DNA from: an uncultured Nitrospiraceae bacterium
GTDB lineage: Bacteria; Nitrospirota; Nitrospiria; Nitrospirales; Nitrospiraceae
Assembly (NCBI GenBank): GCA_963846575.1
Contig: CAWJWJ010000002.1
Coordinates: 2,048,001-2,112,000 of the forward strand
Reading direction: 5' to 3'
Length of the DNA: 64,000 nt
Each line of letters begins with the position of its first letter. Positions within the stretch are counted from its first letter, which is position 1. Of this stretch, positions 1 to 64,000 are shown in pieces. The notes under the pieces were generated by a model. That model ran no database searches and was not told the origin of the DNA. It was given only the letters and a program-made list of their open reading frames with translations. The translations under genes and the position numbers were made by a program.

Positions 1-1484
1 GACCGGGTGTAACTCATAGCTTCACTCAGGACATCATCAGTCTGCTGTAGAATGTCCATGACCGGAGGAATGGGCTTTGCCAAGCGTTTGCCCTGTCCCA
101 GTTTCAATTTGCTCAACACCAGCAACTGTTGCAGATGATCGTGCAGTTCCGTGGCCAGCCGCTTGCGCTCGCGCTGTTCTGCCAGGTTCAATTCGGACGC
201 GAGTTCCCGCAACCGCGTTTGAGATTGCATTAACTCCCCGGTCCGTTCTTCCACCAACTGTTCCAGCTTGTCCGATAAGGCTTCCAGCCTCCGCTGGCTG
301 TTCCGGAGCGCTTCTTCCCCTCTTGAACGTTCGATGGCCAGCGCTGCGGTACGGGCAAGAATCTCCACAGCCTGCCGTTCGACTGGAGTTGGTCCCCGTC
401 TCTCTCGAAAATACGTCCCGAACGTCCCTAGTACATGTCCATCACTGGCGATAAGGGGCTGGCTCCATGCTGCCCGGTACCCGAGAGTCAAGGGTAGGTG
501 TTTGATAGAGGCCCAATCGGGATCCGTTTCAATGTCGGGAGTAATCACCACCTCGCCAGTGGCAGCCGCTGCACAACAGGTGCCCAGGTGGATGCAAGGC
601 CTGAGGCCATCAATGGCCTGGAGGTAATGGTCCGGCAGACTGGGAGAGGCTCCGTTCCTGAGATTGCCCTCTTCGTCAAGTAACAGGATGGAAGCAATCG
701 CTTGTTTGTCCGCTCGCTTTTCGACGACGAGCGCCAGGTAGGTCAGTACGGACGACAGCGGCGAACCGGTGACGATCATCTCGAGGGAACGGTTCTGCGA
801 GCTGATCAGGATCTCGGCCTGCTGGCGGTCGGTAATATCGGTGACCAATGCAATGACATGCGTCGGCGCATGGTGCCTGTCCCTCAGGAGGGACATAAAT
901 TTTCGGACCCATACGGACCGGCCATCTTTGAGCACGTACCGAATCTCCAGCTCGCGAAACGGCGCTTTCTCTTCGCGAAGCTCTTGGATGGCGAGAAGAT
1001 TGGCCCCCCGATCGTCAGGATGGATGAGCGAGCCGAAGTCGAGATGGCACAGTTCTTCTTCCGTATACCCCACGATGCGGCAATAGGCAGGATTGCACTG
1101 TTGAAAACGTCCCTCCCGATCGGTAATGGCAATGCCGGTCGCGGCGTGCTCGTAGATCTTGCGAAACCGCTCTTCGCTCACTCTTACCCCGTGCTCAGGC
1201 TGGCTCTGGTCGGTGAGCTCGTGGCTCAGCGCAAAGATGCGCTGCCACTGCCCGTCGGCGGGTGTGATTGCGGTCATGTACTGATTGGTGAGTTCGTCAC
1301 GGAACGACACTGTAGGGACCGACTGCTGCCGTTGGCTTGCATCCCGCTCCAATTCAGCAGCTCCATTAGTACCATCCGGGGTATCGGTGGCGGTGGAGAA
1401 TCCCTTTTCACTTCTGGCGTCCATGCCGTCTTCGTGGCGTCTGATGGTCTTATCAGTACGCAACGGGTCCCCCGTAAATGTCAT
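1..1484 (-). CDS. PAS/GAF-domain sensor protein (probable histidine kinase), runs off the left edge of the window
   Basis: Manual translation (absent from the ORF track): SEERFRKIYEHAATGIAITDREGRFQQCNPAY...IHPDD...DITDRQQAE (PAS-PAC), then GASPSLPDHYLQAIDG...GTCCAAA...AAWSQPL...VLGTFGTY (GAF). Start at ATG 1484 or 1424. Confidence 0.85.
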   Translation of the reverse strand, partial: MTFTGDPLRTDKTIRRHEDGMDARSEKGFSTATDTPDGTNGAAELERDASQRQQSVPTVSFRDELTNQYMTAITPADGQWQRIFALSHELTDQSQPEHGVRVSEERFRKIYEHAATGIAITDREGRFQQCNPAYCRIVGYTEEELCHLDFGSLIHPDDRGANLLAIQELREEKAPFRELEIRYVLKDGRSVWVRKFMSLLRDRHHAPTHVIALVTDITDRQQAEILISSQNRSLEMIVTGSPLSSVLTYLALVVEKRADKQAIASILLLDEEGNLRNGASPSLPDHYLQAIDGLRPCIHLGTCCAAAATGEVVITPDIETDPDWASIKHLPLTLGYRAAWSQPLIASDGHVLGTFGTYFRERRGPTPVERQAVEILARTAALAIERSRGEEALRNSQRRLEALSDKLEQLVEERTGELMQSQTRLRELASELNLAEQRERKRLATELHDHLQQLLVLSKLKLGQGKRLAKPIPPVMDILQQTDDVLSEAMSYTR

Positions 1485-2107
1485 GGTTCGTTACCGGATG
1501 CGGCTTATGCCGGGGCAACCGCTTCGGAAGAGACAGAGGCACGACTCTCATAACCGGCGGCCGGCCTCCCCACGGGCGGGAAAGGGCATCCTGCGTGGAA
1601 CGATCGCCCCTCGCGAGATATGGACCTGAGGCACACTTGCCTGTCGTCACATTCTGCATCATATCCGCCTGAGAGCCACAGCTGCTTTGGTGCAACGATT
1701 GGGGCGATTGAAAGGCATGGTATCAGCGCGTAAGTTCGCAGTGCTCTAGGGGAATCCCTAGTGGCCCAGCTATAGAGTCGATGGTTCCGGATGGCGGACA
1801 CAACCGATCAATATGTGGTGGAATCACCCGGCAGACTGCTTTCTTGCGATTGAACGAGCATTCCTGTGCCATAACCGCCAGCTCCACGCTCGAAGTGTCC
1901 ACGATCCTGCCTCTACATTCCCATGGACGCGGTCACCGCGCCTTGTCTCCCGCTAGCCGAAACCAATAGAGATAAATGGACAGAAGGAATGTCCGGGTTG
2001 CCGTGCTGTGCAGGATGAAAAATGTCCGACCGAATGTCACGGGTCACGCGGTAGGGTCCACCATGTGGCAGGCCCTTCTCTTTCGTTCTCGGCTGGCCAG
2101 CAGGCCA

Positions 2108-2368
2108 CTATGTCTTCTTTGACCGAGACGAGCGCTCGTCAGATGAGCGCCGGCTTGCGCCGATTCTGGTAAAGGCTGAGCCTTTGTGCATGGCAAGGTG
2201 CCCCGTCGCATCACTCTTCACCAGATATTGTGGCGCTTCTTTCGAGGCACGGGCTATGTAGGTCTTGAACTTAGTCGGAGCCGTAATCTTTTTTTGTATC
2301 GTCCCGCGAACTCTGCCCGCTTCCGAATTCCAACTCACGTGGTCGCCGACATCAAATTGTCGTTTCAT
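2108..2368 (-). CDS. DUF2945 / Hva1 Tudor-like domain protein
   Basis: GDHVSWNSEAG...ASKEAPQYLVKSDATGHLAMHK motif typical of DUF2945. Confidence 0.8.
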   Translation of the reverse strand: MKRQFDVGDHVSWNSEAGRVRGTIQKKITAPTKFKTYIARASKEAPQYLVKSDATGHLAMHKGSAFTRIGASRRSSDERSSRSKKT

Positions 2369-2507
2369 CGCGGCCCTTTCAGTGTGGGTATTCTATATTC
2401 TCCATTCCATTCGTACCGACATGAACTAGGAGAGTTACTAGGATTTCGAACGCTTCAGCCCAGGCTATGATGCACCGGTCGTGAGCGGGGCGCTGCGAGG
2501 TCTATAG

Positions 2508-3026
2508 ATGGATATCGTTTCCCACGGACTGTGGGGCGCGCTCGCCTTCGGCCGGAAAGGTCGAGGGAGTTTTTGGCTTGCCTTCGTGATTGGTCTGGCA
2601 CCCGATCTGTTTTCGTTTGGGATACTCTGGGTGGCCGCCACGCTCGGACTGGCGGCACGTCCAGATTTCAGTCATGGCACGCCACCGGAATCCAGCATTC
2701 CTCTGTATGTCCATCACCTCTACGATGTTACCCACAGCCTTGTCGTTTTCCTGTGCGTGTTTGCTCTCGTTGGAATGGTATTGAAACGCCCACTCTGGGA
2801 GCTCGGGTCATGGGGGCTGCATGTGCTGGTCGACATTCCGACCCACTCGTTTGCGTTCTTTCCCACGCCCTTCATGTGGCCCCTCTCCGATTGGAAGTTT
2901 GACGGCTGGCAATGGATGACCCCCACCATCCTGATTCCCAACTTCGTGATGCTCTCTCTCCTGTATGCGTGGTTTTTATCGCAGTGGTACTGGAGGCCTC
3001 GTAGGAAGGGGTCTGTTCAGGCCTGA
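2508..3026 (+). CDS. Membrane protein, YdjM-like metal-dependent hydrolase family
   Basis: MDIVSHGLW, PDL, THSL and HVLVDIPTH motifs with hydrophobic helices. Confidence 0.7.
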   Translation: MDIVSHGLWGALAFGRKGRGSFWLAFVIGLAPDLFSFGILWVAATLGLAARPDFSHGTPPESSIPLYVHHLYDVTHSLVVFLCVFALVGMVLKRPLWELGSWGLHVLVDIPTHSFAFFPTPFMWPLSDWKFDGWQWMTPTILIPNFVMLSLLYAWFLSQWYWRPRRKGSVQA

Positions 3027-3275
3027 CGATTGGAGAGACAGAGAGCGGTCAGTCATCTGATTTCCATTTTGCGTTTCCAAAGATGGCGATGCGAACTGAG
3101 AGCACACTGATACCGGAAAGTCTCCGGGAGCGTACCGACTGTCCTTCGGTATTCTTCGCGAACGGGTGATTCATCGTGATTCAATCTACGATGGCATTCA
3201 TATCTCTACCAGCCTAAGGCCGAGGGCGACTGCAGAGGATTGACGATGACGGGACAGGCCCCACTAGGCCTACTT

Positions 3276-3539
3276 CTACCGCCGCCCGGATTTACGCACC
3301 AGTTCCTTTTTGCCGCGTGGAAGCCGGTACTCCATTTGGAGCCGGCAGAACAGTTCGGCACCTTTCAGTCGCTGGAAATCATCCGGCAGGGGGACTTCCG
3401 TCATGGTCTGGCCCTTCATCGGAGTCATCTGAACATGCACCCCCTTCCCCTTGCGATCTTTGGTGGAAGCGAGAATCCCCCCTCCCATGATGGCGCCCTT
3501 CTTATCCGTCAAGATATGTATGGTCTGTTTCGCCTTCAC
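3276..3539 (-). CDS. Hypothetical small basic protein
   Basis: AAGGAGG RBS before GTG 3539; directly follows 3559-3861. Confidence 0.6.
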   Translation of the reverse strand: MKAKQTIHILTDKKGAIMGGGILASTKDRKGKGVHVQMTPMKGQTMTEVPLPDDFQRLKGAELFCRLQMEYRLPRGKKELVRKSGRR

Positions 3540-3558
3540 CGTGACCTCCTTCAATCCC

Positions 3559-3861
3559 TTAGACGTTCCCCCCGCCTTGAAGCGAAAAGTGGGCGAGTTC
3601 CTCTCCCATATTCGTCACCGTCACCGAATAGACGATCGGGCTCGGTGAACCGGGGTGGCGGCGAATGGGCTTTTTCTCTTTCGTGTGCTCGCTCACCATG
3701 AGCCTGACCGGATTGATACCAATTCCGTCGGCCATGATCCACTGTGCGCCGAAATCCTCCCCTCCCCATTCTGTCTCGTTGATCAGCTTTCCCCGGGCGA
3801 CATGGATGCGGACAGAATGACCCGGAGCCAGCCAGAAGTCTCCAAGCTGATTAAATGCCAT
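3559..3861 (-). CDS. Hypothetical 100-aa protein, probably beta-rich
   Basis: Strong GAGGAGG RBS; protein-like composition. Confidence 0.7.
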   Translation of the reverse strand: MAFNQLGDFWLAPGHSVRIHVARGKLINETEWGGEDFGAQWIMADGIGINPVRLMVSEHTKEKKPIRRHPGSPSPIVYSVTVTNMGEELAHFSLQGGGNV

Positions 3862-4215
3862 TCACTACCTCCTCATAAAGGTTGCCGCGCATTGTACCTA
3901 ACCTGCACTCGCGATGAAATCCTGTACCGCCTGTGAGGCAAACGGCGAGCCCCATGCGGCACTGTTGAGTCGGATCACAGGTCCGGACGAGTTGTACGCG
4001 TTGCAAGTGCCCCCTCGTGCGTTCAAGACATGCCCCTGATCAGGAGATGAATCCGCAGTCGCATGATATCGTCGTGCTCTTACTCAGGGGGAACTGACCA
4101 CGTGGGGAAATACAATCCGGAAGTCGAGTTATACCAGGGCGGGGGATCAAGGACATCACTTTCGAGTATCGACATCCTTGATCCCGGTATCAGAGAGACC
4201 AACCTACCCGTTCAA

Positions 4216-4977
4216 TTACTTGGCCTGGAGCTTCACACTGATCGCTCCACCGAGATCCCCTTCCTTGGCCCCTTCTTTCTTATAGCCAGAAACATCCATT
4301 TCCCCCTTCGGGACCCCGTGACAGCCCAAGCAGCCCTTTCCATAATAAAGCGGCAACAGAACCCGCACGGCTTTCCCGCCTTCGACCGTCTCGCTCATCG
4401 CCTTGTCACCCTGGCGGGGATAAGAGGCATCAGCGAGTTTTGCAAGTAGACCGGATTCAAACGCGTCCGCCTTATTCTTGGGGTTGCGCAAGAGTGCATC
4501 CTGCGTCGTCTGCTTCAGATAGATCCCCGTCTTGCTGCTGAACTCCGCGGCTGCTTGCGTGCCGAAGTGGGCCGGCGTGAAACCCTTGTATGCAATGCCT
4601 GACTGGTTGATTTTCGCCTGATTGGCGGCGATTGTTTTCTTGGAGGCAGCCACAAGTTCCGGCAACAGGCCCTTGGCAGTTTCCGGGATAGTCGCCGCCT
4701 TGACGTTCGCCAGGTCGACGCCAGCCCGTGCTTTGAATTTTTCGATCAACTCTTTTTCAAACACGTCTGCGGTAAACCCCTTGTCCCCCTTACTGGCATC
4801 GTTAATGAGCGGCTGATTGGCCGCCACGGTTCCTCGACCAGCATCCAACAAGATCGCCAATAGCCGGCCACTCTCAACCAGCTCCGAATTGGCCGATGCA
4901 GGAATCGGAGCAAGGCCAATTCCTATGGTTAACAACGCCACTGCGAACAGACCTAGCTTCTGTAGCGAGACGTTCAT
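4216..4977 (-). CDS. Exported c-type heme protein, DUF3365/Tll0287-like
   Basis: Signal peptide, RNPKNKAD.FE, single CxxCH (CLGCH), GDLGGAISV end; GGGAGG RBS before ATG 4977. Confidence 0.85.
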   Translation of the reverse strand: MNVSLQKLGLFAVALLTIGIGLAPIPASANSELVESGRLLAILLDAGRGTVAANQPLINDASKGDKGFTADVFEKELIEKFKARAGVDLANVKAATIPETAKGLLPELVAASKKTIAANQAKINQSGIAYKGFTPAHFGTQAAAEFSSKTGIYLKQTTQDALLRNPKNKADAFESGLLAKLADASYPRQGDKAMSETVEGGKAVRVLLPLYYGKGCLGCHGVPKGEMDVSGYKKEGAKEGDLGGAISVKLQAK

Positions 4978-5808
4978 ACAACCTCCCTGTTGTGAGACCC
5001 ACAAGGCTCCAGACCAGAAGCAGATTCCTCTGGAGAAGCCGCCCACGGCGGCAGTATGGACCCTGCTCGCCACACACGCCAGTTATTATTCGCTTCTCCT
5101 CTCACATGCCCCACCATGTTTCCCTTGCAGGCCATCTATGAAGTCCTACTCAACACCTTTGCCTTTCCTCCCGGTAGTTGAATTGGCTCGTCTTCAAATG
5201 CCCGCGACTGACCCGGTCGTCCAGACCCATGACTCAACAGGGTTGCTCTAGGTCTTTATCGACAACGATGATTCTCAAGACGTCGATCAGTTGACGGTCA
5301 CGACAACCCGTTCTGATCCAACGGTGAATATTCCGCTCGCGATCGCCGACGTCGAAGCATTGGTTCCGGCAGATTTCGTCTGGAGGTGCATGCCCGACAC
5401 AAGACGACGCCGGTCTATACGGCTGGTGATATCTTTCCGATTTCTTGCCGGAGAAGCTCTCCACCAATCCGACTTCTCTGGACGAAGAACAAGACCGACT
5501 CGCGCTCGTCGTGGATTGCGTTGTCCCGGAGGATGGATTCGTTCCGAACTTCCCCCTATCGAGGGCTGATCCGTAACCGCGCGAAGCTGGCTTGCAACCG
5601 CATCGCTGCATGGCTCATTGGAATGGAACCTTCTCCGGGTCGAGTCATCGCATAGCGGGCCTCGAAGAGCAGCGCGGCCTGCAGGATCAGGTCGCGTGGT
5701 GCTTTAAAGCCCGGCGGCACGAGTCCTTCCCGCCCGGCATATTCTTTCATCCCTCGGGATGGTGATGCTCTGGAATCCGCCACCTCGACGTTGTACTATA
5801 CATTCCTG

Positions 5809-6048
5809 ATGGCCGACTCTTCCGACCCTTCTCTCAGCGATTCACTTACAAGTGCCCGCCGCACCAGTTTCTATGAACGCCACAAGCCTCTCGCCGTAGG
5901 GATGATTGTGGCGGTATTTTTTCTTCCGTTTGTCGGCCTCGTCGCCGGCGGATTGCTTGGAGTAGTAGCGGGGGTAATCATTTCGGTGTTGGCCTACTAC
6001 CTCACCCCTTTCGTGGTGCTGAAATTCATGGGTAGGACCCGACCCTAA
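5809..6048 (+). CDS. Small two-TM membrane protein
   Basis: Two hydrophobic helices. Confidence 0.55.
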   Translation: MADSSDPSLSDSLTSARRTSFYERHKPLAVGMIVAVFFLPFVGLVAGGLLGVVAGVIISVLAYYLTPFVVLKFMGRTRP

Positions 6049-6272
6049 TCGTGCTACCCGCTTCATGACATATCCCACTTCGGGTGAATATTCTCCAGGC
6101 AGTACTCCTGTCTACATGCCCAGCGCTCCCTGACCGGCATCGGTTTCGAAGCCTTCTGTTCGTCCCTGGGTGGGACCAGTGATGCTGTTCCTTGACTGTG
6201 TAGGTACTGGCTCGTATGCTGAAGGAGTAGCCTTCGTCTCCCTAAACTCTTGTTGATGGGAGTCGCCTTTCG

Positions 6273-7604
6273 ATGATACGCCCGTCTTGCCCCTCCCCAC
6301 GACCCGTCGTTCCTTACCTCACTGCACTGACTCTGTTCCTCGTCACACTCATTGCAGGATCGGTTGGCGCGCAACGTGAATCCGTGATGGTGCTCGCAAC
6401 CTATGACGGGGTCATTACGCCCGTTGCGGCTGAATATTTTCACGATGCGCTCCAATCGGCACAGGACAGCGGGGCACAGGCCTTAATCCTCCGCCTGAAT
6501 ACGCCGGGTGGGTTAGACACCTCGATGCGCCTCATCATCAAAGACATCACCGCCTCCACCATTCCCGTGATCGTCTACGTGGCACCCTCCAGCGGACGAG
6601 CCGCTTCCGCCGGGGTATTCATTACCATGGCGGCTCATGTGGCGGCGATGGCGCCCGGCACAAACATCGGCGCGGCGCACCCGGTGAGCATGGGCGGCAA
6701 GGAGATGGATGAGACGATGAAGGAGAAGGTGGAAAACGATTCCGTTGCCTACATCAAAACGATCGCCGAGCAACGGGGTCGAAACGCGGCTTGGGCGGAA
6801 GATGCCGTACGCAAGAGTCTCTCCGTGACGGAGCGGGAGGCGCTCAAACTGAAAATCGTGGATCTGATCGCCGAGGACCTTCCTGCATTGCTGAAGCAAC
6901 TGGACGGCCGCTCGATCGCGCTTCCGACCGGACCGAAAATACTGCACTCGGAAGGCACGGCGTTGCGCGAATTCCCCATGGGGCTTCGCCTCGAATTTCT
7001 GAAAACGCTCAGTGATCCCAACATCGCCTACCTGCTCATGACCCTCGGCACGGTCGGAGTCATTGCCGAATTGTATAATCCAGGCGCAATTCTTCCCGGC
7101 GTCGTCGGTGCCATCAGCCTGGTGCTGGCATTTTATTCCTTGCAGTCCTTGCCGGTGAACTATGCAGGGGTGTTGCTATTCCTGCTCGGAATTATTTTTC
7201 TCATTCTGGAAGCCACTGTGACGAGCTTCGGCTTGCTGGCGCTTGGCGGAATTATCTCCATGCTTCTAGGATCGGTCATGCTGATCAAGACCGACGTGGA
7301 ATTCCTTCGAATTTCCTGGGGAGTCATTCTCCCGGTCGTCGCCCTGGTCGCCACCTTCTCCTTTTTTCTGGTTGGCATGGGTGTCAGGGCAATGCGTCGG
7401 CCCACGGCCACCGGCCGCGAGGAGATGATCGGATTGGTGGGAATCGTCACAACGGCGCTCACGCCGCAGGGGCAGGTCGCTGTGCACGGTGAACTTTGGC
7501 AGGCCGTCAGCGAGGTGCCGCTTCAACCCGGCGACGAAGCTGAAGTCGTTCGCCTGGATGGCTTACGCTTATTCGTCAAACCCGTTTCGAAGAAGGGGGT
7601 CTGA
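6273..7604 (+). CDS. nfeD: NfeD-family membrane-bound serine protease (long form)
   Basis: [27 protein letters not shown] region, C-terminal OB fold (VHGELW); paired with stomatin. Confidence 0.93.
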
Positions 7605-7605
7605 T

Positions 7606-8385
7606 ATGGGTCCGCTCGTGAGTCCTTTTGCGCTCCTGTTCTTGGTGCTGGTCCTCATCTTGATGGGATTCAATGTGCTCCGGGAATACGAGCGTGGCGT
7701 CATCTTTCGGTGGGGACGGCTGGCGAAGGGACTCGTGGGAGGCAATGGCCCAGGCGTCGTGATCATTATTCCCTTCATCGACAAGATGGTGCGCGTAAGT
7801 ATGCGGACTGTGACGATGGACGTGCCGCCACAGGACGTCATCACGAGGGACAACGTCACCGTGAAGGTCAACGCGGTCATCTACTTCCGGGTGGTGGATC
7901 AGGAACGCGCGATCATTCAGGTTGAGGACTTCCTCTATGCCACGTCCATGATGTCGCAGACGACCCTGCGCAGCGTGCTGGGACAGAGCCAACTGGACGA
8001 CCTGCTGTCAAAACGCGAACAAATCAATGCGGATCTCCAACGGATCATCGATCAACAGACAGAGCCGTGGGGCATCAAGGTCACCGCAGTCGAAGTAAAA
8101 AATGTGGACCTCCCGCAGGAAATGCAGCGGGCGATCGCGCGACAGGCGGAAGCGGAGCGCGAACGGCGAGCCAAGGTCATCCATGCGGAAGGAGAATTCG
8201 AGGCCTCACAACGCCTGGCTGACGCCGCCGATGTGATCAGCCGCAACCCGGCTGCCTTGCAACTCCGTTACCTTCAAACCCTGGTCGAAATTGCTGCCGA
8301 GAAAAATTCGACTACCATTTTCCCCATCCCGATCGATACGATCGCCCCCTTCCTGAAGAATTGGGGCAAACAGACTGCGCCTTAA
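7606..8385 (+). CDS. SPFH/stomatin (slipin) family protein
   Basis: [43 protein letters not shown]. Confidence 0.95.
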
Positions 8386-9059
8386 CGACAGGCGGCAGGC
8401 GCCTCATACAGTCTGGTCATGCACTCCATCACGGCGCGCGCCTCCCCGGCTTGTTTCTCTCACGGCAGAGGATGACTCGCGCCGATGGCACGAGAGCATT
8501 TCATGAGTAGAGTGCGGTCTGCACAAATACCTCGCACATAGGCATTCCCGAGAATTAATTGAGGCGTAGGCACAGAGTCTTCACGCGAGGCCCCGTGGAA
8601 GCAGATGTCCACCATAAGGCCATTCAAGGCTGTAGGTGTATGGTGAGGATTCAGCAGTACTCTGTAATCTGCTCAGGCTGGTTCTTGCCCGGAGCAAAGG
8701 GTTTGCATGCATGATTGTGTCTGGACTGCCGGGCCTCCTGTCGCGCGAATCATCACGCTATGATCACCGTAGGCGCAGTCTCACAGGCGAACTACCCGGA
8801 CGCCGATAGCGCAGATTCTGCCGGCTCACTAGGATGGCCACCCATTACAGCCGCTTGTTGGTCTAGTCTGCTGTGTCACATGGAGGACGCCGCTCGCTGT
8901 TGCGAGCGGGAGTTCGATTCATTCGGCTCACTTGCATGGATCCCCTTCCGCCGTTAGTTCTTGCTAGAGGGATAGGGCGGAGATCAATCCGGCGCTGCTG
9001 GCGTGATACAATGCCCTCTCGAAACGAAACCCATGCTCAATCTCGAAACCGATCTCTCA

Positions 9060-11174
9060 ATGAAGGGCGTGATGCAGCTGAGTCTTGAAAGAAAAACCGA
9101 GATTGTCATTGCACTCATGCTGTCACTCTTATTGGGAATTGGTTTTGTGGCCTACCGCAGTTCGACCGAATTCATCCACAGCTCGGATGAGGTTGTCCAT
9201 AGCCGCGAGACCCGGGGAAGCCTTCAGCGCGTGCTGTCCCTTTTGGAGGAACTCGAAACCGGACAACGGGGATATATCATCACCGGAGACCTGACGTTTC
9301 TGGCACCCTACAGCCGGGCCAGGGAGCAGATCGACAATCGGTTGGCACAGGTCAGGACGCTGACCACCAACTATCCCGACTTGCAAGCGCGCATCGATAG
9401 GCTCACGAAACTTGTGGAATCACGTGTCGCATTCGCCTCAGAGTCGATCGAGTTACGACGATCCCAGGGGTTTGCAGAGGCCAGAGACCTGCTGCTCTCC
9501 GGCAAGGGCAAACAAGAAATGGATGAGATCCGCACCCTGATCACGGACATGCGGGAATCGGAAGAGAATCGGATTCTGGAGTATTCCAACCGGACCACCG
9601 AACTCGCCCAATCCACGATCACCGTAGCTCAGGTGGGCAGCTCCCTGGCCATCGTGATTGTGCTCGGAATGGGGATCGCCTACCGATGGGGACTGAGCGC
9701 ACGCCGGCAGACGGAGCAAGCCTTACGACAAAGCCTCGCGAAGCAAACGTTGGTGATGCGGGCACTACCGATGGTGATCTATTCAGCCAAGGCTGACGAA
9801 GATTTCGGAGCACTCTGGGTCAGTGACAACAGTGAGCAGGTGAGCGGTTTCCCCGGTAGATTGTTGGTGAACGAGCCGGGTCTCTGGATCTCCCGCCTGC
9901 ATCCGGAAGACCGTGAGCGGGTCTATCATGAATTTGAGAGAATTTCCGATGTGGGGACATTAGATGTCGAGTACCGATGGCAGGTGGCCGATGGAACGTA
10001 TCGTTGGTTTTTAGACCGGGCGATGCTCCAGACGACCTCCGACGGATGGGAAAAGGAAATCCTCGGACTGCGGCTGGACATTACCGAACGAAAGGCCACC
10101 GATGAAAGGCTCAGAGAGGTGAACGATCGATTAACCGCTCTCGTGCATGCGTCACCGGTCGGCATCGTGATCCTGGATGCGGAGGGGCTCTGCCGCCTCT
10201 GGAATCCTGCCGCACAACAGATCTTCGGTTGGCGCGAGGATGAAGTCCTGGGTCAACCCCTTCCGACGGTGGCTCCGCAACAAGCGAGCGAGCATCGGTT
10301 TCTTCGGGAGCGCGTGATGGAAAATAAAGCCTTCACCGACCTGGAAGTCGTGCGTTACCGGAAGGATGGGACGCCGGTTTCCATCAGCCTCTCGACGGCC
10401 CCTTTGCGGGACCCCCGGGGTGCGGTCTGCGGGTTGATCGGTCTGATGGCCGACATCACGCAACGCAAACAGTCCGATCTTCAACTCAATCAATCCCGAG
10501 ATCAACTACGAGCGTTGATGACGCGCCTGCATTCAACACGGGAAGAGGAAGGCACGCGGATCGCCCGCGAGGTCCACGATGAGCTCGGACAAGCCATGAC
10601 CAGCCTTAAGCTTGATTTGTCCTGGGTGGCGAGACGGCTCTCCGTTCCAGAGACGGCCGATAGTCGAGCGCAGATGCTGGAGCGTATTCAGGGAACGATG
10701 CAGCAACTCGATGCGACGATCCAAGCCGTCCGCGCCATTGCGACGGCATTGCGGCCCAGTGTTCTGGATGAACTCGGTCTGACGGCGGCATTGGAATGGC
10801 AGACACGTGATTTTGAAAAGCGGACTGGGATACGATGTACCTGGTCATTGCCGTCGGTGCCGCTTCCGATCGGACCGGATCAAGCCACGGCGATCTTTCG
10901 TATCTATCAGGAGATTCTCACGAACGTGGCACGCCATGCTCAGGCTTCCCAGATTCGCATACATATGGCCGTCTCCGCGCGTTGGCTCACCCTGGAGGTC
11001 TGCGACAATGGACGAGGAATCCCCGAGGGTGCCGTCCTCAACAGCAGTTCCCTTGGATTACTTGGCATGCGGGAACGGGCCGCGCAATGGGGGGGCGACC
11101 TGTCAGTCCTTGGAGCCGAGGGCAAGGGAACCACCGTGAAGGTGCGTCTGCCACTTTCTGAAGGGGGCGCATGA
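9060..11174 (+). CDS. CHASE3-PAS-PAS sensor histidine kinase (HisKA_3 type)
   Basis: ETGQRGYIITGD (CHASE3), two PAS domains, RIAREVHDELGQ, QEILTNVARHA, DNGRG, LGLLGMRER; exact start uncertain (9003-9072). Confidence 0.93.
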   Translation: MKGVMQLSLERKTEIVIALMLSLLLGIGFVAYRSSTEFIHSSDEVVHSRETRGSLQRVLSLLEELETGQRGYIITGDLTFLAPYSRAREQIDNRLAQVRTLTTNYPDLQARIDRLTKLVESRVAFASESIELRRSQGFAEARDLLLSGKGKQEMDEIRTLITDMRESEENRILEYSNRTTELAQSTITVAQVGSSLAIVIVLGMGIAYRWGLSARRQTEQALRQSLAKQTLVMRALPMVIYSAKADEDFGALWVSDNSEQVSGFPGRLLVNEPGLWISRLHPEDRERVYHEFERISDVGTLDVEYRWQVADGTYRWFLDRAMLQTTSDGWEKEILGLRLDITERKATDERLREVNDRLTALVHASPVGIVILDAEGLCRLWNPAAQQIFGWREDEVLGQPLPTVAPQQASEHRFLRERVMENKAFTDLEVVRYRKDGTPVSISLSTAPLRDPRGAVCGLIGLMADITQRKQSDLQLNQSRDQLRALMTRLHSTREEEGTRIAREVHDELGQAMTSLKLDLSWVARRLSVPETADSRAQMLERIQGTMQQLDATIQAVRAIATALRPSVLDELGLTAALEWQTRDFEKRTGIRCTWSLPSVPLPIGPDQATAIFRIYQEILTNVARHAQASQIRIHMAVSARWLTLEVCDNGRGIPEGAVLNSSSLGLLGMRERAAQWGGDLSVLGAEGKGTTVKVRLPLSEGGA

Positions 11175-11806
11175 TCCAGATTCTCATCGCTGACGATCAC
11201 CCGTTCGTGCGTCGTGGGGTCAAGCAGGTGTTGACCGATGAATTTACCGGGGTGGTGATCGGTGAAGCGTCCACTACCCCTGAACTTCTCGAGCAGGCTG
11301 GAAAACAACGGTGGGATCTGATCGTGCTGGACCTGACCATGCCGGGCAGGAGCGGACTGGATGCGTTGCATGAACTGCGTGCACTGTGTCCTGACACGCC
11401 GGTGCTCGTGCTGAGCATGCATCCCGAGGACCAATTTGCCATACGGGTCCTTCGCGCGGGAGCGGCCGGATATCTGACCAAAGAAAGCATACCCGAGGAG
11501 TTGGTGGAGGCGATCCGAAAAATCCTGGCAGGCGGCAAATATATTCGTTCCTCCGTCGCAGATCTACTCGCGATCCAACTCCAGCAGGGCGATGCGGATC
11601 AACCGCCCCACGCGAAATTGTCCGATCGTGAATTCCAAGTCCTTGCCCTGATTGCGCAAGGCAAAACCGTAACCAACATCGCGGAAGAACTCTGCTTGAG
11701 CGTAAAAAGCGTCAGTACCTATCGCGCGCGGATCGTCGACAAGCTTCATTTGAAATCAACCGCAGATCTTACCCGTTATGCGCTCGAACATCGCCTGATC
11801 GTATAA
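11171..11806 (+). CDS. NarL/UvrY-type response regulator (REC + LuxR HTH)
   Basis: IADDH, LDLTMPG, LSDREFQVL, KSVSTYRARI; ATGA overlap with the kinase stop. Confidence 0.95.
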   Translation: MIQILIADDHPFVRRGVKQVLTDEFTGVVIGEASTTPELLEQAGKQRWDLIVLDLTMPGRSGLDALHELRALCPDTPVLVLSMHPEDQFAIRVLRAGAAGYLTKESIPEELVEAIRKILAGGKYIRSSVADLLAIQLQQGDADQPPHAKLSDREFQVLALIAQGKTVTNIAEELCLSVKSVSTYRARIVDKLHLKSTADLTRYALEHRLIV

Positions 11807-11858
11807 CCCCTCACGCCGGTCCTTTTCTATCCCTTATTTCCCTATTACTTACGCAGTC

Positions 11859-11878
11859 CTGTAGGGAAAGCCTTACAG
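11859..11878. promoter_or_regulatory. Palindromic putative response-regulator box CTGTAGG-N6-CTTACAG
   Basis: One mismatch from the TGTAAG-N6-CTTACA box of GacA/UvrY regulators; lies between the regulator and the next gene. Confidence 0.45.
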
Positions 11879-11988
11879 CGGGCCTGCGCGGTGTCCCGCC
11901 CTGAAATTAGACCCTTTCCGATCTTCCTTCCCGGTTATCTCTTGTCTAATTATTAAAGACAACTTGAATAGACAACAAGGAGGCTTCA

Positions 11989-12747
11989 ATGGCGCCTCGC
12001 ATTTCAGATCCCACACAACACAAATTATATGGATATGGATTTCCGTCAGTCGCACTGTCTCTCTGCGCGGGACTCCTCTGCTTGACGAGTGCTCCTTTGG
12101 CGCTGGCTTCCCCGGTGGACTGCCTGACGGTCCTCCCGCTTGGCGGCAACCAGGCGGAGGCGGCCGGAGTGCCCTCGTTACTTACACCATCCTTCTCGCT
12201 GACGCACCAGCGCGACATCTTCGGCTTCGGCGAATTCGCGCTGACGCCAAGCCTTCAGTCCAAGCTGCTTTCCAAGAGCGCTCAATTTTCCAGACTCGAC
12301 AACCCGGAGAGGACACCTCCACGGGTGGAGGGCTGCGGATCTCAGGCACCGCGCACGAAGACCCCTGTCAATCGGGCTGTCATAAGAGGGACCGGTAAAG
12401 ACCTCCCGAAGTATTCCATGCAGCTCCTGAGCCTGCGATCGCTGCCCCATCATGGAAGGCGCCTGGTGTTGAAGACCAGAACGACGCTTCCAGGCCTCCC
12501 CTTTATCTCGCGCGAAAGAACCGTTGGCGTCATCGGGCCGATTCAGGAGCCGCCCGGGGAACAGCCCAAGATTCTGAATCTGACGCAAGGCCCGGCTCTC
12601 AGCGTCCCTTTAGAGACCCAGCCGGTCTTCGCCATGGATCCGCTCAGGAACACCGGACGGTTACCGGTCAGCGAGTCGTTTCGCATGGACATGACGACGA
12701 CACAGGCCCTGCACGGCGGTAACTGCGCCAATGGGTGCCCTTACTGA
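11989..12747 (+). CDS. Hypothetical exported protein
   Basis: AAGGAGG RBS, signal-peptide-like N-terminus, no recognised domain. Confidence 0.55.
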   Translation: MAPRISDPTQHKLYGYGFPSVALSLCAGLLCLTSAPLALASPVDCLTVLPLGGNQAEAAGVPSLLTPSFSLTHQRDIFGFGEFALTPSLQSKLLSKSAQFSRLDNPERTPPRVEGCGSQAPRTKTPVNRAVIRGTGKDLPKYSMQLLSLRSLPHHGRRLVLKTRTTLPGLPFISRERTVGVIGPIQEPPGEQPKILNLTQGPALSVPLETQPVFAMDPLRNTGRLPVSESFRMDMTTTQALHGGNCANGCPY

Positions 12748-12979
12748 TTCCTCATTTTTCCGGGAGGTCTCTTATGACGTGACGATGCGCCTGATTAGTT
12801 TCCCTTCCTTGCCGTGGCACGCAACTCGTGCCATTCAGCCTCGTGACATTCGTCCCGTTGTCGGCCCCCTTCGCTTCTCGTAGTCTGTCGACGACAGAAG
12901 CAGAACCAAGGAAGCAGCGAATCATCTGCAGGCCGCCGAACAATTGCTGGCTGCCCATCCAGAAGGGAGGGAGGAAGGT

Positions 12980-13828
12980 TCACTGCGGAGGATGGAATTG
13001 ACGCACGGCCTTCACCAAGTCTTCCGGCGTCCCGATGTCGATGTAGGTATCGTGGAGAAAGGTCACGGTTTGGATCGCCACATGTTCTTTCAGCGCCGCT
13101 CGAAACACGACACCCATGGCAAGATCCCCGCCTAGATCATTGGCCGGGCTCGCGAGCTCGCCTAGATTGCGACGCGTGTCATCGGCTCGAAGAAAACGGT
13201 GCAGGAACTCTGAGAAAGCAGGGGTCCAGACGGCGCAACACCAACCGTATGTGAGAGTCGTCGCAGCCGGTTTCATGACGATGCCCCTGACGCGGCCGTC
13301 AGCCTCGCAGTCGACCATATCCCAGGCAGAAGGGTTGTAGACCGGATGAAGGCCCAGCACCACGTCGGCCCCGGTCGTTTCCTGCCTGTCGATCATGTGT
13401 CGATAGGCATCATCTGGTCCGAAGAGGATGTCGGGAAAGCCAAAGGCCACCCGCTTATCGGCCAGGAATGCATTGGCGCGATCGATGGTGTCGGGAGGTC
13501 CCAAGGAGCCCGGAATGACGACGTAGGCAAGGGACAGATCCAGAAAACCACCGTCACGGAAATAATTCGGGATGTCCCACTTGCCGTCCCGGATCACCAG
13601 ATAGGCTTTTGTGATCCCCGCCATCCTGAACTTTTCCAGGAGATACTGCGCCGCCACCTTGGGGCGCGGTATCCCGGTATGCTTATCCCGCGCAAAGCCA
13701 ACTGGAAACACCTCTTTGCTGCAAGGGAAGGGTTGCAGGCGTTTGGCGGATCCCGCAGCCGGCACCAGGCCCACCACTTCGGGCCAGCCGGGCGAAGATG
13801 GGTCGCGCTGTTTTTTGAGGGACGTCAT
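12980..13828 (-). CDS. Sugar-phosphate nucleotidyltransferase (RmlA-like)
   Basis: GLVPAAGSAKRLQP.PCSKE, FGFPDI, YIDIGTPEDL; ATG 13828 overlaps the upstream stop. Confidence 0.88.
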   Translation of the reverse strand: MTSLKKQRDPSSPGWPEVVGLVPAAGSAKRLQPFPCSKEVFPVGFARDKHTGIPRPKVAAQYLLEKFRMAGITKAYLVIRDGKWDIPNYFRDGGFLDLSLAYVVIPGSLGPPDTIDRANAFLADKRVAFGFPDILFGPDDAYRHMIDRQETTGADVVLGLHPVYNPSAWDMVDCEADGRVRGIVMKPAATTLTYGWCCAVWTPAFSEFLHRFLRADDTRRNLGELASPANDLGGDLAMGVVFRAALKEHVAIQTVTFLHDTYIDIGTPEDLVKAVRQFHPPQ

Positions 13829-15054
13829 CGCGATCCTGCCTTGGTGCCGCTCAGTGAGCCGCCTGTGATCTCCCGATAGTAGGTATCGAGCACCGCAACA
13901 CGAGCCGGTTCGATGAGTACCAGCTGACGCTGGTCGAAGGTATTGGCGCAATAGAGATATTCAAACCACGCTGCACGTCCCCGTTCGACGTGTAGCTGCC
14001 GACCGTCCGTCTCTTCACGGGTGATCTGCTCCGCCACATGTTTATCGGGAAGAGCCATCCAGGCCTGCTGCGCCGAGCTGTCATGGTTTTCGTACAACGG
14101 ATGATCGTCCTGCCCGTGAATGGAGCCGAGCCCCTCCACGTCGAGCATCGGCCCGGCGTCCGGTTCGGGTGATTCATCCCATGCCAACGTCCCCGGCCAG
14201 TCCCCGACACCCAAGACATACAACGGGCCGTCGTCGGTGACTTCCTCCACCGAACGATACCGTAGCGGCTCGGGCAGCGACAGCAACTGGAACCCCCGGG
14301 CGGCCAGCGCCCGCTGAAACGGCACGCGCCTGGAAAGTTGACGGGTCTTTTCGAACAGGACCATGCGACCCGGAATCGTCAGGCAGGAGCGCAGCCGATC
14401 AAGCCTGAGGCCGAGACCGGTTCGTTGCTCGAACTGTTGCTGCTGCTGAACGTTGGATGCGCGTTCGAACGTGCTCCAGGCGCGGCTCGGGACACCAGGG
14501 TCCTGCTCGGCCTGCAGCAATGCATGGGTGGCGACGACGAGAGCAAATTCGTTGGGCAGCGCCTGCTGATCCAGGTCCAGGCATTCGAATCGAACATTCG
14601 TCACTCCCAACTCTTGCGCCCGTTGTCGTGCGAGCTCGATCGAGGCCGGAGAGCGATCAATACCGACCACCCGACAGTCCGGGCATTGACGGGCATAAAA
14701 CGTCGTCAGGATTCCGATGCCGCAGCCGACATCGAGCACGGAGGGCGCGCCGGCAAGGGAACGCGCGACGAGGGAGCCGACCTCGAGGTAATATTCGTAA
14801 CGCTGGCTGTAGAGAGCTGGCACCGACGCGGGGCGCGCAGTCAGATCGTAAAAAGCGATCTCAGCAGCAGGTCCGTCGATCGCCTGCCGCTTGGCTTCGA
14901 TATGCCGGTGCAGCGTGGCGAGCTCTTCCAAAGTGAAGACTTCACGCTGCCAGGCAAAGTAGGCGGCATCCGTCTCGACGTGCCGAAGCCCCCACCAGGC
15001 GAGATGAGCGGTGAGCGCCTGTCTCGTCCTCTCGTCGCTCATCATTCGGGTCAT
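13825..15054 (-). CDS. Class I SAM-dependent methyltransferase
   Basis: VLDVGCGIG motif I, VVGIDRS motif II. Confidence 0.85.
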   Translation of the reverse strand: MTRMMSDERTRQALTAHLAWWGLRHVETDAAYFAWQREVFTLEELATLHRHIEAKRQAIDGPAAEIAFYDLTARPASVPALYSQRYEYYLEVGSLVARSLAGAPSVLDVGCGIGILTTFYARQCPDCRVVGIDRSPASIELARQRAQELGVTNVRFECLDLDQQALPNEFALVVATHALLQAEQDPGVPSRAWSTFERASNVQQQQQFEQRTGLGLRLDRLRSCLTIPGRMVLFEKTRQLSRRVPFQRALAARGFQLLSLPEPLRYRSVEEVTDDGPLYVLGVGDWPGTLAWDESPEPDAGPMLDVEGLGSIHGQDDHPLYENHDSSAQQAWMALPDKHVAEQITREETDGRQLHVERGRAAWFEYLYCANTFDQRQLVLIEPARVAVLDTYYREITGGSLSGTKAGSR

Positions 15055-15078
15055 GACGCGCGTCCCGGTTACGGACCG

Positions 15079-16443
15079 TCAAGGACGCTTCAACATAATG
15101 GCGTCTTCGTAGGCCAACGGCACCGGGTGCGGATGGCGCAGCTGCCCGCTCCCGAAGACGACGTATTTTTCGCAGGTGAGTTGTTCGAGGCCGATCGGCC
15201 CGCGCGCATGTTGACGAGTCGAACTTAACCCCACATCGGCGCCGAAACCCAGGCTGTCGCCGGCGTTCAGCCGGGACGAAGCGTTGACGAGGACGGTTCC
15301 GGCGTCCACCTCCCTCGTGAAACGCATGGCCGAATCATATGATTTTGTGACGATGACGCAGGTATGGCTAGGACCGTGTTTCGCGATATGATCCAGGGCT
15401 TCCTGGAAGCTGGGCACCATTTTAATGGCCATACTCGGGCCCTGGAATTGCCTGTTCCAGTCGGCGTCTTGGGCGGGTTTGACCGCCTTATGGCCGGTCA
15501 TCAACATCTGCCCCATCAAGGCGACGGTCTTCGGACAGCCGTACACATCGATCTTGAATTCATCCAGGAGCCGCAGAATCAGGGCCGACAAGAGCGGTCT
15601 CGCAATGCCTTGGTGCACGAGCAGGGTATCCAACGCATTGGCGGCGGCCGGCAGCTGCACTTTTGAATTGACCACCACGTTTTGAGCCAACGGGATCTCG
15701 ACGTCGTCATCGATATACACATGGGTGATGCCGCCGTCATGGCATAGGATCGGCATTTTGGCCTGTTCCTGAACCACCTTCCGAAGCCCGGCGCCACCGC
15801 GGGGAATGATCGCGTCCAAGGCCTTGCCGGACTTGATCAACTCCAGCGCCGCCTCCTTCTCCGGACGGTCGATGATCGTGTAGGCGCCGGATGGGAAGCC
15901 TGCCTCTGTTGTCGCGCGAGTCAAACAGTCGGCAATCGCTTGCTGTGTGAGGGTCCAGTCCGGTGAGCCCCGAAACACGCACACATTGCCTGATTTTATG
16001 CAGAGTGCCAGTGCGTCGATGGTCTCCAGCGGGGCCAATTCGGACACAATGCCGATGACGCCGATCGGGACCCGAACCCGGCTGACTTGAAGCCCATTGG
16101 GTTCGTCGTGGCGGGCCATGACTTCACCCAGAGGATCAGGAAGATCGGCAATGTGGTGCAGTCGATCTACCAAGGCCTTCACATCATCGGCCGTCATGCG
16201 GACTCGCGCGACTGCATCCCGCACCCGCTCCCGGTTTTCATACCCGGTCATCGATTTTCCCACCGCATCCACATCCTTCTCATTCGCAGAGAGGATGGCC
16301 TCTTCGGCTTCTGCGAGATTCGTGGCCATCGAGCGTAAGGCCTTATCCCGCACCGGACCTGGCACCAGAGAGAATGGACGCACGGCTTCACGAGCCAATT
16401 TCAACAGCTTATCGAGATAAAGCTTGACTGGAACTTCAACCAT
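15079..16443 (-). CDS. proA: Gamma-glutamyl phosphate reductase (ProA) homolog lacking the catalytic Cys
   Basis: LPDPLGE, RVPIGVIG, IIPRGG, VNASSR, HARGPIGLEQLT; the usual CNA motif reads ANA. Confidence 0.8.
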   Translation of the reverse strand: MVEVPVKLYLDKLLKLAREAVRPFSLVPGPVRDKALRSMATNLAEAEEAILSANEKDVDAVGKSMTGYENRERVRDAVARVRMTADDVKALVDRLHHIADLPDPLGEVMARHDEPNGLQVSRVRVPIGVIGIVSELAPLETIDALALCIKSGNVCVFRGSPDWTLTQQAIADCLTRATTEAGFPSGAYTIIDRPEKEAALELIKSGKALDAIIPRGGAGLRKVVQEQAKMPILCHDGGITHVYIDDDVEIPLAQNVVVNSKVQLPAAANALDTLLVHQGIARPLLSALILRLLDEFKIDVYGCPKTVALMGQMLMTGHKAVKPAQDADWNRQFQGPSMAIKMVPSFQEALDHIAKHGPSHTCVIVTKSYDSAMRFTREVDAGTVLVNASSRLNAGDSLGFGADVGLSSTRQHARGPIGLEQLTCEKYVVFGSGQLRHPHPVPLAYEDAIMLKRP

Positions 16444-16540
16444 GTTGTGCCTGTGTGTTGATCCGGTGAATAGAGAACATCCGTGATGCCGGCGACCTCC
16501 GGGTACTCGGAGGCGATCCGCCAATCACTGCCGCGCCGGA

Positions 16541-17887
16541 CTATACCACGCGATTTTTTGGTGAGTCAAAGACAGACACCCTTGCTTCCGCGCGATGATC
16601 CGGCTGGGCCGGCGACTCGCGCGAGCGCACCTGCGTTCGGTGCTGAGAGGCGAGCCAGTGGCTGAGCCAGGCCCAGAGCAACATCAGCGGAACGAGCGCC
16701 CAGGCCATGGACGTGACCGTGACACCGAACGCCTTGATGCCCGAGACCAACCATCCGGTCCCCGCATCTCCTCCGCGCGAGACGGCCGTGTCGATAAAGT
16801 TCTTGGCCTTATATTTTTCTTCGCGACTGACGACCGTGAAGAGCACTTCGCGCGCCGGTTTGGACAGCGCGTACTCCCCGACCCGTCGGAGGACTGAAAA
16901 GCTGACGTATAGCAGAAGACCCGGCCAGAGCGCGATGCCCAGAAAACCGCCCACACTGACGACCGGCAGAAAAAGCAGCGCCGCCACCAGCCCAAACCGA
17001 CCGACCAGACGGTTCGTGATCAGAATCTGGGTCACCCACGTGAGCACGTTGGTGGCAAAGTCCAACGTGGAGAAGAGTCGCGTCCTGGCCTCTGGCGTGG
17101 AGAAGTGCTCAGCCACCAGCCGTACCTGTTCGAGGTAGAGGAAGGTCGCGCTCATGGTCAGGAACACCAGGTATCCGCAGATGCCGAGCAGATAGGGAGA
17201 CGCAAACACCAATCGAACACCAGCCAGCACACCTCCGCCCAGCGCCTCCCCGGTATTCGCGCGATGGGATCGAGACCGCAGTCGGCTCCAATGTTCCAGC
17301 TTGTAGATACATCCGGTACAGGCCACTAGAAACAGGGCCGACACCAACATGAGGACCGGCACGGGGAACAGGTAGGTCAGTCCGGTTGTCAGCATGGGAC
17401 CGAACAGCGCGCCGGTGCTCCCCCCGGCCGCAATCACGCCGAAGAGGCGTGCGCCCTGCTGCGGGGTAAAGAGGTCGGCCATGAAACTCCAGAAAATCGA
17501 GACCACGAACAGGTTGAAGACCGAGAGCCATACGAAAAATCCGCGCGCGACCCACTCGATAGACTGCCGGGATGTCATCAGGAAATACAGCGCCACCAGG
17601 TTGAGAATAAAGAATCCGTAGATGGCGATCAGTAGACGGTAGCGTGAATAGCGGGCCGACAACCAGCCGAACAGCGGCGTCACCGCCAGCAAGGTCACGA
17701 ATGTGCCGGTCATCATCCAGGGCAGATTGTGGACCCCGCCTTGAATGGCCATTTCGTCGCGCACTGGGCGGAGAATATAGTAGCCGCAGAGGAGACAGAA
17801 AAAATAAGCGAACGACCAGGCCAAGGGCCGCAGTTCCTGCGGCTCGGCCTGCACAAATCGGGCGACTGAACGACGAAAACGTTCCAT
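16541..17887 (-). CDS. MFS-fold nucleotide transporter-like protein (NTT/AAA family)
   Basis: YYILRPVRD, SIFWSFMAD, REEKYKAKNFIDT.V.RGGD motifs; about 12 TM segments. Confidence 0.8.
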   Translation of the reverse strand: MERFRRSVARFVQAEPQELRPLAWSFAYFFCLLCGYYILRPVRDEMAIQGGVHNLPWMMTGTFVTLLAVTPLFGWLSARYSRYRLLIAIYGFFILNLVALYFLMTSRQSIEWVARGFFVWLSVFNLFVVSIFWSFMADLFTPQQGARLFGVIAAGGSTGALFGPMLTTGLTYLFPVPVLMLVSALFLVACTGCIYKLEHWSRLRSRSHRANTGEALGGGVLAGVRLVFASPYLLGICGYLVFLTMSATFLYLEQVRLVAEHFSTPEARTRLFSTLDFATNVLTWVTQILITNRLVGRFGLVAALLFLPVVSVGGFLGIALWPGLLLYVSFSVLRRVGEYALSKPAREVLFTVVSREEKYKAKNFIDTAVSRGGDAGTGWLVSGIKAFGVTVTSMAWALVPLMLLWAWLSHWLASQHRTQVRSRESPAQPDHRAEARVSVFDSPKNRVV

Positions 17888-17999
17888 GCGACTCCACGTG
17901 GGACAGGAGTGTAACACTGGCGGGATAAAATTTTGCTACAATGCCGCTCAAGTCGGATTCCCACTGCGAGAACACCGCGTGCAGACGACAGCGCCACCC

Positions 18000-19070
18000 A
18001 TGATCGACCTCCGCAGCGATACCGTCACCAAGCCGTCCCCTGCCATGCGCGACGCGATGGCGCGCGCGGAGGTGGGCGACGATGTATACGGGGAGGATCC
18101 GACGGTCAACCGTCTGCAGGAACGCGGCGCGGCGTTGGTCGGCAAGCGAGCCGCGCTCTTCGTGCCGTCCGGTACCCTCGGAAACCAACTCTGCCTCCGC
18201 GCGCAGGCCGAACCCGGACGTGAAGTGATCGTTGAGCGTCACTCGCATATCGTGCGTTACGAACAGGGCGCAGCAGGGGCCCTCGCCGGCGTGCAATTAC
18301 ATTGGGTGCAAGGAACGCAGGGGCTCATGACGCCGGAGCAGGTGGAGGCCGCAATACGTCCCACGGATGCACACACCATTCAGACCGCTCTGCTCTGCAT
18401 CGAAAACACCCACAATGCCGGAGGCGGGACCATCTACCCCCTGTCGACCATTCACGCGATTCGCGCCCTGGCGGCCGGCCATGGTGTCCCGATGCATCTC
18501 GATGGAGCCCGCCTATTCAATGCCGTCGTGGCCTCGGGTGTTCCGGCCGCGGAGTACGCCCGGCACTTCGAAACGGTGACCTTCTGTCTTTCGAAGGGGC
18601 TTGGCGCGCCGGCCGGCTCCCTGATCGCCACGGACGACCTCTTACTAGCGGACCGCCTCCGACGGTACCGCCGGATGTATGGGGGCGCCATGCGCCAGGC
18701 CGGTATCCTGGCAGCTGCAGGACTGTACGCACTTGATCATAATATTGGCCGCCTGGCGGACGATCACGCGAATGCTCGGCGTCTCGCGGAGCGACTCGCC
18801 CAGCTTCCCGATGTGTCGATCAACCCCGAGGCGGTTGCCACGAACATTCTGTTCTTCGACGTGCACTCCGCGCGCTTCTCGGTGCGGGAGTTCATCGAGG
18901 CGCTCAAGCAACAAGGCGTGCTGCTCAACACCGTTGGCGGCAACACCTGCAGGGCCGTGACACATCTGGACATATCCGCCGACGCCATCGAGCGCGCGGC
19001 TGATCTTGTGGCACAGGTCCTCGGCCGGGAGCGCAGCTCTCGCATTGACAGCCCGAGAGCCCCCTCCTAA
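18000..19070 (+). CDS. ltaE: Low-specificity L-threonine aldolase
   Basis: MIDLRSDTVT, GDDVYGEDPT, HLDGARLFNA, CLSKGLGAP (PLP Lys). Confidence 0.93.
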   Translation: MIDLRSDTVTKPSPAMRDAMARAEVGDDVYGEDPTVNRLQERGAALVGKRAALFVPSGTLGNQLCLRAQAEPGREVIVERHSHIVRYEQGAAGALAGVQLHWVQGTQGLMTPEQVEAAIRPTDAHTIQTALLCIENTHNAGGGTIYPLSTIHAIRALAAGHGVPMHLDGARLFNAVVASGVPAAEYARHFETVTFCLSKGLGAPAGSLIATDDLLLADRLRRYRRMYGGAMRQAGILAAAGLYALDHNIGRLADDHANARRLAERLAQLPDVSINPEAVATNILFFDVHSARFSVREFIEALKQQGVLLNTVGGNTCRAVTHLDISADAIERAADLVAQVLGRERSSRIDSPRAPS

Positions 19071-19104
19071 AATGCCATCAACCCGGTAGGACTGAGAGGT
19101 GTGC

Positions 19105-19332
19105 GTGACGCTTGATGCAGTCTCGTTTCAGCAGATCAGCAGAATCCTTGATGTGACCGATGCCTTGGGCCTGGATCGCGAGTGGGTTGAAATTCCGCTC
19201 TCGCCGGAAAATCCCGGCATAGTCCGCAAACTCCCCAACGGCAAACTCGAAATCGTCGTCGATGCCGAGCAACCGTTCGATCAGTGGCTCGGCACCCTCG
19301 AACAACTCATTCGACGTGTGCAGGCAACCTGA
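19105..19332 (+). CDS. Conserved-looking small hypothetical protein
   Basis: GAGG RBS; sits between co-oriented genes. Confidence 0.65.
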   Translation: MTLDAVSFQQISRILDVTDALGLDREWVEIPLSPENPGIVRKLPNGKLEIVVDAEQPFDQWLGTLEQLIRRVQAT

Positions 19333-19358
19333 CACGTTCTAGGACATAGCTATTATCC

Positions 19359-20165
19359 ATGGAACCACAATTGGCTGATTCCTCCCCTCAGTCTTCATCC
19401 GGACTGCCCTCTTCCGAAGAACTGAAGGCTGAGTTGCTGGACATTCCCGAACCTCCTGAGATGCCCCCGGCGGTGACCCCGCCCGGTTACGACGACGCCC
19501 TGGCCGTGGCGGTCAAATACGTACGTGCGAAACGCGGCGGGGACTTAGTCGGTATCATCCTGGTGGGCTCAGGGGCTCGGCGCGCCGTCACTCCCCATAG
19601 CGACATCGATCTGATCGTCCTCGTCAAGGGACCGGCAGACGGACAGGAAATGATCCGCGTCGGCGAGCGGCTGGTCGACATTCGTTACGGAGAACACAAG
19701 ACCGTCGCCGATGATCTCGACTTTGCGCCCCGTCTGGCTCCCCTGCTTCGCAAGGGACGTATTTTGTACGATCATGAGGAGGTTGCTGCGCAGATCATTG
19801 CAAAGGCCTCGCAACGGTTCCGCCAAGGGCCCCCGGCAGCAAGTCTTCACGAAAGGATCCGGCTGAAGGCCGACTGTCTCCACTGGTTGGGAAAAGTCGA
19901 AGACCTCCGGGATAAACCCAGTACCGCACAATACCTCCTGGAAATCTTTTTCCAGGACTGTCTCGCGGCCTTCTTTCGAACGCGCGGGCTGTGGCTTACC
20001 GCCCCGGTCGATACCCTGCGATTCCTGGCCTCGCGCGATCCGGCGCTTGCCGAGTTGGCCAGCCAGTTTCTGAGTGCGCCCACCCTCCACGAACGACTGA
20101 CGTGCGGCCGGCGGTTCGCCGACGCACTGTTTCGCGACATCCCGCTTCCGCCCCGCGTGGATTAG
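19359..20165 (+). CDS. Pol-beta superfamily nucleotidyltransferase with helical C-domain
   Basis: LVGSGAR...SDIDLIV (GS-x10-DxD). Confidence 0.8.
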   Translation: MEPQLADSSPQSSSGLPSSEELKAELLDIPEPPEMPPAVTPPGYDDALAVAVKYVRAKRGGDLVGIILVGSGARRAVTPHSDIDLIVLVKGPADGQEMIRVGERLVDIRYGEHKTVADDLDFAPRLAPLLRKGRILYDHEEVAAQIIAKASQRFRQGPPAASLHERIRLKADCLHWLGKVEDLRDKPSTAQYLLEIFFQDCLAAFFRTRGLWLTAPVDTLRFLASRDPALAELASQFLSAPTLHERLTCGRRFADALFRDIPLPPRVD

Positions 20166-20327
20166 CGGGCGCCCGGCCGGCGTCGTTGACGGTCAAACGT
20201 GCGCATCCGTTTGTGTTCGAGCGCCCGCGTGGTACCATCGCCTGAGATGCAGGCGAACATTCACGGGCGGTAGCCTTGAGACTAGCCAGCCGGACTTCCT
20301 ACACGCACGATCAAGAGAGGCTCAACT

Positions 20328-21221
20328 ATGGAACTCGGATTTGTCGGACTCGGCAAGATGGGGATGAACATGGTGACGCGTCTGCAACAGGGCCGACATC
20401 GCGTCGTGGCCTACGACCGTGTTCCCGATGTGGTGAAGCAGGCTGAGAGCAAGGGCTGTGTCGGCGCGTCGTCGCTGAGCGATCTCGTTTCCAAACTGGC
20501 CGCACCTCGAGCCGTCTGGATCATGGTGCCCTCGGGGGCTCCGACCGAAGAAACCGTCCAGGCCATTGCCGCCTTACTCCAGCCGGGCGATACGATCATC
20601 GACGGGGGCAATACCCGTTTCCATGACGATACACGCCGTGCCGCCGAGCTGAAGAAAAAGGGCATCCATTACGTGGACGTCGGAACCAGCGGTGGCGTAT
20701 GGGGACTGACGGTGGGCTACTGCCTGATGGTCGGCGGTGAGAATGAACCGGTCCAGCGACTGACTCCCATCTTTCAAACCCTGGCCCCGGAACAGGGATG
20801 GGCGCATCTGGGGGCGCACGGAGCCGGGCACTATGTCAAAATGGTACACAACGGCATCGAATACAGCATGATGCAGGGATATGCCGAGGGATTTGAGCTC
20901 ATGGCGAAAAGCGAGTACGGCCTCGACCTGGGCAGGATCGCCGACGTCTGGATGCATGGCAGCGTCGTGCGCTCCTGGCTGCTGGAACTGGCCGTCGGCG
21001 CCTTGAAACAAGACCCTAAACTCGACAAGCTCAAAGGCTATGTGCAGGATTCCGGAGAGGGACGCTGGATGATTCAAGACGCGATCGACAAAGACGTGCC
21101 GGTTCCAACCCTCACCGCGGCGCTCTTCACCAGGTTTCGGTCTCGGCAGGAAGAGTCCTTCGCTGAAAAAATGCTGGCAGCCTTGCGTAACGCCTTCGGT
21201 GGACACAGCGTCAAGCGCTGA
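20328..21221 (+). CDS. gnd: 6-phosphogluconate dehydrogenase (short, YqeC type)
   Basis: GLGKMG, IDGGN, GHYVKMVHNGIEY, DSGEGRW, RNAFGGH. Confidence 0.95.
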   Translation: MELGFVGLGKMGMNMVTRLQQGRHRVVAYDRVPDVVKQAESKGCVGASSLSDLVSKLAAPRAVWIMVPSGAPTEETVQAIAALLQPGDTIIDGGNTRFHDDTRRAAELKKKGIHYVDVGTSGGVWGLTVGYCLMVGGENEPVQRLTPIFQTLAPEQGWAHLGAHGAGHYVKMVHNGIEYSMMQGYAEGFELMAKSEYGLDLGRIADVWMHGSVVRSWLLELAVGALKQDPKLDKLKGYVQDSGEGRWMIQDAIDKDVPVPTLTAALFTRFRSRQEESFAEKMLAALRNAFGGHSVKR

Positions 21222-21247
21222 GATCTCAACCACGGGGAACCCAAGTC

Positions 21248-22792
21248 ATGTCTTCTCCCACGACTCCTGTCGACATCAAACCCCTCCCCGAGATTGTGCG
21301 CCCCGTCGAGGCCTGCACCCTGGTCATTTTCGGCGGCTCCGGGGACCTCGCGAGGCGTCGTCTGATCCCTGCCCTCTACAATTTACTTCTGGATGGATTG
21401 TTGCCAAGCAAATACGCCGTGATCGGGCTGGGCCGCAAACCGATGAACGATGCGGAATTCCGCAATCTCGTGCGTGAAGGAGTGATCGCGCATTCGCGCC
21501 AGGCCCTGGCGCAGGAGACCTGGCAGGAGTTCGAACGGCACTTGTTCTATATCCAAGGCGAAAATGAATCCCCTCGAACCTACAGCGCGCTCCGTGCCAA
21601 GGCCGAGGAGGTCGAGCGAACCCTGAATCTTCCCGGCAATCGTATTTTTTATCTCAGCATTCCGCCGAGCTCATTTGCGTCCGTCTGCGAAGGATTAGCC
21701 CAAGCGGAGCTGGCCACCCCGCCCTCCGCCGGCACCCCCTACGCGCGCATTATCGTGGAGAAACCGGTCGGTCGCGATCTGGCCACCGCGCAAGAAATCA
21801 ACGAAATCACGGGCAGGGTCTTTGATGAATCTCAGATTTTTCGCATCGACCATTACCTGGGCAAAGAGACGGTCCAGAACCTCATGGTGGTCCGCTTCGC
21901 CAACAGCATTTTCGAGCCGATCTGGAATCATAAATACATCGATCATGTCCAAATCACCGTCAGCGAAAGCGAAGGCGTCGGCACGAGATCCAGCTATTAT
22001 GAGGAAGCGGGGGCGTTGCGCGACATGGTGCAGAATCATCTGCTGCAACTGCTCTGCCTCGTCGCGATGGAACCGCCCTACTCGCTCGATCCCGACGTCG
22101 TCCGCAATGCCAAAATGGAGGTGCTGCGCTGTCTCCGACCGATTGTCGGCAAAGACGTGGAGGAATGCACGGTCCGGGCGCAATACGCGGAAGGCACCGC
22201 CCATGACGGACCGACTCCGGGCTATCGCCGGGACAAGGGCGTCAAACCGAACTCCACCACGGAAACTTTTGTAGCGGTCAAAGCCTTCGTCGAAAACTGG
22301 CGCTGGTCCGGCGTGCCGTTTTACCTCCGCACAGGCAAGGCCTTGCCCAAACGAGCCAGTGAAGTGGCCGTCCAGTTCAAGGACATTCCGCAAATTTTGT
22401 TCAATGCCGACCATCTGCATCCCCAACCGGCCAATGTCCTTGCCTTGCGGATCCAGCCGGACGAGGGGCTCTCACTGCGCATCGTCTCGCGCGTCCCCGG
22501 TACCCGCGCACAAACCCATCCGGTCGAAATGGATTTTCAGTACTGCGAGGTGTTCGGACGCCCCTCTCCGGAAGCGTACGAACGGTTATTGCTCGATGTC
22601 ATGACCGGCGACGCGTCCCGCTTCATGCGCCGGGATGCGGTGGAGGCATCCTGGGCCTGGGTGACCAACATTCTGGAGGGATGGGCCCAGCAGAATTTGC
22701 GCGGGCTGCCCGAGTACCCCGCCGGAACCTGGGGCCCGATGGAAGCCGAGCGGCTGATTCAAAATGACGGCCGCACCTGGCGAGAGCTCTAA
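21248..22792 (+). CDS. zwf: Glucose-6-phosphate 1-dehydrogenase
   Basis: FGGSGDL, EKP.G, RIDHYLGKETVQN, DMVQNH, PFYLRTGK. Confidence 0.97.
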   Translation: MSSPTTPVDIKPLPEIVRPVEACTLVIFGGSGDLARRRLIPALYNLLLDGLLPSKYAVIGLGRKPMNDAEFRNLVREGVIAHSRQALAQETWQEFERHLFYIQGENESPRTYSALRAKAEEVERTLNLPGNRIFYLSIPPSSFASVCEGLAQAELATPPSAGTPYARIIVEKPVGRDLATAQEINEITGRVFDESQIFRIDHYLGKETVQNLMVVRFANSIFEPIWNHKYIDHVQITVSESEGVGTRSSYYEEAGALRDMVQNHLLQLLCLVAMEPPYSLDPDVVRNAKMEVLRCLRPIVGKDVEECTVRAQYAEGTAHDGPTPGYRRDKGVKPNSTTETFVAVKAFVENWRWSGVPFYLRTGKALPKRASEVAVQFKDIPQILFNADHLHPQPANVLALRIQPDEGLSLRIVSRVPGTRAQTHPVEMDFQYCEVFGRPSPEAYERLLLDVMTGDASRFMRRDAVEASWAWVTNILEGWAQQNLRGLPEYPAGTWGPMEAERLIQNDGRTWREL

Positions 22793-23106
22793 TCAGCGAG
22801 GGACAACTGCTGCCGAATTTCGTCTTTCCTCCCGATGCCCCCGATAAACCGCACGAATGATCCTCGTTCGAAAAGCGCCAAGGCAGGCAGCGAACTGATC
22901 TCGAGTTCAGCAGGAATTTGAAAATTCTCCTGCACGTTCATCTTCAGGATCGTCACCTGCGGCCCTACCTCGTGCTGCAACTGCTCGAGCTGCGACAGGA
23001 GTGCCATGCAGTGCCCACAACCCGGCTGCCAGAATTCGACCAAGACCGGCATCGCAGCCTGCTCGACCATCCGTGCAAAATCACGATCGGTGACGTCTCC
23101 GATCAT
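22789..23106 (-). CDS. Thioredoxin-family protein (CGHC)
   Basis: PVLVEFWQPGCGHC, ISSLP cis-Pro loop. Confidence 0.85.
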   Translation of the reverse strand: MIGDVTDRDFARMVEQAAMPVLVEFWQPGCGHCMALLSQLEQLQHEVGPQVTILKMNVQENFQIPAELEISSLPALALFERGSFVRFIGGIGRKDEIRQQLSLAD

Positions 23107-23774
23107 GACCGGACCTGGCTGGAGGCTATCAGGCGGGCAATCGACCCGGGAGCGGAAAACAATTGTTCGTAGAGCAGCCGGCCGAAGAGGTGATAACCGG
23201 TGGCCGTCAGGTGGAGACCGTCATTCGAATAAGGCTCTCCCAGCATGAGGGAGTCCGGTTCGGCTGTCGCCCCGAACAGGTCGAAATAAGACAGGCCCTT
23301 TCTCCCGGCATAGTCTGCGATCAACCCGTTCAGGATCTGCCGTCGCTGGATGTGCGTCGCCAGCCAGGAGGCCGCCTCGGGATTGTCACGGCCGACCTCC
23401 ACACGAATGGACGGCACAGTCACAGGGACAGGGGTAATCGAGGCGGCCCTTGCCAGCTCAAACATCTTGGTAAGATTCCGCATGATCTCCTGGGGATCCG
23501 CGTTCCATCCCAGGTCATTGGTCCCTCCCAGTATAATCACAATCTGAGGATGACGATGCAGCACAGCGTCACGGAACCGCAGGACCATCTCGCCGGTCAC
23601 TTCGCCACAGACTCCGCTGATCTCCACACGGGCTCGACGACCCAGCTTCTCCTGTAATACCTGCCCGTAGGGAAGATCCTCCGCATGGGGATGGGCGGGA
23701 TCGGGTGTTTGATAGCCGGCCGTGAGACTGTCGCCAAAACAAAGAATGAGGGGCGTACTCTGCACATTCTCCAT
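23103..23774 (-). CDS. SGNH/GDSL hydrolase
   Basis: FGDSLTAG, GGTND, DGLH. Confidence 0.9.
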   Translation of the reverse strand: MENVQSTPLILCFGDSLTAGYQTPDPAHPHAEDLPYGQVLQEKLGRRARVEISGVCGEVTGEMVLRFRDAVLHRHPQIVIILGGTNDLGWNADPQEIMRNLTKMFELARAASITPVPVTVPSIRVEVGRDNPEAASWLATHIQRRQILNGLIADYAGRKGLSYFDLFGATAEPDSLMLGEPYSNDGLHLTATGYHLFGRLLYEQLFSAPGSIARLIASSQVRS

Positions 23775-23928
23775 ACCCCGAATTCTAACCTCCCGGATGA
23801 CACCGTGCAATTGGATGGCCTTCAACCATGCACTGCAACCGGCCACGAACAGGCGGCAGATGAACCGGAGCTGCGCGGAGCGGCTATTTCCTTGACGAAT
23901 GAGGAACCTCAGGGTAGGACTGAACCAT

Positions 23929-25791
23929 ATGGACGCTCCGAAGCGCATCGAGCGCGAAAATCCGCCCGGACCCTTTGCAAAAGAAGGCAGCGATCCTGAA
24001 GTCACTGCAGTCAAGCAGTTGCTCAAACTGCTGGACAGGGCGGCCAGGTCAGCCCGGACCTACGGCACACAGAATGCCGTCGCCCAGCGATTTTTCAAGC
24101 AGTTTTACGACCAATTGACGCGTCATCTCTCGCGTCATACCCAACTCGTTTTGTTAGTCCAACGCAATCAACTCCTGCTCAAAGATCAGGTTGTGTACGA
24201 ACCGGAGCGGGATGCGTCCGGGGAGAGTTTCGCCTTCAAAATGTATTCGGACGGAATTCGCGAAATAACCTTCCACCAAGAGCTGACCGAAGCCGAGCTC
24301 TCATTTTTTCTGTGTGCCTTGTGGGGAGTCCCCTCCAGCGAAACAGCATCGGAGGAAGAAGCCACCATTGAAGATGACGACGATATCGTCACTCGCCTGT
24401 GGGGAAAGGACATTTCCACCATCTCGCTGGTGACGGCGGAAGAACTGGTGCGGTCCTCGGGCTTCGGCACTGCCGAATTTGAGCTGCAGACCGAAGGGTA
24501 TATGAATCAGCCGGTGACGTCCTTGCGGGAAATCCTTGACCGCGAGCGCGCCGCACAGTCCCAGGCCGATGGGCGCCCCGAGGGTGAAGAAGGTCACGAG
24601 GACAATGGCGCGTCGAACGGAGCCGCCGAATCCGCCCCGGCAAGAAACCCGCGCTTGCAAGCCGGCGTCGTCGGATATGAGGTGTCCCGGGCCGAACTCG
24701 AGGCGTTGAGCCAGGAAATCAAGACAGAATCCTCGCGCGATGCCGTGCAGTACATTCTCAATATTTTCACAGCCGTTCTGGCGTCAGAGCAGTCTCCGGC
24801 TCTCCTGACCAAACTTTTCGAGGTGTGGGACGGCGTCCTGGATGCGCTCCTTTCCAACGGCCAATGGACGATGCTCGAAACGGTGATGACACTGCTTCAA
24901 GAGACCGAGGAAGTTCGACCGGACCTGTCGGAAAGCCACAAGCAGCAGGTCGCGGGGCTCTTCGCCGGGTTGGCACGCCCCGATCGCTTGAAAAGTATCG
25001 GGACCCACCTGAACCGGACGCCCCATGCCAAGACCGAGGGGCTTCTCACGATCCTCCTCATGATGACCAAAGATGCGGTCCCGGGAGTATGCTCCCTCCT
25101 GGCTGCTTTGGAGGGACCTGAGCACCAGGCGGTCGTCATGGAAGCCTTGCAGACCATTGCAAAGGACAATGCCGACCCGGTGGTGCGGGGGTTGACCGAC
25201 AAACGACCGCTGTACGTGAAAAACCTGCTCACACTGATCGGTCGTTGGCGCGACGCTCGCCTTGCCGATCCTGTCGAAAAGGCCGTTCGGCACCCGGACG
25301 CAACCGTGCGACGCCATGCCCTTCGTCTACTGGCGACATTCCGCCCGTCCGGCAACGGGAACAAGTTCGTGGGCTTGCTGAGCGATGCAGACGAAACAGT
25401 GCGTCTGACAGCCATGAAGATACTTGCCAACGGGCAGTTTCAGGCTCCCTTTGCTCTGTGGGCGCCCTTCATCAGGGCGGAGGATTTTCACAACCGCTCC
25501 TCCGCGGAGAAGCGAGCCATCTACCTTGCGATGAAACAGACCGCCGCAGAAGAGGCCATTCCGTACTGGCAGGGATTGTTGACCGAATGGTGCTGGACCA
25601 ATCGAAAGAAGAAGGAAGAGCTGGCACTACTGGCCGCGGATATACTCGGCAGGTTGGCCACCCCGGCGGCCATGGCGGCACTGGAAGTCGGTCAAAAAAA
25701 AGGCAGCGCGGTCATTCGAGAGGCCTGCGCCACTGCGCTGTCGATCGCCAACCGCCAGCAGCAGACCTTGCCTCAGGCGGCTAATTCCTGA
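23929..25791 (+). CDS. HEAT-repeat protein
   Basis: C-terminal HPDATVRRHALRLL / DADETVRLTA repeats; upstream of the HD-GYP gene. Confidence 0.8.
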   Translation: MDAPKRIERENPPGPFAKEGSDPEVTAVKQLLKLLDRAARSARTYGTQNAVAQRFFKQFYDQLTRHLSRHTQLVLLVQRNQLLLKDQVVYEPERDASGESFAFKMYSDGIREITFHQELTEAELSFFLCALWGVPSSETASEEEATIEDDDDIVTRLWGKDISTISLVTAEELVRSSGFGTAEFELQTEGYMNQPVTSLREILDRERAAQSQADGRPEGEEGHEDNGASNGAAESAPARNPRLQAGVVGYEVSRAELEALSQEIKTESSRDAVQYILNIFTAVLASEQSPALLTKLFEVWDGVLDALLSNGQWTMLETVMTLLQETEEVRPDLSESHKQQVAGLFAGLARPDRLKSIGTHLNRTPHAKTEGLLTILLMMTKDAVPGVCSLLAALEGPEHQAVVMEALQTIAKDNADPVVRGLTDKRPLYVKNLLTLIGRWRDARLADPVEKAVRHPDATVRRHALRLLATFRPSGNGNKFVGLLSDADETVRLTAMKILANGQFQAPFALWAPFIRAEDFHNRSSAEKRAIYLAMKQTAAEEAIPYWQGLLTEWCWTNRKKKEELALLAADILGRLATPAAMAALEVGQKKGSAVIREACATALSIANRQQQTLPQAANS

Positions 25792-25810
25792 TTGTCAGGA
25801 GAACAGCACC

Positions 25811-27406
25811 GTGAGCGATTCTCCCTCTCGTCCCTCCCCTACTCCCCACGCGGATGCGGTGCATCCGATCTTGACTCATGAGCGATCGCTCGCCAATAAA
25901 ATCGCCAAAGGGTCGGAGGCGGGCGACATCCTGGACCAGCAGATGGCCATGCTGGGCATTCAACTGGTATCCCAGTTGAACGTGCTGATTAAAACATCAC
26001 GCATTCATGGACGCACGAATGCGGCGCTCGATCACCCGGTCGATTCGATGCTGACTTTGGTCAAGACACTGGCTGCGGATCGCCCGGTGGTGGTGCGATT
26101 GCAGAATGACTTTTTGTTTCTCGGTGACAACCACCTGAAGATGAATGCACAGCAGATGACCGTCTTTGGAAGCATTATCGAGGCGCTGAATAAATGGCGC
26201 GTGGGCAGCGTGTCCTTTACCTCGACCACCGGAGCAAGAGACCTGCGCGAGTTTGCCTACCTCTTCGTCAGCCTTGACCCGGAAAAGCTGACACTCGCCG
26301 ATCTGCAGGAGGCGATGACCACCGCGAACGTCAAGGGCATCGAATTGGAAGAACCCCGCGTCCTTTCTCTCCACCTTGACCCGGGTCAGTCGGCAGGCGG
26401 CAGCCTCATGTCCGACGCAGGGACATCATCCAGCGGCTCGGAAGACCCCAAACAAAGAGCCAAAGCAAGAGCCAAGGGCGGATACGCCAAGGCGGTCGCA
26501 GCCGTCGGGGATTTGGCCCAAAATACACGCGCCAGCGGACGAGTAACCTTCAAGCAGGCCAAACGCGCCATCCAAAATATCGTCGAGCTCATGATGCAGG
26601 ACGAATCCACGATCCTGGGACTCACCAACCTGCGGAGCCATGACCAATATACGCACAACCATTCCGTGAATGTAGCGCTCCTCGCCATGGCGTTGGGTAA
26701 TCGAGCCGGATATCCCAAACTCGATCTCGCCGATCTCGGCTTATCGGCACTCTTCCATGATGTGGGCAAGTGCGCCATCTCGCTGGACCTGCTGAATAAG
26801 CCCGGAGAATTCACCCAGGAAGAGTGGACCATCATGCGTTCACATCCCACAGAAGGCGTCTTCACCCTCGTCAGATCCAGAGGCATTACTAAGGTCCCGG
26901 CCAGGATGGCGGCCGCCTCCTTCGAGCATCATATGAACTATGACTACTCCGGCTATCCCAAACTTCGCGTGCCCTGGACGCAGTCGGTCGGAAGCCGGAT
27001 CATCACCATTGCCGATTGCTACGATGCGATGACGTCCTCACGCGTGTATCGCCGGGAACCCATGTCGCCGTCGAACGTCCTCAAGTTCATGTTCAGCAAA
27101 AGCGGGCAGTCCTTTGATCCGGTGCTGTTAAAACTGTTCGTGAACTGCGTCGGCATAATTCCAATCGGCAGTCTGGTGCGACTCGACTCCGGGCCGCTGG
27201 CGGTAGTGTTGAAGCCGGCAGCAACCAGGGAGGACGCCGAACGTCCGACGGTAAAGGTGATTACGGATGTGACGGGCGCACCACTCGAAGAAGGACCCGA
27301 ACTCGACCTCACCGAACGGGATGACACCGGAGTCTACCGGCACAGCGTCGTTCAACTCGTAGACAACACCGAACACCACTTCAACACGAGCCGATATTTC
27401 GTCTAG
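25811..27406 (+). CDS. HD-GYP domain phosphodiesterase
   Basis: YTHNHS.NV, HDVGK, EHH...SGYP, ADCYDAMTS.R.YR. Confidence 0.9.
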   Translation: MSDSPSRPSPTPHADAVHPILTHERSLANKIAKGSEAGDILDQQMAMLGIQLVSQLNVLIKTSRIHGRTNAALDHPVDSMLTLVKTLAADRPVVVRLQNDFLFLGDNHLKMNAQQMTVFGSIIEALNKWRVGSVSFTSTTGARDLREFAYLFVSLDPEKLTLADLQEAMTTANVKGIELEEPRVLSLHLDPGQSAGGSLMSDAGTSSSGSEDPKQRAKARAKGGYAKAVAAVGDLAQNTRASGRVTFKQAKRAIQNIVELMMQDESTILGLTNLRSHDQYTHNHSVNVALLAMALGNRAGYPKLDLADLGLSALFHDVGKCAISLDLLNKPGEFTQEEWTIMRSHPTEGVFTLVRSRGITKVPARMAAASFEHHMNYDYSGYPKLRVPWTQSVGSRIITIADCYDAMTSSRVYRREPMSPSNVLKFMFSKSGQSFDPVLLKLFVNCVGIIPIGSLVRLDSGPLAVVLKPAATREDAERPTVKVITDVTGAPLEEGPELDLTERDDTGVYRHSVVQLVDNTEHHFNTSRYFV

Positions 27407-27438
27407 CTGCTCCGGCGGACTACCAGACGCTCTCTCAC

Positions 27439-27840
27439 CTAACGCTTGCTCTCCGGTGGCGGCCAATCCATTTCTGTTTGTCTGCCGCAGTAGAAGCAGG
27501 CGACCCGATACTTGGCCTTTCGACGGGGGTTAGGCATCGAGATAAAGACCACCGGGGTCTCATCGAACGGGCATACCGGTTGCTGATGCATGAGATGTTC
27601 GTCCGCCATCAATTCCAATGAGGCGTTATCCCAGGGTGGCGCAAGCTGTTCGAGGCCGGTGACTCTGGTCTTCCAGCCGCACCGTTCACATTGGGCGTCG
27701 AAGGTTTTGATGCGATCCCGCGTTTGTGACTGATCAATGATTTCGACCGGGCCCGGACAGCCGGCACGCTCACAGCTGATCGATTCATGCTGAAGTGCTT
27801 TGACAAACAGATGATGGGAATGCTGCTGATCCGAAAGCAT
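27439..27840 (-). CDS. Hypothetical Cys-rich (zinc-ribbon-like) protein
   Basis: CERAGC, CERC, CPFD, CFYC; AAGGAG RBS before ATG 27840. Confidence 0.7.
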   Translation of the reverse strand: MLSDQQHSHHLFVKALQHESISCERAGCPGPVEIIDQSQTRDRIKTFDAQCERCGWKTRVTGLEQLAPPWDNASLELMADEHLMHQQPVCPFDETPVVFISMPNPRRKAKYRVACFYCGRQTEMDWPPPESKR

Positions 27841-28042
27841 CCTGAACTCCTTTCGCGCTGAACCCCGATGCACCACACTGACTATTGAATCCATCGCTCA
27901 CCTGCTGGCTTATAACCACCGTTCACCTCCCTGTCAAACCGTGCCGGGACCCGTTATGGTCCTCCTTGACACCCTTTCCCCGGGCGGCTATTCTCCCAAA
28001 GTTTCTGACAGCGACAATTTTTTCGGCGAAAGGAGTCCTGAG

Positions 28043-28600
28043 ATGGGTGTGAAGTGGCAAGGAGCAGGCCGGCTCGCGGCGATGGTCGGCGTTCTCGTCG
28101 CCGCGACCCTTGGCTTGTCCTCGACAAGCCCGGCAGCGGAATTCAAAATGGGAGTCATTGACCCCCAGGTGGTCCTGGAAAAGAGCAAGGCCGGCAAGCG
28201 AGCGTTAGACGGGTTGCGCGAGTATGTGGCCACACGGCAAAAGCTACTGTCCCGGGACGAAGAGGAGTTGCGCAACAGCGAAAAACAACTCAAGGAACAG
28301 GCCTCGAAACTGAGCGAGACCGAAAAGAAGGACAAGGAGACCTCGTTCCGCAGCAAGATTCAGGAATACCAGAAGCGAGCCCAGGAATTTAACCAGGAAC
28401 TGCAGGGCAAGCAAAAGGAACTCGTCGACGAGTACATGAAAAAGATTGCGGTGGCGACGCAGACGGTCGCGGATAAGGGCGGCTACCAGCTGGTGCTGGA
28501 CAAGGGCAGCGAACAGACCGTGAAAATCGTCATATTCAATAAGGACACGATCGATCTGACCGAACAGGTCATCAAGGAGTTTGATCGAACGAACAAATAG
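28043..28600 (+). CDS. skp: Periplasmic chaperone Skp/OmpH
   Basis: Signal peptide, KMGVID, coiled coil, DLTEQVIK. Confidence 0.9.
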   Translation: MGVKWQGAGRLAAMVGVLVAATLGLSSTSPAAEFKMGVIDPQVVLEKSKAGKRALDGLREYVATRQKLLSRDEEELRNSEKQLKEQASKLSETEKKDKETSFRSKIQEYQKRAQEFNQELQGKQKELVDEYMKKIAVATQTVADKGGYQLVLDKGSEQTVKIVIFNKDTIDLTEQVIKEFDRTNK

Positions 28601-28603
28601 AAC

Positions 28604-29674
28604 CTACTCACTGAGTAGGTCTTGCCGAATATGCTCCACCAGCTGATCAAATGCTGGTGGAGCCGAATCGACTGCACCGCTGACGACTTCCACCGCTCCG
28701 CCGGAACCTACGCCCAGTCCTAGAGCAGCCGCACGTTTGACCTGCCGCTGATCGCCGATCCGTTGGCCCTGGAGCTTGGGCCAGGTGCCGAATGAACGCA
28801 GCAGGGCGATCGCTACCAGGTCCACCGCAACCCGATCGCCGCTACATATCAGGAGGTCCGTCTGCGCCGCGGTACCCGACGTAGGACCGCCTTCGATCAT
28901 GATGGTGGTGCCGTCAGCCACGGTGAGCACGGGATGCACGGCGAGGTTCAATTCGGCGATCCGTTCATGCCAGTCTCCTGTCCAGAACGTGACCGAGGGG
29001 CGATATCTCGGATGGACCGCTCCCACGAAATTTTTCAGGCTGCAGGAGAACTCCGCAAAACGATGCGTTTTGATCACGGGCATGTTGATCACCACGTCGG
29101 CATCGTAGACCGGCTGAGAAAAATAGAACTGCGTGAGAGCCCGAGCCTCAGGTGGTTCCATCCGAACCCACGGTTCATCTTCTAAAGCCAGCACCCTGGC
29201 TCCTGCCGCTTCCGCCGCCGGTCCTATTCCTGTGCTGATCAGATTAGCGGAGGTCGGGAGCCGGATGATCCCCGATCCGTCAGCCACCACGATGTCGGCG
29301 GCGCCGCTGGCCTTGACGAGCCTGGTCATCGCGGCCACCACGGACGGGTTCGTCGTGGAAGGAGGCGGCCGGTCGTTTAACACGTTGGGCTTCAAGAGCA
29401 CTCGCTTCCCTTGTAGCCTCAACCGTTCCGCCCCGCCCAGCAAGTCGATGGCGCGTTGAAGCATCCGAGCCGGATCCTTGCCGTGTACGATTGCCACCAG
29501 TGGCTTCCCATTGTGTACGAAGGGATTCTCAGGAATGGGCCTGGGAGAGACCAGCCGTCCCGCTGGATCGAAAAGCAGATGACCGAGGATGGTCCGTGGT
29601 GAACGCAGCAAGGCCGGGAGCAGCAGCAACCCGAATCCGGCGTTATGGAACAATTCACGCCTGGAAAAAGACAT
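28604..29674 (-). CDS. DUF362 domain protein with Tat-like signal
   Basis: SRRELF, VLLKPN, TNP.VV, INMPVIKTH, SLKNFVG, EGGP. Confidence 0.85.
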   Translation of the reverse strand: MSFSRRELFHNAGFGLLLLPALLRSPRTILGHLLFDPAGRLVSPRPIPENPFVHNGKPLVAIVHGKDPARMLQRAIDLLGGAERLRLQGKRVLLKPNVLNDRPPPSTTNPSVVAAMTRLVKASGAADIVVADGSGIIRLPTSANLISTGIGPAAEAAGARVLALEDEPWVRMEPPEARALTQFYFSQPVYDADVVINMPVIKTHRFAEFSCSLKNFVGAVHPRYRPSVTFWTGDWHERIAELNLAVHPVLTVADGTTIMIEGGPTSGTAAQTDLLICSGDRVAVDLVAIALLRSFGTWPKLQGQRIGDQRQVKRAAALGLGVGSGGAVEVVSGAVDSAPPAFDQLVEHIRQDLLSE

Positions 29675-29677
29675 CGA

Positions 29678-30058
29678 TTACGAACGGCGGCCTTGTTCGA
29701 TGGGATACCCGGCGTCGCGCCAGGCCTTGATTCCGCCGTCCATGGAGGTGACGTTTGTGTACCCCATTTGCCGGATACTGTCCGCAGCCAGTACCGATCG
29801 ATACCCGCCGCCGCAGTAGAGGACAATCGCATCCTGTTTGTTCGGTATCACCGTTTCGATATCACGTTCGATGACGCCCTTGCCCAGATGCATGGCCCCG
29901 ACTGCATGATCCTTCTCATACTCATTGTCTTCCCGCACATCCACGAAATGCATTCGCTCGTGCCGATCCAGCTTGGCTTTGACCTCCGCGACAGTACATT
30001 CGCGCACCCGCTGTTTGGCTTCTTCCACCACGTTTACAAAACCGGGGTTGTGTTTCAC
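29678..30058 (-). CDS. Single-domain rhodanese/sulfurtransferase
   Basis: VDVRE, LYCGGGYRS, MDGGIKAW. Confidence 0.9.
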   Translation of the reverse strand: MKHNPGFVNVVEEAKQRVRECTVAEVKAKLDRHERMHFVDVREDNEYEKDHAVGAMHLGKGVIERDIETVIPNKQDAIVLYCGGGYRSVLAADSIRQMGYTNVTSMDGGIKAWRDAGYPIEQGRRS

Positions 30059-30072
30059 AAACGAGTCTCCCT

Positions 30073-31140
30073 TCAAAATAACGATTGTTGTGCTTCAGGA
30101 CGCCGGAAGGTCCGGGGGACCGGACGTTCCTCCGAGATCAAACCGGCGCGGCGGCGGCCAAGGTCAACTAATTGTTCAACACTACGCCAGTAGGTTCCAC
30201 GGCCGTGATGCCGGCTGAAGAATGCGGTATCGTTTAAGGCGCCTCCCCGCACCTCTTGAATGCGATGCACAATTTTTGAGAGCCGATCTGGAAAGGCCTC
30301 GCGCATGCGATCGAGAAACACTTCTTCCACATGTCCGGATAACCGGAGCAAGCTCCACGTTGCGGCCGTCGCCCCGTTGGCCTTGGCCCGCGACAATAGC
30401 CCTGGGATGGCAGCTTCATTCAAACCTGGGATGATCGGCGCGATGGAGATACCGGTCGGAATACCGGCCTCCGAAAGCACACGCATGGTCTCAAAACGTT
30501 TGCTGATGCTGGGTGCTTGCGGTTCCACGGCGCGCGCCGTCTCGTCATCCGCAAAGGCCACACTGAAGTAGACGCGAATCCAGGCTTCTTGGTGCAGTTG
30601 TTGAAATAGGTCCAGATCCCGGATCGGAAGGGCCCCCTTGGTGATGATACCTACCGGGTTCCGATATTCAGCGCAGATTTCAAGGCAGGCCCTCGTCAGG
30701 CCCAGCGTGGCTTCGATGGGTTGGTAGCAATCGGTGTTTCCGGAAAATACAATTAACTCGCCCTTCCAGGATGGTTTGACGAAGGCCTCCCGCAAGAGAG
30801 CCGCCGCCCGCCGCTTGAGAACGAGCTTCGACTCGAAATCCGTGCCGGCGCCGAACCCCAAGTATTCATGGGAGGGCCGAGCGTAACAGTAGGCACACGC
30901 ATGGAAACAGCCACGATAGGGATTAACGCTCCACCGAAAGGGAAGATCCGGACTATCATTGCGGCTCAGGATCTCCTTGGTGTCGTCTTCAAACAATTGA
31001 ATCCCGACAGGTGGCGGCGGTTCGAGGCCCACACGCTGCGTGGGTTCAAACGGATTAGGCGGATTGGACCGGAGCTTCATCACGGGTATCGTGCCGTCGT
31101 CCCCGGGCATTGTCAATTGGCTTTCTACCGCCGTCCCCAT
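30073..31140 (-). CDS. Radical SAM protein, PA0069/Rv2578c (SplB-like) family
   Basis: NPYRGCFHACAYCYARP, TDCYQP.E, APIIPGLN, C-terminal QSLF. Confidence 0.9.
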   Translation of the reverse strand: MGTAVESQLTMPGDDGTIPVMKLRSNPPNPFEPTQRVGLEPPPPVGIQLFEDDTKEILSRNDSPDLPFRWSVNPYRGCFHACAYCYARPSHEYLGFGAGTDFESKLVLKRRAAALLREAFVKPSWKGELIVFSGNTDCYQPIEATLGLTRACLEICAEYRNPVGIITKGALPIRDLDLFQQLHQEAWIRVYFSVAFADDETARAVEPQAPSISKRFETMRVLSEAGIPTGISIAPIIPGLNEAAIPGLLSRAKANGATAATWSLLRLSGHVEEVFLDRMREAFPDRLSKIVHRIQEVRGGALNDTAFFSRHHGRGTYWRSVEQLVDLGRRRAGLISEERPVPRTFRRPEAQQSLF

Positions 31141-31204
31141 TCCGCCCTGGGACCGGTTTCATTGACTAACCTGGCATCCAGTGTTAGATTTCACGCCGCT
31201 TTAA

Positions 31205-33699
<2,495 letters not shown>

Positions 33700-33705
<6 letters not shown>

Positions 33706-34176
33706 GCGCCTGTACTATCAAAGCAGTCATCTCGGGGATGAATTCATATTGCGCAACCCGGACTTTAACCGGATCAATTTGAGCTTTGAAGAAATCGAGG
33801 CGCTCCTCTCACTCGATGTGAAATGGGCGCGTATTTATGGCGGTGGCGGGTACCTTATCCATCGAGAGCCGGCTCTCGACCGATCGAGAGCTCAATGGGA
33901 CTGGAACTGCGAGGGCCTGAATCCGCCGTTCCTTTTCTTGGAGAGGAAGGCCGACATGTCATGGTCGTACCTCTGGAGGCTGCAGATTTTAAAGCGATTG
34001 AACAACTGGGCTGGACGCTGAATACCAATGTGGTGGCCGGGTTTGAAATGAGCAGTTCCCGCGCAAGGCGGCGGGTCCGTTTTCTGATCAGTTACTACAA
34101 CGGCTTCTCGCCCTATGGACAGTTTGCCAACCTCAAGGTGGAGACGGTTGGTGCGAGGATCTATCTTACTTTTTGA
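33700..34176 (+). pseudogene. C-terminal fragment of a DUF1207-like protein, frameshifted
   Basis: RLYYQSSHLGDEF...INLSFE, then YYNGFSPYGQF in another frame; no 5' half. Confidence 0.7.
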
Positions 34177-34885
34177 ACGTGACGAATGTGATAGAGGGAC
34201 GAGGACGGAACGTCACAGTGACTGATTGTGGGAAATTCTGTGGCGGAACCATCCAGGCTGACCGTTGCTGACCAATTACCGCGCAGTTACCGAGTAATAT
34301 GACCAATCCTGCAAACTAGTAAGAAACAACGACTCAGTAAGATGGGGATTCACAGTCTCTAATTCGTCAGATATGTAAATCTTACACCCCCGCCATACCA
34401 ACGATCGAGGCTTCCCGCTGCTCGCCCTCTTGCCCTGTCATTATTCCTCAATTCTGTGAAGTGACTCCGAACAATTACGCACTTGCGAGACTACATTACG
34501 GCATGGTTCACTGATCAAGGGTGAAGGTGTCTGCTTTGGTTGTGCCCACCCATGGCAGCAAGAGGTCTCGGCATCCTCCTGGCGGGATCTGCCTTCACCC
34601 CCGAACTCATGAGTCAACTCCATATTCGACGACGTTTTCGCTTCATTCATATACACAATCCCTTACGTTGCATATATCAAATAAGCCATTGATAACTAGA
34701 ACGTTTATTTCATCAGCATAAAATTCAGTCACTGCCCCCTGTTCGGCTAGTATCTCATCCCCTCCTACACGGTATTCTCACCACCCCCATGCGTCTGTAT
34801 TGTTGGGCATGCCTAACGCAGCCCATATCATGACCGCTGCTCCACCTGCATGTCTTCAGTTCACTCCATCCTGACAGGAGGCCCT

Positions 34886-35086
34886 ATGCATAAACAAATC
34901 GGCCGGATTGGATCAGTCCGAAGAGAACTTCATGGTAAAGCCTGCCCGTTCTGTGGAGGGCACAAATACCAACTCCTACTTCGCTCCCATACCTCACCAG
35001 GCGCTGAAGGTCTTTTGGCTCGATGCAGTCAATGCCAGCGCGCCAAAGAACTTGACGAAGAATTGGGCCGCATCCTCTGGATGTGA
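34886..35086 (+). CDS. Small zinc-ribbon protein
   Basis: CPFC...CSQC; AGGAGG RBS. Confidence 0.7.
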   Translation: MHKQIGRIGSVRRELHGKACPFCGGHKYQLLLRSHTSPGAEGLLARCSQCQRAKELDEELGRILWM

Positions 35087-35149
35087 TGGCAGGGGTATGG
35101 ACGTCACTTCTCATCCAACTCACATCTACAGGCTGCGCAGGGAGACCCA

Positions 35150-35398
35150 ATGACGCTCTTCAAGAAAGCCCCTTCAAAACGCACCACTCTGAAGACTCAG
35201 GCGTTGCGGATGCTCATGACGAGTGGGGTCATTCGGTCGGCCTCCACCGAACCACCCAGTCTGGTCACGGAACGATTCTCTTCCAGATTGGTGGAGGCAG
35301 GCCACGACACTTCCAGTGGCCACCTCCACCACGGGCGGGTGTGTGCAGAATGGCGCTCTACTGTTTTTGATATTGTCAGGGATTTCTCGAGAACGTAA
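35150..35398 (+). CDS. Small hypothetical protein
   Basis: GGGAG RBS only; no recognised domain. Confidence 0.45.
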   Translation: MTLFKKAPSKRTTLKTQALRMLMTSGVIRSASTEPPSLVTERFSSRLVEAGHDTSSGHLHHGRVCAEWRSTVFDIVRDFSRT

Positions 35399-35596
35399 CT
35401 AGAGGTCCACACCTCACATCCATGGGCTGGATGCCCAACTGAGCGTTAATTCGACCCTGAAAATCATCCGCGAGAATTACTTGAGTGCGCTCCTTGCTCT
35501 GGGGTATGATCTCCTCTCTTCTGCACGAAGAATAGAATCCACGCCCGAGAAATATCGTACGACAGCCCCGAACCACGGACTGCGGATATGGCTTGC

Positions 35597-35687
35597 GGAG
35601 AGGTGGCCGAGTGGCCGAAGGCACCGGTTTGCTAAACCGGCACAGGTCAAAAGCTTGTCGCGGGTTCAAATCCCGCCCTCTCCGCCA
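35597..35687 (+). tRNA. tRNA-Ser (GCT)
   Basis: GGAGAGG/CCTCTCC stem, CCGGT-TT-GCT-AA-ACCGG, long variable arm, GCCA end. Confidence 0.96.
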
Positions 35688-35761
35688 TGCCAACTCAGAA
35701 GAGTTGATTTTTTTTCGATGATCCTGTAGACAGAAGCCCCTCTCGGAAATCCTGCCAGAAT

Positions 35762-35837
35762 GCCGAGGTAGCTCAGTTGGTAGAGCACAGCCCTGAAAAG
35801 GCTGGTGTCGACAGTTCGATTCTGTCCCTCGGCACCA
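35762..35837 (+). tRNA. tRNA-Phe (GAA), integration target
   Basis: GCCGAGG/CCTCGGC stem, CAGCC-CT-GAA-AA-GGCTG, GTTCGATTC, ACCA end. Confidence 0.97.
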
Positions 35838-37005
35838 CAAATCGCGCACTTAGAGATTGTTCTACGTAGGATGGTGGCACCTCAGTGGCAGTAAGTGGCA
35901 CCTCAGAGGCATTTACACCATGGAGGAGAGCATCACTGAACGACTCCAACCGAGTGACCGCATCGCGCAATCGACCGTCCCAATTGTGAATGTGATACTT
36001 CGCTGAACCAGGAAGCGGCTCGCCTTTGAGGGTCTGAATCACAGCATAGTCCACACCACATTGCATCAGCCAGGTGGCGAAGGTGTGTCGCAGATCGTGG
36101 AAGTGCAGATCATAAATCCCGGCTCGCTCACATGTTTTCATCCAACTATGCTTGAAGGAATTCCCATTCTTCCATTGTCCAAAGAATCGCCCGCCAATCC
36201 GTGATAGTCCTCCGAACAGCGCTTCGTAAGCCAAGCCATTAAGAGGAATCGTTTTAGGAACCCCCTTGATCTTCGTGCGGCCCGGCGCCGGCGCCATCCA
36301 CCACCCGTCTCCCCTCTGCATCAGCCATTCTTCATGAGTCTCAATGAGCTTGTTCTCGCGCAAACCAATTTGGAGCGCCGCCATGATGAGACGCCATACT
36401 TGTGGCGAGGCAGCGGCCCTAAGTTTCAATAGTTCCCATCCTTCCAGCACGCGCTCACGTTTCACGTACTCAGGCACCGGAAGCCGCTTGAGCCGATTCT
36501 TATCCAGCCGATCCATGTCCACAGCCAGATTGAGCACGGCCATTAATACCGCACATTCCCGCTCGATCGTTCCAGCCGCGACCGGTCGACGGTTATCTGC
36601 CGGACCCGTAAGATCCGCACGACGTTTTTCCAAATAGGTCAATCCGTCCTCAAGGCGAATCTCAGTAAGTATTTTCTGTCCGAAATAGGGAATGATGTGC
36701 TTCGTCAGAATGAGCTCATTTCGACCGTCATTTGTTGGCCGCTTCGCTTTTAAATACTGCAGGTAGATTGGAATGAAAGCCGAAAAGGTGATGTCCGGCT
36801 GGTCAGCGAAGTGAGTCGTTTGAGTGGGTAAATGTACCGGTTGCGCCGTGTTGGCGTGTATAGCGGTGATGATTTGAAGGGCAGCTTCCCGTTCCTGGTC
36901 AATGGAAAGGTTGTATCCAAGGACAGGCCTATAACGAGCACCACGATACCAATATGTGAGAACCGAACGAGTCTTCCCGGAGGTTAGGATGCGCCGAATG
37001 TTCAT
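35773..37005 (-). CDS. Tyrosine recombinase/integrase
   Basis: GLR, TK, HFHDLRHTFATWL; likely start ATG 37005; 3' end runs through the att core. Confidence 0.9.
   Translation of the reverse strand: MNIRRILTSGKTRSVLTYWYRGARYRPVLGYNLSIDQEREAALQIITAIHANTAQPVHLPTQTTHFADQPDITFSAFIPIYLQYLKAKRPTNDGRNELILTKHIIPYFGQKILTEIRLEDGLTYLEKRRADLTGPADNRRPVAAGTIERECAVLMAVLNLAVDMDRLDKNRLKRLPVPEYVKRERVLEGWELLKLRAAASPQVWRLIMAALQIGLRENKLIETHEEWLMQRGDGWWMAPAPGRTKIKGVPKTIPLNGLAYEALFGGLSRIGGRFFGQWKNGNSFKHSWMKTCERAGIYDLHFHDLRHTFATWLMQCGVDYAVIQTLKGEPLPGSAKYHIHNWDGRLRDAVTRLESFSDALLHGVNASEVPLTATEVPPSYVEQSLSARFVVPRDRIELSTPAFSGLCSTN
35791..35843 (+). repeat. attL: 53-bp direct repeat (3' half of tRNA-Phe + CAAATC)
   Basis: Identical to 61076-61128. 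Confidence 0.93.
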
Positions 37006-37009
37006 GGCG

Positions 37010-37276
37010 TTACCTATGACGAGACAGTATAAAAAGTGGATTCCGATGGTAAACGTTGGCTGGACCGACGTCAACTGGCGCAGGAGACAGATCCCCGTGC
37101 CTGTTGCTGTTCACCTCCTGTCCCTCGGAGCGCATTCGAACCCACTTTTCCAAGTCTTCCTTCACGAACATCAGACGATGTCCATAGCGAACACGGGGAA
37201 TGTCAACACGTTGGTACAGTGTTCGTTTTGTGAGCCGCAAGAACTGAGCAGCTTCTTCGATGGTAAGAAGCGTCAT
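37010..37276 (-). CDS. Excisionase-like HTH (HTH_17) protein
   Basis: LLTIEEAAQFLRLTKRTLY...EDLEKW; immediately upstream of the integrase. Confidence 0.85.
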   Translation of the reverse strand: MTLLTIEEAAQFLRLTKRTLYQRVDIPRVRYGHRLMFVKEDLEKWVRMRSEGQEVNSNRHGDLSPAPVDVGPANVYHRNPLFILSRHR

Positions 37277-37519
37277 ACCTTCTCCTATCTACGCAGACAA
37301 TGAAGCCGAAGCATATTGGCTCTCAACTGGTCTGATTCAACCGGAAGTCTATCGACATCCATTCCCCCCCATTGAAGCGCCCGCCGTTACGCCAGCTTGG
37401 GACGAAGATCGAGCCCCCATCGGGTGCGACCCGTGGCCGGCGGAGCAGGGGGTCAGGCCTTCCCGTCTGTTCGTCCAGGCCTGCCCGCTGCGAGAGCCTC
37501 GTGCCGCCTCCTTCGTTAC

Positions 37520-37549
37520 GCCCCACCCTTGGATTGTGAAGGGTGGGGC
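37520..37549. other. 11-bp-stem hairpin in the Xis-RadC intergenic region
   Basis: GCCCCACCCTT-GGATTGTG-AAGGGTGGGGC. Confidence 0.6.
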
Positions 37550-37577
37550 TAGAACATAATTTCAGAAGGAGGCGGAC

Positions 37578-38082
37578 ATGTCCGTTGATAGTTCTCTCGG
37601 TTCCTCGAACGCTGGACGGCCACTGAGCCCGACAGCCCGCTACGGCGTGCCTCGGTACCGTGTCACGCTTGTGCGCGAGGGCTGTGCCATTCCCGCGACG
37701 GAGTCCCTCACGACGTCGGAGGGCGCCGCGCAGCTCCTGTGTCCCCTGTTCGCCGGATTGGACCGGGAGCAGTTCCTGGTCTGCGGCCTCGACGCCAAAC
37801 ATCGACTCATTGGGATCAATGTCGTCTCCACGGGCTCGCTCACCTTGGCCATTGTCCACCCTCGTGAAGTCTTCAAACCGCTGATCCTGATGAATGCCGG
37901 GGCCTGGATTTGTGCGCACAACCACCCCTCTGGCGACATCACGCCCAGTCCCGGAAGATCGCGTCCTGACCACACGGCTGCGCGAAGCAGCTGATCTGTT
38001 CGGCATTCCGCTGCTGGACCATCTCATCTTCGCTGACGACCGCTACTACAGCTTCGCCGACCAGGGCTGGCCCGGCGCCTAG
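37578..38082 (+). pseudogene. radC: RadC-like JAB domain protein with +1 frameshift at ~37950
   Basis: DREQF, VHPREVFK, HNHPSGD.TPS | PED...LLDHLI in the next frame. Confidence 0.85.
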
Positions 38083-38207
38083 CGGAGCAGCCGCAACACC
38101 CAGGCCGCTCCGGCGGCTACCAATGCGAGACCGATCGCCGCCGTGCCCCAGGCGACCAGGTCGGTGGCCAACGCGTTCCCGATGTTTTGAATCTGTTGCG
38201 CCGTCAT
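38079..38207 (-). CDS. Second coat-protein-like peptide (42 aa), no signal peptide
   Basis: AAGGAG RBS; MTAQQIQNIGNALATDLVAWGTAAIGLALVAAGAAWVLRLLR aligns with the mature major coat. Confidence 0.7.
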   Translation of the reverse strand: MTAQQIQNIGNALATDLVAWGTAAIGLALVAAGAAWVLRLLR

Positions 38208-38254
38208 CCGTGCACTCCTTTGTCCGTGCCATTCTCATCCTGCCCTGTGCTGAG

Positions 38255-38284
38255 AAAAGGAGGCAGGCTGCTGCCAGCCTGCCT
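38255..38284 (-). terminator. Intrinsic terminator after the major coat gene
   Basis: Perfect 10-bp stem AGGCAGGCTG/CAGCCTGCCT followed by CCTTTT on the minus strand. Confidence 0.65.
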
Positions 38285-38296
38285 CGATGGGCTTTC

Positions 38297-38509
38297 CTAG
38301 CCCACAATCGCGCGCACGCGCTTAAAGGCGTAAATCGCCAATGCCACGCCGATCAGGGCCGTGGCCCACAGGAGCAGATCGGCCCGCACGGTGGCCACAT
38401 CCGCCGACACCGGAAACAACTGCGCCTGCGACAGCGCCGGGACGCCCAGGGCGAACACGAACGCCATGAGCAATCCCCCAAGCCCTTTGACCCAACCCCA
38501 TCCCTTCAT
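38297..38509 (-). CDS. Inovirus-like major coat protein (pVIII-like)
   Basis: 70 aa: signal peptide ending SQA, amphipathic segment, one TM, basic tail KRVR; AAGGAGG RBS; own terminator. Confidence 0.8.
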   Translation of the reverse strand: MKGWGWVKGLGGLLMAFVFALGVPALSQAQLFPVSADVATVRADLLLWATALIGVALAIYAFKRVRAIVG

Positions 38510-38600
38510 ACCGCACCTCCTTGTGCTGTGGTGGTCACGTCCACCGACGCCGCCGGAGTCCTCGCCGGCGGACGAGTGCCTCAGTAGCTCTGAGGCAGAA

Positions 38601-38705
38601 TCAGTGCTGAGGCAGAATCAGTTTGATAATCAGACCGACGGCAAACCCGCCGAGCCAGAAGATCGCCGTGAAGTAAGTCATCATCTCAATCGCCTGCGGG
38701 TCCAT
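38601..38705 (-). CDS. Small hydrophobic minor-coat-like protein (pVII/pIX-like, 34 aa)
   Basis: MDPQAIEMMTYFTAIFWLGGFAVGLIIKLILPQH; AAGGAG RBS inside the zot 3' end. Confidence 0.65.
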   Translation of the reverse strand: MDPQAIEMMTYFTAIFWLGGFAVGLIIKLILPQH

Positions 38706-39690
38706 AAAACACTCCTTCTCCGATCAGACGCATCGACCCCTCCTCGTAGACTTCCGACACGACGACGCCGTAGCGTCCAGTAATCTGAGCGGCCGTGAGG
38801 ATTTCGCCACTGTCCAACAAGTACCGCCACCCTTGACGGTTCGCCGAGGAGCCGGCGCCGCCAAGAATACGCACTGGGCGCTTCGGAACTGACGGTGTGG
38901 CAGCCGAAGTAGCAGACGCACCCAAGGGAGTCATGAGACTACCCGCCATCGACGCAGAAGCCGGCAAGAGAGTCCCCGTCGCGGTGACTCCAGTCGCCGG
39001 AACTCCCTTCGTGCTGCTTAATGACGACCAGGGGCGCCAAACCATGAGGGTGAGAGCAAACAGCCCTGCGGCAATGCCGATCGCCACCCGCGCCGACTTG
39101 AAGACGGTATGGCTGCGTTTCTCTTCCCTGATCGCCGCCGACGCATAGCTGGAATAGTAGGCGTAGATCGCCGGCGAGTAGGTCCCGACAAAAGCTCGGA
39201 TGGTTTCGTGGTCTTCGGGGTTCCCGCGTACCTTGCCCTGATACTTTTTCGCGAGACCCACAAAGGCCAGCTTGCGAAACTTCACCGTGGCTTCAATCAA
39301 TCGCGTCACGCCTTGCGACATCTGCCGAAAATCCTGACTCATGAGCAGAATATCCACGCCGTAATGCCGATGGGTTTCGAGCCAACGGAGGAGCCCCGGC
39401 TCGACTTTCTGCATGGACCGAAAGACGGTCTGGGCTTCGTCGATGATGACGGCCGAGCCGGGTTCGACATGTGGAAAGGCCTGCAGGACTTCCACGGAGT
39501 CTTTCCAGATCGTGATCTGTTGTTGGAGGGTCTCGAGTTCGATGCCGGTGAAGAGCGCCAGTCGATCCAGATAGATGCCATCGACGGCGATGTAGAGTCG
39601 CCGGCCTTGCCGCACCCAGGGCAAGAATTTCTCGCAGATCGCGTGATAGGACTTGCCCGAGCCCGGCACGCCTTCATACAGTTCGATCAT
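38686..39690 (-). CDS. zot: Zot/pI-like morphogenesis ATPase
   Basis: MIELYEGVPGSGKS (Walker A), VIIDEAQ (Walker B), HRHYGVDILLMSQ, one TM. Confidence 0.92.
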   Translation of the reverse strand: MIELYEGVPGSGKSYHAICEKFLPWVRQGRRLYIAVDGIYLDRLALFTGIELETLQQQITIWKDSVEVLQAFPHVEPGSAVIIDEAQTVFRSMQKVEPGLLRWLETHRHYGVDILLMSQDFRQMSQGVTRLIEATVKFRKLAFVGLAKKYQGKVRGNPEDHETIRAFVGTYSPAIYAYYSSYASAAIREEKRSHTVFKSARVAIGIAAGLFALTLMVWRPWSSLSSTKGVPATGVTATGTLLPASASMAGSLMTPLGASATSAATPSVPKRPVRILGGAGSSANRQGWRYLLDSGEILTAAQITGRYGVVVSEVYEEGSMRLIGEGVFYGPAGD

Positions 39691-39773
39691 CGAAGACTCC
39701 TCAGATACACCCAGATCCACAGCGCCAGAATTACCGTCCACGCATAGGCCCAGCCCATCACGATGGTGTTCAT
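39687..39773 (-). CDS. 28-aa hydrophobic peptide
   Basis: MNTIVMGWAYAWTVILALWIWVYLRSLR; ATGA overlaps with both neighbours. Confidence 0.6.
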   Translation of the reverse strand: MNTIVMGWAYAWTVILALWIWVYLRSLR

Positions 39774-40045
39774 GAGCCCCACCGGACGAATGGAATGGTT
39801 TGGAGCATGAATCGCGTCCCCATGGCGCTCGCCACGATGGCCAGCGCCTGACTCATGCCCGTCGCGCCCAGCACCCAGGCGTATTGATCCGGAATCACCG
39901 GCAGGGTGAGGCCTGCCGTGCCAAGGGTCGCGAGCGTGCTGTCCGCCACGGAGAGCACGGAATCCCAGATGCCCAACCCCCAATCGGTGAGCGAAAAGAA
40001 GAACTCCTGCAGCCAGCAATAGATCAGGGTCAGAATGGCGGTCAT
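39770..40045 (-). CDS. pVI-like minor coat protein (DUF2523-like)
   Basis: 91-aa hydrophobic protein ending GMSQALAIVASAMGTRFMLQTIPF; canonical position before Zot. Confidence 0.75.
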   Translation of the reverse strand: MTAILTLIYCWLQEFFFSLTDWGLGIWDSVLSVADSTLATLGTAGLTLPVIPDQYAWVLGATGMSQALAIVASAMGTRFMLQTIPFVRWGS

Positions 40046-41308
40046 GTGGTCTGGCCTCCTCCCACGAAGATGATGCGGTACGCGGCGAAGGAGGCAATGG
40101 CGATCACGAGCGTGCGGAGCACCGTGAAGAACCAGGCCCATTGATTGAAATCCACGTGCTGACTGCCGAAGAAGGCGGAGGGCAGCGCAATCACCGGCAA
40201 GGTTGAGGGCCAGGTCAGGGACTTGAGGAGATTCAGCGTACTGAGCAGTCCGCTCGTGGCCCAGATGGTTTGATGGGCTTGGAGGACGGTTCCGAAGGTC
40301 CGATTCTCATGTGCCCCGGCCGTACAGGATGTGGTGGCCTGTGTTTCTTCCTGTTGCGTCGTCGAGCCGTCGGGATTCTGGGTCGTCGTCGTGGTGGTCG
40401 TCGTGCTTTGCTGCTGGGTGTTCTGCTGCGGCGTACTGGCCGGAGGCGGGACGTTGTCGACGACGATGATATCCCCGGCAGGCACCGGCTTCGGTTTGAC
40501 CGTGGTCGGCATCTCACTCGGCGAAACCGGCTGCGAGACGGTGTTGTCCGCCGGTTGCGTCGTGCCCGTCGTCCCGACGGGATTCGTATGGGCTTCGATG
40601 GACTTCGGATCATTCGCTGGTAGTGCCTGACACATAGTTGGCCGCCTGCTGCTGAGTCGGCGGGGTGGAGGCGTCTTGCAACGGAGCCGGTTCGCCCGGA
40701 ATGCCTTTTCGGTGGCAGACATACAGACTGTGTCCGCCCACTGGCGGGCCGTTGACGAAGAAATTGCCGGAGAAGTACACGGCCGTGCTGACGCTGTGAA
40801 AGGGTCCGACCATCCAATCATGCTGATACTCTGAATCGACCGCACAGAGCGGGACATTGGTCGTGCTGAACTGAATGCTCGCGTTGGGATAACTGGGATT
40901 GCCGGGGGTATTGGTCCCGAGGCCCGGAAAGGTCTGGGTGCCGGCATTGCTGCTGGACACTTGCCATCCGCCCGGCGTCGAGGCTGCCGACTTGATGGCC
41001 GACAGGTCTGATGGTGAGTAATACATCTGGGCCAGCACTAAACCGGCCCCCACACCGAGTGCCGCCCAGCCGACTGGACCGGCGACCATGCGCACGGCCA
41101 ACGAGGCGGCCGAGGGAGCCACTGCTGCCGAGGCCACCTGACTCGCCATGGCGGACCGTTGTGCGGCCAGATAGGCAATCCGTTCGGCTTGGGCGACCAC
41201 GCGCGCATAGTGGGTCGTCTGCGCCACGGATTCACCCGGGGCGATGCACAGGGACACGAGCACTGTCCAGATGAGCCCGAGATACCCTGTCAACGAGATC
41301 AGCTTCAT
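40042..41308 (-). pseudogene. pIII-like adsorption protein with +1 frameshift at ~40628
   Basis: Signal peptide, Cys pair, P/T/Q-rich linker, C-terminal TM; NYVS|ALPANDPK joins the two frames. Confidence 0.75.
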
Positions 41309-41379
41309 ATCCGTCCGACTCCGAGGCCCAGGAGGAAGGCCAGTAACAAGACCGCCACGAGAATAATGGTGAGATCCAC
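41305..41379 (-). CDS. 24-aa hydrophobic minor-coat-like peptide (pVII-like)
   Basis: GGGAGG RBS, GTG start, MDLTIILVAVLLLAFLLGLGVGRI; ATGA overlap with pIII. Confidence 0.6.
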   Translation of the reverse strand: MDLTIILVAVLLLAFLLGLGVGRI

Positions 41380-41399
41380 CGGCCTTCCTCCCTCTGCCG

Positions 41400-41663
41400 T
41401 TATTTCAAGACTTCCAACCCGTACAGGTCGAAGAAGACCCGTCCGGTCTGTTCGAACTTCCGGACTTCGATCGAGACTTTCGCTTGCTTCCCCTCGGCTT
41501 GCTTGCAGGCCTCGATCAAGGGCATCTGATCGTCCGGAATCCCCAATCGAAGCACCCCCGGATCTCGGCCCTTCACATAGAGATCCACCGATCGGTAGAC
41601 TTTCCCTTCCCGACTTCTCCGCTCCACATAGCCCTGCACCGCCCCCTCCGCTTTGACTTGCAT
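41400..41663 (-). CDS. ssDNA-binding protein (pV/RstB-like)
   Basis: 87 aa, beta-rich with the S.EGKVY hairpin; AGGAGG RBS; canonical position after Rep. Confidence 0.7.
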   Translation of the reverse strand: MQVKAEGAVQGYVERRSREGKVYRSVDLYVKGRDPGVLRLGIPDDQMPLIEACKQAEGKQAKVSIEVRKFEQTGRVFFDLYGLEVLK

Positions 41664-41863
41664 CGTCGTCTCCTCCTGAATAGTGAGTTACATTCGGATC
41701 AGCCAAGCGCCTGACCCACACGCCCCGGCCTTCCGACCGGGCTTTTGGAATGAAGCAGAATTCCGAATCGCATTCCCGACAGCTCAGATACAGGGCACCC
41801 TGTTTCCACTTGCACCGACATCCTCTCGCGCCACATCCCGGACACATACGGTGCCACCCTCCG

Positions 41864-42856
41864 TCATGAAACTCTAAGGACATACGGCGTCCCTCTCCTC
41901 CGTTCCTTCAGCAGGGCGTAGTGCTTCTGTTTCCATTTCTGGGTGCCGGCATAGATCAACTCCTTCAGGAACTGATCACCTCGGCAGGCCACCACCACGG
42001 CCAGCATCGAGGCAACGGATTGGGCGAGCCAGGCGGCCACGTCGTCCAGCCGTTGCTGAATGCGCTCGACCACGAGCCGGCAGCGCTTGAAGCCTTCGGT
42101 CAGGGCCTGCCACCATCCCAACAGCGGCGCCCGGTATTTTTCGTACGATTCGGCCTCTCGCGTGGTCTCTCGGAAATCGACATAGGAGCGCAAGACGCCC
42201 ACCATAAAGGCCCGCCAGTCTTCGCTATCCAGCGTCAGGAGGGCTTTCGCGCAAGCCTGAGCCCGATCCTGTTTAAATTCCATTTCCCACCGGACGCCGT
42301 AGGCGGCCGCGTCTTCCCGTTTTTTGGCCTGGAGTTCCAGCCGTTTGTCATAGACCCGCAGCATGCTTTGGCTTTCCCGGCTGCCGAAGTAGAGGGTTTC
42401 TCCGGTCCGAATGCCGTCACGAGGATTGGAGGCCTGGATCACTTTGAATTGCTTGGACCGGCTGACGACTTGTCCGGCCTCGACGGCCTGCCGGACGGTT
42501 TCAACTGCGACCGTGGCCTCCCGGTCGTCCAGGGCCACGTCCGTCCGAGTCACATGGCCTTTTTGAGCGAAGATCCACGCGAGGACCGTTTTCAGCTTGT
42601 TCTCATCCCACTGGGAGATAATTCCGGCGGAGAGATCCACATGGACTTCCTTCGGACTGCGAGGGGCACCCGTCCCCAGTTTCCCGACGCCGGTCTTGCC
42701 CTGCGTCATGAGCTTCGCCACGGGATAGCCTCGAAAGCCGGTCTCACTCTGGAACCAGTCGCCCCCAATCGTCTTGATCACCTCGTCCACGTCAGCCTTC
42801 GGGAGTGTGAACGCCAGCCAATCGATGGTCTGAGTGAACCCTCCTGGACCTGTCAT
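41864..42856 (-). CDS. Rep_trans rolling-circle replication initiator (RstA/NicK-like)
   Basis: IDWLAFT, TRTDVALD, TLYFGSRES, LRVYDK, RWEME. Confidence 0.9.
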   Translation of the reverse strand: MTGPGGFTQTIDWLAFTLPKADVDEVIKTIGGDWFQSETGFRGYPVAKLMTQGKTGVGKLGTGAPRSPKEVHVDLSAGIISQWDENKLKTVLAWIFAQKGHVTRTDVALDDREATVAVETVRQAVEAGQVVSRSKQFKVIQASNPRDGIRTGETLYFGSRESQSMLRVYDKRLELQAKKREDAAAYGVRWEMEFKQDRAQACAKALLTLDSEDWRAFMVGVLRSYVDFRETTREAESYEKYRAPLLGWWQALTEGFKRCRLVVERIQQRLDDVAAWLAQSVASMLAVVVACRGDQFLKELIYAGTQKWKQKHYALLKERRRGTPYVLRVS

Positions 42857-43140
42857 TTCTTCCCCCTTGCCTTCTTGGCGATAGACGCCCCCGTCTTACC
42901 AAGTCGGGGGCTGGTCGGCTGCGCGCGCCGCCGGCTGACGCCGCCGGTCGTGCGCAGGCCGCCCGCCAAGCCGAGTTCGGTGAGTCCGTTGAGCCGCATC
43001 GCTTCGCGGACCTTTTCGAGATCAAAAAAGTACATTTTGCAAAACCGCTCATAGGGAATACGGCCGGTGCGATAGGCGCGTCGTATGGTCGAGGGATGCA
43101 CCGCAAACGTGTCGGCTAATTCCTTCGTCGTGAGTAACAT
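42853..43140 (-). CDS. Xis/MerR-like HTH DNA-binding protein
   Basis: LLTTKELADTFAVHPSTIRR...GRIP...FDLEKV; AAGGAG RBS; ATGA overlap with rep. Confidence 0.8.
   Translation of the reverse strand: MLLTTKELADTFAVHPSTIRRAYRTGRIPYERFCKMYFFDLEKVREAMRLNGLTELGLAGGLRTTGGVSRRRAQPTSPRLGKTGASIAKKARGKK
42887..42911. other. Candidate double-strand origin hairpin for Rep_trans
   Basis: GCCCCCG-N11-CGGGGGC about 30 bp upstream of rep. Confidence 0.5.
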
Positions 43141-44023
43141 GCGTTGAATCGCTCCTTGTTCAACATGGTGAGGACACTACGTGAGTTGAAGCTCGTGGGG
43201 AACTATGCGTATGCATGCGTATGTGCGCTTATATGCGCTTTGGTGTGCTCTGGTGAGCACCGATCATCCTGAAGTGTTACATCCCGCCCAGATTCAGGAC
43301 GCATTTAGCGGGATGTCATGCAGAAAAGACCAATAGGCGTGGGTAATAGAAACGATCAGTTTGGGATATGGAAGAGCGGATATCTTCACGAATGGACTGG
43401 AATCAGTCGCAATGAACCATCAATGGACCGCAATGGAGGGTACGTCTCTGGTGAAAGAACCGAAGGGAAATAATGGCTCAGGAGAATTAACGACAGAGGC
43501 TAGGGCAAGTTGGCTCTAGCCGAGGCTGCTGAAGGCACACGTTGATGGCATCGCCTCATGTTTTGGAAGGGCGAGACATGTGCGTCGAGTGTGCTTCTTT
43601 TCCCTAGGAGAGCGACCTGGGGGCGGATGGCCGATCATATGCAGACATTGCAAGCGGGTAAACCGGGTGCGGATCTCTGACTGCAACCGGCTACCTGGAT
43701 GAGCCAGGCCTTCGCACTGTCGGAACTGCTATGCAAGCTATGCGTCAACATGCGCGATATCAGTGCTGAGAGAGGTGTGAACGGCAGGCCAGCATCACGC
43801 GCCCTGTGGCGGTGGGGAGGGTCTTGTCGGCGATTGGTCATGGCTGGGGAGCCTAAGACGTCAGCGTTCCGAGTATCCGGTTTCTTCGCGAAACGTGCAT
43901 CACACCGATCACGATCTCAGGGATTTTCCTAGTTGATCAAGAACGATCGTCGAAGCAGCATAAAATTACTAGCTAAAGGCGTCTGCTGTTTAATGGCAAT
44001 CATAATAGACATGGAATGGAGTG

Positions 44024-45487
44024 ATGATGTTTTTTCAACGAATTAAGACTCCTGGAATTGCCCACAACGCCTATCTGATAGGCACTGAGGGTGTTGGCAT
44101 CCTCGTGGATCCTCGGCGAGACATAGACGAGTATGTGACCATCGCACGCAAAAACAAACTGGCGATAAAGTATGTATTTGAAACGCATCGTCAGGAAGAT
44201 TTTGTGCTTGGGTCTGCCACCATTCGCCAACTGTGTGGCGCAAAGATTGTGTCGGGCAAGCATAAACTTTTTGCCCATAGCGACCTGCGCCTCGCGGACG
44301 GAGCGCAGCTCGAGATTGGAGAGCTCCTTTTCCGCTGTCTCTACACTCCCGGACACACGCCCGAGAGCGTATCATACGCGGTGTATTTCCAGGACAAACC
44401 TGAAATCGCCTGGGCTGTTTTTACGGGGGATGCCTTGTTTATCGGTGAGGCGGGCCGAACGGATCTTCCCGATGTCAACAAGACTGCCGAGAACGCGGCA
44501 ATTTTGTACGACAGCATCCAGCAGAAGATTCTGCCGCTGGGTGATCAAACCCTTCTCTACCCGGCCCACGGGGCAGGGTCAGTTTGCGGGGGAAACATTG
44601 CTAACTACGATCAATCGACCCTCGGCTTGGAACGCCGTTATAACCCCGCCTTCACACAGTCCCGGGAAGAATTTGTCCAACTCAAGCTGAAGGAGCGTAT
44701 TCCCCGTCCGCCCTACTTTCGTTTAATGGAACGACTCAACCTGAAGGGGGGCCTCGCGTTGAGCAAGGATCCCGACACCATTCCGAGTCTGTTGCCGAAG
44801 GATTTTGCGCAGGAATCTGCAAAAGGCATCGTGATCGACACCCGGCTGCCCGAGGCATTCGGCGGCGGCCATATCCCAGGCTCCTATAGCATCTGGCTGG
44901 ACGGACTGCCAGTGTTTGGCGGGTGGATTGCCGACGACAAAGTTCCGGTCTACCTGGTGCTTGAGCAGCCAACTGATGTGAAAGAGGCAGCTCTGCATCT
45001 CCAACGCATCGGGGTCGACAATATCCGTGGCGTCCTCGCCGGTGGATTTGAAAGGTGGCGTGACGCAGGGCTTGAGATCTCCATGTCTGGCACTCTCAGC
45101 GTCAACTCTAATGCCTTGCAAGACGAGAGGACGTCGATCCTCGACGTGCGCGAAATCACCGAGTTCGAGGAGGGGCACATACGTGGCTCGCGACACGCCT
45201 ATGTCGGCTTTCTTCCCGAACTGGGGGCCATCGAGCGTCAACTCGATCGGAACCAGGCTGTCGCGGTCACTTGTAGCGTCGGGCATCGCGCAAGTCTCGC
45301 CGTCAGCATGCTTTTGCGTATGGGCTTTACCAGGGTGTTCAACATGCTTGGCGGGATGACCGCCTGGAAAAAGCTTGGAAAGCCGGTCGTAACTGGGTCC
45401 GATACAACGCATACGCTGGATCGGAAGATCCTCCAGAAAGGCACCAGCAACGAAGCGGCGGCAACGGCCCTGCGGGCAAGCATATGA
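44024..45487 (+). CDS. MBL-fold persulfide dioxygenase-rhodanese fusion (CstB-like)
   Basis: ETH, PGHT, TGDA, PAHGAGSVCG; Cys-less rhodanese-like domain, then a rhodanese domain with CSVGHR. Confidence 0.85.
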   Translation: MMFFQRIKTPGIAHNAYLIGTEGVGILVDPRRDIDEYVTIARKNKLAIKYVFETHRQEDFVLGSATIRQLCGAKIVSGKHKLFAHSDLRLADGAQLEIGELLFRCLYTPGHTPESVSYAVYFQDKPEIAWAVFTGDALFIGEAGRTDLPDVNKTAENAAILYDSIQQKILPLGDQTLLYPAHGAGSVCGGNIANYDQSTLGLERRYNPAFTQSREEFVQLKLKERIPRPPYFRLMERLNLKGGLALSKDPDTIPSLLPKDFAQESAKGIVIDTRLPEAFGGGHIPGSYSIWLDGLPVFGGWIADDKVPVYLVLEQPTDVKEAALHLQRIGVDNIRGVLAGGFERWRDAGLEISMSGTLSVNSNALQDERTSILDVREITEFEEGHIRGSRHAYVGFLPELGAIERQLDRNQAVAVTCSVGHRASLAVSMLLRMGFTRVFNMLGGMTAWKKLGKPVVTGSDTTHTLDRKILQKGTSNEAAATALRASI

Positions 45488-46083
45488 AATCAGTTGTCAC
45501 ATTAACCACGCTCCTGTTCATCCTGTTCCAGGCCGCACACCTTTTCGCACAGGCTGCGTCGCCAGACACCTCTTCTTGGTATGGCATTGGAGGTACCTGG
45601 TCGCCGTACCTGGCGGGAGCGCTCATCGGAGTGTTGAGCTGGCTGACTTTTTACTTCTCAAAGCAGCCGATCGGTGCGTCGTCCTTCTATGCGACGATGG
45701 CGGGATTGATCGGCAAGGCAATCGCGCCCAGACATACCAGGACGCTCACGTATTATCAGGAACATTCCCCGAAGATTAACTGGGAATTCGCGTTTGTCAT
45801 CGCAATCATCTTCGGATCGGCCCTAGCGGCGGCTCTCGGGGGATAATTTTCGCTGCGCGGCCTCCCTCGGCTGTGGACGGATCACTATGGGGCAGACAGC
45901 GGCTTCCGCTACGCCGCGTTGAGTTTCTCGGGAGGGTCGCTGATGGCCTTCGGCGCACGTCTCGCCGGGGGTTGCACAAGCGGACACGGCATCAGCGGCA
46001 CCTTGCAGTTGAATGTCTCGTCGTGGATCGCCGTGATCTGTTTCTTCATCGGCGGGGTTATCGCCGTGCAATTTATCTATTGA
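45484..46083 (+). pseudogene. YeeE/YedE sulfur transporter with in-frame TAA at 45844
   Basis: WSPYLAG...; the frame continues past TAA to GARLAGGCTSGHGISG and stops at 46083. Confidence 0.8.
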
Positions 46084-46130
46084 AGAAAGCCGGCAACCAG
46101 TGGACACAAGTGGCTATCCCAACTGAGCCT

Positions 46131-46658
46131 ATGAAGAAACTATTCCAGGCTATCATTTTTGGTTCACTGTTCGGCTTTCTTCTGCAGAAGGGAGGCGTCG
46201 CGAGCTACCACGTCCTTGAAGGTCAACTGCTCTTCAAGGATTTCACGGTTATCAAGGTCATGCTGTCGGCCATTCTCGTAGGCATGATCGGGATCTATTA
46301 CCTACACAGGACCGGGCGGACCGAGCTGCAACTCAAGCCGACAAAAATCGGCGCCAACATCCTTGGTGGCCTGATCTTCGGCGTCGGCTTCGCGCTCGCG
46401 GGGTACTGCCCGGGCACGGGAGCGGCAGCCCTAGGTCAGGGCGAGTTGCCCGCCCTGATTGCGATGCTCGGTCTTGTTGCCGGCTCGTACGGGTATGCAG
46501 AGCTGTCGCAAGCGCTGAAGCGGACTGTCGAGACCTGGGGAGATCTCGGTCGATTGACGCTTCCCGTTGTTGTCGGCATGAATACCGGTGCCTTCGTGGC
46601 TCTGTTCGCGCTGTTATTGGGCGGCGTCCTGCTCGTGTTGCAGACCATTCAACCGTAA
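46131..46658 (+). CDS. YeeE/YedE family sulfur transporter subunit
   Basis: FGFLLQKG, GGLIFGVG, GYCPGT. Confidence 0.88.
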   Translation: MKKLFQAIIFGSLFGFLLQKGGVASYHVLEGQLLFKDFTVIKVMLSAILVGMIGIYYLHRTGRTELQLKPTKIGANILGGLIFGVGFALAGYCPGTGAAALGQGELPALIAMLGLVAGSYGYAELSQALKRTVETWGDLGRLTLPVVVGMNTGAFVALFALLLGGVLLVLQTIQP

Positions 46659-46714
46659 CCGGTTGACCGAATTTTCAACGTGTATGGTGCTGTAGCCGAA
46701 CCGAGGAGTGAGAC

Positions 46715-47263
46715 ATGAGAAACGTCTTATCGATGAAAAGGTGGTCGCCCTATGTGGTGGGGGTGGGAATCGGGATATTGAGCTGCTTCGCCTTCGCCTC
46801 GGCCGACCACCCGATTGGCATCACAACCGCCTTCGAGTATACCAGTGCACTCGTGGAGACCTCCGCCTCGCCGGAGGTGACGGCACCCTATCTCGCGGAC
46901 CTGGCGGAGAAGAACCGGCGCCCAAAAATTGACTGGGAATGGATGCTGGTTGTCGGGGTATTTCTCGGGGCGTACGTAAGCTCGAAGATGTCAGGCGATC
47001 GCGTCCAGGGCGAGAATATACCGCCGCTGTGGCGATGGCGCTTCGGCGACTCAACGGCTCGGCGTTACTTCGGTGCCTTCGCCGGCGGCTTCCTCATGAT
47101 GCTTGGTGCTCGCGTCGCCCAGGGCTGCACCAGTGGACATGCCATAAGTGGGACCTTGCAGCTTGCGCTGTCAAGCTGGATCTTTGCCCCGACCATCTTC
47201 ATCGTCGGGATTGCGACGGCCTTCCTCATCTACGGTAAGGAGGGTCGCGCCCATGTTCGATGA
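46715..47263 (+). CDS. YeeE/YedE family sulfur transporter subunit
   Basis: WSPYVVG, GARVAQGCTSGH. Confidence 0.88.
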   Translation: MRNVLSMKRWSPYVVGVGIGILSCFAFASADHPIGITTAFEYTSALVETSASPEVTAPYLADLAEKNRRPKIDWEWMLVVGVFLGAYVSSKMSGDRVQGENIPPLWRWRFGDSTARRYFGAFAGGFLMMLGARVAQGCTSGHAISGTLQLALSSWIFAPTIFIVGIATAFLIYGKEGRAHVR

Positions 47264-47813
47264 ACCTCATAAACTGGTGCTTGGACTGGTGACCGGGATT
47301 CTATTCGGCATCCTGTTGCAAAAGGGGCAAGTTGCAAAATTTCAGAAAATCGTCGGCCAATTGCTGCTCAAGGATTGGACGGTCCTCAAGATTATGGCGA
47401 CGGCGATTGCAGTAGGGACCCTTGGTGTGCACCTGTTGATCGCTGAAGGAGGGGCCTCGTTACACATACAGACCGCCGCGTTAGCGAGAGTGCTCATCGG
47501 CGGCGTGCTCTTTGGCGTTGGGCTGACCGTATTCGGCCTCTGTCCGGGCACGAGCGTCGCCGCATGCGGCGAAGGAAAGCGGGATGCCCTTGTAGGTGTG
47601 ATCGGAATGCTGTTCGGCGCTGGCGCTTATGTCGCCGCATTTTCCGCGTTGGAGCCCTTGATGGAATCCATGGCCGACTTTGGAAAAGTCACGCTCCCTC
47701 AAATCACGGGTACGACCCCCTGGATCTGGGCGATTGGGGTCGCAGTGATTATGACAATTATATTGATTGTCCTAGAACGCATCCATCCGAAGGAGCTGGA
47801 CGCAAAATCGTAA
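47253..47813 (+). CDS. YeeE/YedE family sulfur transporter subunit
   Basis: FGILLQKG, GGVLFGVG, GLCPGT. Confidence 0.88.
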   Translation: MFDEPHKLVLGLVTGILFGILLQKGQVAKFQKIVGQLLLKDWTVLKIMATAIAVGTLGVHLLIAEGGASLHIQTAALARVLIGGVLFGVGLTVFGLCPGTSVAACGEGKRDALVGVIGMLFGAGAYVAAFSALEPLMESMADFGKVTLPQITGTTPWIWAIGVAVIMTIILIVLERIHPKELDAKS

Positions 47814-48050
47814 CAAATCACTATAGTCAACACGCGCATGTCATTGATCTTCATGCCAACAAGTCCCCCATCCCCGGCGATAGGATACGACATTTATGTG
47901 CAGGCTCCTCACCTGCTGCTGGATGTCGCAGTGGGTGGGCCGTGCCATCGTTTGAACCCTTCCGAACCCTAATGGGTGGAGTGTAAACGGCCGGATTCGT
48001 GTCACGGTCGGATGAACCAGCGAGGCGCTACCAAGGAAAGGGCAAACATC

Positions 48051-48530
48051 ATGGCAACTCTCAGAGAAAGATCGGCGACGGCGACCCGTGTCCCTCAGCA
48101 CACAGAAGAAGCAATCAATGAGCGCATCTACCGCCAAACGGCATGCAACATCGAGCACTACGGCAAACAGGGAACAGATGCGATCACGAATCGGCTGGCC
48201 GAACTAGAGCGTGAGTGGGACATTGAGCGGACGCTTGAAGCTAATGCGGCTAGCCTGGCCCTGATCGGCCTTGGACTCGGAGCGCTAGTTCATCGGCGTT
48301 GGTACCTGCTCCCGAGTGTGGTGGCGTTCTTTTTGCTGCAGCATGCCGTGCAAGGCTGGTGTCCACCCCTCCCGCTGTTTCGAAGGATGGGTATCCGGAC
48401 AGAGACCGAGATCGGCTATGAACGGTATGCGCTGAAAACTCTTCGAGGCGATTTTCGTGAGTTACCACAAGAGGCGGTAGAGAGTGAGCGAGTGCAAGCG
48501 GAGAGCATTCTACGCATGTTCAGTCGTTGA
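48051..48530 (+). CDS. DUF2892/YgaP-like membrane protein
   Basis: EWDIER, QHAVQGWCPP.P.FRR. Confidence 0.8.
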   Translation: MATLRERSATATRVPQHTEEAINERIYRQTACNIEHYGKQGTDAITNRLAELEREWDIERTLEANAASLALIGLGLGALVHRRWYLLPSVVAFFLLQHAVQGWCPPLPLFRRMGIRTETEIGYERYALKTLRGDFRELPQEAVESERVQAESILRMFSR

Positions 48531-48555
48531 ACCGCATCAACTCAAGAGGTAATGA

Positions 48556-50148
48556 ATGCGGGCCTTCAAGCGGGTCTTGGCCAGCGCTGCCGTGAGCGCT
48601 CTCCTTCTGATGGTAGTACTATTGCCGCCCTTCATGACGGAAGCTGGAGACAAGAAAATGAATGGCACCTCGACATTCACAATCCTACATACGAATGATC
48701 TGCATGGTCACCTCACCGCGTGGCGAGGGTGGGAAGGCCCATTGGCCGGCAAGACACTCGGTGGCGCGGACCGCATCGCCACGGTGATCAAGCAAGTCCG
48801 GCAGTCGGTCGGAGCGGAACATCTGCTAGTGTTGGATGCCGGCGATACCTTCGGCGATACCATGCTGGCGGCCGAGACACAAGGCCACGCGGTCGTCGAA
48901 GTAATGAATGCTTTGGGGTATGACGCCATGGCGCTGGGCAATCATGATCCCGATTTCAGTATGGAGGTGCTCCACGACCGGATTCGGCAGGCCCGCTTTG
49001 CCGTATTGGCGGCCAACATGCTTGACGCCGAGACCGGACAGCAGTCGATCCAACCTTCGCTCATCCGCGAGGTGGCTGGCGTGCGCATTGGAATTCTAGG
49101 GCTTGCGTACCCGCAGACGGCCTTGACGACGGCGGAGAAGAATCTGCGAGGCGTCACGTTCCAATCCGCAGTGGACACGGCTCGTCGATGGGTACCGCGG
49201 CTCCGCAGCCAGGGGGCGCAAGTCATCGTGGCGCTCTCGCACGGCGGTCTTGGCGCTGATGTCTCACTGGCGCGAGAAGTTGAGGACATCGATGTCATCA
49301 TCGGCGGCCACAGCCACAACCGAATAGAAGAGCCGATCCGGGAGGGCCACACCCTGATCGTGCAGGCCGGTGCCCATGGATCAGATGTAGGACGGTTAGA
49401 TGTATCGATCTCCGATGGGCGAATTGCAAGTGCTCATCACCGGCTTGTCATGCTGGATCACGATATTGTTTCATCCGATCCTGCGGTCGCCACTCTCTTG
49501 CATACGCTTCGAGAGCCTTACCGAGACAGGCTGGAGGAACCGCTGGGTATCGCGACCGAGACCATCCCCCGAGCACAAACCCTGGCCGGTCCGCGCCCGC
49601 GTATCCGAGATGCGGAATCCCCTGTGGACTCGCTCTTTGCCGATATTCTACGAGAGAAGTTGCACGTTCAGGTCGTGTTCCTTCCGGGGGTCGGGTACGG
49701 AGTGGCACTCGGCCCTGGCATGGTCACGGCAGAGGCGCTACGCAATATGCTCCCGCATGACTCGCAGATGGTCACGATGATGCTGACGGGCGTGCAGCTT
49801 CGCGAAATTCTGGAGCAGGCGGTGGACAATGTTGTGACCGATGATTCGGAGAAGAAGGTCGGGGGGATGATTCAGGTGAGTGGGATGACGTTTGCCTACA
49901 ATCCCGCCAAGCCCTACTCTGACCGTGTGCAGCGCGCTTATGTGCAAGGGCAGACCCTACGTTCCGACCAAGTCTACCGCGTTGCGACCAATTCCCTCCT
50001 AGCAGGAGGCGGCCATCGGTACCGGACTTTTCTGGAAGGACAAGATCGCCAAAAACGAGGCATGCAGTATGAGATCCTCAGGGAATGGTTCTCACGGGAG
50101 AGCTCGATACAGGCGCCCCCGCCTGGTCGCATCCAGGTCATCCCTTAA
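48556..50148 (+). CDS. Exported 5'-nucleotidase-family metallohydrolase (SoxB-like features)
   Basis: HTNDLH, DAGD, GNHD, SH, GGHSH; 5'-NT C-terminal domain. Confidence 0.85.
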   Translation: MRAFKRVLASAAVSALLLMVVLLPPFMTEAGDKKMNGTSTFTILHTNDLHGHLTAWRGWEGPLAGKTLGGADRIATVIKQVRQSVGAEHLLVLDAGDTFGDTMLAAETQGHAVVEVMNALGYDAMALGNHDPDFSMEVLHDRIRQARFAVLAANMLDAETGQQSIQPSLIREVAGVRIGILGLAYPQTALTTAEKNLRGVTFQSAVDTARRWVPRLRSQGAQVIVALSHGGLGADVSLAREVEDIDVIIGGHSHNRIEEPIREGHTLIVQAGAHGSDVGRLDVSISDGRIASAHHRLVMLDHDIVSSDPAVATLLHTLREPYRDRLEEPLGIATETIPRAQTLAGPRPRIRDAESPVDSLFADILREKLHVQVVFLPGVGYGVALGPGMVTAEALRNMLPHDSQMVTMMLTGVQLREILEQAVDNVVTDDSEKKVGGMIQVSGMTFAYNPAKPYSDRVQRAYVQGQTLRSDQVYRVATNSLLAGGGHRYRTFLEGQDRQKRGMQYEILREWFSRESSIQAPPPGRIQVIP

Positions 50149-50634
50149 GATCCCTCGGCCTCGTACTGGATCGTTTTGGCAACAAGTGAATGTACGAGCA
50201 TGAAGAAGCGGCATTGGTCGGTGCTGTTCAGGCACAATGGCGGTCGGCTGCACAGAGTTGATGCATCCATAATGGACTTCATCACCGGGTAGGAACCTAT
50301 GATGACCAAGCCGCTGCCGAGGCGAAGCAGACCTTGTCGCATACGATGGCCTATCTGGAAGAAGCAGCCGAGCACGCAAAGCGATCTATCAAGGGGACGA
50401 ATGTCGAGGACGTGCAGGGACATGCCCGCTTGGCAGCGGGGATGCTGGTGGCGGCGTTGGGAACCTCCGAGTCAACTTCGCCGGTTACCGGCGGGTTGCG
50501 GTACGCCCGAGAGGTTCTAACAAGACAAGCCTGGGCACCAAGTAAAGAACATCATCACAGTACTCAGCAAAGCGCAGTGAACGGCCAGAGGTCATTGCGA
50601 GGCCCCAGGTCACATTGGTGAATGACATCAGCTA

Positions 50635-51249
50635 ATGGCCTTGAAACGAGTTGGGATTCAAAACATGAACACAGGAATCGTCGTTGGCAGTCTTGCTCTC
50701 TGCATGATCAACTTTGCGGCAATACCGCGTCCTTTAGGAGCCTCTATGCTGTCACACGAAACCGATACCGCTCGACCGACATTTATCACACCCCTCATTG
50801 ACGGTTTTGGCGCGATCGTCGCCCTGCCGCAAACGGCCGAGCAGCCGAGAGCGGGGTCAAAAGTCGTCTTTGATATTACGGGCGCCGGGGACGCGACGCA
50901 GAGTATTAAGGGCCTAGAGAGCATTGCCCTATTGCTGAACTTGGCGGCCGAAGCGGGACTGCGCCCCGAGGAGTTTAAGATCGTCGCCGTCCTCCACGGT
51001 CAGGCGACTAAAGCGGTATTACGCCCCGACTCCTATGCAAAGGCTACCCAGGGTTCTCGAAATCCAAACCTCGAACTGATCCGCCAACTGAAGAGCGCAG
51101 GCGTGGAACTCTATGTGTGCGGACAAGCGCTTGCGCACGGCCGCTATGGGCTGGAGGAAGTGCTTTCCGAAGTCACAGTCGCGACCTCTGCCGTTACTGT
51201 CAATGTGAGCAGACAGATGGACGGATATGCCTATCTGCCCTTTCACTAA
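50635..51249 (+). CDS. Exported DsrE-family protein
   Basis: KVVFDI, VLHG.A, NPN..LI..L...GVELYVCGQAL. Confidence 0.8.
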   Translation: MALKRVGIQNMNTGIVVGSLALCMINFAAIPRPLGASMLSHETDTARPTFITPLIDGFGAIVALPQTAEQPRAGSKVVFDITGAGDATQSIKGLESIALLLNLAAEAGLRPEEFKIVAVLHGQATKAVLRPDSYAKATQGSRNPNLELIRQLKSAGVELYVCGQALAHGRYGLEEVLSEVTVATSAVTVNVSRQMDGYAYLPFH

Positions 51250-51416
51250 TTTAACTAGTGCTTGTTGACGCGTAACCATCCGCGACCTGCCAGGCTAGCG
51301 TCTATCTCGAGCGCTGTAGTATTAGTCATCGGAGCGAGAGCCCGAATCCTTTTCTGATTACCATGCCCTAACCGAACGACAGGTCAAAAAACTTCTTAAT
51401 CCACCGGGAGGCAAGA

Positions 51417-51929
51417 ATGGGAACAAAACTAGCATTGGCAGGCATGGCATTTGGTGCAATCGGTCTACTCGCGACGAGTGGGCAGGCAGAGACGCCAACG
51501 AAATCGTCGCCTGCTGAGGGTTTCACCATCCATGTGATCGCACCACATAAATTCGAGGATGGAACCGTACATGGTCCCTATCACCATTATTGCAAGGGAA
51601 TTTCACCAGAGATACTACAGTGCTTACTCTTTGAGTCCACGGAACCCAATGCAAAACTAACCGATGTGGAGTACTTCGTCGCCAAAGACCTCGCGAGGAA
51701 AAGTGTTTCCTTGGAAACCTGGAACAAGTATTACCATGACCATGAGGTTGAAATTGCCACAGGCCGCGTTCAGGTCTTGGATGTTCCTGAGGATAAAGCC
51801 AAGGAAATCGCCGCTGCGGCTGCCAAAACAGATGGCATCATCTTCCATCTCTGGCCAGATGGAGCAAAGGCGCCGAATGGAACGGTAGGACACCCTCAAT
51901 CAACCGGACATAAAGAGCGCACCCAGTAA
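51417..51929 (+). CDS. Exported DUF1264/OBAP-family protein
   Basis: HHYCK...QCLLF, VEYF, YHDH..EI. Confidence 0.8.
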   Translation: MGTKLALAGMAFGAIGLLATSGQAETPTKSSPAEGFTIHVIAPHKFEDGTVHGPYHHYCKGISPEILQCLLFESTEPNAKLTDVEYFVAKDLARKSVSLETWNKYYHDHEVEIATGRVQVLDVPEDKAKEIAAAAAKTDGIIFHLWPDGAKAPNGTVGHPQSTGHKERTQ

Positions 51930-51943
51930 GCAGCCGTAATGAC

Positions 51944-51981
51944 AGAGCGGGGAGCGTAAGTTGGTAGGCGCTCCTCGCTTT
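51944..51981 (+). terminator. Putative terminator hairpin
   Basis: AGAGCGGGGAGCG...CGCTCCTCGCTTT just after the stop. Confidence 0.45.
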
Positions 51982-52079
51982 GTCCATCGATCAAGATTCT
52001 CACGTTTGAGCCCTCGTAAAGATTGTTCACCAGTCGTTTATGTTGTGCATGCTGAGAATGAATCTTTCACCATCACATC

Positions 52080-52823
52080 GTGAAGGTAGCTATAAACCTA
52101 GAACGGCATCTGGAAACCTTTGGTCGCAATCGACTGGGTCATAGACCAGTTCGTCAGTGGGCAGTCTTGTTGATCTTGGTTGGTCTGGGAGCCCTGACCA
52201 CAAGCGCACAGGCAGAATGGTCGGCTATCACCGAGGCAAAATCACTTTACACAACCGATGCATTCCAGTTTTCCAATGCGAGGACGATTGCGACTGAGTG
52301 AAGATCCAACCTAACCCGCTGGCGTGGACATCGGGAAGTCGGAGGATGTTATTTTTCAGCCGGCGCTTGAACTGGTTCGGTCGTCATCCTCCTTCTTGGG
52401 TCCCAATGAGGTGGCTTTTAAAGCAGAAGGTTCCATTTATACAAACAATCCGATTTTAACCATGGCGACTACCGTGGTCAATTCAAGCAGTCGCTGACGC
52501 CTCAGACATCGCTGTTAGTCCGATACCGCTATCTGCCGAACCTGTTTCTAGGGCCAAATTTTGAGCATCGCACTGGGGAACGCCTCCTTGAGCAGGAACG
52601 GGTGACATCCCATCATTGGCGGAACTTTACGGGCGACCTGATGGGGGACACCCATGAAGGTCGGCAAGATGAAACCAATCAAGGGATAGCCGAGCTCCTG
52701 TATCACCTGACAGAAGCAGCAGGCCTTACGTTAGGATTTCAGCACACCCAGCGGACCTCGACGAATGCCCTCAGGGGATTTAATGACACCATCGTAGCTG
52801 TGGGAGGCCAGTATAGATTTTAA
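52080..52823 (+). pseudogene. Fragmented outer-membrane beta-barrel protein
   Basis: Signal peptide (AQA-EW), several broken frames, C-terminal GGQYRF signature. Confidence 0.6.
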
Positions 52824-53469
52824 CTCGGACCAGACACGAAGCATGGGAAGAAATAACAAATTAAGCCACTATCAGTGCTAACCGCTGTTTCGCGGCGCAA
52901 GCTTTTTTCTCGGGCACTACAGGTTATGGTGGCAATGCCATTTGCTCCAATTCTATCTATTCCTGGGTGTGGAGGCACCAGGCTATCCCGGGTTACGAGG
53001 GCCTGACACTTGATGCTACGCAAGGTCGGTCCTCGACATCTGAAGACTCCCATGGACCGGCTGACGACCTGAATTACACCTAACGATCAATTCCTCGTTC
53101 ACTCGCATAACCACATCCCTCAGATCGCATAATCTTTGGTATCTACGGGTTGAAGGCGCTGCCCTGAGCCCCTCACGTTCACTTTCTTGCCACGCATGTT
53201 CTGCCGACAAGCGCCATGAAATCGGAGGACATGGTAATGATCACCGTGCTCCCCTGAAATCTCTCATCACCTCAATTACGGATGTGGCTTATGATGTGTA
53301 AGGGGGATCGGACTTGTGGTGGTGCGACCTCGGACGGCACCGAAGGTTCGGCTGAACTAGGGAATGATATAGCTTCTCACGCATGGCGTGTGTAGCAATA
53401 TAAGTGGCATGCAAGAGACCCCGTCTGGGAATTGCTCCCCTCTTAGCCATTTAGAAAGCGAGGTTCATC

Positions 53470-54264
53470 ATGCGATACGAGGCACAACTGGCTTTTTTCA
53501 TCATAATAGCATTGGCCTTTCCGGCATGTGCGGCACAAGTTGAGCCAAAGGTCACACCAGCGGGTGACGCCAAAACCATGAAAAAGTCAGCTCTTGAAAT
53601 GGGCGCGCATGCTCTTCAAACACATGAGCCGATTGAACAGTTCGGTGTCTATCTAGTGGGATTTCACGCTTACAAACATGACCCGGCTCAGCAAATGACT
53701 GCTCATCATTTTTGCAGGCCGATCAATGAAGACCTGGCTCAATGTGTGCTGTTTGACAGCAATACAGCACAGGCGAACCTCAATGGCATTGAGTACATTA
53801 TTTCCGAGAAACTCTACGAGCAGTTGCCCCCAGCCGAACGGCCCTACTGGCATCCCCATAACCATGAGATTCTGTCAGGCACTTTGATCGCGCCGGGGCT
53901 TGCGGACGCGGCTGAACATGCCTTCCTTAAAATGTTTATGAACAGCTACGGGAAAACCTGGCATACCTGGAGGACCGGCATGTTCGGCCTGCCGCAAGAC
54001 TGGCTTCCACTGGGAGATCCTCATTTAGCCTGGTCGTTCAACCACGAAGGCGAGGCGAAGGCTGGGCTCATTGAAAAGAGGGATCAGGAGATGCAAATGA
54101 ACTCTGCCGAGAAGCATCGCCAACGGCAAGATTTTGTGAACCTGGCGCACCCACAGGAAGGTGTGAACGCCATCTCAACTCAGTTTCCTGGTCCGATTCG
54201 CTCGATCCCCGGCGTCATCGACAAGAGCTCCCAGCCGGGAAACGATCAAGGACATGGTAAATAA
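53470..54264 (+). CDS. Exported DUF1264/OBAP-family protein
   Basis: AHHFC...QCVLFD, GIEYIISE, WHPHNHEI, YGKTWHTW. Confidence 0.88.
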   Translation: MRYEAQLAFFIIIALAFPACAAQVEPKVTPAGDAKTMKKSALEMGAHALQTHEPIEQFGVYLVGFHAYKHDPAQQMTAHHFCRPINEDLAQCVLFDSNTAQANLNGIEYIISEKLYEQLPPAERPYWHPHNHEILSGTLIAPGLADAAEHAFLKMFMNSYGKTWHTWRTGMFGLPQDWLPLGDPHLAWSFNHEGEAKAGLIEKRDQEMQMNSAEKHRQRQDFVNLAHPQEGVNAISTQFPGPIRSIPGVIDKSSQPGNDQGHGK

Positions 54265-54343
54265 CGCATCGCGCCGAACCAGGCCAACGGCAACTTAATC
54301 GGTGATACGCCAAGCCGAGGGACATCAAAGAAGGACTCAAGCG

Positions 54344-55876
54344 ATGAGCCGGGCCGCCCTGCGGACTAGCCATAAAATTCTCGAAGGGTCTAAACGGCGT
54401 CCAAACTCCTTTGAGAGTCGTTCCCGAGAGGCACTGCCTCTTAATTCATTTTCTCTAGTGTTAGTACTCAGTCGAGGTAGCCAAGCGACGGGCGTGCTTT
54501 CTGCTGTATTTATCTTGACGATGACTCTCCAGGCCTTGGGTCAAGAGCTTCTTCAAAGAGAGACCGAGAAAGGTGGGAAGGCCCCGGAGTTTAAATACAA
54601 TCTCGGTTTGTACAAGCCAGACTATGGCATTTATGACGAGATCCTGGAGCGAACGGAACCTGGGCCCCAGTCATTGCGCGAAGCAGTCAATATGCCGACG
54701 TGGCTGATTGTGGGGGGTCAACATCGCACGCGCTATGAAACACTGGATGGACGGTGGCGAGCCGGTGAACTGGGGAGCGACCAGCAGATCGCTCAGCGCA
54801 CGCGGCTCTTTCTCGGCATCCAGGACATTCTTGATCCTCTTCGCCTGAACGTCGAATTACAAGATTCTCGAGCACAGTTGACGGATTCAGGCTCATTCAT
54901 GACGCAACATCATGTCAATAAGACCGATGTTCAGCAACTTCATCTGGACTTGTTTTCGACTAACTTTTTGGGGACGGAGCAACCCACCGTGCTCAGCGTC
55001 GGGCGCATAAACATGGACCTAGGTCGCCGTCGCTGGGTGGCCCGGAACGAATTCCGTAACACGACTCAAGCTTTTGATGGGGTACATTGGCACCTGGGAG
55101 ATGAAAAAAAATGGCACGTACGAGCCTTTCTGACGGAGCCCGTCCAAATTCTCCCTGAGCGAGTAGATAAGGTGGCTCCTGAGCAACCAACGACATTGTG
55201 GGGCCTATATCTCGAATCACGACAACTCTCTTGGCTCCACATGGCATTTCACTACTTCGGGCATCGCAGCGACGGTCCCCATCGCGACTTTGAAATGCTG
55301 GGAGCTATGTTTTTCAGGCCTGGAGGCGAAGGTAAGTTCGAATATGAGGTCGAGTCGTCGTATCAGTTTGGCGATATCGGTTCTCCCGGAGGATTTGAAC
55401 ACTTTCAACATGGGGAAATCGGATACACCTTCGCTGCGAAGTGGAAACCGCATGTCTTGCTAAGGTTCGATTATGCCAGCGGCGGACTGGACACCTTATA
55501 CGGCGCACGATCTTTTGAGTTAATGCCGACGGGAATCTTTCAGCCTTTCCAGCGTAGCAACATCCTATCGCCCGGATACCGGATCATGATCAGACCGAAA
55601 GAACAAATCACGCTGTTTACACAATATCGCGCGTGGTGGCTCGCCAACGACACAAAACCTTGGGTTGAGACTGGACTGCATGACCCGAGTGGGCAGTCCG
55701 GTAATTTTTTAGGACATACCGTCGAGGTGCGCGCACGCTGGGGCATTGTTGAGAATTTCTTTCTGCAAGGTGGCTATGTCCATTTCTCTTTCGGGGACTA
55801 TCCACGAAATGTACCAGGTGGGCCAAGTGGGAACCATTCCGACTACGCCTACATTTCGACAGAATTTATGTTCTAA
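54344..55876 (+). CDS. Alginate-export-family outer-membrane porin
   Basis: RTRYE, ELQDSR, NEFRNTTQAFDG, terminal Phe; start uncertain. Confidence 0.8.
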   Translation: MSRAALRTSHKILEGSKRRPNSFESRSREALPLNSFSLVLVLSRGSQATGVLSAVFILTMTLQALGQELLQRETEKGGKAPEFKYNLGLYKPDYGIYDEILERTEPGPQSLREAVNMPTWLIVGGQHRTRYETLDGRWRAGELGSDQQIAQRTRLFLGIQDILDPLRLNVELQDSRAQLTDSGSFMTQHHVNKTDVQQLHLDLFSTNFLGTEQPTVLSVGRINMDLGRRRWVARNEFRNTTQAFDGVHWHLGDEKKWHVRAFLTEPVQILPERVDKVAPEQPTTLWGLYLESRQLSWLHMAFHYFGHRSDGPHRDFEMLGAMFFRPGGEGKFEYEVESSYQFGDIGSPGGFEHFQHGEIGYTFAAKWKPHVLLRFDYASGGLDTLYGARSFELMPTGIFQPFQRSNILSPGYRIMIRPKEQITLFTQYRAWWLANDTKPWVETGLHDPSGQSGNFLGHTVEVRARWGIVENFFLQGGYVHFSFGDYPRNVPGGPSGNHSDYAYISTEFMF

Positions 55877-56504
55877 GAAGGCGGCGTATCGTTTGTTGGG
55901 CAGGCCGTTGCCGGCCATCTGTCCTCCAGCACCAGTATGAGTGAGGGGCTTCGTCAGGGTAGGCCACTGAAAAACGTTCAGTGAGCCAAAAGCAGCCTGT
56001 CGTCAAGAGCTTCCGAATAGACATCGTTGGTATTTGAGAACAGCTAATAATGTCGCCGGCAGATGGTCTGGTGTTAAGCACGATCGTAGGTAGGATGAGA
56101 CTATGTCACTGACGCTAGCCTGCTTTCACAAAACCTTCAAATGGAACTCCCCACGGACTTAGATCGGCAATGCAAAACGCCCTTGAATCCCGTTGGGGAT
56201 TCGAATTCCGCCCGGTGCCGAATGCATGCAGTTTTCCAAACCTGCAAAAGAAGCAACCTTGGAAGACGCCGATGAAGAGGAAGGCAATAATCTACCATTT
56301 GCTGAGGCTAAACTGACTGAGTAAAGGGGATGACCGCATTTTCGAGTGCTGGACCCGTACTGAATTTTTCATAGATTCACAAACCTCTCGAATCTATCAA
56401 TTCTCTCCGAAGCGTGTAAGCTTCTACTGGTTCGAATAGAATAACGCTGGGGAACACTTATGCTATGAAATATAGAGAAAAAGTCACCGCCAGAGCCGGT
56501 TGAG

Positions 56505-56786
56505 CTACGATGTTCGATCATACCCCGCGATTTTGACCAATTTATTGTACACACCGAAGAGCAGGAACGGGGCTACCCACTGGCCGACAAAGAGACCGTC
56601 TTCTCTTTTTCCCTGTGAGTGGAAAACAATTGAAACGCCGATCGCGGCAAACGAGGCCCATAGCCACAAGTCAGAAGGCAACTTCGCCGTCTGCTTCTCG
56701 ATAGCGTGGGCAACTTTGCCTTCGCCGTGTTCCTGAGCTTCCTGATCATCGCTGTTTTGTTTTGCATTTGCGATTCTCTCTGCCAT
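56505..56786 (-). CDS. Small conserved-looking membrane protein
   Basis: EG.VA.AIE.QTAKLPSD, FVGQW.APFLL.GVYNKLVK; GGGGG RBS-like run. Confidence 0.7.
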   Translation of the reverse strand: MAERIANAKQNSDDQEAQEHGEGKVAHAIEKQTAKLPSDLWLWASFAAIGVSIVFHSQGKREDGLFVGQWVAPFLLFGVYNKLVKIAGYDRTS

Positions 56787-57367
56787 CTTCCAACCCCCCT
56801 TACTACAATAAGGTTTATCTCACGTGCATGACCATCGTTACAGTCATTACTTAAAGAGATAACTGGCAAACTCCCTAGTCCTTTAAACATGATCAGCCGC
56901 TCTTGCGATAAGTCAGCGCGGGCGGCTATGTCTATAATGAGGGAGTGGTTAATCGCCTTTATGTGGCCCATCATGGTTTCAATGAAGCACAAAATTCGAC
57001 CTCTCGAAGTTAGAGCAGCAATGGACTCCATATGACGCTCTGCATCTTGCATGGTCGCAACCGATTCAGTTGCGATGCGATGGCCGAGTCGCAGGCCCTC
57101 ATCGAAGCCTGACGCGTGGGCTACAATCAGCGTCGACCTCATAGCTCACTCGGGCACCTGACCTCGAACGAGTTCGTCGCATAACGTCAGGGCCAACAGA
57201 TCGTGAAGACGTCATCTGCTCCGGTTAGGGCGCGTCTCAGAACGGGGCCAACGTCACTGCCGAAAGGTCTCCTCGAGTTCTGTCTCGGAATGAGGGGGCG
57301 TACAGTTCGAGCAGGCGCTGAAGACTAGCTCTCTAGAGGTTTTCCAGGTATAAGGGCAGGGCTGAGA

Positions 57368-57734
57368 TGGCTCAGGGTCTTTGCCTGACGATCTTGCGCA
57401 CTGCGCGTTCTGTGACGCGTGGTGTTGAAACAGGCCGGCCATTGGTGCGGGAAGCGCGCAAACGGTCAGAAGGTATCCAGGTCCTCCGCGACACACCGGC
57501 AGCTGTCGTGAGTACAACATCCATATGCCGAACGGCAACGGATTCGAGGTCATGACTACATTTCTTCGCCAACTGCCCGTGCCGCAGCATGTTGCCATCT
57601 CGAGGCAATCGGGGACCGGTGGCCTGCTCAGTGCTGCGAAGCTGTTGAGCGCCACTCTCATTGTACCGAAACCTGTCAGCCTGAATGATCGCATTGGGTC
57701 GTGGAGACGGACTCGAGATGTTGTCATTTGCTAA
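57368..57734 (+). pseudogene. Degenerate single-domain response regulator
   Basis: VREA...EGIQ, IHMPNGNGFE, AIS, PKP spread over shifted frames. Confidence 0.55.
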
Positions 57735-59748
57735 CTTCACGCTACCAGACCTTACCGAAGCCCTGAGCAGGTTACGTCAGATGGGCCTTGGCGCACGCAG
57801 CATGGAAGAGACAGCGGATCGCATGGTCCGCTATGTGTATGAGAGCTTTGGGAACACGGAGACCGGCACGCGCTCCTGCCCTCTCGTCCGACTGTTCGTC
57901 ACGCGGCCCTATGGCACGCTGGAGGCAGGGCTTCAGTCGGCTGCCCGCAAGATGCTGGGTGAACGACCTGAGTCGCCGTCGCATAAATGCCTTGTGTTGC
58001 TCGGGACGGCGGGGGATGAGGCAGACTGGAATGATCGACACCGCTCCCATGGTCATCGGATATTTCCGCTGGTCAGTGAGCAGATCGTGTCGGATCTGCC
58101 CATGATTTCGCAGCTCATTACCCAGATGGGGATCGATGTGCGGTGTATGCTGGATCCCACGCCCTCTACGCTGCTGATAGCGGAGCAGAAAACCTATAAT
58201 GTCTTTCATGTCCCTGTGGCCCTTGAAAGTCCCTTCATCCCGGCGCAACAGAGCTTTGTCATCCGGTATCAAATCAAATCCGTGCTCGGCTTTGGCGGAC
58301 TCCTGCCTTCCGGGGAACTCTTCACGCTGATTCTCTTTAGCCGCACTTTGATATCGCAGGAGACGGCCGTATTGTTTAAGCCCTGCGCCCTCGCTGCCAA
58401 GGCAGCGCTCATGCACTTTGATAGCGACGATCGTGTCTTTGCCCGATCAGCGCAGCCGCCCGTGGCCACCTTAGGACCCTCGGCGCTCAGGCCCGACCAT
58501 GGGCGATCGGAATCGTTGGTTCTCGAGCAATTAATGGATCTCTATGAGCGCACGGTCCACGAGCAGGCGTCGCAGTTGAACCGGGCGTTAGAGGGGGCCC
58601 AGGCCCTGGCAACTGAATTGAATCGGACTGAACAACGGGAACGAAAAAGGCTCGCAATGGAGTTGCACGATCATCTCCAGCAGCTGTTGGTGCTGGGAAG
58701 ATTGAAACTCAGTCAAGGAAAGCGTGCGCTTGAAAGCACTTCTGCTGGGCCTAGGATTGTGGAAGAACTCGATGAGGTGCTCACGCAGGCTTTGACGTAC
58801 ACTCGCACCTTGGTTGCCGAACTGAGTCCACCGGTGCTTCTGGAACATGGCCTGCTCGCAGGGCTCACCTGGCTGGGCGAACAGATGCGCCAGCATCATA
58901 TCGCGGTCACCGTCGAGTGCACGCTTGAAGAGCTGCGTCTGCCTGAGGAACACGCGGTGCTCCTTTTTCAATCGGTGCGAGAGTTACTGCTTAATGCGGC
59001 CAAACACGCCGGTTCCAGTCACGCGACGGTGAGCGTTAACCACCGGAACGGTATGCTGCATATCGCAGTAGCGGATCAGGGGAAAGGCTTCGATCCGTCA
59101 CACGTGGCCAATTCGCCCTCGTCGGCCCATCTCTCCTCCAAATTCGGCCTTTTTTCAATCCGTGAGCGCATGCGGGCGTTAGGAGGTCGGTTCGAAATCG
59201 TCTCGGCAGTCGGCAAGGGAACGACCGGAGTTCTTGAACTGCCCGTTGCAGTACAGGCTCTGCCCCCCACGCCAGACTCTGTACTAGCTACAGGGGAACC
59301 TAACAACACTTCCCTAGCCAAAGGCGGTCTTCGATCACAGCCTCAGCTGTTCGGTCATGTGCGGGAGACTCTGGTGCGTGTGCTCTTGGTGGACGACCAC
59401 GCCATGATGCGGCAAGGGCTGAGATCAGTCTTAGAAGCCTATAGTGACGTCCATATCGTGGGAGAGGCCCAGAACGGGGAAGAAGCCGTGACCCTGGTGC
59501 ATAAACTAACTCCATCCGTTGTCATTATGGACATCAATATGCCCAAGCTCAATGGGATCGAGGCGACGGCACAGATCAAGTCTCAATTCCCGCACATTGC
59601 GGTGATTGGGTTATCCGTCAATGCAGAGGGCCCGAACCAAACGGCAATGCTGCAGGCTGGCGCCACCCGGCTGATAACTAAAGAGGCCGCTGTGGAGGAG
59701 CTGTATCGCGCCATTCAAGCTTCCATCGCAGCAACAGAATCTCAGTGA
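57718..59748 (+). CDS. Hybrid histidine kinase (GAF-like, HisKA_3, HATPase, REC)
   Basis: RLAMELHDHLQQ, RELLLNAAKHA, DQGKGF, FGLFSIRER, VDDH...MDINMP. Confidence 0.9.
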   Translation: MLSFANFTLPDLTEALSRLRQMGLGARSMEETADRMVRYVYESFGNTETGTRSCPLVRLFVTRPYGTLEAGLQSAARKMLGERPESPSHKCLVLLGTAGDEADWNDRHRSHGHRIFPLVSEQIVSDLPMISQLITQMGIDVRCMLDPTPSTLLIAEQKTYNVFHVPVALESPFIPAQQSFVIRYQIKSVLGFGGLLPSGELFTLILFSRTLISQETAVLFKPCALAAKAALMHFDSDDRVFARSAQPPVATLGPSALRPDHGRSESLVLEQLMDLYERTVHEQASQLNRALEGAQALATELNRTEQRERKRLAMELHDHLQQLLVLGRLKLSQGKRALESTSAGPRIVEELDEVLTQALTYTRTLVAELSPPVLLEHGLLAGLTWLGEQMRQHHIAVTVECTLEELRLPEEHAVLLFQSVRELLLNAAKHAGSSHATVSVNHRNGMLHIAVADQGKGFDPSHVANSPSSAHLSSKFGLFSIRERMRALGGRFEIVSAVGKGTTGVLELPVAVQALPPTPDSVLATGEPNNTSLAKGGLRSQPQLFGHVRETLVRVLLVDDHAMMRQGLRSVLEAYSDVHIVGEAQNGEEAVTLVHKLTPSVVIMDINMPKLNGIEATAQIKSQFPHIAVIGLSVNAEGPNQTAMLQAGATRLITKEAAVEELYRAIQASIAATESQ

Positions 59749-60617
59749 GGAATACCAGTCAGCAGGTACGTTCTTGCCACGCCACCTCGAACCTCGGCAA
59801 ACGAGGATTTGCGCGTGTAGGTGATTGTGCATTGAATATTGGCCCGGCATTGTTTTGTTTAGTTAACACGTTGAGCTTGGTGTTGATAGTTTTGTGGTAC
59901 CGGGAAGGATGTTTACCCTCGAAGGGCCTCGACCTTTCTATTTGGGATCACTCGATTCCTCCAAATCACGTTCAGTGACAAAACAAGATGGTAAATGCAG
60001 GTTGGCGAGCGCGCCCACCTCGGCGCGCGGCGATGCGAAAGCATTGATGATGGTCGCTGCATTCCACGCACGCGTTTTGAGGGAGATATGGTGACACTGG
60101 TTGTCCGGTGAAGACCAGCCGACATGCAAGTCACTATCTCCGTAAGCACCGTGATCGTCGATCAGCTTTGACCGACAGCGGGCTGATCGTCATGTAGAAG
60201 AGCGGGTCGATCATGACACTCTCGGGATTGGTTTAGGTGTCTATACCGCCGCCTGGCTAGGGCTCCCTGAGCGTAATGTCTGCTAACGCGCGTGGGGATT
60301 TTCTATCCCCCTCCGTATCGGTGTGGAGAAGATGATTGCCGGTGGTTGCAACGTAGATTTGAGTCTGTCGAGTAGGATCGTAGCCGCCGAGCACAAGGTT
60401 GATTGTGATCGGTTGTGTAGCGGCGACGCCGGTGCCACGAGGACGAGCGTCGTGAGACTTTTGGTACGAACCTGGATAGCTCTTCCGACAGAGTTGTCTC
60501 GAAGGAGGCCAATGTCAGTCCGATGATCACTCACAACCGGACGCGATGGAAGTGAGAGCGGGATGTAATTCCTTAGCAGTAAAGGGAGTCTGCTTCACGC
60601 TCGCGTCGGCAATTTGA

Positions 60618-60923
60618 TCAGGTCGAGACGAGGGTGGTTCGGTTTTGCACGATGTGCCTCGTGACCCTATCCGGAAAAGTTCGCTCGGCCAGCCGCAACT
60701 CATAGGCTTTCTGCAAGTTCATCCAAAATTCAGCCGTGGTATTGAAAACCCAGCCCAGACGCAGGGCCGTATTGCCCGTAGTGCCCCGTTGCCGCTTAAT
60801 AATTGCCGTAATCGGGTTTGCCGGCACCTCTAATGACTTAGCGAGTGTATTGGCGTTGATAGGAAGATTAGCCGCCTTCATGAACTCTTCCCCCAAAATT
60901 TCTCCGGAATGCACCGGCCGCAT
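60618..60923 (-). CDS. higA: HigA-family antitoxin (orphan)
   Basis: MRPVH.GEIL.EEF, TALRL...F.TTAEFWMNLQ..YEL. Confidence 0.85.
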   Translation of the reverse strand: MRPVHSGEILGEEFMKAANLPINANTLAKSLEVPANPITAIIKRQRGTTGNTALRLGWVFNTTAEFWMNLQKAYELRLAERTFPDRVTRHIVQNRTTLVST

Positions 60924-61075
60924 GCCATTCTCCCTTCACCGATGGAAACCGACTTGAAGTTAGGTGCCACCAGTGGCACCTGCACCTGTAACCCTATGTA
61001 GTTTAAAGGCACACAATGTCATGATTTGCAACGCCGTTTCCCGCTATCATATTGATTTTCCACTGCTTTAGGCTC

Positions 61076-61128
61076 CCCTGAAAAGGCTGGTGTCGACAGT
61101 TCGATTCTGTCCCTCGGCACCACAAATC
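61076..61128 (+). repeat. attR: copy of the tRNA-Phe 3' half
   Basis: 53 bp identical to 35791-35843. Confidence 0.93.
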
Positions 61129-61410
61129 AACCGCCTACGTGAAGCGCCATTTTCCCACTGCCCATAGCTGTCCACGCTGGCCGATTCTTGGCTTTCAGCT
61201 TGCAGAACCTTCTCAAGTAGGAATGCTTCCAACCGTATCGCCGCATCGCGCAGGCGAGCCTGCCAGTTGTGAAGGTCGCCCTCCCCCATTCCATGCAAAC
61301 GATGGCCAAGTAGTTTCTCGATGACGGCGAAATCCGCACCGGCTTCAAGTAGCCAAGAGGCCGCGCTATGACGAAGGTCATGGAAGGTCAGGTCATGAGC
61401 GCCCGCAGGC
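61129..61410 (-). pseudogene. C-terminal remnant of a related tyrosine integrase
   Basis: FHDLRHSAASWL...LLGH...HNWQARLRDA, homologous to 35773-37005. Confidence 0.8.
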
Positions 61411-63130
61411 CGACAGAGTGACATCTCCCTCGAACACGATGGCAGTGAGAACCTGGAATATGCTGCCGGCTTTGGCGATCCTTCGTGGCGGTATCGTGAG
61501 AGATGTTCGCCCGTCTTCTCACAGCGCTGTCCCTCGCAACCCTGGCAGTGGTTTTCAAGCGCCTTGTGATACGTAAACCTCCATCGTACCCGTACCGCAA
61601 AGCTGAATCTGAATGGCCTAGCCGAAGCTATCGCGAGCGTTCCTAGAGTCTCGAGCGGTACGCCGACAAGCCTGCTCTGACGTGTCTATGGTGCTGACCT
61701 GAAGTTTCGAAAATGTTTGACGGGCCTGCGGTTGGGTCCAGGATTCGGTTCCGGCCGTAATCCACGCTTCGTCTTCCGTGCCTGATATTCTAACTCTCAT
61801 ACACTTATGGACAGCTTTTTGGTTTAGCCGCGCATGGTTCATTTAGGACCGGCTCGCCATCAACTTGATTTCAGTAGCGCTCCATCCGACAGTCGCATGA
61901 TATGTCCAACGAAACAGTGACCGTCTACAGGCAGTATTTGAGGTCGTTTTCAAACACGGTTATCCGGTCAGGCGCGTCTCCGAAGCGAGCATGATCCTCG
62001 CCGCATTGGAGCAGAGGCTCCTGGCCCGAGTCATCGGATCGGGCGTGATCAGTAGCCGGACGAGGACGCCGTAGGTGAAGGTGGCGGTTTCGACGAGTGA
62101 CTTCTTCGAAAAATAAAAAATGGGAGACCAATTGGGAGAGCGACGAGAAAGGAGTAAAAACAGCCGAACGTGAATCCGACCAACGCAAACTTGTCAAAAT
62201 GACCTTCCTTTAATTAAACAAAGGCCTGAAACATAAGGTTGGAAGCTACAGCCGCTCCAAGGCTTGCTCGAATATAGGCCGTGCACCACCAATGAAAGGC
62301 AAGAGCTGTCGCTACAGTAATGCCGAGTTGTATGGCTAGTCCCGCCCACGCCCCAGTTGTACTTGGGTCTTGCAGAACATTATGGTGAACCTGGACAACC
62401 TTTACATGTGGTGTGTGCGTTTCAGAATGCGTCCGTGATTCCACATTCTTGAGAGGTGTCATCCTTAAAGTAGTTACTAATCCTAACTTCAGGATTGTCT
62501 TGCAGAGCAGGCAGTAAGGGATGATTCGCGCGAGACGGCCTACCTCGCGCCTCAAGGGGGCTATTAAAACTGGGGCGGTTCCTAGTCGTGACAATTCATC
62601 TTTTTTGATATCCTGAGCTCATGTTTAATCGGTTATTCAAAGCGATCTTTCAGACTGAGGCTTGTTCAGTGTGTCGACGTTACGAGGCAACGCGAGGGTT
62701 ATTGTGCGTATACTGCCATCTTGACAACAGGCTCACCCCGATCTGGCACACGGACTCATCTCGCTCCCGTGCTAATCTCTCTGTGAGAACGCGGTAGACC
62801 TACTCGACTCCCTCAACAGAACTGGGCAGCTCTGAGCCTCCTTGGAGGCTGGTCGTTACGGCAGGGCTAATCAAGGGCTTTTACCAGTATTGCATTCGAG
62901 ATTTCCATGGTACACAGTACTTGTGGTCTTCACGTAGATGGCTGGTCTTACATACAGCGAGACGTGCCTATCGCATCTGGTTGTAACGAGGTCGAGTAAC
63001 TACCGAGCGCCACTTTCGCCAGTCCGTGTCCACAACATGGAAGAGGCTGTACCCGGGCAGAGGCAAGAATACAATCAAACACCGATACACGGATGTGCTC
63101 GTCATTCGTGTATGAACAAGGAGAAGGGTC

Positions 63131-63502
63131 ATGGTCAACTCAACTGTTTCCTGTATGGTGGTTGCGACTGCCATCCTCATCGTTGGAACGCTACCCGCCA
63201 GTGCGGAACAACCGCGTGGAGGAATGCCATCCGCCATGAGCGAAGGCAAAGAAGCGCCGGCCGGTCCATCCCACTCAGGTTCGGAAGGCAAGCAGGGTTC
63301 CAGCGCCCGGATGGATCAGACCCACTCCGGCGGAATGGGAGAACAAAAGTCCGGCGGTAGCGATACTGACACCCACGGCATGAGTTCCAACCCGACACAA
63401 AAAAGAAGCGGCGGAACCCAGGGCCTCCAGGAACAATTGTACGAGGATCGCATGAAGGGTTTTCAGGAGAGTTCCCCGTCTCAAGGGAATAGGAAACCAT
63501 AG
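63131..63502 (+). CDS. Secreted low-complexity (G/S/M-rich) hypothetical protein
   Basis: AAGGAG RBS, signal peptide ASA-E, disordered composition. Confidence 0.6.
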   Translation: MVNSTVSCMVVATAILIVGTLPASAEQPRGGMPSAMSEGKEAPAGPSHSGSEGKQGSSARMDQTHSGGMGEQKSGGSDTDTHGMSSNPTQKRSGGTQGLQEQLYEDRMKGFQESSPSQGNRKP

Positions 63503-64000
63503 GCAGCTCCCATCAATCGCCACTTCTTTTGCGTGCCCGATTGCAGTTCACGCTATGGGTGCGGAGAGGCTCTTAACCGCCCGTGGATCGGCCTATCGCC
63601 CTTCACCGGACGCTGCCTCCCCCGTTCACGTGAATCCGTAGAACCTACTGAGGTAATCTTTCTTTTCCTATCCGCAACTGAGCCCTCACAGCCGGCATAC
63701 TCGGGCCTTACTTCTTGGCCTGATTTGCCCGTCCTATAACAGACGTGCCCGATCCAAGGAAGGTTTCGTCAGGGACTGGGTAGTCCGCGGATAGCATGTC
63801 CTGCCCTGATACTCACCCAGCTTCGGTCGCGGTTCGAACCGTCCTGACGCCCGGACTTCATGGTGACACAACAACCATACGGCCACATCGCACTTCAGGC
63901 GAAGTTGGTCGAGTTCGCTCTGTCACGTGAGCCCAGCTCCAGCATCCCTGGTGAAAAAGCGGGATTACTGAAGGTGACTACGATGAAAAGACGAGTCAGT

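Follow-up and report, generated by a model that had tools for sequence, protein, structure and literature searches.

An inovirus-type gene module and 17.9 kb of cargo lie within one pair of att sites at a tRNA-Phe gene of a Nitrospiraceae bacterium

We analysed a 64,000-nucleotide stretch of DNA (the window) from contig CAWJWJ010000002.1 of an uncultured Nitrospiraceae bacterium (assembly GCA_963846575.1; hereafter the source genome), in which a 25.3-kb element occupies a tRNA-Phe(gaa) gene (Table 1). The element is bounded by an exact 53-bp direct repeat with a spacing of 25,285 bp; the left copy is the 3′ part of the tRNA gene, and the whole 4.2-Mb genome contains these two copies only. An inovirus-type module of 7.3 kb comprises, read along the minus strand, an HTH gene, Rep_trans, SSB, a small transmembrane (TM) ORF, pIII-like, pVI-like and Zot/pI genes, a second small TM ORF, the coat gene, a 42-aa TM ORF, radC (on the plus strand), Xis and integrase. 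The remainder (43141–61075) is 17.9 kb of cargo. A previous reading made from the sequence alone (the sequence-only reading) had placed integrase/Xis, an inovirus-like gene set and non-phage genes inside this repeat, and both the repeat itself and the Pfam and PHROGs matches (integrase, HTH_17/excisionase, Zot, Rep_trans and the Ace-like minor protein pVI) agree with it. The integrase remnant directly after attR had escaped that reading.

Table 1 Features of the tRNA-Phe element (window coordinates)
Feature	Coordinates	Strand	Remarks
tRNA-Phe(gaa)	35762–35837	+	Integration target
Tyrosine integrase	35773–37005	-	410 aa; frame crosses att core, giving another tail on the excised circle (423 aa)
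attL core	35791–35843	+	53 bp
Putative integrase arm sites inside attL	35874–35911	+	Two direct GTGGCAC-containing repeats
Excisionase-like HTH_17 protein	37010–37276	-	
Long conserved hairpin	37504–37575	-	Candidate packaging signal or single-strand origin
RadC-like gene	37578–37994	+	Frameshifted in this copy
42-aa hydrophobic ORF	38079–38207	-	Candidate minor or second coat protein; motif in 29/30 module copies
Major coat protein-like	38297–38509	-	70 aa; hydrophobic leader, TM helix, basic C-terminus
27-aa TM ORF	38601–38684	-	pVII/pIX-like by size and position
Zot/pI-like morphogenesis ATPase	38686–39690	-	TM segment in C-terminal half
pVI/Ace-like minor coat protein	39770–40045	-	
pIII/TspB-like adsorption protein	40042–41308	-	Split by frameshift near 40620 in this copy
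~24-aa TM ORF	41305–41379	-	pVII/pIX-like; putative start codon
SSB	41400–41663	-	OB fold; probable gene V/RstB-like role
Rep_trans rolling-circle initiator	41864–42856	-	Patterns fit catalytic motifs
HTH_17-like regulator or excisionase	42853–43140	-	Phage module ends here
Single GC hairpin before rep	42888–42910	-	Putative double-strand origin
MBL-fold/rhodanese fusion, four Sulf_transp (YeeE-type) ORFs, YgaP-like	44021–48530	+	Cargo
5′-nucleotidase-family protein, DsrE, two DUF1264, porin remnant, alginate-export-type porin	48556–55876	+	Cargo
Hybrid histidine kinase/response regulator	57685–59748	+	Cargo
HTH antitoxin-like gene	60618–60923	-	Cargo
Arm motif inside attR	60964–60979	.	Inverted GTGCCAC/GTGGCAC
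attR core	61076–61128	+	53 bp
C-terminal remnant of older related integrase	61129–61424	-	Outside element

The profile search proposed earlier for Zot and Rep matched the former to PF05707 (E = 1.3e-29) and phrog_197 (E = 8e-46) and the latter to Rep_trans (E = 3e-38); the pVI-like protein matched an Ace-like profile (E = 2e-9). Named close relatives of Rep and Zot are mostly from Nitrospira, the genus to which we therefore assign the host; one of them is an 89%-identical Zot of Nitrospira sp. ND1. The 87-aa SSB was predicted to adopt an SSB-type OB fold (pLDDT 92), and the model matches SSB/PriB OB folds and an RstB-like viral protein. Neither the coat nor pIII matched Pfam or PHROGs, and the coat had no match in the PDB. 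Among ESM Atlas neighbours, Phage_Coat_B occurs in 11% of the members for the coat, and Neisseria_TspB (26–43%) and Hofneiviricota for a relative's intact pIII; these neighbours, together with protein anatomy, suggest the coat and pIII identities. Short (30–90 aa) structural proteins with a TM segment are represented by the 70-aa coat and the 27-aa and ~24-aa ORFs, all hydrophobic, and by the conserved 42-aa ORF, and a motif search for the small ORF p7 gave a nearly invariant frame in 21 of 23 loci. With these proteins and a pI/Zot-like ATPase, the module fits the inovirus definition given in parts of Roux et al. 2019 (PMC6813254), and motifs, hairpin and predicted OB fold point to a rolling-circle initiator, its origin and an SSB. 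By contrast, the 25.3 kb of the element lies outside the inovirus genome sizes of 5–15 kb, or 5–20 kb in the discussion, found in the same parts of that paper. The region 37400–37580, which contains the long hairpin, has a z of −4.9. No compensatory change or covariation was seen in the hairpin, and its role as a packaging signal is a guess.

Several features bear on whether module and cargo belong together. At attR, positions 60932–61122 are 89.5% like G004b and 60944–61126 are 77% like G020C3, two other Phe-site elements with unrelated cargo. In a comparison, among 20 sized elements of the genus, of the 150 bp on the inner side of the far att, the 24 pairs with integrases at least 60% identical had a mean similarity score of 112 (minimum 31), against 19 (maximum 51) for the other 166 pairs, and a control 1 kb further inside scored 16.6. 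The far arm is thus cognate to the integrase, indicating that the far repeat serves this very integrase as attR. The longest core fragment inside the element is 12 nt, and no transposase or integrase was found among the cargo ORFs and 64 further stop-to-stop frames, so that no internal att or IS boundary was found to split module from cargo. Since arm motifs lie inside both repeats, internal att sites and transposases are absent and there is one origin-like hairpin, we are highly confident that the 25.3 kb constitutes one recombination unit, as had been claimed; the Phe element carries a site-specific integration and putative excision module with cognate att ends.

The source genome holds four module copies of ~88% identity, at tRNA-Phe, -Arg, -Ala and -Lys, with cargo for sulfur handling (Phe) and copper resistance (Arg) and with two-component genes (Ala). 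The sequence-only reading had overlooked the three further copies. Zot matches occur in 18 of 36 same-genus relatives and in 55 of 244 genomes of the family, covering 10 of 31 genera. From these matches we picked 50 loci on long contigs (4 own, 26 from the genus, 20 from other genera), and the gene order is kept in all 50. Thirty-four loci (33 distinct) could be sized, at 12.7–35.0 kb with a median of 22.0 kb, four Ala-site sizes being based on a 12-nt core plus the shared inner arm; 31 distinct elements exceed 15 kb, 21 exceed 20 kb and none is near the size of the module, so that the small form of ~8 kb considered earlier was not found among them. The upper size limit is censored by the 16 unsized loci, nine of which meet a contig end and seven of which have no far att within ~33–38 kb. 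Past the HTH gene, no att copy lies within 5 kb in any of the 46 loci with sequence there (one offered 3.7 kb only).

Across the sized elements the cargo measures 5–27 kb, and the interval from the regulator to attR acts as a hotspot for it. Among nine scanned relatives, the cargo includes Hma, type II/IIG restriction-modification, Lamassu, Thoeris TIR, Rhs and Tle1-like lipases, in line with the earlier expectation of the same module with other cargo. The description "metabolic cargo" suits the sulfur-handling genes of the Phe copy but not the family in general, as many relatives carry defence or Rhs/Tle1 genes. A search for the Phe cargo apart from the phage module found it as a block in 0 of 38 other genus genomes; only its 3.7-kb sulfur cluster recurs (88% in G024, 80% in G026, also in G003, and a 78% paralogue in the source genome), alongside short paralogues. 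The integrases are tyrosine or large serine recombinases according to site, and module trees mix the two types; integrases and cargo are evidently swapped among elements. Some elements (G033, G006C94 and G159a) include internal att copies or fragments, showing that accretion occurs. The source genome also holds Rep elements with the same kind of hairpin and without virion genes, one of them with a NikA-like gene. The comparison with an empty attB, also proposed earlier, came to nothing: no clean tRNA-Phe site was found in relatives, where other islands or remnants occupy it. The family-wide architecture is real, and it is a variant of integrative inoviruses that, with its cargo, extends beyond the reported 5–20 kb range.

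Each element with sequence before rep has one CCCCCG-N10–11-CGGGGG hairpin there, and no second origin that would permit a small circle was found. Given one origin per element, replication would have to go round the full circle; rolling-circle replication of the whole circle, as the sequence-only reading had it, is therefore probable. The hairpin is similar to the nick site that Rep_trans/MOBT proteins use in a GC hairpin, but its loop reads GTAA where theirs reads CT′AA (PMC9371924). To estimate constraint, we calculated dN/dS by the Nei–Gojobori method on best-matching stretches of 23 relatives' copies. Values were 0.093 for the coat, 0.085 for Zot, 0.045 for pVI, 0.045/0.112 for pIII, 0.062 for SSB and 0.061 for Rep, with a range of 0.045–0.11 when RadC is included. 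By this measure the virion genes are under purifying selection, which, as the module copies are related and recombining, reflects past constraint and not present activity.

The Phe copy itself bears lesions. Its pIII and radC have one-base frameshifts relative to relatives, and the first Sulf_transp ORF has an in-frame stop at 45844–45846; none of these had been noticed before. The pIII gene is a long open frame in 22 of the 23 relatives' copies, its frameshift in the Phe copy being due to decay or assembly error. The other three copies in the source genome have lesions in different genes, and 0 of 51 host orthologues have frame changes; decay is likelier than a general assembly error, and a repeat-specific error is possible. 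Judging from the pIII frameshift, the Phe copy is probably defective alone. Complementation could nevertheless occur, since its integrase, Rep, SSB, Zot, coat and pVI are intact and the pIII frame of the Arg copy is open.

Evidence of movement comes from two hosts, G004 and G016, whose elements at tRNA-Lys align over 29,257 bp at 99.98% identity. The alignment begins where the tRNA does and ends shortly beyond attR; it contains a single internal SNP, and the attR cores differ at two positions. By comparison, the left flanks are 79% alike and other stretches of the two genomes 70–73%. The simplest reading of these alignments is a recent block transfer of the module with ~22 kb of cargo; a double mis-assembly or assembly chimera could also be the source. 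This is the sole near-identical cross-host pair among the loci compared. As to circles, the metagenome contig L166 has zinc-transporter cargo, P′ arm, core, P arm and a 58%-identical integrase in succession without the tRNA 5′ half. This attP-type junction may reflect a circle or a tandem insertion, and it is not linked to Zot. The attP junction patterns, another check proposed earlier, had 0 matches each in IMG/VR. Among contigs of sequence runs, the best holds 13% of the Phe-element words, and four runs searched over 34500–46000 gave relatives' module pieces, little cover of the cargo and no usable joint; neither a circle nor virion DNA of the Phe element was seen among these contigs.

Our preferred reading, with a probability of about 0.5, is that the whole att-to-att unit is the genome of an integrative inovirus-type element and that its cargo moved in filaments; for filament-borne transfer of the whole unit as such, we see even odds. 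Int and Xis would excise the 25.3 kb as a single circle, on which the P′ arm, core, P arm, int and xis would be contiguous. Rep_trans would nick the sole hairpin and copy the full circle, SSB would coat the single strand, and Zot/pI and the coat proteins would extrude it through a host secretin, a route suggested earlier and compatible with the two secretins that the source genome encodes. Filament length has no fixed limit, as established for Ff phagemids, and here it would follow the DNA, reaching 3.5–7 micrometres for 25 kb when calculated from the rise per base of Ff and Pf1. Int would then insert the circle at the recipient's tRNA. The probably defective Phe copy could be complemented by co-resident copies.

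Conjugation in trans would account for the same movement if the unit were integrative-mobilizable-like, with Rep_trans as the relaxase, a passing T4SS as the channel and the filament genes serving small derivatives or another role. In ICEBs1 and Tn916, Rep_trans/MOBT proteins serve as relaxases, and mobilisation of rolling-circle Reps is possible (PMC5714925); VirB4 is present in 4 of 39 genus genomes and PF02534 in 9 of 39, and Zot-less sister elements exist, one with the NikA-like gene. We nonetheless hold this route unlikely: neither VirB4 (PF03135) nor the coupling protein (PF02534) was found in the source genome or in G004 and G016, the hosts of the 29-kb unit; purifying selection has conserved coat, pVI, pIII and Zot in copies that carry cargo; and the small form was not found. 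The element itself has no T4SS or coupling-protein genes, as had been stated, and the term "ICE hybrid" used in the sequence-only reading is not supported for a source genome in which neither marker was found.

It is also doubtful that elements gain their cargo once integrated, through tandem insertions at tRNA hotspots and the loss of internal att sites; most large forms would then be dead ends in the chromosome, and the infectious phage would be a small one that sampling has missed. In favour of this reading, att sites often stand in tandem arrays and integrase remnants are frequent, one lying right after the attR of the Phe element, some elements contain internal att copies, and all four copies in the source genome have lesions. 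Furthermore, the module alleles of three co-resident copies group together (100/99 in the coat–Zot–pVI tree) although their integrases differ, which indicates within-genome recombination. The 5 kb past the HTH gene are, however, free of att copies in the loci described above, the far arm is cognate to the integrase, and 29 kb moved as a block between G004 and G016. Quite improbable, finally, is that the units are real but were shared between species by tailed-phage transduction, transformation or chimeric assembly while filaments went without cargo: the single cross-host pair and the 40-contig assembly of G016 would allow it, yet the identity is confined between the tRNA start and attR, the two attR cores differ by two letters as expected of independent integrase insertions, and a chimera would take two mis-joins at short repeats.

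Our preferred reading, a filamentous element that includes its cargo, has partial precedents. The Pf4/Pf6-type inoviruses of Pseudomonas aeruginosa, as portrayed in portions of PMC7047154, likewise have their own integrase, tRNA targets, excisionase, SSB, coat, minor coat, morphogenesis ATPase and replication initiator, variable accessory genes and several elements per genome, but their genomes are ~7–12 kb, whereas those of the Nitrospiraceae elements are 12.7–35 kb with 5–27 kb of cargo. The Nitrospiraceae family also differs from Pf in using both tyrosine and serine integrases and in having RadC as part of the module. CTXphi and CTX-I, Vibrio inoviruses exported through a host secretin, resemble the elements in their RstB-like SSB, Ace-like pVI, Zot and hypervariable defence cargo, and differ in using XerC/D at dif. 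A Rep_trans initiator is a further likeness mentioned in part of PMC5714925, and the hypervariable regions of Vibrio inoviruses, at 1.9 ± 1.3 kb on average in the portion of PMC12715192 concerned, are about a tenth of the Phe-element cargo. ICEBs1, Tn916 and ICESt3 share integrase, Xis, island-size cargo and a Rep_trans protein, which in their case nicks in a GC-rich hairpin loop (PMC9371924); unlike them, the Nitrospiraceae elements have a filament-assembly module in place of a T4SS and coupling protein. In the part of its description cited here, pDolos is a rolling-circle replicon that rides an inovirus (10.1101/2023.11.28.569023) and so a model for the Zot-less sister elements, but it is not integrated, while the Phe element has its own virion genes.

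The catalogue of Roux et al. 2019, in the parts covered, contains one Nitrospirae species, of 7,503 bp (PMC6813254). In IMG/VR, 13 contigs of 3.5–10.4 kb encode this Zot; none has terminal repeats, and four match parts only of elements sized here at 12.7–19.4 kb. Our literature search found neither Nitrospira inoviruses nor inoviruses with 20-kb cargo, although the supplement of Roux et al. 2019 may list longer ones, and it found no source for inovirus packaging limits.

Tentatively, and a little short of even odds, we propose that a giant inovirus family (13–35 kb or more) in the Nitrospiraceae acts as island-transfer vehicles: filaments several micrometres long would ferry entire clusters (restriction-modification, Lamassu, Thoeris, Rhs, copper resistance or sulfur) from one species to another with neither lysis nor conjugation, and the Zot-less Rep elements would ride as integrated satellites. 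If this is true, a natural family with a 22-kb median would lift the 5–20 kb inovirus ceiling, inovirus detectors would be truncating these genomes where the module ends, and genes could be transferred on the scale of islands by non-lytic extrusion. In this hard-to-manipulate group, a native vector that integrates and takes up 25 kb would be a useful tool. For wastewater nitrifiers, with a VirB4-type marker in 4 of 39 genomes, the elements would be a vehicle for defence and metal- and sulfur-handling genes. Our findings suggest that unusually long virus filaments may carry entire gene islands from one species to another.

In the Phe element, the 25.3-kb inovirus-type unit at tRNA-Phe(gaa), the integrase reading frame passes through the att core, so that the C-terminus of the protein differs between the integrated state (410 amino acids) and the predicted circular form (423 amino acids). 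The tails predicted for the circular forms of three Phe elements and of L166, a metagenome contig with an attP-type junction, do not differ in length, and a basic motif containing Cys, similar in all of them, closes each tail. Upstream of the Phe element there is one more integrase fragment, located after tRNA-Ser(tga).

Behind the major coat gene lies a highly conserved coat-like ORF of 42 amino acids, which possibly encodes a second capsid protein. A 78% paralogue of the sulfur cluster adjoins tRNA-Pro(tgg) and lies outside every module-bearing unit. A stretch of ~200 bp, for which no Pfam match was found, is present in many Nitrospira genomes, with four copies in the genus relative G004.

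Features of the Phe element, its flank and related units in the Nitrospiraceae genome G000 (C1, C2, contigs; C2, CAWJWJ010000002.1)
Feature	Position	tRNA gene	Size
Integrase fragment	window 32526-33111 (C2:2080734-2081111)		
Integrase frame through att core	window 35773-35843		
Coat-like ORF	window 38079-38207		
Sulfur cluster	window 44024-47790		
Sulfur-cluster paralogue	C2:1309583-1313346		
Recurrent stretch	window 57079-57274		
Arg-site sister element	C2:1319430-1351469	tRNA-Arg(tct), 5' end	32 kb
Ala-site sister element	C2:434421-462835	tRNA-Ala(cgc)	28 kb
Zot-less sister elements	C1:845914-852318; C2:129172-141055; C2:517588-527122	tRNA-Val, -Thr, -Arg(cct)	6-12 kb

The Arg-site sister element carries multicopper oxidases, CopB, an RND efflux set and a cation-efflux gene. 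A 1.5-kb tyrosinase block (92%) is common to it and the Ala-site element, whose recombinase is of the large serine type and whose core measures 12 nt. The Lys-site element is given no size because C2 ends in 600 very GC-rich bases, unlike the remaining sequence, which may be foreign or mis-joined DNA. The Zot-less elements encode an integrase and a Rep_trans protein ~50% identical and have a hairpin of the same kind; they are candidates for integrated inovirus satellites or IMEs.

Among relatives, four filamentous-phage elements (L047, L063, L077 and L078) contain Rhs cassettes and Tle1-like lipases, which would be interbacterial weapons carried as inovirus cargo.
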